Position numbers and translations under genes: made by a program. This document shows, in pieces, positions 1-64,000 of a DNA stretch of 64,000 bases. The stretch comes from Adineta vaga (lineage: Eukaryota > Animalia > Rotifera), in contig CP075492.1 in assembly GCA_021613535.1 (NCBI GenBank), positions 9,300,001-9,364,000 on the forward strand, read 5' to 3'. The notes beneath the pieces are model-generated. The model was not told the DNA's origin, did no database searches, and saw only the letters and a list, made by a program, of their open reading frames with translations. Within the stretch, counting starts at the first letter, position 1, and each line of letters opens with the position of its first letter.

Positions 1-3000
1 GCTTCTAAAACCAATGTGATCGTATTATTTGCTTTAAGAAACATGGCAATGCCAGAAATTGTAGAAAAAGCTGCTTGAATTGAATCGGAGTTATTTGGAT
101 GACTGCAAAGAATCAAATCTAATGTTGTTCGAACAAGAAAATAAAGTTGTTCCACTTGTTTATTTCTCATTGTTGATTGTTGAAATATTTGAATCATTCT
201 AGTTAAGTTCATAACAATATTTCTTATCCTTTTACCTGTTTCGAATAAATCAATTTGTATAGTTGAAATGCCAAATAGAGACATTAGTTCAATAGTAATC
301 GACAAATATTCATCAAAAGAAAGTATTCTTTCACTGGTAAATCTTTTGATAATTGGACTCATTTTTCTTAAGATTTGCTTTTCTCTATCATTAACAAATG
401 AATTAGCAATGGATAGAATCGATTCATAAGTGATTGATTGACGATTAAGTTTCTTATGTAACAATTCCAATATTGATTGAAGGTTATCATGAAAATCTGA
501 TGGAAGATAAAGTTGAATAGTTATTTGAAATTGATTTAATATTTGTTGACTATCGTTTGATTCGATCGATTCAATGAAATTATAAACTACGATAAGTCTT
601 TTTCTCAAATTTCCGTTTGATAAACAAGATGAAACAATTTTTAATGTAGTTTTCAATAAATCAATCTTTGTTTTATCGGTACTCTTTTTTGCGCGTTGTA
701 ATTCTTTTCCTAGAGAGCAAATCGAAGGTAAATAAGATGGTAAATGTGTTTTTAATTCATCTGTAAGAGATAATGTTTTAAGAATTTCAAAAGGATCACT
801 TGTTTGAGAGAAAACTTTTGATAGATTACTAACAATTGATACAGCTTGCGTTGGTGAGTTTTGAAAAAATTCACATGCGACTAAATGAACAGCTGCTTCT
901 GAATCATAATTTTGAATATGTTGAATTAATTGTAAAATAGAAGTTAAAGATCGACCAGTTTTGACATCATTTAATAGAATAATCATTTCGAAAGCAAATT
1001 CAAGAGAATCTTTTGTTGCTATTGATTGTGTTAATAGACCATCTAAAACATTGACAATTTGACAAATTTCTTTTTTCATCGAAGGAAAAAGTGCAGTAGT
1101 TTGTGAAATAGCTAGTATCTTTTCATCATCTTGTAAATTTACGTAAATATTTGATATAACTTGAAGTGTAGGAGATAATTTCTCCGATGCCATGATCGAT
1201 GCTACGGATAAGATAACTGGAATAAGAAGTTTTCGTTCGATAGCTTGTGTATAATCTAATCTTTCTACTAATTCGAATATATGTTTATATCTTTCTTGAT
1301 TTGGTAATAAAGTAGAAAGTTTTTTCAATGCATGATATTTATCTATTTTAAGTAGATTTAATACTTGGAATGATATTGAAAATGCTCTACTAGTTTCTAT
1401 ATTATAATTGTCACGCATGTTTTTCAGAAACATTTTCTCTTCTTGTTGTTCGTTAGTAGTCCATAATTTAATTCCTTCATTGAAACCTATTCGAACACTA
1501 TCAGGTAAGAAAAGTGCAATGGATTTCAAAGCTGTAATTGGTTCATTTAAGCCACGCTTAATTATGGTACCTAAACTAACTTTATCATTGTTAACAAGTT
1601 CAGGCTCAATAATTTGTTGACTCCATTCACAAATGTGTTGTCTTGAAACTCTAGAATTTGTCAAAGGTAGAGAGAAAAATATTTGACGAGCCTTATCAGA
1701 AACTTTGTTATTCGATACTAGAGATAACATTTTATCCACTATGAATATATCTTGATTTTCCATTATATTCGACGATTGCATTGCTTTGACAATAGGTTGA
1801 AGAGATTCTTTTAATTGAATATTAGGAATACATTCAATTATTTCTGGAATTATTATATGCATATTTAATTCTGAAAGTTTTTCCTTGGATATTGTTCGAA
1901 GATTTTCAATTGAATCGATAATAGAATCTGATTGATGTCGAGATAATCGTGTACTTCTATTCATCCACATGGCCAATTCGTTGAAAGATAAATCGTTCAT
2001 ATCATTCAATAATTGATAACTGAATTTAAAAGCATCAACTGGTGTTATTGTCTCCGAATTTGTTAATGAAATAATTTCTAACAAATAATTTGTTCGTTGT
2101 TTTCTTTTATGTGGACAAATGATCTCATAGAGATTTGATATATGAAGCATAATTTCATAAAGATTATTTGCTGAAATTGCATCGAATAAGTTTCGTAAAG
2201 TCGTATTTAATCGATTTCGGTTTTGAATTTGAAATTTTGTAGCAAAATATTCTTCAATTTTCGTAAGAGTATCTGCATTTGGTACTGAATTTGAAAATTG
2301 ATAAGACTGTTTGATCGATTTGCGTATATAATCGAACCCTTCCAAAGCCGGTCTTGCCATTTGATAATAATAATAATTTGACCAAAGTGCACAATCAAGG
2401 AAATCTTCTGATGATGATAAATTCGCTAGTTTTAAAAATATTATTGATAAACTTTGACAATTATTAGAACCCAAAGATAAAACTGATCCTACTATATTTA
2501 AATACATTTTTTTACTACAAACTGATGTTTGATCGGAAAGAACAATAGAAGAAAGAAGTATTTGTAATCCATTAATCATTTTCATATCAAAATATGGTTT
2601 TAATGACAAACAAAGATCAATGATTATTATTGACCAATTTCTAGTTGTTTGAATCCTTTTGTTTAAATTTGATATGGAACGATGTAGACAATGAAATGCT
2701 TCTCTCATATCATCAGTAAATCTCGATGATAGAAGCATGAATGTAAACGGAATAGAAATTAAATCATTTATATTTAAAGTAGTTTTATCATTCATTAATT
2801 TTTCGTTTAATTCAATAAAATCAATCAGATTTTCATATTCATTTGTTTGTTCACGAATAAAACTAAAAATCAATCGTGTCGATAAAGAACTATCAATACT
2901 GGAGAGAAGTTTTTGAACTAAACCAATGCCAGGTAATATAAAATTTAATTCGTGAGCTTTGTGAACAATTAAATTTTCAGTAATTGTCTGAGGATTGAAT

Positions 3001-6000
3001 GCAAATTGAAGTAAATAATCAAGAAATTTTAATGAATTATGAGTCGATTCCGAACTTATTTGTAAAAGAAGATTTTTTATCGATGGATAAAGTGTTTTAG
3101 TTTGTTCAACTGTTGTTATTGTATCGAGAACTTTTTCAACAAAGTTTTTCAAGCGTTGTTGTTGTTTTCCTGACAATGATGTTCTATTAGGTTGAAAACT
3201 AATCAAATCAATTGCATAATCTAGAAGACGTTTCTTTGCTTTTTCTTCGCGTCTTGGATTGAGATGATTTTGTCGTTCGTATTCAATTAAACGTGCTAAG
3301 ATCTGTTCACTGGGTACTTGAGCGTATTCTTCGAAGAAGATTGCTAAATTTTCAGCATAATGAATTGCGAATGCAAAACTTTCCTCACTTGTACTGCCCT
3401 TTGGACCAGATATCACACGAGATAATGAATCATTAAGAATCTTCTCTAATCTCTGTTTTAATTCGGTCCATTCATTGTTTGAAATTGAATGTAATGCTAG
3501 AAGAAGATTTCGTCGAATTGTTGATATATAATCTTGATGTTGATTTGAATCAGATTCAATTGCTGTTAGAATCGACTCACAAGCTGCAGATAAATTGTAT
3601 TTGGTTGATTTGGATCGGTATAAATTAATGCATTCAGAGTAATTATAATCGGACTAATAGCAGTTGCTGCTCTTTGTGAATAAGGTTTTGTATTATCCTC
3701 GAGAAGAGCTTTGAATCGTTGTTCAATTTTTGAATTATTCAAATGTTGCCATGATGTTGGAAGATTAATCAGATGAGTTCGAGTTGATAACTCTTCAATG
3801 GATTTAATGCGTCCTGTTATAATTAATCTATTACTTTGAATTGTGTAAGTTGAAAATCGAGTAAGAAATGGTATATCAATTCTGAAAACGCCATTCATTG
3901 CATTCTCTTTGATTTCAATGAAGTATACTATTGTTCGAGAATTTCCTGGAGAAACAACGACATTTCGATCGCAGTTTGGTATATTGAAATCAAACGTATT
4001 ATTTTTTGTTTCTTCTGGATTAATTTGACCTGAAATATTTCCAGTATTTCGAATGACAATTGAAAAAGGACCTAATTTTGAACCTGCTGTTGTTGTACCA
4101 CAATGAAGAAATGGTGGATCAAATGAAATTATTGGCACCATACGTTTACAATGGAAAGGTATTCGGATAAATGTTTCTTCAAAATTTCCTTCGAGAATCA
4201 AATTACAGTCAAATGAAACTAATTTCTTTTGAACTTCATAGATATAAGGACAATCAAATTTTTTATATGGAAGAATTTTCAATGGGAGACGAACTTCTTC
4301 TGGAATAGTTAGATAAGCTGATGTTGCATGAATATGATCGATAATCATTGGTACTGGACCTTTATTGTATAAAGTAATATTATCTATGATTTGTTCTTTA
4401 TTTTCTTCCACTTCTAATTTTGTTAGAGATTGAAGTAATGCAAAATCTAATTTAGGCCAACCAGCTGTTGTTTTAAATTTCAATTTGAATCGAGGATTTT
4501 GTATTCCATGAACAAAATGAAGTTCAATTGTATTGATCAAAGATTGATGAATAGATTTGATATGAAATTGAATTTGTAATGGTAATGATCTTCCAGGATC
4601 TAGAAGTGCATTTGAATGTGATAAATGTGTTACTATAGTCGATGAATCAGGATCAGTTTGTGTTTCCAATACCATTTGTATTTCACCTGTATTTCGAACA
4701 ATGAATTCTTCCGAAAGAATTGTATTTGGAAGACAAGCTTCTAATTCTGTCGTGTATTCCTTTCCGGTTAGAACCTGTGATCGATAGATAAGTTCATATG
4801 TAATACGTCGAGTCTTACCCACACAGAAAATACGATATTTGAAATCTTTTCGAAAATAGATTTCATAAGTACATGTCGCATCTTGTATTAAATCTTGAAT
4901 ATTCCAACGAATAGTTAATGTTCTTGATTCATAAGCCAAAAGAAGTAAATTTGAATTTCGATTTTCAATTTCAAATCGACCTGTTGCACCGCCTTCTCGT
5001 CGAATTTTTACCCGAAGATCAACTGATGTTGGATTTGTTATTGTAAATGGCTGTGTTAGATGAGACGTTGAACGTAATGCAACAACACCAAAATCCATTA
5101 AATATGTTTGAATTGGACTCGTTGATGTCGATTCATTTGTAGTTTGATATCGTGGTAAATTAATATCGATAGAAAATTGTCGAATTTCACAACGAAGAAT
5201 AAGAGGAATTGTTAATTGATGATTAAGTAATTTCATTTGCCATTCTTGACTATGTTTACCTTCTTGAACTGTACTATCAAGTAGAACTTTAATTGAACTA
5301 ATACTTTGTGGATTGACAACAAATGTTAATGGTTGAATTGTAAATACAGTGGAGGAATTCTCTGGCGAATTTGATAAAATTGTAAAATGAAGTTGATCAT
5401 CACTATCATTAAAAATTTCAATGGTCTTCATTTTCATTTGTACTGGTGACCAATGTTGAGTGACTTCTTTCATTTGAATAGTCAATGATGAACAAGAAGA
5501 GGAGTAAATTCCTTGTCGTTTTGTTATTGTTATTTTACTAATCGCTGGTGATCCAATTGATGTAGTTAATGTTTTAACATTGATAACGTTATGAATGACT
5601 TCAGTTTCAAGATCACGAACCGGTTGACGAATTGATCGTATTTGTTTTCTACGTTCTTGAATTGAAGTAATAATTTCATCAAAAATTGTTGAATATGTGT
5701 CGAATTCTTTAGTTGTAAGAACTGATATTTGATCTTTTTTCAACCAAGATTCCTTTATTTCATTGATTAAAGTCAAAGCATTCTCACAATGAACTTTTGT
5801 TTCTAGAGAATATCGAATCAGTTGCATAAATTGTATTTCAATATATTTCAAGTCTTGATTCATTCTTACAGCTGAACTTGAATGACTTGCCATCGTTTGT
5901 AAAGCATTTTTCATTAAATTCAACATTTCACGTGTTTGTAATTTGTCAATACTTTCTGTCGATATATAACCTACACTATCTTCTAATCGAATAGTATAAC

Positions 6001-9000
6001 CTACTCTGTCGATATTATTTAATGAACCAAGTAGTTGTGCTTTAAAGTTGTCATATAAGAAAATTGCATGTTGTATTGAAAGAAACATTTTTTGTAATTC
6101 GCATAAGCCTTGATAAAGTTTGTCGAAATTAAATTTTTCTTGAAAACGTTTTAAGTCTTCTCTTAAAGATTCTGCTGAATTAAATTCAAAGATGATACTA
6201 TTAGGGAACAAGGAAAGTTCATCATCATTAATAATCATATTTAATGTCTGTATGACTTCTGTAATGTTTTTCTTGAAATCTTCATCTTGAGATAATGATT
6301 GTGTCATTAGATAATGATGTGTTAGTGGATTTGATTGGTTTAAAGTTTGACGATCTTTTTCTCGACGAACAGTTGATAAAGAACGAATATCTTCCTGAAC
6401 TGGCATGGGATAATACGATGGTGGTGTAGGCATCTTATATTCTGTTGAACGTATTTTTTGAATCGAACGACATGATTTTCAAGACTTAAAATCCAGTTTC
6501 TAAGTTGATTAGTTCTCTCCTGTGGTTGTAAAAGTTTATATCTGTCATATGTTTCAATATATCGATGATCTGTAGTAGGAATTTCTGTTGTCGAAGTTGA
6601 AGAGTTTTCTTGTGTCGATGTTTGATGTTCGATGACGTTGATCGTTTTCATTAAATTGATGGATAAATTATGATAAATTTCGACAGTGATTGAACTCAAT
6701 CCATAATTTCCAAAACTATATCGAATACTTGTATTATTTTGTTGACACATTTCTTGATAGTCAAGAGGAATACGAATCATTTCTGTCCACCTATCTGTAG
6801 GTTCATAACGTGCACACAAAACTAACCACCAAACATTCTTTGATGATGTTGCAGGATTCGATGGTGACATTATTACATAGCTGAAAAGATTAGATACATA
6901 ATTAGTAAATGCCATGCGTGCCAGTGGTTTCGATGGACCATCGACTACAGTGCGAGAGTCATCGGAAACTAATTGGACCATATTATCCCATGAATTTCTA
7001 TATGTTCTGCCATTCGGATAATCTCCGTGATAACGAACATTTGTGACAACCACTTGAATTGAATCAATCTTGACCATTTGCATTAACTCTTTTCCTTCAA
7101 CATCTTCATTTAATCGACATTCAATTGGAACAGCTTCATTCAAGTTAACTAAATCTTTTATAACTTTTATTACATCATTTGTTAATTTGTTCTGATCATT
7201 GATCACTAAATCATTCGATGGTATCTTTGCAGCAGATAATAAACTACCGATTAATTTCAAATCATTGAATATTTGATTTATATTCAATTTAATTTGCTCA
7301 ATCTTATCTTGTTTTTGTTTACATTGTTTCAAATATTGATTTTCTAAATCACTATTTTTCTCTCGAAAATGTTGAATTCGTCGATCATAGTCAGCTTGAA
7401 TTTGTTGTACAATTTTCTTATTTAGTTCTTCTCGACGATCAACTATTTGGTTAATTTGTTCATTCCATTTTTGTACGAATAAAACTAAGTTTTCTTTATT
7501 CATTTCAGAATGTTTAAGATATTTTTCGTTCATATCATTTTTCGAACCTTGTAAATTACTCATAGAAAGACGTAAGGATTCAAAACGAAATATTTTTGTT
7601 AATCGAGTCAAATAGACAACAAATGGTTCGTCATTAATAAGATCTTTTGATGAATATTTTCTTTTAAATTGTGCAATAGTTAATTGAAGAAACTCTCGAA
7701 TATCATCTGCTTCTTTATCGAATAATCGAACAACTACAGAATATTTCAATTGTTTGTTCTTTGATTTCTTAATCGATACTATTGAAGCAGTAAATGAACG
7801 AAGAATTTGTGCAGCTTGTGTCCAACCTTGGACGAGAAACTGCGCTAATTGTGCGTACCATTCGATGTCTCTATCAAAATTACTTATTGTTTGAGAATAT
7901 CGGACTAAATTTGCGGGCATTAATGTTTCAATAAAAGTAATATCATCGATATTTGAATGTTGGAAATTCTCTTCACGAAAAGGTGTTTGTAAATGTTCAA
8001 TCTGATTTTGTTGAGATTGTTGAAATGATTGAAGAAAAAAGAGAAAATATTCCTCAATTAAGTTTTCTAAGATTGATCTTAAATGATTTAAAGGTTCAAT
8101 CGATTTTGATCGTTCTTTTTGTAAGATTTTAAGAAAAACTAATCCTTGATTTAATAAATTATCTAATTTATCTTCTCGAATATAAATTAAAGTTGTATTT
8201 AAAACAGATTCAATTGGTAAACAAGGAAAATCCATTATAGTAATTAAATCTTTTCGAAATGTTTCAAATTCATTGATTGTTTCTAATTCTAATGAATCAT
8301 TTGAATTTTCGAGTATTTTTACCAGAATATCTCGAATATTACTGATGAAAATATTCAAAACATAACTCACTTGAATAAGACTAGTGGATTTTGTTGGTAT
8401 ATCAATTATTCCAAGAAGTTTTCTTATTTGACGTTCGATATCATCAAGTAATGCAGATGGATTGTAGCAAATATTACTAAACGTATGTGTATACTGAAAT
8501 TCAAGACAATGTTGTAAGAGAATAAAATCATGACGTAAACTTTGATGAAATTCTTTTAATGAATATTCATCAGTTGGAATATTTGTTCCTGGTATATCGG
8601 AATTTTCACGAAAACCACTGAATTGAATTAATTGTTTTATATTATCATCCCATTTGAAAGATTCATTATCAATTGTAAGAATTGATTTTCGTAACTGAAC
8701 CAAGTTTGAAGTGTTTGATTCTTGATTTTTAAATAATTGAATAAGAAAAATTGCAATGCGAGCATAAAGACTCGAACAATGAAAGAGAAGAACTGACAAA
8801 TTCTTTGCTGAATAATAACCACGAGCTTTAACAGCAAAAGTATTCATTTTACGAGAAACTTCAGTTAATTCTTGAATAGTTTGTGGTATTGTATCGATAC
8901 TTAATGTAATTGATGATAAATCGTTGACTTTAACAATTGGTTGAACTAATATTTCTGTATTATTAACAATTGAACGTGTTTCATCCAGTGTACTTTCAAT

Positions 9001-12000
9001 GGATTTAACATGTCGACTAAATTGATCTGGAAGATCATGAAGCCAATTTTGTGTAGAATTTATAAATTGAATATGTGCTAAATTATAAGCTAATATACAA
9101 CGTTGAAAAAACTGATATAATTGATCATTATCATTTAACCATTTTAAAGCTAATTGATAATCTTTGGAAAATTTTTTTAATTCATCATCTAATTTTGAAA
9201 TGGTTTTTTGAAAACGTGATTGAAATTGTTGAAAATTTTCTTGTGAATATCCTCGAACGTTGGTCTTTAATGTAAACATATATTGATAGAATTCTTGAGA
9301 TGTTATTAATCTTGATTGTCTATCATTTGTTGTTTCTATTTGATTTTCAAGTGCATCAATCAAATAAGATGCTAAATAAGTGCTTTTCATTTGTATTCGA
9401 TGATTAATCTTTAACAATTGACTAAGTCGAAAAGTAACAGCTTCATTTAATTTTAATTGAAATTCTTCTTCTTTTCTTTTACATTCATAATCTAAATCAG
9501 ATCTTTGTTTTTCTAATTCTTGACGTTCATAATCGAAATGAATTGAAGTATTCAATTGTGTTTCAATCTTTTCTCTTTGTAATTGAACTCGTTTTAAATC
9601 CTTTCCAAGTTCATCCATTACATGATCGGAAAGATTCAAATAATCTGTGACTAGAATTGTATTCGATGTTTTTAATTTATTCATAAAATTTTCTAGATTT
9701 TTTTGCAATTCATCAAAGATTGTATTTAATAAAGATTGTAGTTGAAGAGCAAAAAATGCATGATATTCATTACATTCAGACAATTGACGATATCCGTATC
9801 TATAAATCTCGACATTTTCTCCAGCTTCTTTGATTCGATCGGTAAATGTTTTTATTAATTTTGTAAGCTCAATCGAAGCTTTTATACCATTGTCATACAT
9901 TAGTGGTAGATTTTTGCCATTTCTATCTTTTAAAATCAATTGATGATCATAAAGTTTTTCGATCGATTTACGGAATATTTCACTTTCAAAACAGCGTTCT
10001 AATTCTGAATAATTTCTAAAATCAAATGTATCAAATGGAATCGATTTGAGAAAAAATGTTGACAAATCAGGAAATAAAAGTGCAATACAATCTGATAAAC
10101 GTAGATAAGATAATTGAATGCCAGCATGTTGATTATAACTAGTTTGATCATGTAGAATTTGTGTTAATGTTTCATGTCGTTTATTAAGTTGAACAAGAAG
10201 AGGATAGAGATGTATTAATTTACACGAATCAACATCTTCATCATTTGTTTTTATCAAAAGAATATTTGTTTTATTACAAGGATTCATTGTTTTCAACTCA
10301 TTATATCGTTGTTGAACAAGATTGACTAATGTTCTCTGTTGAAAATTGTCTAATTTATGTTTTGGTAAATGAAATGAATTAGATATATCTTGACTTTGTT
10401 CTTGACACCATTGTAATAAATCTCGACAAAGTTCAGCTAATGGTCTACAATCTACAAGCATAAATGTACTCATCAAAGATTTCAAAATCTCTATAGTTGA
10501 TTCAATTGATGAATTTGTATCTTCATTTGATAAGCAAAGTTGATAAACTAAAGTTTCAACTTTTCTCCATCGTAATTCATTGGTTTGACTACGAAAATAA
10601 TCGATTAGAAATGTTGATGCTGGATCGTCTGTAGAACATTTTTGATCTAATAATGATTTAATCGATTCGAGAAGTTTATTTTGTTCAACATCCGACAAAG
10701 TCGATGAATGTTGAAGAGTTCTATTTAAAAGATCATTTGAATGATCTAGAATTTGTTCTTGTTTGAAACGTTTCAAATTGAAGATATCCGCTTTTTTATG
10801 TTTAATTGATTCATGTGAAATATGTTTTTTAATTTGTTTTGGATATTTTTTCCATTCTAATAGATTAATATCTGACAATAGTGTTCTACTACGTTTAATT
10901 TCATTTAATTCCATCAATAACATAACAATGGCATGTTGAATTCGTGGTAATTCTTTCTGTTTTGTAACTTGCAATAACTGTTCAAGATCCTGTTCAACTT
11001 TAGATAATTCAATATTTTGAATTTGAAGTATATCTTCATTTGTATCTATCTTAAAAGATGTTGTTCTTGATTGATTTTTTAATGAATATTCTTTAAAATT
11101 AGTTAGAACTGGTTTACTCCTTCGAATCATATCTTCAATTTCAATTTTAGTAAACATTTCCAATTCGTTCATTTCATCCAAAGTTAACTGTTCAATCGTT
11201 TTCATTTGTATCATCGCTGCATATTGTAATATTTGATGATGAAATTCAGTCAATTTTTCTTCGAATTTTTCTATTGAAATTTGAAAATTATATGAATCTA
11301 TTTGATCCATAATGAATTTTACAATGGTTATAAGTAGATTAGCAATTTTATGGGCATTTTTGTAAAGATCAATATCATTGCTATTGTTTTGATTTCGTAG
11401 AATAAGTTGTAAAAATTTCGATTGAATTCGATGTACACGATTGATAAGTGTGGAAATAAAAACATGAAATTTCGTTTGATCATCAGATAGATATGGTTTT
11501 AATTGATTTAAAACAGGATATTCTGCTTGTTTTTCATGAACAAGAGATAAAATTCGAGCTTTTGTATTCGATTCTTTGGGTATACATAATGATAATGTTT
11601 CTTCTAATTTTGTTTCTAATCTTTTAATTTTAGGTCTTTCTAAATCATTTCTTAATTGATCCAATAATCGAACTAAATCATCGAATTTAATTTCTTTTGA
11701 TGATGATGATAATGAAACTTGTTCTAACATTGTTTTTGTTTGTTGAATAATTTTTCGAAAGAAATCAATATCTTTTTGTATTTCAATTTCAATTGAATAT
11801 TGATAAATTTGTTGATCATTTCGAATTATTCCTAAACGTCGTTGATCATGAATCCAATTTAGAATATCTGATCGAATTTGTTCGAGATATTTTTGTTCAA
11901 TTGTAAAATCTTGTTCTTTAATTTTTAATTGAGTTTTTTGAAATAATTGTTTGATAATATACGGAAGAAGAAAATGAACAAATTCTTTATTCATATTTAT

Positions 12001-15000
12001 TGAAAGATGTCGTCGATCAATTTCGAATTGTGTTGTCATTGATCGTTGGTGAATTTCATTTTCAAGAAGATCAATAAATTGAAGGAAAGATTTATCAACT
12101 GTTGTTGTTTCTGTTTCTTGTTCAAGAATGAAATGAATAGTTGAAATTTTCTCATTGAAATGTGCAACACCTGAATCATTGATTAAATATCGATTAAATG
12201 AACTTTTATCAATAATAAGAAAATTTGTCAATTGAACATTAATAATAATATCAAAATCATTATTTAATTCTAAAGATTTTCGTATAATTGAAAGCATAGT
12301 ATCTTCTTTACAAATAAAAAGAAGAATATTCTGTTGAAATAATCTTGGATAAACTAATTGCATCAAAGCAAGAGCTGAACGTCCATGTGCCGTATCAATA
12401 TCATTAAAATTCAATTTTTGAAAGATTTCTCGTCGAAGAATTTCACCATATAATTGTTTAGTATCTTTATCAATACATGTAAATGACGAATAGATTTGAT
12501 TGGAATTATATTCATTTAGATAAATATTAGAAATTGTTTCAATTAATTGATAAATATGATTTTCTTGTCGTTGTTGAGCATATTTACTTATATTTTCTAG
12601 CCAACCTTTTGCTTCGTATTGATTTAAACAAGTTTTAAGTGGGATAAATAAATCAAACATTCTTTCTTGTAATTGTCCGAGTGCTTCTAGAGCAGCTAAA
12701 TGTTCATATTTTTCGTTAATTAACTTATTTTCTTCTTCTTTTGCACGATTTAATTCGCGATCGATTTCATCAACTTGAAGCGTTCCAGATTGAAGAAGTT
12801 GATTGTTTGCTTCATAAATGGCTCGAATTTTTTCATCAATTTCCAATGGATTTGGAAGTAAACTATTTTTATGTTCATTATATTTCTCTTTAGCTTCATC
12901 AAGTTGAGTTTTACATGAATCAATTTCGACAAAAATCTTTCCAAGAATTGTTTGAATACAAAATATTAAATTTAAAGTCATTAATAGATTCGAAGAATTC
13001 AATAGACTTTGTTGTTCATCAAGTTTATCAATAAATTCTGGTTTAATAAGTAAATTCATTGTTAATTTACAAGCAACATTTAATTCTAATTTCGACGCAG
13101 CAATTAAGATCAGTTTCTTCTCATTCATTTCTGATAGATATTGATATAATTTCAAGATAATATCCAAACGTTGATCACCTGAATATATAATTGGTAAAGA
13201 TTGAACTTTTTGTAAATGAACATTAATTAATTTTAATGATGATGCAGAATCATTCGATTCATCATCATTAACAATTGAATTTTGTTGTCGTAAAGATTCT
13301 TGTGTTTGTGAAAGTATATATAAATCATTTTTAGCCATTGATTGACATGGAAATGAAACCCATTTGATATAAGTTTGTAGAATTAATAAACGATTTAGAT
13401 CTTTTCCTATCATATAATTATAATGTTCAACAAGTGAAGATCGAGATGAACGTGAAACAAATTGAAATTTTTTTGCTAATTCTATTAGGTTATGTATCGT
13501 AGAAGTTAATCGTTGTAATTCTTTTAATCGATATTGTGCATCGAGAAAGGAAGTTTGTTGAACAAAATCAATAATTAATTTTAAACATTCACTAATTGTA
13601 TTATTTAATCGAACTATTGTATCGTCTATATGTTCAAATGGATTGAGAATTTTCATTGTTTTGAAATATTTATAAGTTTTTATCAGATATTCTTTAAGAT
13701 CAGACGCGAATGATGTTGATTTTTGATTTGTAGTAAGAAGAAGTTGTGATTGAATAGGTGATATATCGATTCCATTGGCATTTTCATGTTTGATTTTTAA
13801 TAAAGGTTGAATAAAATCGAATAATGTGAGAATATAATCATGAAAATCTTCTCGATTAAATAAATCATTTGGAAAATCTTTTTCAATCATACGTAAATGA
13901 AGTTCTAATATTGATTCTTCAATTGTTGCAGCTAAATTATGGATATGTTTCGATGGTCCATACCATTCCATTTGTTCTTCAAGATTTTGACCTGTTGATG
14001 TTGATGTTAACATAGGTAATGCTAAATAACTTGTTTTATTATGAATTTCTGAATGTTTCAAATGTTCAATAAATGATTTAATTAGAGCTAGTTTGCCTGT
14101 TTTGTCTAGAATGGGATCCAGATAACTTCGAAAGATTGAAATTTTCAATGCTTGTACTGGATTATCTCCTTTCATAGCGTAAGTTTGTACAATTCGTGTT
14201 GCACGTTTTAAATTCTGATATGAATATTTATATGATGGAATTAATTGAAGTTCTTTTTCATTCGATAATTTTTGTGCTGATGCATGAACTCTCAAAAGTG
14301 TCGAAGTTAATTCTTGACCAGCATTGATTCCTTGAAGTTCACCTTTAATTAATTCAGTTAGATCATGTTCATCAACATTATTTACTGTTAATTCTTTATC
14401 CAATGTTTGCATACGAATAATCAAACAACGATTTCTCCATGCACTTGATAATTTATTTGCCATTTTTCGATTTGTATTTGCAATAACAAATAAACGAAAA
14501 TCTTTGTGAATTCCATTACCACGACGATATTGATGTGCATCAGCTGATTCATATAATGTTAATGTTGGTTCAGTTTCAGCCAAAGAATTTAAACGTTCAA
14601 TAACATCACCACGTGCACAATTGATATTATCTAATAGAATCCAATCACCTCGTTCCATAGCTTGAATCAATGGTCCTTTATTAAATGTAAATGTTAAACC
14701 TTCACTTAATCGTTTTGCTAATTTACAATCATCTTCTATTTGATCTAATGTATCAAGATATTTCTCAATTTCATCTGATATGGACTTTTCTTGAGTTTGT
14801 TTTGAATGTTCTAAACCAGTTTCTAATATCAACTGGCATTGTTCGTAAGCATGTTGTGTTTCTTCAAGATTATCTAAGGAATATAATTATATTCATGAAA
14901 AGAACTAATTCGAATTATAACTTACCACTTTCCCAATGACAAAGTATTGATCTCATATTTCGTATCAATGTTTCTGCATCCTGAGATTTCTGTGTCATTG

Positions 15001-18000
15001 GTATTAAAGTTGTTAGTGTAAATCGGACAACATCATTAAGAAACTGTTGACTATTTTGTTTTCGACGTTGTTCATACGATTGTTTATTAATAACTGTCCA
15101 TGAACCAAGTAAATCAGATGTGGTGGTTTCATGATTCAGATTTAAAACCAATAGACGTCTTCCACAAACTCGTGCTAATTCACAAATAATGGCTGTTTTT
15201 CCAGCACAATCATCACCTTCAATCAAAACTGTTGCTTTACTAACTGTTGCTGCAGCAAGTAATTGTAATTTTTCTAAAGTTCGTTGACTATGAACACAAG
15301 CTCGATAGTATGAAGGATATTCTTTCTTTTCAACATAAACAAAACCTAAACGAACATAACCTTGAAGATTTAAATCAGTATCAATCATTGTTTGTCGATT
15401 ATGATGATAAATTGTATTATCCAAAGGAAAACGTTGACGAATTAGATCTCGAACAAGTTCTTGATCCTGAATATTTTCAAAACGAGATGCATAAACAATA
15501 TCAAGATAAACGTGAAGACTTCGAATAAGATTTTGTTCTTCAATTCTATTTAAACTATCAACATCATTATCATTATTGTCATCAATCAAAGATGTTGTCA
15601 TTGAAGACGAATTCGTTTGTTCGGCGAGATTCATATGAGCTCGATGTATGACTGAAAGAGCTCCAATAAGATTTGATAATTTTTCAATATCTCTCAAATT
15701 AAAATCATAGGGTCCACCAATACGACCAATTTGTCTTAATCGAGCTTTTTCATTAATTTCATAATGAAAGATATTGATATTTTTAATTAATTTACTTGTT
15801 AAATAACCAGCGACAAGATGAGGATATAGAAGCGTTTTTGTAATTTGTTCAAATTCTTGAATTTCAAATGGAGCTAAATGAACTTGAAGAAAATGTGTTT
15901 GAGTTGATCGAGGTAATTTTTCTCTTCCGCCACCAGTTGATGTCGGGTTCATTGCAGCAACAACAATTGAACCTTTTATTGGAATTCGTTTTGCTAATGC
16001 TGGTATAAAGAATTCTTCTTCGTTTGCAAACAATGGTGTTAATTGATTCAAAAGATCTTTACTAGCTAAATTTAATTCATCAAATAAAAGAACGGTATTT
16101 TCAAGATTCTTTGTCAAAGCCATGTAGAGAGGACCTTCTTGAAATTCAAATGATCGTTGTCCATGAACAACACGTGGAACAAATGAACCAATTAAATCTT
16201 CAAATGTTGTATTACTACTGAAATTAATACGAACAACATTATAACCTAACATTTCAGCTAAAACTTCGATAATTCGCGTTTTTCCAACACCAGGTGGACC
16301 TATGAGAAGTTGTCGTTTTGATGAATGCAATGAAAATAAAATTCGTGATATATTATTTAAAACAGATTTTGTCACAGCTAATGGAAATTTGTAATCTTTT
16401 GATAGAGGTTTCGGTTGAGGAGCAAATGGTGCAATTAATTTATTAAATTTTAATCTCAAAACTAAATGTTTTCTTTCATTCGATGTTCTTGGATGTAGAA
16501 TTATTTCGTCTTCTTGACACCATTGATTGAGTTCAGTATAAACACCTAATTCTTCGAATTGTTCATCAAATTTCATACAATCATATGAACATTTGAATGC
16601 TGTACGAACTTTTTCCCAAGCAACATTTGCTGATTGTAGTTTTGATATAATTGACTTTTGCGTTTGAGTAACATTGTCAAGAAAAAGAAATTTCGCACAA
16701 AGTGCAGCTGCTTCTTCTATTGGCATTGATTGCCGATGTAAATGTAAACATTCAGCAAATTGAATAAAATGTCGAGAATTTAATTCATCGATTATCATTG
16801 TTTGTGAAATGATTGGTGAAAGTTCTTGAGCAAGTATCTCAATTTTTTCATCGAATTTTGCTTTGTCTCCAGTATTTGTTTCAATCTTTTTTGCTAATTC
16901 TTTCATTTCAGTATAGTTATAAGGTTGAACACGAATTTCCGTCATACGTGAACGAGTAGCTGCACTTAATTGTAAACGATGTTCGGTTCGTTCATCGATA
17001 TGTACAGTTGCAAACACTTGAAAACTTGGAAGAATTGGAATTTTTGATCGATGTGCATTATTGTCATTTATTGAATCTCCACTAATAAAATCTTCATAGA
17101 GAGTAAATGATGGTTCAGTTTCGAATAAACTATTTAAACGTTCAATAACTGCTTGTGATGGTTCGTTTATATCTTCTAAAACTAAAATTTGTCCTTCCTT
17201 CACGGCGCTTGTTACAGGTCCATCTTGAAAGAGAAAAATATTCGTTTTTCCATCTTGAATTGCTTTTCGAATTTCTTTTATTATTGTCTCACAACGAATT
17301 TTGATTAGATTAACACCATTTTCGTATTGAACAAGACCACATAAATGACTCAACTGTTTAATTGTTCGTTGTAATGTTTCATCAATTAACTTAAAAGCTT
17401 CAGATATTGGATTGACATCAATCGGAATGTTTAATGAGGAAGTCGAAGTTGATCTTGAGAGATCTGAAAACATTTGTGTAGCATGAACAAATGTTAAAAG
17501 TTGGTCTTCTCTTGACATTGGTATTTGATTTCGGACTGGTTCTTGGTCATCATCGTCATCATCATCATCAGCAGCAAATGGATCTTTTACTTTCTCTCGA
17601 ATTACTGAGACTATAGCAGTGGGTTTAACAATCGGAGCATTTGGTTGAATGATTCCATCATCATCATCATCATCAGCCGCAAAAGGATCATGAATTTTCT
17701 TTCTTTTTACTGTTGTTGTTGTTGTAAATTGAGGAATCGATACATTTTTCGCATTTTCATCTACATCATTATCATCATCAGCCGCAAAAGGATCGTGTAT
17801 TTTTTTTGGTTGTACTGTTGTGGTTGTTAACTGAGATGTTGATGCTCTTTTTGTATTTTGATTATCATCATCATCATCGTCAGCCGCAAAAGGATTGGAA
17901 GATTTTTTTTGATTTTGCTGATTTCGAACAATATCATTAATTTCCGCGATACTTTCAATTCGATCAATCTCATCATCATTATCTTTAATAGATCTATAAA

Positions 18001-21000
18001 ACGACGAAATTGGTGGTGTTAATGAACGAGGACTTATCACGTGTACTAGATCAGATAAAACGTCATCATCAATGGAAGTGAATAAAAGATTTGAAGGAAT
18101 AGTTTCTGATATTGGTTGTTGTAACGTTGCTCGTTTTGATCGAGTTCTATTTGTTTGTTCTTTCAATGCTTCAATAAATTTATTTGTATCTCTTTCAAGA
18201 GGTTCAATATATAGTTCACGAAAACGATCTAAATCTTTATGATTTGATTGTGAAATCAAATAATCACAACTATTGACACGATTATGAAATTGACTTAAGG
18301 AGCTAACTAATAAATTCAACGCATCTGCAAGTGTATAAGGTCTAAACAAAAAAGGAATAGTAGGTCAATACATTTACTTTTTCTAGCAGGGTTTTTCAAA
18401 AACCAAATTACCTGATTGAGCCAATTAAATCATTTGTTTCTGTTGATGTTGAACATGTAAGTGTACAAAGATTTGATTGTTTATTTGTTAATTTAGCCCA
18501 AACTTTAATTAAATGAGATTTATAACATGTTGGACCTAATAGAAGAACAGGTTCATGTTGTTCAACAGCAGCAAATATTCTCCAAAGGGCAAGAAGAAAA
18601 CTTTTTGGTGCACTAGATAATTGCAATTGTTCGACAGCATTACGATTCGTAAAATCATAAGAAATAGTTAAATCTGGTGAACGAAATAGAGAAATTTGTT
18701 TTTCGTCAATTCTGATTTGAATTGGTGCATCAATTAAACCTGGTAAAGCATGTTGATCTTTAAGACAAACAAGAAAATCTTGATAATACTGTTTTGGTAC
18801 TCTCGATTCCAATAGTCTTAATGCATGTTCTTCCCATGAAACATCTGGTTTTTTCTGTTTTCGACCAATCCATTTAATAACTTCACGCATTGTTAGAATT
18901 AATTTCGGTGCACCTAATAAACCAGGAAATTTATTTTCAATAGATTGATTAACAATTGTGATTGTTGAAGCAATACGTGGAGCAAATTTTTCTAAATCTA
19001 GGTTTAATCTTTGAGAACCAGGCAATTTTCTTTGCATAATAATAAACGTTAATTCATCTTGAGAAAAGTTTTCAAAAAAGATTTCTAAAAATCGTGAACG
19101 TAATGTTTTTGGAAGTTGTTTTCGTCCAATATAAGTTGTACCATTTTGAGTTGCAAAAAAACGAAAACCATCTTTAGCAAGAAGAATTCGTCCTGTATTT
19201 GGTACAGTTAAATGTTTTTGACCTTCTAAAATTGGATAAAGTACATTCATAACAGCTGGTTCAGCTAAATCAAATTCATCAGCAACAAACCAATGACCTT
19301 CAGACATAGCACAAGATAATGAACCTGGAAGAAATTCACCATTTGGCATATAAGAACCAAAATAATCTTGTACAGTTGTTCCTTTTGTATTATTAACACG
19401 ATAAAGACGTTTATTTTGACAATGAGCTACGTATTCGACTAAACTTGTTTTACCAGTTGCTGCTGGACCTTCAAGAGAACAGGTCGAGAACAAATAACTG
19501 ATGCACAAAGACGTTTTGCTGCTTCATAACGTGCTCGTGTTTGAATAGGATCAATAATATGTTCTCTATGTTCCTTACGTTGTTCTGGTGTAACAAATAC
19601 ATCAAAAAAATTTATTACTACAGGCTGAGCTTTTTCTCTTAGATAAATTTGTATGTTTGTAGAAATTTTCGTATCTTTTGGAAAGACTAATTCTAAACCA
19701 GCAAGTAGCATTGAATAGATATTCGGTTGTAGATCTTTCATGTATGTTGAATGTTGTAATTGAAAAGTACAATCGAACCATTGCACAATGTGTCGTATTG
19801 TTATTGATTCAGATTTTAATTGATTATGAAGATAATTAATCAATGGTTCATCTTCAATGGGAAAGTAAGATCGAAAGAGATTTCGATAAGTTTCTATTGA
19901 TGTTACGCTTAAACCTGAATAGTAAAGAATTAAAAATCGATTATATAAAGCAGGTGATAATTCATGATTTGTTTCAATAGATGCATTTTGTAAACGTTCA
20001 GATGGTGGTGACATTGTTGCAATAATACGAAAATGAGGTGAAATTTTCATTGACTTTGTTTCATTATTTTCAACTTTAATCCATTGTGCTGGCTGTTCGA
20101 GAACAGAATTGAGTCGTTCAAGTACAGCTGATGATGCTTCAGAAAAATTTTCAAGAATTAACCAATAACCTTTTTCAGCAGCTTCACTCACCGCACCATC
20201 TTGCCATTCAGGAAATTCTGGATGTGGAACAATTGAACCAACTAAAGCGGATGGTTCTGTTTGTGGTGTTATGTACAAATGTCGGCAACGAACTTGTGCC
20301 ACTGTTGCAATCGATCGTACAAGATGACTTTTTCCTGATCCTTCGGGACCGACAATTAAAATCGGTTGAGTCGGGGATGAAGATAATATATATTGAACAA
20401 TTCGACATGCTTCAACATCAAGATAAAATGCTGGACGAGCTGATGAAAGTGATGGAATTGATCCTTTTATATCAATATCAGAATTAGAATATTCTCGAAT
20501 TATATGATCAATAATCTTATTTCTTTGTGTTTGATTTCGACATAAACTACTGTAGGTTTCCAGAGTAATCTCGATAAAACGACTTTTTCTTCTCCATAAT
20601 GTTTGTCTAAAACTGACCATAATAATGTATAGGAACAGTCATATATTTGTTGGAGTTTGTCTTCTTCATGAAGTGTTCGAAAAGCAAAATTATGTATTCG
20701 AACAATTCTTTCTAATTCTTCCATTCGATGAGGTTCAGATAATTGACGTGGCCATTCTTCTCGAATACGTTTGAGAGAGATCGTTGAAATTTGTAGTAAT
20801 AAACGTTGATTCAATCGAAATCCAATTTTATCGCGTATTTCAAAATCCATTGTCAATACTCGATCAAAGATTGGATTTGTACGAAAAACTTCTTTAATTT
20901 CATTTGCAATTTTTTCTTGACTCATTTGTTGACGAAAACGTGCTCCATACATAATAAAAGCTTGTTCAATTACAATACTATCGATTTCTTTTGCTGAAAG

Positions 21001-24000
21001 TTTTTCAACTGATTGCGGTGTATTAGTAAACATTTTTTCATAATTACATAAACTTTGACACCAACGAAAAAGTTCTCGAATTGTAATTTCACCATAATTT
21101 CGATTATTTTCAGGAAAATTTGCATTTTTTACCAAATTCATCAAATTTTCATGAAGTTTTACCATGGAATTCGTTAGATCGGTGAATAGAACTTTCTGAA
21201 GAGTTAGACGACTTTGAATAATGTCAACTAATTCCGTAGGTTCAGGAGCGTCAACAATAAAAATACTAAAACGACTGAGTAAAGCAGCTGATTGTTGATC
21301 ACGTGCACCTTTATACTGACCAATTGAAGGATTTTGTGTAGCAAAGAGACGAAATTCCGAATGCATTTTATATGTTCGATAATTGACTTCAGTTTGTGTT
21401 TCATCTTCATTTTCAACATTTGGTAAAATTAAAACACCTGATTCAATTGCTTGTTCCATTGCTTGAAGAACATTCGGTGGTGCTAAGTTCATTTCATCTA
21501 ATAGAAGCCAAAGACCATGACAATATGCATATGTAAATGGACCTTCTTCAAAATCTAATTCAATAGAATTCTTCTTTTGAAATTTAAATGAACCAAAAAG
21601 AGCAGCCACATCAGTTTTTGATGATAAATTAAAACGAATTAAAGGTCTTTTAAGATCAGCAGCAACATCAAAAATTAAACTTGTTTTTCCAACACCTGTC
21701 GCTCCTTGCAATAGTAAATGAATTGGTGTTCGAATACATTCAAGAATACGTTTACGATTTAAAAGCATTGTTTTTGTTTGAACTAGTTTTGGAAATGTTT
21801 CACGTTTAGGAATTAAAGATTGTATATCCAATGGCCATTGATCTATGGATTGTTCAATTTGATTCAAAGAAGAATCGTCGTCTTTCGATGAATCCTCATC
21901 TATAAAAGATTTTTCTAAATCTGCGATTAAATTTTGAAAATCAACTCGATTGATTAAACAAAAATTAATTTTTGAATTGGAACGAAAGTTTTCACGTTCA
22001 ACAAGATATGTCGAATAAGAACAAGTTTGATCTTGAATTGATTGAGAGTTTGTTGAAATAGGAATATCCTCTCGTAAATGAACATCATTTTTATCTTTCA
22101 TTGTTTTTAAAAATTTAGTTAAATCATTTGGTTGAATACTTAATGAAATACTTAATAATCGAGCAATATTCAATCGAATTGTTGAATCTTGATGAAGAAG
22201 TGAAGAGAAAAATATTGATATTGATTGTTGAATAAATAAAGAAAGAAATTGAAAGATTGATAAAGAAAGAAAATGAACTGTTTGTTGAAGTTTTTCTTCT
22301 AAAAATTTGATTAATTCATGTTTATAAATGCCAAAATAATCCACGGTAATTGTCGGTTGAAGATAATATGAAAATGGTTGATTGTTGATTTGTTGAAAAA
22401 TTTCATTATCATTTTCTTGGAAATTTTCATTGGTTATTAATGATAAAAATAATAATTGTTCTAACCAATATTTCACAAGATCTTGTTGTTTAGATTCAAG
22501 AAGAAAAAGACAGAATTTAAACATGTCTTCATATTTAATTGAGAGAAATAATGTCGATTGAACAATGAATTTCATATCATGAGAAGAAATTGTCGATGTT
22601 TTCAGTAATTTTTGATTGATAAATTGAAGAAGAATTAATGTACTTGTTGATAACAAACGTCGACGCAATGTAAAATCATCGAGAAATGTATTTTCTCTTT
22701 TATTACTGAAAATTTGTCGAAGAATTTCAATTAATGATTGACAAAGTTCAGTAAAATCTATGGTTGATGAATGAAGTTTTTGAGTCGATTGAGTCTCAAA
22801 TATTTTTTGTAATAATTCTAAAAATTCATTCAATAAACGATAATTTTGACGATAAATTGCAATTAATTGAAAAAAATTCTGTAAACTTGTCGAAATTTTC
22901 CATCGATAAAAACTATGTAGTCGACAAACTTCAAGTAAACGAATACTTAACATCTGAACATATTGATTATTTTGTTCTTTAGATAAAAGATCGAGCAAAA
23001 TTGTAATTGAATCATCGTCATGAAATTGAATAAGAAATTCTAAAGGATTTTGTAAATTATTCAAATTTAAATGAAATAAATGAATAAATAATGATCGATG
23101 AATATTTTGACAAAATTCCTGAAAACTAATTGTAGTTATTGTCATGGGTAATAATAAACGAGCAAAATTTTCATGTATTAAATCGACAAAGAACTGATAA
23201 TATTGTTGATGATTTGAAGAAATTTCTTGAATTTTTTTCGAAGTTTCACTTAATCTTAAAGCTAACATTGATAATAGATGACATACATCATCAATATCCC
23301 ATTTTAGTGAAACTTTTAAACAAGTATTTAATAAGATTGAATCGATTTCAAATGTATGTTTTGTAATTCGTGTTTCTATGAGTGATGTTATAATTTTCGA
23401 TGTCACCACTGGTGTTAATAAAACTTCTTCGGATAATTCAAGATCATCAATTAAAGAACAGATTAACTTTGTACTCATTTTTCGAATTGCTATATCATCA
23501 TGATTGAACATAAAAAGAAAGAATTCTTTAACATCATCTTCAGCAAATCTTGATGAAGATGAAAAATAATCCAATGTAGTCTGTTGTATTTTTTCTAAAA
23601 GAAAATTCCATTGTGATCTTTTCTCGGAATTATCAAACTGTATCGAAGCATGAAGTAAAAGCGTAGCTAATGATGTTAGAAACGTTGGACGGGCATGAAT
23701 ATCATTATTACGATAGGTAAATTCACATTCATCTGTCCATTGGACACGACAATCTACGGAAATTATTGTATTTGTATGATGATTATTATTGTTATTATTT
23801 ATTCGACTTGGTTTATATTTAAATTGATTAACAAATTGATTTTCCATAGATTTTAATAATCCATCTTCTTGAGTTTTAGTTCTATCGATAACATCGATTT
23901 TAACAATTCGATGACGTTTTAAAGCAAATGAAAGTATCAATGATAAACACCGATTATCATTAATCAATGCTTCCTTAATAAAATCTTCACGACATAATTG

Positions 24001-24692
24001 AATTAAAAGATCTTCTAAACTGGTTAGTTCACCATCGTTTTTTCGTGATTTTTTATTTCGAGCATTTTCAAGAAAACCTGCATATTGTTCAGCTATATCA
24101 ACTGGATATGTCACAGGATTCGAAATGGTTTGATATGTTTCAGAGCTAATAGAAAATGGAAATGCTCGTTTGGATCTGAATCTTTCTTTGTTTGTCGATG
24201 GATTCACACCGAGTGATATTCCTAACCATTTTTCTTTTGACCATGTTTCAACGTGATTATTGGTATTGGAGCATAAAGTTTTGAACGAGAAATAATAGCA
24301 GTTATTGAAAAATAATAATTGGCATTCTCGAGCACTGAACTGTGAGCAAATAATCGATTAAATATTTGAAAAAAAGCAGATGAAAATATTTTATGTGTGG
24401 AATAAAATCCATAACATGGTAAAATCAATGTGTCAATTAAAATTGAGACTAATAATATGTCATCATCAGTTTGATTAACATATTCAAGTTCTTCTTTCAA
24501 AGTTTTAAATGAATCTTCTATTGATTTCAGTTGAGCTTCGTTTGCTGTTGTGACATTCAATTGGGAAAAGTTACGTAAATTTTCAAGTGATTTCGACAAT
24601 GGTGTTTGCTTTGAATTGAAAAATAAATTATAAAATTTTGATGAAATTTCCCGAGTGGGAACTTCTTTTGAAGTTGTTGCACGTTCTGCCAT
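1..24692 (-). CDS. Giant midasin/MoxR(dynein-related)-like six-module AAA+ protein with ASH/Ig-like array; >8,100 aa, 3' end outside window
   Basis: Seven consecutive minus-strand ORFs plus an apparently open frame from ~3600 to position 1 (same frame at both ends; not every codon checked) join through two GT-AG introns (18342-18411, 14874-14925) and five 1-nt-deficit frameshifts (~24232, ~20586, ~19475, ~6460, ~3600). Six P-loop modules: GATGVGKT (~21690), GPEGSGKS (~20340), GPAATGKT (~19460), degenerate GPTCYKS (~18525), GPPGVGKT (~16290), GDDCAGKT (~15205). Midasin-type Walker B/sensor strings are present (WLLLDEMNLA, ERLNSLxE, FRLFATQNP). Confidence 0.85.
3810..5470 (-). other. Tandem ASH/PapD-like Ig-fold domains (about five) within the giant protein
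   Basis: Beta-rich ~100-aa units with the signature hydrophobic-x-N-x-G/S: IEIFNDSD, FTITNPTS, FIVRNTGE, ITLYNKGP, IVIRNTGN; two are preceded by DFG/HCG and several are followed by 'L.P.E...L.I.F'-type strands. Confidence 0.65.
17550..17900 (-). repeat. Four coding repeats (N/D)PFAAD(n) inside the insertion of AAA module 4
   Basis: NPFAADDDDDD, DPFAADDDND, DPFAADDDDDD, DPFAADDDDDDDD; plus strand shows repeated tcagc(c/a)gcaaa(a/t)ggat next to (tca)n. Confidence 0.9.
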
Positions 24693-25150
24693 ACAGTAAT
24701 CTTTCGATTACTCCATTTAGTTATAGTCAATGTTTCTATCTATCTATCAATCTGAAAAAGATAAATTCAAAATTTATAAATAATTTTAGTATTTTATTTT
24801 TGTTTGACTTCTATACTACGGTTGCAACTGAAGAGCAAATACTCATCCTATAATCATATTCCATCCCTTCTTCAAAACGGACCTCGCAGACAAATAAAGT
24901 TAAAATCTTATTATTGTACGCACGTTTTTCATTTTATTTTGTTCTATTCGAATTCTAAACATAAGTTTTGTTTTGGAAAGAAATAACCTTACATATATTA
25001 CTCAATTCAAATCTTTGCGAAACGAAAACTTCCTTTCTACAATATCTAACATTTTTCAAAATCGTTCGAATAATCATCAGTTCGTATTTTGTCTAGTGAA
25101 ACAGTCAAACTAAAAAATAAATAACCGATATTTTACTTTGTAATTACGAT

Positions 25151-25530
25151 GAAAGCAAAACAGCTAATTTTTAGCGAGGTAATAGTCCAATAAATGAAAA
25201 CACAGAAAGAAAGAACGAAAGAAAGAAAAAACCAACAAAAAAACCTTTCATACAGGGAAAAAGCTAACAGAACGAGACAGACTTGATAACAAACTATCGC
25301 ATGAAAATTTTTGTGCATTATAAAGATAAAATTATTTGGTAAGAAAAAATTCACATCTTCATAATGATGATTGGGATTAATGCAATTCAACTACTAACTG
25401 AGTTGTATTCTTTTATTTAACACTATTCGCATAATACCTTGTGTGTGCGTATTTTTTTCATACTGTCATGACATTCATTTGTTGTCTGTTTTGTTCTTGC
25501 ACAATCGATGTACTTATTCTCGTGAATATC
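25151..25530 (-). promoter_or_regulatory. Shared ~370-bp upstream element, inverted and diverged copy, between the giant AAA gene and the small AAA gene
   Basis: Its reverse complement aligns by eye with 31314-31670 and 39512-39864 (e.g. tattcacgagaataag, tgtgcaagaacaaaa, aagaatacaactcagttagt, aataattttatcttt, tctgtgttttcatttattggac). A regulatory role is inferred from position. Confidence 0.7.
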
Positions 25531-25961
25531 AATACATTTGCTTGTGCAGTGTCTATTAACACGCAGCAAGACGAAAGAAAGAAAAAAGGAAGAGAAATTA
25601 GTATCAGTGTTTGTTTTTCAGGTGTTCTAGTAGAATGTAAGTTAGCTTGCTGGTAGACACAAACAGTTTACCTAGAAATATAACAAAAACCTGAGGAGTC
25701 AAATTAGATTACGAAAGTTTCGATAGTATTAGATTTGAGAACAAAAACTAACATATAGAATTCCCCTCTTCGTTTCATTGAGTCAATAAGGCGAATGCAA
25801 ACTCAATACAGCCTTCTCTTTCTGTTCTATCACAATTTGTTGATAGGATTTTGTTTCTGTTATTGCAAAGAAAAAAGTCAGACAAAATTTGTTTTTCGTT
25901 TCATTTTTAGATTTTTTCATCTATTTGTTTTATTTGAAATCATGTCCGATAATTCATCAGG

Positions 25962-27709
25962 TGAAGCCATTAGCAGCTGGAGAACTTGAACGTCCTTTAG
26001 TTGGTCAATCAGAAGCAATTATTTTAAGTCTTTGTATGCGTGGAAATCGTTTACCTCATTTGATGTGTTGTGTTTCAATTGATGAAATTGATTCATTAGC
26101 TCCAAGACGTGATGAAGATTCATCCGAAGGAAAAGTTGCTAAAATTAGTGTTTTGTTATCGGTTATTGAAGGTATTAAAGATGTACCTAATCTAATGTTT
26201 TTCTCGGCGACAAATCGTTTACATATGATGGATGAGGCTTTTCTACGTCGTATGTCCGGAAAATTCTTTGTTGGTCGTCCATCATCTAATTCGAGAAAGA
26301 AAATTCTTGAAAGTATTCCAGATCATATTATAAAGACGGAAATTCGAGAAAAATTAGCAACAGCGACAACAAATTTTAGTGGTGCTGCACTAAGGTAAAT
26401 TCTATTTTTTTTAGTAAACTTTATCGAATAAGAGTATTTTAGAGCGTTAACAAGCGCAATTACAGTTCATGACATAGCTGTACGTCGTAAAGAATCGGAA
26501 TATGAAATGAAAGAAGATGAAGCATTATTATTAGCTGATAAAGTAGCTCAACAATATCAATTATTCCTTGGTCTTGATACATTACCACGCTTAATTTTAC
26601 AGAATCTTTATGCACGTCAGCAATCGTTGTCAAAAAAAACTGAAACAATTAAAATTGGACTATTAGATGAATATCGTTTTACAGGAAAAATAATAATTAG
26701 TTTGGAAAAAAATGAGAGATGCGTTCGAATTGAAGGAATTCGATCGGAAAATGATGAACTCTATATTATTCCAGATAATTTAAATAATACTGAACAAAGT
26801 CTTCAACAATTACTTGAACGTATTACAACCTATGGAAAAGATCGTAATGTTCAATTGTTACAATTAATTGATTTAAATTTACTATCATCGAAAGGTGCAT
26901 ATGATGAAAAGAAAATCTTTGAAACATTAAAAGAACGTTATGATGAATGTATTGCATATAAACGTTCAATGATTGTTTATGATCTTGATTCATTAGTTGG
27001 TGTAAATCGATCGGAATCGGAATCATCTATGGGAACATCGGTTAGTTCATCGGTTGTTAATCAAAGTATTTATACCTATGTTGTCAGTCGTTTTCGTGAG
27101 GCGAAACTTGAAGCAAGTCAAGCGAACAAGAACGAAGTTAACGAACGATGGGCAATTGCTGTTTCACGTGATCAATTTTTATTGAAAAAATTTACAAGCG
27201 ATGTTAATTTTACATTAACAGACGATCAAGTAGAAGAACAAGAAAAAGAAAAACGTCGTTCAACAGTTCCAATATTTTGTGCAAAATGTCGAGATAATTA
27301 TCTTGAAACTGAGAATAAAATGAGTGCTTGTACTTATCATGATGGTTTTGTCTACGATAATTTGTCTGATGGTTTAGAGAGATGCTTTCCAAGTACAGCA
27401 ATTCAAATATTGAATAGAGAAGAGTCACTTCCACCACCAGATGCAGCACAAAAGGATCAGGTAGATCGCAGAAAAATTCGTTTCAAATATATATGCTGTT
27501 CTGCAACACTTCAAGTTGGTTCTGGTCATAATGGTTGTAAAAAAGGTGAACATAATTTCGGTGATGAAGATGAGAAAAAACGACATGCAGAAATGAAGAA
27601 GAAAGATTTAATTATCAAATGGGAAAATGTCTGCTTTTATAGCGATGATAATCTTGATGCATACAACGAGCTAATGGATTCAAGAGGAGATCCGTCACTT
27701 GTTCTCTGA
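25962..27709 (+). CDS. Classical-clade (NSF/Cdc48-like) AAA protein, 5'-incomplete (no Walker A), degenerate second AAA, C-terminal CHORD-like Zn motif; may be a truncated gene
   Basis: Walker B VSIDEIDSL, sensor-1 SATNR, DEAFLRR arginine finger, lid TNFSGAAL. Intron 26395-26442 joins the two ORFs in frame. NSF-D2-like SMIVYDLDSL. C-x2-C-x13-C-x2-H...CC-x12-C-x4-H at 27278-27553. Confidence 0.7.
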
Positions 27710-27918
27710 TCCACAGAAGCAAACGATTTATGAAAATATTTTTTTACTAGAATTTTTATAATGGATCCAATGTATTTCACTAAAAGTTAAAGTTAAATTC
27801 AGATCATATAGAAATATAATAAAACTAGATTGACAAAACACATAGAACATGATTCAATAAATATACAAAATAAAAGTAAAAGATATAAAGAAAAGGATGC
27901 CATGATAACAAACGGAAT

Positions 27919-40276: not shown

Positions 40277-43200
40277 CAACAGATTGCTAAAGGATTAATG
40301 ATAAATGGACGACAAGCTCTACGAGACTATGAAGATGAGCTGTTACACTTAGATTCCAAAATATTGGAGCAAAATATGTCTAGGAATCCAAATGAGCTGT
40401 TATCTATTCTCAAAAAATACAATGAACAACAATGGAAAGCAGATATCAGTGAGAAATGGTTTCATATATTTCTTGAAAAAATGAAAAGTCAGTGTTACAC
40501 TGAATACGATTCTGTTTTAACACGAATTGCTGAATATGGTGGTTTTAAACTTATGAAAATCGATGTATTATTGTCTTTAACAATTCAATTCTTCGTTAAA
40601 TTCGAAGCTGATTCTGAAGAAAATCTTTCATTATTTGAACAAATATTTGATTCAATGCTAAGTGAAGGCTACGAATCTATTAAAACTTACGAAAACTGTT
40701 TTCTATCCAATCCATTGAATATTCAGATAGAGAATGAACAAAATGCCTTATATTTAGCTTTAAAATGTTATTTTCATTCATCATTAATTAACTTATTTAA
40801 TAAAGCACAAATTGATACAAATAATACTGAAGTATTGGAAACGATTTTAAATTGTGTTATGAAAGCTGGATGGTGGAAAGGTATTCATGACGAACGAGTG
40901 AGAGAAATCAATTCAATTGATATGAATGTTTTAATTGAAAAATTGAAAGACTACTTTAAGGAAAAAAATATTCCTATAACCAAGGAACCGTCTTCGTCTG
41001 ATAATCGAGAAATTGGTCAAGTACAAGAACCAGAACCAATCGAAGAACATCAAGTGGTTCTTATGTGTATTAGTCAAGATGAAAAACTAAAACTATCTGA
41101 TCTGGTCGCAGCAGGTGAATTAACATATATTAATCAAACTTTTACTCAGGTCATTGATACGATTATTAAAGATTATGTATCAAACCAAAGATTTTTATTA
41201 TTTATTAAAAGTTGCTTTACACCAATAATGTATCTCTTGAAAAGGTGTCAAAATTTAGATGATTTTTTCAAAAGTTTAGATCGAAAATATTCAAAATGTA
41301 AATTAACTGTTCGCAAACCGAAATTAAGTCTTCGCATGTTGATACATATTATATTAACAAATTCCGAATTATCTTTATCAAGAAAGATCATGTCTCTTTT
41401 GAGCAAAAGAAATCCTGTTCCATTTCTACAACCATCATTATCAAATCATCAAAATAACTATGTATTTGTTTCAAATATTACTCATGTTTGGGACTATTCA
41501 AGAGCAACACTTCTTTCTTTCGGTATCGGTCCATGTAAAGGCAAATCAACAATTCTTAATCGAATATTTCTTTCATCATTTGAACGATCTATGAATAGTA
41601 TCTATTTTCAAAATACAATCGATATTGATTTTGGTTATAGTTTTCTCAAACCACGATTAGTAAATATTGCTGATGTTCATGGATCGATCGATAAAACATT
41701 ATTAGAACGTATCCATCAATTATTTAATGGATTCTTGATTCATATTCAATACGAATATTTGCAAAACAATCGTGATTCGTGTCTCAATATTCTAAATGTA
41801 GTTAAAAACAATAAAAAATATTGTTTATTAATTATTCGTGATTGTCCCATCGAAGATCATGAGGATTGTGAAAGAGATTTACTATCGGAAATAATTGGCT
41901 ATGAAAAATATATTTTACCTAATGTATCTGATCAGAATGATCGCGATAATGAAGAGCTTATTTCAACATTAAATGACAAAATTTGGGATACTATGGCAGC
42001 AAAGTGTCCACAAATTTCATCCTCAACTAAAAATGATTTAGAAAATTTAATGGACGAAACATATAAACAAGAAATACATGAAATAGTGAAAGCGATTTTA
42101 CCATTAGAACAAGTGTTAATTGGTGCAGCTGATGGCAAAATTTCCGTGAATGATTGTTTTCCTGAATATCTGATATTTGCTAATTTATGTGAATTAAAAT
42201 CAAAATTAGCAAATTATAATTTCTATGGTAATGGAACTGATGAAGATATCGATAAAGTTCGACGAGAAATATTACAAAAAGAATATGAATTACAGAGTAC
42301 AAAAACATATCCAAGTCGTATTTATAAATTATTTTGTGATATTTTAAACGCACCCAATATGTTGATATGTCTCGATTCATTGATTACACAATTAAAACAA
42401 GCACGTATAAAATATGTATTACCGGCGGATATGGCAAGTAATATTCCTTTAGAAAAAAAACTATCTATCGATGTTTTATGGCGTAATACTATTATATGCA
42501 GTCAATATGAGACAGAAGAAGTACAACAACATCTTCGAAAACAATATTCGGAATATATCAAAGGCGGTTTTCCATTTGAAATTATCGATGGTGATAATTT
42601 CCATTTTCAATATTCATTTTTATATGAAACTTTACAACCTTTTCGTAACTATCGAACATTAGTTATCAGTATCATTGGACCACAAAATTCCGGTAAAAGT
42701 ACTCTATTAAATTATATGTTTGGAACTTTATTTGATGTTCGTGATGGTCGATGTACACGTGGAATTTATGGATCATTATTCAAAACGAATCGAACAGATT
42801 TTGAATATATAATGTTAATTGATACGGAAGGTTTACTAGGCGCCGAAGGACAAAACATTGAATATGATCGTCGTATTGTTTTATTCTGTTTAGCTGTTTC
42901 ACATTTAGTCATTGTCAATGTGGCAGGTGAAATTAATAATCCAATAAAACAAATCTTAACATTATGTGCAGAATCATTGAGCAAAATGGGTGTTACACAT
43001 ATTCCTCAGCCAACTGTGCATTTTGTTCTTAATCAAAGAGCAGATCCCGATATTGAAAAGAATAAAATAGCGATTGATATAATTACTACTGAAGTACGAA
43101 ATCTTGGTTTACACGAATCAATTATTATTAATGAAAATACTTTTCATGCACTTCCAGTAGCATTTCAATCCGAAGGTAAAACATTAACAACAAACAAGAA

Positions 43201-46200
43201 TTTATCTGGTATAATGAAAACTGTCTCTGAATTTATTGAATGTGTTCATTCATTATGTGGAAAAATTCTTGATTCTGTTGCAGATTGTTTAATTCAAACA
43301 AATGAATTCTTTTATCCATTACAATGGTTATCATCATCACAAACGATTTTTGATACCATTCAGAAATTTCCTGATCTTACTTATTATCAAGATATTCATG
43401 AAAGAGATTTAGACAAAATCTTACGTGAACATATTCAACATGATTTAACAAATATATTCTCGGATAAATATCGTCATCATTTCATTACCGAATCTTCGAA
43501 ACAAACTGAACAAGAACTTCGAGATTTATTTGAAAAAGAACAACAAAAGATTGATGAACAAACACGAAACAATCTTGAAGAACGATTCAAATTCTTAAAA
43601 GTTCCAAGTATACTGCGTCGACGAACTGAACAATTCTTGCGTGTACAAGTTAAACAGATGTTCAAAGGTTTACGTGTAGCGACTATTGCCATAAATGAAA
43701 GAGTAAAAGTTGAAGAACTTGTTAGCAAAGGTAAAGGTGAATTACAAGAACTAATTGAAAAACTAATCCAAAATGAACGAAAAAAATCAACAAATGAAAG
43801 AATGCAAAGCGATGATGTTAGAAATGAATTTGATAAAATGTTTGATCAAAAAATTCAAACCATTCGTTCAGCATTTGTTCCAGAAGAATGTCTTAAACAA
43901 GCTTATACAAATATTTATGCAAATTATAATATCTATGAAAAAGAATGTCTCTTGAAATTTCAAGATATTTATTCTGAACATTTGATATTTCTCTCAAATT
44001 CGAATCAATTCATTTCACAATTTTTAAGAGAAGGCTATAAAGCAAATTTAGTTAAAGTTCATCATTACAATCCAAATACAAATTATTCTTCAAATATGAT
44101 TAGAAGTCTTGTCTATTTAAATAAAGATTTACTAGAAAAAATCTTCAATGAATGTTACGAATCATCGGATATGATCGATAATCCAGATGTTTTTCAAATG
44201 AAGATCAGAAATGATATTCAAAACCAAAAATCTATTGAACAAGATGAATCAAAATTAGATGAAAGTCAAATGTATTTTCCAATATCAATCGTTTTTAAAG
44301 AAGTTATCGAACAAATTACAAAAACCATGCAATCTTTGGAAAATAATGAAGTAAGACAAATTCAAATGACATTAATACAAAAGATTGTCGGTCTTATTAA
44401 TTCATTAATAATCAATGTCAATACAGAATTGTCTCCATTTTGTCTAAGTTTATCTCGACCATTGAAATCAATATTTCATTCTTGTGCAATTATTTTACTT
44501 ACAAAATATTATTACAATGAACAAAAGAAGTACTTCGATGAAACGTTAGCAAAATTAGAAACGAAAAAAAATGATCTGAAACAATATTTTACAAATATGG
44601 TTGATCAAGGTACTGAACTTGATAAAGAATATACAATTAAACTTTGCAAAGATTTAAAAGAAACTTTCATTCAATTAATATTCAACGATGGACAAGACAT
44701 AATCGATAATATATTGAATAATTCTACATATCTCAATCGAAAATGGATACAGAATTCTTGTGATGATAAATTATTGATCAATCAAACAATTCAATTTATT
44801 TTAAAATATATACAAAATCCAACAGAATCTTTTGAACAATTATTCAACGAGAAATGGAATGAGATTGAAATGAAGATTAATCGAGAGTTGATATCAAAAA
44901 AATCATATTATGTTGGTATATTAATAGAATTTTTTACTTGTATGAATAGTAAGTGAATATCAAATAGAAACAATTGATTTAATATTGTTTATTTTTAGAT
45001 TTATTGAAAGAGATTGAACAGTTACCATCTTCAGTCAAATTAGCTGATGAAATATTTACAAGTAAAAATACAAATTCATTAAGTATGAACGAACAATTAA
45101 ATGATAAGAAGTGTTGTTTAACAATGCTACTAGATCGATATTTGACTAAGCGTAGTATACCTGATTCAATTGAACAGAATAATCAAAATTATATCGTTAA
45201 TACTGAAGCTGCTCGTCGTTTCAGTCATTATTCAAACCACATATACCAAGTGATGTTCTATCAAACATATTGGTAAAATCTTCACCTTTCAAACAAATTT
45301 CTATTGGAAATTTAGAGATATTTCTACAAGCTTTAAACGAACAGCGCAATAGTTTTATAATGGAATTAGAAAAAATTGATGTTTGTTTTAAAAGTGTTGC
45401 TAAACGAAACACCTATGAAGATCTTTTGGATAAAGTACTTGGATGTTCAAATCTTTGTCCATGTTGTAATCGGCCTTGTGATGTTGATCATACACAAATG
45501 CAATCGAAACCTGGTTCAATGGGTAATGAACATCGTTGTTTATCTGGGCATGCACTACGTGCCATGAATGGTTATAAGTTTGAAGTAACTCAAGAAGCAT
45601 CCTTACTAACGTGTGATCAAATAAAAAATGATTATATTGTTGTTGTTAATCAAAGACGTTATCAATGGTCTCGATTTAAAATGGATCATCCAGATTGGTT
45701 ATTTGATTTACCATTAAATAAAATGGAATTAAACGTCGTACATAAAAAATTTCGAACAATATGGGATAAAATTGGACCACAACTTTGTGAAGCATATGGC
45801 ATGAAATTCGTACAACATATTTCGGAGAGAACATGTGAACAAAAGATCCATGAAGCATATCATTTCATATTACTTTTGGATGCATCAGCATCGATGGGTG
45901 TAGTAAGTCGATGGGATTACTTAATGGATGCAGCTAAAGAATTTCTAGATCGTCGTCGAGAATTAAAAACGGACGATCGATTCACAATAATTGTCTTTTC
46001 CGACCAAACGGAAATAAAGATAAAAGGTCAAACAGTTGACGAAGTCGATCTAGAAATGATATCATATCTTGATGGGAGAACATCTTTTAGTGCTGCATTC
46101 ACTCGTGTTGCTGAAATAATCAATGAATTCAAAAATAAACCTAGTCCAAATTCAATCCATCAAAATTTTGCTATCGTCTTTATGACAGATGGAGAAGATG

Positions 46201-46430
46201 AGAATGATTCAACTAAAGAACTGGATCATTTAATTAATAATCATAAATCTGTTATTAAAAGATTTTGGACATTAGCACTTAGTGATCTTTGTTCTTCGAT
46301 GGAAACTTTGGAGAAAATCAATGAAAAAATGGGCGGTTCATTTTATGATATTCAGAATCCTGCTGGTCTACTTAATGTCTACGCTGAAGTGGCTACAAGT
46401 ACATTTATTCCCAACAATAATAATCAATAA
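40106..46430 (+). CDS. Very large inducible GTPase (VLIG; GVIN1/URGCP family) with C-terminal VWA domain, ~2,090 aa
   Basis: G1 VISIIGPQNSGKSTLLNYMFG, G2 GRCTRG, G3 IDTEG, preceded by GFPFEIIDGD; upstream degenerate P-loop GIGPCKGKST; GCxxxCPCCxRPC Cys cluster; VWA MIDAS LLDASAS...TSF...FMTDGED. Intron 44949-44998 and a 1-nt-deficit frameshift at ~45220. Confidence 0.9.
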
Positions 46431-46842
46431 TAAAATACTTGTATTGATGTGTGTGATTGCTGTTTCAGGGTGTTGACACCTTGAATAAAAACTGATTTTC
46501 TCATTGATGAAAAAAAAAGATAACCGATCAAATGATGTCTTTGATGTATCAATCATATCACTAAATCATTTCTTCTCAATAAGTTTCACACTCTATTGTT
46601 AGTCACAAAATCTTATTGATAATAACAAGTAAACAACTATGTTTGTATATAATCGGAAATGCGACTTTTCTTTTCTGTTTATCTGTTCATCATCATCATC
46701 ATCATCATACCGCACGTGTATAAGAACTATGATTGAATAAATATCACGATTATCTTTTCTTTCAACTCGTTTATATATATATACACAGCATACGAATAGA
46801 TATACATAAAACGAAAACAATCAATCACTGTTCGAAAGAAGA

Positions 46843-48368
46843 TTACATGCTCATTTGTTTTAAACTTAAATCCAACGGATCATTTTCGACTAATGAAGAT
46901 AATGATTCCATTGTCGATGAACATTCGTGAATATATGGCGAAACTTTACAAATTGATTTTTCAGTTGAATATGTTGATATATCAAATTCATATTGATGAA
47001 AGTTTGAGAGACGATCAAATATAGATGGTGGAACTTTAACCATTGTTGGAATAAATCGTATTCGACGTCGAGGTTTATTTAAACTCGGTGGTTTCTTTTT
47101 TAAAGCAAGTTTCTTTGGTTTTGTTTGGTTTTGACACGAATTCACTAGATCAGGTAATTGAACGAAAGATGTCGACGATTGTGGAATGTACCAATCATTT
47201 GTTGAACTTTGTGATCGACATATTTTTACTTTCAATGTCGAATCCATAGAGCTACTATTAGAAGATAATGATGATGTAATTGTTGGTGGTAAAACTTCAA
47301 TTTCTAATGGTACTGGTTGTTTCGATTGATGAATATGTTTAAGTATAGTTTGATATCCATATGGACTAATAACATATCGAATATCTAGTGATGAAATCAA
47401 TTTTACTTTATCGAAGATATCAAAACAAGAACATATATCAATCAATCGTTCGTCATCAATATTCAATGGAAACGATTGATAAAAAAGATCAATCTAAATG
47501 ATATATGATCAAGAAAGAGTATTCGAACTATTTTGAAATTTTTACTTTCAATAATGTCGATAGAGAATATTTGATTCGAAGAAATTTTTCAATTGATGAT
47601 AATGGTGTATGTGCTAGACATTCCAAATAACATTTGGATAATATTTTAGATGAATCATGCGAAAACACATCCGATGAACTAAAGAGAAATGAATTAGTTA
47701 CAACTAGCTATCGGCTATTCGCATTAACTGTACACATAGCCAACGGAAATTCATGCATTGTTTTTCAATGTGAACTAATTTAATTATAACATATAGATCA
47801 TCCAATGAAACTTACATATCCCAATAATCCAAATTAACATATATTTTTGTGTCGATATGAATATCTGTTGATTCTACAATAGACAATGAGATATACCTTT
47901 AGGCATTCATTTGACTTACTATTAATGGTTAGTAGAGATGATTTGCACGCGATTTTACCTAGATAATTATATGTGCATATCATATCATGAAAAGATAAAG
48001 ATAAAATCTTCTCTTACGTTGAAAGATTTTATACAATAGTCGTTGAAAAGTAAGATCAGATCTATAAAATGACTAGAAAGATAAGTTTCAGTGTTGATTT
48101 TTAGAAATTTACTTCAATGATTGTAATGGATTAATAATAATCATCTGACAGATTGGACACTTCTTCTGCTTGGATTGTTCGAAATAATTCACTATACATA
48201 ATTTACAAACTATAATAAACAGAAAATATTATTGTTAATCGAATACGTATGAGACTTACATCGATGAAAACATTCGTTAATGACTGTAGGTGAATGTAAA
48301 AGTTTATTACAGAGCAAACATGTGAAAAGTGAATCGAGTAAAGAAGTTTCAATAATGACTTTATCCAT
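46843..48368 (-). CDS. Polycomb group RING finger (PCGF/BMI1/Psc-like) protein, multi-exon
   Basis: Spliced exons read MDKVIIETSLLDSLFTCLLC...PTVINECFHR|FCKLCIVNYF...KCPIC...|SDLTFQRLLYKIF, matching the PCGF C3HC4 RING and following helix; Ser/Pro-rich tail in the last exon. Confidence 0.75.
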
Positions 48369-49602
48369 CTGAAAAGAATATATCATAGTGATGATGTTTC
48401 ACATATGGTTTGTCGAAAAAAAAGAAAAGGAGAAAAGAAAAACAAACGTTCACTAATTGAAAATGTGCTAAGGAAAAGGTCATTGAAAGAAAGATGAATG
48501 AACGTGCTGATCAGTGAATCACTATGATTATATAGTAAAAGAAAAAGTGAAAATTTCACACATTAAACAAGTAACGGTTCATAGATCGCAAGTATTGATC
48601 AGTGTGAAAACGATAGGTTCATTATATTGTCGAGTATCGAAATGATAATACAAAGAACAACTACAAGAAAAGCGAATATTGGAAAAATCTATCTCCAATG
48701 AAAATTTCATGCCGAATGCTTATATTGTTTAGATATTTGAAACAAGATAAGTACGTATCATTTTGAAACTTTTCACTCACATATGATGTTGAACAAACGA
48801 ACGAACGAACGAATGAGAAAAAATGCCGCTTTCTCGTTGGTCGAATGTATGTTTATGTAGGATAGAAGAAGAAAGTGTAACCTGATCATCATCGTCCTAC
48901 GAGCTATGACTGATTGATGATAGCTAGCTAGCTAGCTAGATATAGAATACAGAAATGATCGATAGATATGTTGTATGTGGACATTTTCAACAACATCTAT
49001 TGGTTGAATACAATTGGATAATATGTTCAATTTAAACTTTGAGATTACCTTCTCATTACCGAAGATATTCTTATAATCAATATAATAAAATTTATAGCTG
49101 ATTTCTTCTCTCTATCAATCTCAATGATATGTTCACGAGATAAGACCACTTGAATTAATTTGATTCCTCACCAAAAAAAAGAGATCATTGTTTACTGATC
49201 AATATAGGTACTTTTTACAATTGGATGATAAATAGAAATCATCTGTAGACATTGTAATATACATCAATGCATCCTGCAACAAAACTTTATTTTAACTCAA
49301 TTGAATCTTTCATATGATTGTAATTATAATTATAGTTAGTTTTTTTTCAACTATTGAATATTGCAGACATTTATTTAATTCAATTTGCATAATGTACTCC
49401 TTGGTCTATGTGTGTTCATCGATCTGCATTAAAGTCAGAATCAATTTCTTTGCATGAAAAACAAAGTGTGAGATGACGTCATATCTAGTAAGTTCATCAT
49501 CTATAATTATCGGAGTACATATAGACGGAATGATTTACTTCTAATAATCAATACAAGCCATAGAAATACAACAACTTGAAAAGAAAGAATAATACAATGT
49601 AT

Positions 49603-50810
49603 TTAGTTATGAATCGATAATGAACGTGTTGTTTGTTCAACAATGGTATCGATCATTTTTTCATGTTGAGCATTGGATCTTTCATTAATGCTTAGAAGAA
49701 GATCGAGAATATATTTCATTAAAGAATTTAAACGTTGTACACCACCAATGAATCCATATTGATAAATTAAATATTTCCAAAACATTGTAACAAATATATT
49801 TTGTATTTTAAATAGATCTATTGTATTTGATGTATTTCTACTAGTTCTTGAATTATCAGATGTAACTATTGAACAATTAGTTGAAAATGCTAGAATTAAA
49901 AGTAAAATTTTGATCAATGTTCCATTTGATTCTAAACGTGAAACAAAACGAATTGAATATTTTAAAATATCATAACCATAAACGGCATCACAACTAATAA
50001 GAAATGTCATATTATCAAGTGCACTAGTTTCACGTATGATAAAAAGACAATTCAATGTACCAGCTGTATCAGAATTATGTTGAATAAGTATTTGTTGACT
50101 AATAGTGGATAATTTTTTAAAATACGGCGAACATTCAACAAATGGTTGTAATGCTGATAGAAAGAATTTCAATACATCAATTGAGGCAGATGGTTTTGAT
50201 CGCAATTTCGGTGGTAAAGATGAATTTTGTTCCAAAAGATATTTAATACGTGGAATGATACCCGCTTTATCATAAGCATGAATAATATTCGAAAGAAGAT
50301 TCCATTCATCATTTGTTAATGTCGAACGATCATTTTGAAGAAGATTGATTGGTACTGGCTAATAGAACACGAAAAGAAGAATTCGAAATCTAGTTTTATG
50401 GCAAAACAAACCTTTGGCAATGGAAAATCAGTTGTATATGATTTGAAGCGATTGATTGATGATGATGATGATGATGACCATCGTCGTAGTAAATGATGAT
50501 TCATTCCAAGTAGATAACATTTCTTTAATCGACATGCTGAACAAATACCTCGTGTCATTTTTGTTATTTGACAATGATTATTTGATTTACATACAGGATC
50601 AACTTTCTTTGTTCATTGTTATGAAATAAAAATGAAAATATTTATTGGTACATATGAAAAAGAATAACATCTTACAAGAGATTTTTGTGCATGTCGTCGA
50701 AAGAATGTTTTACAAGACATACAGGTCATAACATCAAAATTAATACCACGCGCTACATCACCACAAACAAGACAGATTAACGGTAAACCACATGTTCGTT
50801 TTGTCACCAT
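49603..50810 (-). CDS. Nuclear hormone receptor (NR1I/J, VDR/HR96-like), 3 exons
   Basis: C4 zinc fingers CLVCGD..CMSCKTFFRR and CSACRLKKC; hinge NLLQNDRSTLTNDEWNLLSNIIHAYD; LBD-like C-terminus. Confidence 0.85.
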
Positions 50811-52206
50811 TTTATAAATTTTATTTCTATTTCATATACATTAAGTTCGTCTAAAACAAAAAATATAGTATGACACATGTTGTTTTTATATAAATCAGCA
50901 AAAAAATAATGGAAACATTCCGAATAACTGGTAGAATGTTTGTAAAGAAAAACAAATTTATGTTATCGACAGCTTAGTATGCTCTCATGTGAATACGGTT
51001 TTTGAGATGCATTTCCTTTTCGAAAGGAAAAAAGAAATGTCTAGTTAGAGTTAATGCACTGAAATTCCGCATCACTAGAATCAATAATGTATAATTTAAC
51101 AAATTTTAGATTAGAAATCATTTTGACATTGGACGAACTATTCTAAAGAACATTAAAATATAAATGATTTTTTTACATACTTTCTTTCTTTCTTTCTTTC
51201 TTTTTATCATTAGCAAATTGAGAAGCTAATGGAATTACTACAAGCTGATTCATTGACTTCTTTTCACCATAGAAAAACTATGTGAAGTGTTCATTCATAG
51301 CAAAATTTCTCTCCACTGGAATAATCAAAAAGATACGTACTCACTATATTTTGTAGAATACTTCATAACTAACATCATATCATGCCCATTATATGTACAA
51401 TTCGTTTTTTCTCTCCAACCGATACATATATATATATAACGAATGATATTATCTTCAAATCAGTTTTTTTTTCATTTCATGTACAATATGATTAGAAAAT
51501 TCCACATGTGATAAGTTTGTCTTGAAAATGTAATCAAGATACGATTTATTTACATTCATAAATACACAAAAACAAGAGATCAAAGTTATTAATGAAACCA
51601 TATGGTTCGTATTGTGCTTTTTCTTTCATTGATATTTTATTTATTCATGGTATAGATGACTGAAGTCATTTTATTACCTTGATAAACTTTCTATTTCGAA
51701 GGCAATCTTGAGAAAAGCAATTAACCGATGAAATTGGAATTTGTACTCTTTTTTTTACATAAATAAAAGATATATTTTCCTAGACTTTTGAAAGTATGAG
51801 ATATAGCAAATATCTTTGCCTGGAAATGTCAAAATTCTTAAGAACAACTGCATATTTTCTACAGTCAGATAATCATCATACATCTTCTCAGTCTTGAAGA
51901 CACATATGTCGAAAAGTCCTGTTTTTAATTTATTAAATTTCAAGTTATTCTATATGAGATATAGGGAAAAAAGAGAATGTTGTTCAATCTATAAACAAAA
52001 GAAAACGAAACATAGTGACAACAATGATGTAAACAAAACAATCAAATACGAAAGAAGAAGAAAACATGCATATAAACAGGATTAATAAATAATAGAAGAC
52101 GAAATCTTCATTGAAACGTTTGCATATACAACAAAAGAACAAGAAAATTGAAGTCAAGCGAGAAGATTTATGTCGTTCTACGATACAATAACTGTCAAAA
52201 TTCGGC

Positions 52207-54174
52207 TCATACTTTTTGTCGTTTACGATGAACGACGGATGCTGTGGTTGAATCAACAAAATGATCACTTTCAGTAATACGTATACGAACTAATGCAATC
52301 TCTTGTCCATTCATTGTTTCCATTGCTGTATCCGCACTGTTTTCATCACTGTACATAACATAGCATAATTGAGGATTGACTATACGAATATCAATTAGAT
52401 TTCCAAAACGATTGAATACATCACGAATATAATCTTCTGATATTGCACGTTGAGGTATTATTTGTAGAGTTTTAGCAATCTAGAAATTCATTCATTTAAT
52501 CACTGAATCGATTATCGATTGAACTTACAGGTGTATCAAATGATGCATATTTTTGTTTTGGTGGTAATGGTATATTACAAAAATCAACTGCTTGTTCTTG
52601 GCTACCTTGTAAATTACTCATCTATATAAGAAGAATGGATTGTCTCATTCATAAGAAAGCAATTAGATTTACTTGATGGATCAACTGTCCAATTCCTGAT
52701 GTATCACCATATTTTCCATTTTGAATTTTTTGAATCAAATCATTAAGAATTCTATGAAAAGATGAATGTTTATTATTCAAATTTTATTAGTTTTATTGTT
52801 ACTTTTCATCGTAATATTGAACAGATAACATTTCGCCATCAGGAAATTGAAATGCATGTAATTTTTCACGTGCATATGTAGCAAATTGACAGGATTTATA
52901 ACGAACAATAAAATAATCTAAATTTGAAATGTATATATATATAGCAAATTAACTTTCCATTTCACATACGTTCATTGAATGTATTTAAATTTAAAAATGA
53001 ACATTCTTCCATATGTGGTACAAGATCAAATAATTTTGATATATGATATTCTGTTATGGTTTTTCCACAACGAACTATTAAACGACATTCAATATTATTA
53101 TCGAGGAGATGATAGGAAGATGATGTTATAGTTTGATCTAAAGGAGAAACGAAAAAAATCTTGTTTTGAAAATAAATGATGACGAACTTGATGGTAACGG
53201 AAGGAGAGGAGGTGGCGATGGTCGACGATCTGTTGAAGGTGAAGAGTATTGTTTAGCAATTGACAATTTTTGACGATACGGAGGAGATACAGCGCCATAT
53301 AAGGATGCAGATGAAGATAAGATTTCTTCGGCATCTCGATGACGTTTCGAAGAAAATGGTTCAGCAAATTTTGGTTTGTAAACTATGAGATTAATATACA
53401 TTTAATACTTTGTAATTGATACTGAAGAGTATGACTTACTTGGATCACATTCTTCAAGTGCATATGCAGCTTCTGACGCTTTCGAAAATGAAATATAAGC
53501 AAATCCTTTATTTTCACCGGTTAATTTGTCAACAATAATTTTAACATGTATAATCGAACCATATTTCTAAATAAAGAACTTCTTTCTTATCTCTTTCATA
53601 CAACTAAATGGATTATTACTTGAAATACTTTACGTAGATCATCTTTACTGGTATGTCTTGTTATTACCACAAATAATCGTAGCATTTTTTCATGTTCATC
53701 TGGATCACGTACACTACCTTCACGACGTGAACTTGATATGATAGTCTAGAAGGAAAAGAAAATAATTTCAATGATGAAATAAAAATTCAAATCTCTACTT
53801 TTAATGGTCGTGTATGTGGAGAGATAACTATTCCATTCATTTCTTCCATTGCTCGAGCAGCTGCAGAAGCTTTTTCATATTTAATATAAGCAATTCCTAT
53901 TTTTGAAGAAATATAATAATTCAATTGTAAAATTCGATTTTTCAATACCTTTGCTCTCTTGATTTCGTCGATCTCGTACCATATGAATATCTTGAATAAT
54001 TCCATGAACTTGAAATGCTTGACGTAATTCATCTTCTGATATTTCTTTTGGAATAAGTAAAAAGAGTCGACTAAATGGTGGATCATCAACATCAGCTGTT
54101 TTACTATATGTTGATTGTCGTTTAGTATGAGAATCTAATGATGTATCTCGACTTCGATTTAATTTCTTCATCAT
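52207..54174 (-). CDS. RBM45: RNA-binding protein 45-like (multi-RRM)
   Basis: DDPPFSRLFLLIPK, GIAYIKYEKASAAARAMEEMNG, RPLKV, further RRM exons (KGFAYISFSKASEAAYALEEC); many short introns. Confidence 0.85.
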
Positions 54175-54349
54175 ATTTTTAGAAAAGTATTTTCTATTCA
54201 TATACAAATCTATGTGATCATCAACAATCGATGTTTTATATCTATATCTATTTTTTATTTATTTTCTTACTTCTACTTCACATAACATATGATTTTCTAT
54301 AAAAGATGGCGCTATGATTCAGTTTTTTTTGTTGTTATAAAATTTACAT

Positions 54350-55029
54350 TTATGAATGCAAATAATCATAAAGATCAGGCCATCGTATTTCTCGATATTT
54401 TGATAGAAATGTTACAACATAAGAAACTTTTGCAATCAGAAGTATAATCAGAATAATTAATGTAAAGAATCCAAATAGAATTATATATCGATTAAACCTT
54501 GTTGCAATTATTATACACGTTAAGATTATACAACTAGTGAACGTTAATAGAATAATGAATAGATCATCTGTAAACGATAATTGACGTCGCTTGGCTGTTA
54601 ATGGATAATCCAATGTTTTCAAGAGATGATGTTGATGATTAAATTGAATGTATTCATAAACAAAAAGACCAATAATAAATAAAAGACAAACAATAAGAAA
54701 TCCTATATTAAAAATCAATGGTAGTAATGTCTTTTTCTTTCCAATATGTTCGTTTATTGAAGAAGATTGTCGATATTGATGAATAAATTGTTTAATAAAA
54801 TTCAATTGTTTGACATTTTTTCTTCGATGATTATGACGATGAGTAAGTTCATTCTTAGCATCTTTATTCCAGCTTGAATGAGAAGAGTTAATGCTTCTGT
54901 ATCATAAGACTTCCAATGAATATTATGAAGAAGATTAGCTTTTTGCAATTGTTTAAGTATTTCAATTTCTAGTGACAATCGTTCATAAGATACTTCACCT
55001 GATTCAAAATAATGATATGTATTTGGCAT
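54350..55029 (-). CDS. Small multi-pass (about 3 TM) membrane protein, unknown function
   Basis: Two ORFs joinable by one added base near 54870 (..QAWNKDAKNEL..); three long hydrophobic stretches. Confidence 0.55.
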
Positions 55030-55170
55030 TAAATACGCGCGTTTATTCTCCTATTTACATCACTACTGAATATCAGTTATCGAAGAGTTAGTTCCTTTGA
55101 AATCTCCTCTGGATTTTATTTCTTGTTTCTTTGAACTAAAACCATAACAATAAAACTTTCTCTATTTTCC

Positions 55171-57771
55171 TCAAATAAATGGCTCAAGATTTATCTCCAC
55201 TACGGAACATGGTACTTTCAATCCAAATTGTTCAATAACATTTGGATGAAGAACACCAATAATACCAATATTTTTACCATTGGCTATTACTTGAGCATGA
55301 CGACCGGGAAAGAATGCTGAATCTAAACGATCATCAATATTTATTGTATCAAAATCGAGTTCTTAGATAGATGTTGTTACCTTCACATTGATTATTTAAA
55401 TAATAACCTTGATTACCAGATTTATTTTCATTGTATGAAACTTTTAATAAAGTCATAATTCGATCAAGTAAACCATGAATTGTTTCAAAACCGGGTGTTT
55501 TATTATAGAAAATTGCACATAAACGTCGTTCATTACGACTACCCGTTTCTAAATTAAACAAAATTCTTAATTTTATTTCTCAGAAACAAAAACGTTACAT
55601 ACCTCGTGATGAATCTTTGAGAATTACATCCGATACTTCGAAAAGTTGAATTGGTAAAGCAGAACCTTGATTATTGGCAATAGTTTTCAATAAACCTGGT
55701 AAAAGTGTCGTTCGTCCAATCTAAATTAATACTCTCTTTCCTTCCTCCCTTCCTTTTTCATTTTTATTCTCTATATCATACTTGAAATTCTTGTGTTTTC
55801 GGATTAGCAATATGAACTGCAGGAATACTTTCAATAGTCTTTCCAAATTTATCTGCTACATCTGCAATTGCACATAGTGTAAATGTCAATGCTTCGGTAA
55901 AACCTGCTTCAGCTATTGAATGTCGAACGAGATCGGAAACACGATTTAATTCAAACTAAAGACAAGAAGAATCGTTTGACATAAGAACAAATGATTCTTC
56001 TCTTACTTGATTTCCGATACAACTTGTTTTTGGTATTGTTTTAAGGATATTATTGAAACCATAAGCAACAGCACAATCTTCAGCTATATCGCAGAAATGA
56101 AGAATATCTGCGCGTGTCACAGGAATTTCTACACGAAGTGTATCAGCATCAATGACTGTTGCTCGAACGCTCATTCGGTTTAAAAGTGTCGCTGCTGTTT
56201 GAGCATCAACACTGAAAAACAAAAAATAAAAACTTTCTTTACAAACAAAAGATCTATTCATACTTTATGCCAATACGTTGATTGATCTTTTTTACTGATA
56301 CAGCTTCAGCTCGATCAGCTAAATTCTATAATTCATTTAAGATCGGTCGATTTCGATAATAGACAAAATCAATCAACCTACTGGATAGACAATGACTTTA
56401 CCATCGACTTGTTCAACTTCTACCGGTTCAATTCTAAGAAATAAATCTATTAAAATTCAGATTGATTAAAAACAATTCTACATACTCAAAAGGTTTGCTA
56501 CAATATTGGGCAAACATTGTTAACATAATATTTAATACCATATTTGCCTTATGAATATCCACTGCCGTACATTCAATGAAAACGTTTTTAGTTTTCACAC
56601 TCATTTTACTATGATCACCTGAATGCAGATAATCGATACAACGAAAACATTCTTTAGATATTCTTTACCATTGATGATTGGTGGAAGTGATAATACCACA
56701 TTATTTGAATCATAGATAACCGGATAAACATCAGAATCTTGAATGATCGATACATAACGTTTGAGATGTGTATCTTTCTACAATCAGAGATAAACTTAGC
56801 AAGGATGATTTTTGTTCAAGTGAGAAAAATTTTACTAAATAAAATTCCATCATTTCATCAGCTTGCATTTCATTTTGTTGATTTAATGAACGAAATTTAA
56901 TTTGTTTAGGTTCTCGAGCATCATAGATAAATGGTGGTTGAATTGTATCTAGATCATGTGTACCAATAGCTACTAATGTTCGATTTCGACACAAATTTTG
57001 ATGAAGTTTATCTTGAAGTTTGATAAAACTATTGTAACTGTCAGGATTAAATGTTACATTACGAAGAACTGCACCAACAACAAATGGTCGAATACGTTGA
57101 GTCTATAATACAGATTGAATAGAGAGTCGATTTTTGTAAAAAATAGACATACATTTGGTAAGATTTTCATACGAATTGGTTTTTGATTTGATAAAGTAAA
57201 TTTTGGAAGTTCACTTCTGAAAGAAATCAAAGAAGAAAAGTTTTATCGGATACTGAATTTCAACGAAATTACTTTTGTAAGAAGATTTTTAATGCACGAC
57301 TTAAACCTTCCACACAGAGAATATCATAACTAAAATTGAGAAAGTAAATTTTATTTTCCAAGAAATGCAATTTGAAGGAAACAAACCGATTGGCTGGAAT
57401 TTCAACTTTGTATTCAACATCTTTACCATTTGATTCCGGTATAGGTTCCTGAAATGATAACGAAAGCACTTAATAATCTGAATTTTCGGCATTTTAAAGT
57501 GTATAATTGATTCTTCCTATCAAAGTACTTTAATTTCATTAAATATGTATGGTATACTCCTTAGAGAGAAAGACTCTTATCTATCACCCACGTCACTTAC
57601 AATTTCATCCAATTCCAAACCATAATCAAAACATAATTGATCGAATTCTTTATCAGCTAAAATGAAGAGAATCTATCTAAATCTATTATTCATTTCATCA
57701 ATCATTTACTTACTATACTCTCGACCAAGTTCTTGGAAAAGTAAACTTCGTTTCACACCGATAGTAGGCAT
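55171..57771 (-). CDS. FARSB: Phenylalanine--tRNA ligase beta subunit
   Basis: MPTIGVKR..., [18 protein letters not shown]|[57 protein letters not shown]; more than 10 short introns. Confidence 0.95.
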
Positions 57772-58032
57772 CTGAAATTTCAGCCAAAAATACATAAAAA
57801 CAAATGTTATATATATGAATTCAGAATTATAAAAGAGAATAAGCAGCACCAGTCAAATGCAAAGATATATATATATATAAATACATATAGAAAACGAACG
57901 ACATTAGAAATCATTGCACAAGTAAAAACACTGTTGAATCCACAGGCATGAACATTACTGTACAATTTTTCAAATTGCCTATGAAAGAAGAAAGAAATCT
58001 GACTACAATGGCCTGTTAGAAAATTGACATGT

Positions 58033-60129
58033 TCATCTCATGTTGATATAATCAGATGGAGACGAAGATTCGTTCGTATGTTGTTCAATAAAATATTCAA
58101 TGACACGATAAATAAATTCATATTGTCGTTCAGTTTGAACAAGACCTGATAATTAAATAGAAACCTTATCAAATATATTCATTAGAATGGAATTCTTACC
58201 TGATCGTTGTGAACGTATATGTGTAATAAGACCAGGTATTTCAATTTCTGTGTCAAAACCTTCTGCACGAATTCGATTAAGTACTATATCAATAGCAATT
58301 GTTGCACCTGATCGTCCAATACCAGCACTACAATGAACGATCATTGGTGATGTACATGGTTCAGCTCCTGCTGAATTTGAACGACCAATTTTTTCAAAGA
58401 ATTCAAGAAGAACACCAAGTTGAACATTATCTCGTTGATTTGATACTAATGGTGAACCTGTTAGAGAACGAGAAAACAAAAAAAAGTGTTTTTCGATCTT
58501 TTATCCATGAAGATTTAATATTTTACCGTGATCTCCCCAAGCTAAATATTGCCAATGAAGTATTTCCCAACTTCGACCATCTTCTGTCATAATTTTCAAT
58601 GTACGTAAACGATAATAACAATCATCATCATTGGTTGTTTGCTGAGGTAATTGATGACCAGCAGATGGTAATGATCGAAGAGCACGTGATGTACTGCTAG
58701 GTGTTTGAGCTGGACCAAAATTGGTTTCATTTAAATTTTCAACTGTTATTGAACCATACGTTTTTATTGTATGTATTTCAGGCCAATATCGTGCACATTT
58801 ATTCTAGGAAAGACAACAAAGATACTTTTTTTTCATTGAATTATTCACTGATATGAACATACCTTCATGCCTTCAGTTTCTCTAGTTATCATTACAATAC
58901 ATTTGACCGTTTCCTGTTGAACCATATGCCAAAAATCATTAAGTGTAGCTGGTAAAGGTCCTTGTGTTGCAATATATTCTCGGCCAATACTTTCAATTGG
59001 TGGACGAATATGATTCGCATTGATATAATCAGTACTAGGATAATTTTTCAAGATAACACGTGTTTCATCATATGGTAGAATATTTTTAAATCGATTTCTC
59101 GGTCGATTATCTGCTTTTTCTCCATGCCGTTTATGATACATTAATGATTTATATTCCGATTGTTGATTTAATAATTCAAATTCAAGACTAAAACCAGTTC
59201 GGTGTCCATGTTGAGTTGCTACTAATTTTGATAAATGCTCACAACGTTGATGAATATCACGTGCATGAAACCAATTAGCTGTACATGGTTGTACTAAACG
59301 AAATGCTGAACCATTTGTTGCAACAAGTATATTATGTTTTAAATAGAAATGTATTAAATCATCTAATGATTTAAAACGATCTATTTGTTCACGTTGACCT
59401 TTCCCATCAAGAAACCATTCACCGTTAAAACATTTAATTTTGATATTTGAAATACCATGTTGTGTTTTAACACAAATAACATAATCGCCTGGAATGGTTT
59501 CAGAATCTCGAACAAGAAAAAGTCCAATTTGATCACATGCATTTAAGATTGATTCTGTTTGTGAATGAGATATCGGACCATGATAATATCTAAAACAATT
59601 TCCAATAAGATTTCTGAGAAGAAGAGAGATTATCATTGAATGCATTTACTTTTCAAGTGTAGGCATTTGAGCAAGAATTGGTACTGTTAATTCAATGACT
59701 TCGTTATTTTTCTCTCGAAGTTCACTAATATTATGTCGATAATGTTCAATCATATCATATAATGTTGAAAAACATTCTTGTCGTTCGCCCAAATCAAATC
59801 CATCATTTGTTCGTTGAATACGTATATGAGTAATTGTATCATTAGCTCGTCTATTTTCAATCCAATGAAAAGATAATCATTCAATAGCTTTCTATTTCTA
59901 TCTTACCGAACTGAAAGAACATATGCATCGGATTTTGTTGTCGATGGTCGTACCAGAAAACTGCCGGGAATACCTTTTTCTAAAAGAAGTTTTTCTGCTT
60001 CTATACCAGATAAATCACGATGAAAAAAACTAAAGAATAAAAGAAGATGATGAAATTGAATGATGAAAGAATTCGTTAGATAATTTGTTTTTTTTTCTTC
60101 GTTTACCCTCGAGTTAATCGACCAGTCAT
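58033..60129 (-). CDS. PTPN11: SH2-SH2-PTP tyrosine phosphatase (SHP2/corkscrew-like)
   Basis: Two SH2 domains (GSFLVRPS, GLFLVRDSE), NRFKNILPYDETRV, DYINAN, YIATQGP, VHCSAGIGRSG, QRSG|LVQTERQY; orthology versus paralogy not established. Confidence 0.85.
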
Positions 60130-60502
60130 GATTTACTGTAGAAATTGTATTCGAATAATCAAAACATAAAGTTTTTATTTTTAGACAAGAAGAAATATGT
60201 CGCAAGTTTCGATATCTAAAAATACATCGATAATAGTGACAAATGTGAGGAAGAAGGATTTAGGATTTCATCAAACACGTCCAATAAGAAAGTTTGTTTG
60301 ATTAATTAAAAACAAGCGAATTTTAGTTGAAATAGAATTCACATATAGAAATAGAAAAATCAATATGACCTTCATTTTAAATGAATCGGTTCATTGATTT
60401 CAAACAATTTTCGTTTGTATAACGGCGCCATCTATTGAAAATATCTTTATTTTATCTGATATACAAATTAATAAATACAAGAAAAATGAAAATCATGTTT
60501 TT

Positions 60503-62478
60503 TTAAGGTGCTGAAGACATCATATTGTTATGACCCATATTTTTATTGCTAAACATCGATGCTTTTCCTGTTTGTCCAAGTAATTTTAAATTTTGTCCAT
60601 TATCCATTGTTGTAATCGGTGTTCGTTTAGTTACAACAGGTTCCGTCGGTCCAATCTTTCGACGAGTTTTCGGTAGTTTAGAACGTGCACGTAAATGTGT
60701 ATAGAAATTAGCAAATGATTCAACAATAATTGGCATTGGCAAATCAATAATCAATACACCTGCCACTGTAAAAAGAAAAAGAAAAGGAAGAACATTCAAA
60801 TCGATTAATGCCATTGTTTAGATCAATTTATTTTACCTGTAGAAACAGCTCCAATTAACATTCCTAACATCGTTTTTGGATATAAATCTCCATAACCAAT
60901 AGTTGACATCGTGATAATATTAAACCATAAAGCATCAGGAATTGACCCGAACATATTGTCATCAGGATGTCGTGATGTCATTCGTTCGGCATAATAAATT
61001 AATGATGCAAATATAGCTACAGCAATAAGAATAAAAAATATGAGTAACCAAAGAACAGATGAAGAATATTTCATTGAGGTAATAATGACTTTTAAACCAG
61101 GGTGATGGTTAAAAAGTTTAAATAGACGCATGATACGTATGGTAGACAAAAGATCAAGGGCTTCATTATCATTAACATGCAATTTTGTTAACGCCCATGT
61201 AAAATAAAACCATGATGTCGCTAAAATAGACGTACAAGAGATTACCTTTCTTTAGATATTGAACAAATTTAAAATAATCGAAAGAAATGTTCTTATATTT
61301 TTTTTTCGAACTAAAAAGTATCAAAATGTAATTATTTTTTTTGTTAAAAAAGAAAAGATTCTGCTACATATGCATCATCAATTATAGATGATATCTCATG
61401 CATGATGTGAAAGATCGATGTGTTTCTTTTAATATATCCGTCATAATTGCAAATAAGTTATTCTATTCCCAGAAGATCACATGAAAATCATTTTGTTTAA
61501 GGAAATATTATAATCGAAAAGAAAATATTGTCTCATAAAATCAAACGGTAATGAAATGAAATGAAATGGAAAAAAAGGACGTACCAAGAAAATCGATTAT
61601 ATTTAAAGTAGATTGACAGAATTCTTTTTTATTTGGACTAACAATAAATCGTGTCATGATTTCAAATATAAACCATGTATTACCTAAAAGACATTGTAGA
61701 GAAATTAAACGAGAAGTTTTCTTTTTTTGTTTTCAATTTCAATAAACTTACATATCCATTCTACAACATCAAATGATGGATGAACATGTTGTCGATTTAA
61801 TGTTGGTGTTCGATCTGTACTTGTTTTATTAATATAAACAGTCACAAAATCAATGTCACTTATACGAAACATGGATAATGTTTGAAGAACAAACGAAAGA
61901 ATTGAAACAAGAATAAAAAATATTGAAATCACAGTAATAACTTTTGCAATTGTTGATGATCGTGGTTCTTCAAAAATTTGCCATACAATCATCATTAATC
62001 TTTTATAACGTGGTAAATGTCCTTGAACATAATCAAAATTATCATCCCAACCGAATTTTTTCATAACTTCCTGTTGAGACGAACGTACTGTATCTAATTC
62101 TAGACTATCAAGAATTGAGAGAGTTTCAGCTGTTGATCGATGTTTCGTATAAGTCATCCAACAACATGGTTCAACATCTTCTCGTTGTAAACCCCAATAG
62201 GATAATTCATCTTCAAATAAAGGTCCACATACATTTAATGGATAATGTAATGTACCTGTGCGATAGTAATTTAATACTTGAGAAAACACACCTGGATGAC
62301 GATCGAAAAAATATTCGTTCAATATCGGATCATAATATGACAATTGTTCAGTTAATTTTGATAAACGTGTTGCTGGAAGTTTTTTTAATGTTGATTTTAA
62401 TGTTTCGAAGCGTGTTCCACCAACATTGAGAATAATGCGTGCATCAACATCAGAATTCCCAAGTAGATTTACAGCCAT
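60503..62478 (-). CDS. Shaw/Kv3-family voltage-gated K+ channel subunit
   Basis: T1 domain ([46 protein letters not shown]), S4 IRIMRLFKL, pore MSTIGYGD. Confidence 0.9.
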
Positions 62479-62976
62479 AATTTGATCGAAATATTTTGTC
62501 AAAGTTTATATTTATTTATTTATTTAACAAATGAACATCTTGTATATCTTTATTAATTCTTATGAAATGAATAGAAACATACGATGTTAGTGATGATTAG
62601 AGGAATCGAGAAGAGAAAGAAAAAACGAGAATTTTGGCCTATTGATCATGAGACGCATGCGTAAGAACGGCAAGCATTCGTCGAGATGAAGGAAAAACAA
62701 AATTAGGTTCTAGTTCCATTCGCTCATATGCCTTTTTTGCTAAAAAAAAGAAATGCAAGTAAACGACATCGAATGAGAAATAGAAATTCCTTTTTTTTCT
62801 CCTCTCGGCAAAAAAAAGGCAAGGGATATATATATTTCTGTAAAAGAACACACACATACACACACTTCCCTATCCTCTGCAAACATCGATAAAAAAAATG
62901 AGAAATAAGCGCAGTTATATAGTGTTTTCTTCTCTTCTCTTCGCCTTCTCCGAGAAATACTATAGAATCATTTTTT

Positions 62977-64000
62977 TTAAATCAATATTGGATCGTCATT
63001 CGATGCCACTGTCATCTCATTATTGAGCGATTTTCGACTTGATTTACGATGAAAACGAGAATCGGGTGTTGATGCTGCTGATTTACTATCTTTTCCATCT
63101 TTATTTCGTGTAAATGGAACTTTTAAACGTGATAATAGTTTCTTTTTCTCGACTTGATCATCAGGTTTCTGATCAGCAGCACGATCATAGATTGGTTTAC
63201 GTTTCGATAATGTCACTTTTCCATCAGCATCAGATTCGTGTACACCATAAACTGTTTTTCCATCGTGAAGAACGAGAAATTCCGGATTAACTTCACGATC
63301 TTGATCTTCTAATTCACGTAATTTTTGAGCATAACGATGTAAATCATCCGTATCAACATCATTAGGATCATCATATTCTTCATTTAGTTCATGAGTTGCT
63401 TGTTCACCGAAAAGTAAATTATTTGGATCACGTACAAGAGTGCTAACACTAGTACGAAAACGGGTGAATAATTTTGGTTTTGGACCGTTTGATTTTGCTC
63501 CGGGTTTATTATCATCTTTCGAAGCACCGGGTATCATTTTTCTTATACGAGATTTATGTTCATTTCGAGCTCCTTTTGGTAAATGAACAACACACCAATT
63601 ATCATCACCAACATAATCAGAAAACTTCATTTTTGATGCTAAATTACTGTATATATCAATAATTGATTGTTGGTATTCACCTATATCATTGCCAGCTATC
63701 GGTATATCATTGGGGTACATATCAGGATCAGGATCAGGAATCATTTCACCCATTTCTAGAATAAGATATAATTGATTAAGACGATAGTATATAAGAAATA
63801 TTGCATACCTGGAATGACATCATCAAGATTAGTAACTTGTACATCTTCAAATGAATCGGATCGTGGTTTTGACGGCGTTTTAGATTTCTTCGATTTTTTT
63901 ACTTTTGGTTTTGTTTCAACATAGGGTTCAATTTCATCTACCGCTGTTGCTTCGATCATATGAAATTCATCATCAATCGGAGCAACTTTTGGTGCTTTCG
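62977..64000 (-). CDS. 3' exons of an unknown charged, low-complexity protein (start outside window)
   Basis: 258-aa ORF joined by a short GT-AG intron (~63757-63808) to an upstream open frame running off the window. Confidence 0.6.

Follow-up and report, generated by a model that had tools for sequence, protein, structure and literature searches.

In plants, NLR pairs such as RRS1/RPS4 are head-to-head immune genes that share a promoter and whose joint function has been demonstrated. For midasin-like giants outside ribosome assembly, we know of no role. It is only of late that giant GTPases of the VLIG/GVIN type were shown to coat bacteria; in humans, GVIN1 assembles into an antibacterial coat and depends on co-factors that have not been identified (bioRxiv 10.1101/2025.03.24.645074). 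We analysed a window of 64,000 nucleotides of the bdelloid rotifer Adineta vaga, together with the haploid A. vaga assembly (100.8 Mb). The genes and strands in the window match the order given in a first-pass annotation, namely a giant midasin-like gene, an element P, an AAA gene, a coiled-coil gene (cc1), an element P' and a VLIG-VWA gene (Table 1). The four-gene layout claimed there is real, but the intact unit is not: with a second coiled-coil gene (cc2) deleted, the AAA gene halved to a remnant without a P-loop and the giant's frame broken, the locus falls short of the undamaged machine of four genes that was initially put forward. The comparisons show a bdelloid-rotifer cluster that arose through local duplications and is partly decayed in the A. 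vaga reference; we consider it probable, though far from settled, that beyond this its coiled-coil and NTPase genes are co-expressed and their products partners.

Table 1. Features of the locus, in positions of the window
Feature	Position	Strand	Remarks
Giant midasin-paralogue gene	1..24692, continuing 3,738 bases before window	-	Pfam, open frames, motifs
Giant, frame change E7/E8	3569..3653	-	Probably a frameshift
Giant, frame change E6/E7	6343..6478	-	Probably a frameshift; C5 paralogue reads through in one 4,536-aa ORF
Giant, intron	14887..14917	-	Real; also in orthologue L023
Giant, intron	18365..18410	-	Real; also in orthologue L023
Giant, frame change E3/E4	19442..19523	-	One base missing near 19475 vs orthologue's ORF
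Giant, frame change E2/E3	20503..20638	-	One base missing near 20562 vs orthologue's ORF
Giant, frame change E1/E2	24225..24357	-	One base missing near 24243 vs orthologue's continuous ORF
P, core of giant/cc2 divergent intergenic region	25152..25606	.	
cc2 remnant	25942..25966	+	Start codon and about seven codons, up to junction 25966/25967; aligns with L023 cc2 start
AAA and DUF8254 3' remnant, Cdc48/Rix7-type	25967..27709	+	Walker A absent; out of frame with cc2 ATG
cc1 hairpin coiled coil, ~1,005 aa, two exons	27919..30935	-	
Copy 1 of cc1/VLIG promoter block	30911..32086	.	Holds P' (31313-31670)
Dead 57-codon VLIG 5' fragment	31914-32086		Within promoter-block copy 1
A. vaga-specific 7.0-kb insert	32087..39087	.	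Bounded by ~50-nt repeats
F-box-like multigene-family member	37246-39036		Inside 7.0-kb insert
Copy 2 of promoter block	39088..40276	.	P' duplicate 39511-39864; leads into live VLIG gene
VLIG (URGCP-type GTPase)-VWA gene, ~2,000 aa, two exons	40106..46430	+	P-loop and MIDAS DxSxS intact

The description of the last gene as a VLIG GTPase with a MIDAS-bearing VWA domain was borne out: its URGCP/VLIG-type G domain scores 97.5 bits against PF25683 (cut-off 55), and its P-loop reads GPQNSGKS. The hairpin ascribed to the coiled-coil gene is also present. The fold model comprises a helix (2-183), a turn and a second helix (189-387); its only matches are antiparallel coiled-coil hairpins. The gene is one of three paralogues (cc1, cc2 and cc3), all hairpin coiled-coil genes with two exons and products of about 950-1,000 aa, which are confined to one cluster in the genome. 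The hairpin turn is kept across the three, and its hydrophobic tip is conserved in cc1, where the A-V-N-P turn maps to about 29389-29457, and is lacking in cc2 and cc3. The single-copy cc3 abuts the 3' end of the giant gene, while its homologue at another locus, L019, adjoins the 3' end of a VLIG-VWA gene.

The AAA gene departs from its initial description as an NSF-like AAA-CHORD gene. No Walker A P-loop was found in the window's copy, and about 600 N-terminal residues are gone with it; the motif is GPPGTGKS in a paralogue on contig C5 and is split between GPPG and TGKS in A. ricciae and R. socialis. A full-length gene is present in three other bdelloids. The remnant keeps Walker B along with the remaining AAA fold (PF00004 positions 30-131), has a confirmed intron at 26393-26440 and has Rix7, VAT and p97 as its best solved relatives. 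For the tail, Pfam gives no CHORD match at E<=1 and the Atlas assigns the rotifer-only DUF8254; a CHORD-like Cys/His pattern (C-x2-C...C-x-Y-H-D-G...C-C...G-C-x2-G-x-H) is conserved there, and the tail's fold model, with a pLDDT of 37, was too poor for use. Sequence to the right of 25966 aligns with the middle of exon 4 of the A. ricciae AAA gene. A deletion of about 5.3 kb fused codon ~8 of cc2, out of frame, to this exon, taking out cc2 and the N-terminal part of the AAA protein, P-loop included. The remnant has no in-frame start from its promoter. Over window positions 24600-30599, contigs of likely RNA runs cover the AAA remnant and cc1, leave P uncovered and confirm one intron.

The giant gene, said to begin at window base 1, has its stop codon outside the window and encodes about 9,450 aa; where one or two introns had been ascribed to it, it has two that are real, and its frame changes at five further points. 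In Pfam searches it showed six AAA_5 modules and HYDIN/ASH-type Ig domains, with a long linker and, at the C-terminus, VWA domains. The six modules stand in tandem with midasin-type lids (AAA_5 matches in five exon pieces, AAA_lid_7 twice), and carry five canonical Walker A motifs and one degenerate module. The last exon holds VWA-family matches at two places and three DxSxS motifs. Since the giant carries VWA domains of its own, action in trans on the VLIG VWA domain, previously attributed to the giant and the AAA protein, is not required. Midasin is the best solved relative (276 bits), but orthology to midasin (MDN1/Rea1) was rejected. Non-midasin proteins of 6-8k aa from diverse eukaryotes, the named ones from Chlorarachnion and Epipyxis, score ~450 bits against the giant, compared with ~280 bits for midasin-length proteins, which places the giant in a paralogous family distinct from the ribosome-assembly midasin. 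Three DxSxS motifs replace the single MIDAS, and a scan of 60-aa windows detected no strongly acidic block, the D/E content being at most 27% in any window.

P and P', rightly called homologous in the first-pass annotation, form the cores of two homologous divergent intergenic regions, cc2/giant and cc1/VLIG-VWA. P' and its duplicate are inverted relative to P and share 89% identity with it, against 66-72% in every cross-species comparison, which indicates gene conversion or recent re-copying; the resemblance within A. vaga may stem from gene conversion rather than from selection. P-like cores occupy the same position with the same polarity in three Adineta species, and conserved blocks are common to P of A. 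vaga and locus L023 and to P' of A. vaga and A. ricciae. Only three copies of P exist in the 100.8-Mb genome, all at this locus, so the element is not the dispersed high-copy transposon that it might have been; its invariant 15-mer showed no enrichment elsewhere in the genome. The 7-kb insert was also confirmed, at 7.0 kb between the copies of a 1.18-kb direct duplication, and is absent from A. ricciae. The insertion and duplication left a full promoter copy to cc1 and another to VLIG-VWA. The ancestral Adineta order is cc3(+), giant(-), P, cc2(+), AAA(+), cc1(-), P', VLIG-VWA(+), with cc2/giant and cc1/VLIG-VWA as divergent pairs and with P and P' descending from one duplicated unit of a coiled-coil 5' end plus promoter. 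The ancestral unit has five or six genes, compared with the four reported earlier.

Linkage of a coiled-coil gene to VLIG-VWA is common to Adineta and Rotaria, and in most species the AAA gene lies next to them. In A. ricciae (locus L018), cc2, a full AAA gene, cc1, P' and VLIG are collinear with the window from 25967 onward, and L023, with giant, P and cc2 exon 1, is collinear with it up to 25966. A further locus, L025, has cc2, a full AAA gene, cc1 and P'; the 1.3 kb upstream of its cc2 resembles neither P nor the giant. R. socialis has AAA followed by a coiled-coil gene divergent from VLIG-VWA, with no flanking gene in common. The divergent coiled-coil/VLIG-VWA pair recurs in A. steineri, where AAA is absent from the locus, and in R. 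magnacalcarata AAA is reduced to a fused remnant, which shows that parts of the cluster are dispensable. Of the four families expected to be linked elsewhere, coiled-coil, VLIG-VWA and AAA orthologues are neighbours in both genera, but the giant joins them, adjacent to cc2, in two close Adineta species only. Recurrence at independent loci, also predicted, was not found. The paralogues of giant, AAA and VLIG-VWA on contig C5 lie unlinked at 1.29, 5.06 and 16.76 Mb, without coiled-coil neighbours, and distant rotifer VLIG-VWA genes, including one from Brachionus, have no coiled-coil, AAA or giant neighbours. Linkage is conserved at the orthologous locus only.

By comparison with its orthologue, the giant's frame is broken by three single-base losses, and probably at five points in all; these frameshifts either arose very recently or are errors of the assembly. 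There is a sizeable chance, if less than an even one, that the damage is non-biological or not fixed, the frameshifts being long-read consensus errors and the cc2/AAA deletion a collapse or the state of a single haplotype, the animal itself still having an intact allele. The giant has no in-frame stop across its ~9,450 codons and an omega of 0.16-0.45 against L023, each of the three breaks that were mapped is a single-base loss, and the AAA remnant has an omega of 0.03-0.33, with changes on the A. vaga branch not in excess. Additionally, the match of one RNA-like contig ends exactly at 25967, leaving 25 unmatched bases upstream, and the deletion may be limited to one haplotype. However, the three losses lie outside homopolymer runs, the other long genes of the cluster are frameshift-free, the orthologous AAA N-terminus was found nowhere in the haploid assembly, and the junction is a clean fusion whose sides are each orthologous to known neighbours.

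Under the cluster reading that we favour, each bidirectional promoter would co-express a coiled-coil hairpin with a giant NTPase bearing a VWA/MIDAS domain, these VWA domains would have the hairpins as their likeliest partners, whether ligands or adaptors, and the AAA-DUF8254 protein would serve as an accessory remodeller. It is rather unlikely, in our view, that the neighbourhood is instead neutral, with adjacency arising from local duplication and synteny that was simply inherited, P and P' converted as nearby inverted duplicates, and products that do not cooperate. The unlinked paralogues, the repeated loss of members (the deletion in A. vaga, the remnant in R. magnacalcarata, the missing AAA in A. 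steineri), the excess of within-species over orthologous P/P' identity and the lack of enrichment of the 15-mer would all fit such a neighbourhood. What it accommodates less readily is the survival of the coiled-coil/VLIG-VWA pair and the adjacent AAA gene from Adineta to Rotaria with zero shared flanking genes, the confinement of all three coiled-coil paralogues to one cluster, the cluster-member neighbour that cc3 keeps despite rearrangement, and the persistence of conserved P/P' blocks across three species. A more specific reading, which we hold doubtful, makes the hairpins dedicated partners, one per NTPase under a shared bidirectional promoter, in a eukaryotic defence module of NTPase, VWA and coiled coil whose left half (giant, cc2 and AAA) would be decaying jointly in A. 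vaga because its members are interdependent. Least credible, indeed very improbable, is the intact operon-like defence module first envisaged, in which the giant and the small AAA protein act on the VLIG VWA domain and the coiled coil is a membrane-attack needle. The layout and common upstream element are real, VLIG relatives are antimicrobial and require unknown co-factors, and cc1 has its conserved tip; against this, the deletion junction contradicts it for the A. vaga genome copy, where AAA has neither a P-loop nor an in-frame start from its promoter, the giant's frame is broken and its MIDAS-type VWA domains are its own, the ancestral unit is larger, and cc2 and cc3 lack the tip. A cell-autonomous defence role for the cluster is a putative one, drawn by analogy with vertebrate VLIG/GVIN GTPases; no term for VLIG/GVIN induction was found within the supplements of a rotifer-fungus RNA-seq paper.

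The cluster offers testable candidate partners for VLIG/GVIN proteins and midasin-like giants, a fast-evolving hairpin gene lying head-to-head with each, and its short conserved promoter core can be tested for bidirectional co-regulation. If the hairpins are dedicated partners, they point to the kind of co-factor needed by the coat-forming VLIG/GVIN GTPases; if the damage to giant and AAA is real, the pattern of co-loss is evidence on which genes depend on each other. Within 55 kb, the locus also illustrates bdelloid genome dynamics, with a duplicated promoter, probable gene conversion, a deletion that fused two genes and an insertion that left both promoters in place.

Compared with VLIG/GVIN1/URGCP proteins, the very large VLIG-VWA protein shares a URGCP-type GTPase domain above the Pfam cut-off and an intact P-loop. 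It differs from vertebrate VLIG/GVIN in its C-terminal VWA/MIDAS domain, as in rotifer and ciliate relatives, and lacks the N-terminal domains with which the fish and mammal proteins are listed; only ~10% of its length shows identity to vertebrate proteins. The giant resembles midasin/Rea1 (MDN1) in its N-terminal region, six-AAA_5 ring, midasin-type lids, very long linker and C-terminal MIDAS-type VWA, but is about twice as long, adds HYDIN/ASH Ig-like domains and has three MIDAS-type DxSxS motifs in its VWA domains where midasin has one MIDAS domain. The small gene's AAA domain is closest to the classic-clade ATPases (Rix7/NVL, Cdc48/p97, NSF), from which it departs in having a single AAA domain followed by the DUF8254 tail and, in the window, no P-loop or N-terminal half. 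As in prokaryotic MoxR-vWA pairs and ternary conflict systems (RavA-ViaA, CbbQ-CbbO, vWA-MoxR-third component), a MoxR/AAA_5-clade ATPase is coupled genetically to a MIDAS vWA and a further partner gene, and a weak match to the bpMoxR profile was detected. The likeness is one of domains. Unlike those systems, the locus is eukaryotic and forms no operon, a single giant chain contains both the AAA modules and VWA, and the genes next to it encode coiled-coil hairpins and a dynamin-superfamily GTPase. Like the plant NLR pairs, the locus combines non-identical divergent genes with a short common intergenic region kept together across species, but the protein families are unrelated, and the joint function demonstrated for RRS1/RPS4 is here one that we infer.

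The small Cdc48/Rix7-type AAA gene in the window, which the first-pass annotation took as a member of a four-gene set, has lost its P-loop and N-terminal half. The window spans 9,300,001-9,364,000 of contig C3. Full orthologues of ~1,170 aa are present in A. ricciae, Rotaria socialis and an Adineta-like metagenome contig (L025). In all three, the N-terminal half is rich in coiled coil and is followed by the P-loop, the classic AAA domain and, at the C terminus, a DUF8254 tail; in A. ricciae and R. socialis an intron splits the P-loop between GPPG and TGKS. The window matches A. ricciae with 80% identity beginning exactly at 25967, a position inside AAA exon 4, directly past the P-loop. To the left of this position it matches another Adineta (contig L023) instead, and this match extends into a coiled-coil gene for its first ~8 codons. 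In A. ricciae and L025 a second coiled-coil gene, cc2, immediately precedes the AAA gene and has the same orientation. This switch in similarity, together with the location of cc2 elsewhere, shows that a single deletion of ~5.3 kb (in L025 coordinates) joined codon ~8 of cc2 to the middle of the AAA gene. The cc2 ATG (25942) does not lie in the AAA reading frame and meets a stop after 15 codons, and no orthologous AAA N-terminus is present elsewhere in the assembly, which comprises 100.8 Mb in six contigs (G+C of the window, ~30%).

The AAA remnant showed no sign of relaxed constraint (omega 0.03-0.33), and its non-synonymous change was lowest on the A. vaga branch among the three compared. 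Such constraint in a remnant indicates either that the deletion is recent or that an intact allele is still present. One RNA-like contig, whose match ends exactly at 25967 and which carries 25 unmatched bases upstream, is consistent with an undeleted allele; the unaligned ends of such contigs matched none of the loci compared. Fold prediction for the DUF8254 tail gave an unusable model (pLDDT 37). In R. magnacalcarata (L013:580-1758), a separate deletion fused the 5' part of a coiled-coil gene to the 3' part of an AAA gene, an event independent of, and parallel to, the one in A. vaga.

The proposed arrangement in two head-to-head pairs with a homologous upstream element was, by position and polarity, confirmed. 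The elements P, between cc2 and the giant midasin-like gene, and P', between the coiled-coil gene cc1 and the VLIG-VWA gene, each lie mid-way in a divergent intergenic region, with a coiled-coil gene on one side and a big NTPase on the other. P is 336 bases from the start of cc2 and 460 bases from that of the giant gene, while P' is 378 bases from the start of cc1 and 244 bases from that of the VLIG-VWA gene. Several invariant blocks are common to P of L023 (giant side), P' of A. ricciae (VLIG side) and both A. vaga copies, so the element is older than these species. Its best reading is that of a bidirectional promoter core, duplicated along with the 5' end of a coiled-coil gene. The identity of P to P' is 89% in A. 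vaga and 66-72% in all cross-species pairs, orthologous or not; the giant gene flanking P is 86% identical to L023. This pattern indicates gene conversion or recent re-copying, and the 89% identity is therefore by itself no evidence of selection.

Other readings of P were weighed against that of a promoter core. The first-pass annotation had regarded a dispersed, high-copy transposon as the finding that would count against its model; only three copies were counted in the genome, every one of them local, which rules out a transposon or MITE. A coding exon or shared leader was rejected as well, as no ORF is consistent between copies and the RNA-like contigs do not cover P. Its invariant 15-mer showed no enrichment as a genome-wide motif, with 35 matches (≤1 mismatch) versus 21 for a control.

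The expected co-occurrence of the four families was upheld only in part. A coiled-coil gene is located beside VLIG-VWA in both Adineta and Rotaria, but on C5 the giant, AAA and VLIG-VWA paralogues are megabases apart (at 1.29, 5.06 and 16.76 Mb) and have no coiled-coil neighbours, and three more distant VLIG-VWA loci, one of them from Brachionus, have unrelated neighbours. Linkage is, therefore, no general rule. A weak cc2-like match near the C5 AAA paralogue was not accompanied by a long coiled-coil ORF, and none of the genes flanking the Rotaria and A. steineri loci is present in or around the window. In L025, P' is followed by 1.8 kb without VLIG sequence (13997-15815), and the 1.3 kb upstream of cc2 resembles neither P nor the giant gene; the cluster is rearranged there as well. 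The comparisons establish the anatomy of the cluster, the deletion, the promoter duplication and a partial conservation of the neighbourhood.

Positions of the main features and gene content of the loci compared (<>, divergent pair; cc, coiled-coil gene)
Feature	Position	Description
cc1	27919-30935	no Pfam family
F-box-like gene	37246-39036	within the 7-kb insert
VLIG-VWA gene	40106-46430	URGCP/VLIG G domain above Pfam cut-off; VWA domain with DASAS
Real intron of giant gene	18365-18410	common to L023
Real intron of giant gene	14887-14917	common to L023
cc3	L005:783-3648 (7,217 to 4,352 bases before window base 1)	two exons, 303 + 615 aa
Third giant paralogue	C3:2819926-2828148	8,272-aa single open frame
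A. ricciae locus		cc2, AAA, cc1<>VLIG
L025 locus		cc2, AAA, cc1, P'
A. steineri locus		cc<>VLIG-VWA, without AAA
R. socialis locus		AAA and cc in tandem; cc<>VLIG-VWA
R. magnacalcarata locus		fused cc/AAA remnant adjoining VLIG-VWA
L023 locus		giant<>cc2

Spliced genes were searched one exon at a time, and total protein lengths are summed open frames. The giant gene, on the reverse strand, was initially placed from window base 1, but its eight stop-free stretches (E1-E8; ~9,450 aa in total) run from 24707 to 3,735 bases before the window. Pfam searches retrieved AAA_5 modules in five pieces, midasin lids twice and HYDIN/ASH-type Ig domains, as well as VWA-family matches at two places in the last exon; five canonical Walker A and three DxSxS MIDAS motifs were counted. 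The description of this gene as having one or two introns does not hold as given: two introns are real, and the remaining five breaks are frame changes. E1-E4 form a single 2,085-aa ORF in L023, relative to which single bases are missing from the window near 24243, 20562 and 19475, none of them at a homopolymer run, and a 4,536-aa ORF of the C5 paralogue crosses the E6/E7 and E7/E8 points. Given the absence of in-frame stops in ~9,450 codons and an omega of 0.16-0.45 versus L023, the breaks are either very recent or consensus errors. Two more members of the giant family are encoded in A. vaga, the first on C5 and the second at 2.82 Mb on C3. Outside Adineta, no orthologue of the window type was found: L024 and P0280 are of the C5 type, and the contig of P0281 has only 0.7 kb upstream.

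Both domains of the VLIG-VWA gene support its original identification. In bdelloids, Brachionus and ciliates this architecture is common, annotated automatically but uncharacterised. The N-terminal ~280 aa of the VLIG protein (40136-40970; residues ~11-289) match five other loci on contig C1 with 28-31% identity and constitute an unnamed shared domain. The 7-kb insert was rejected as a mobile element, since only its F-box-like gene is repeated, as one of a family of dozens of copies (66-78% DNA identity) spread over all six contigs, the remainder being essentially unique. Just inside a 1.18-kb duplication, the insert is bounded by two ~50-nt repeats (32104-32153 and 39040-39089), which are 86% alike and have self-complementary ends. 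Two ordinary neighbours in the window, an SH2 and tyrosine-phosphatase gene and a BTB_2 gene at 58845-59645 and 61705-62502, are unrelated to the cluster.

The hairpin coiled coil proposed for cc1 is matched by the predicted fold of its exon 2, in which two helices (2-183 and 189-387; both arms pLDDT > 90) are joined by a turn at V-N-P. Structural matches were antiparallel coiled-coil hairpins only (SMC/MukB arms, chemoreceptor hairpins and dynein stalks). Four Adineta sequences conserve the hydrophobic tip, which is weaker in R. socialis. The gene is fast-evolving, with an omega of 0.47-0.51 versus the nearest species (A. ricciae and L025), above the 0.07-0.33 of the AAA remnant. No paralogue was detected with exon 2 as query, and no relatives were retrieved from the Atlas. 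In a set of 5.8 billion proteins, no homologue passed among 8,000 word-sharing candidates, which is weak evidence because only these candidates were covered. A third paralogue, cc3, with the same two-exon layout and an A-N-P turn, is single-copy and lies tail-to-tail with the 3' end of the giant gene; its only homologue found, on contig L019, is directly 3' of a VLIG-VWA gene.

Contigs from four probably-RNA runs cover 25967-27724, 27739-29346 and 30270-30599, with none on 24800-25799, and one of them carries a GT..AG joint (26392>26441). The AAA remnant and cc1 are, thus, transcribed, a statement of presence and not of level. The members of each divergent pair may be co-expressed, and the coiled-coil hairpins may partner VWA domains. 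The supplements of a rotifer-fungus RNA-seq paper contained none of the terms sought, and searches of a limited paper collection for VLIG with rotifer, or for the GTPase family with von Willebrand, returned unrelated papers only. A defence role of the cluster would be proposed solely by likeness to GVIN1, which requires unknown co-factors and coats bacteria (bioRxiv 10.1101/2025.03.24.645074).

The top solved relative of the giant protein is midasin (276 bits). An exhaustive search retrieved proteins of 6-8k aa, two of which are named members, from Chlorarachnion and Epipyxis; VWA domains also terminate two of these relatives, and one has the HYDIN Ig domain. Their higher scores and VWA ends indicate that the giant is a member of an old midasin-paralogue family, bringing its own VWA domains: midasins, though the best solved match, score ~280 bits in that search, compared with ~450 bits for the 6-8k-aa proteins.
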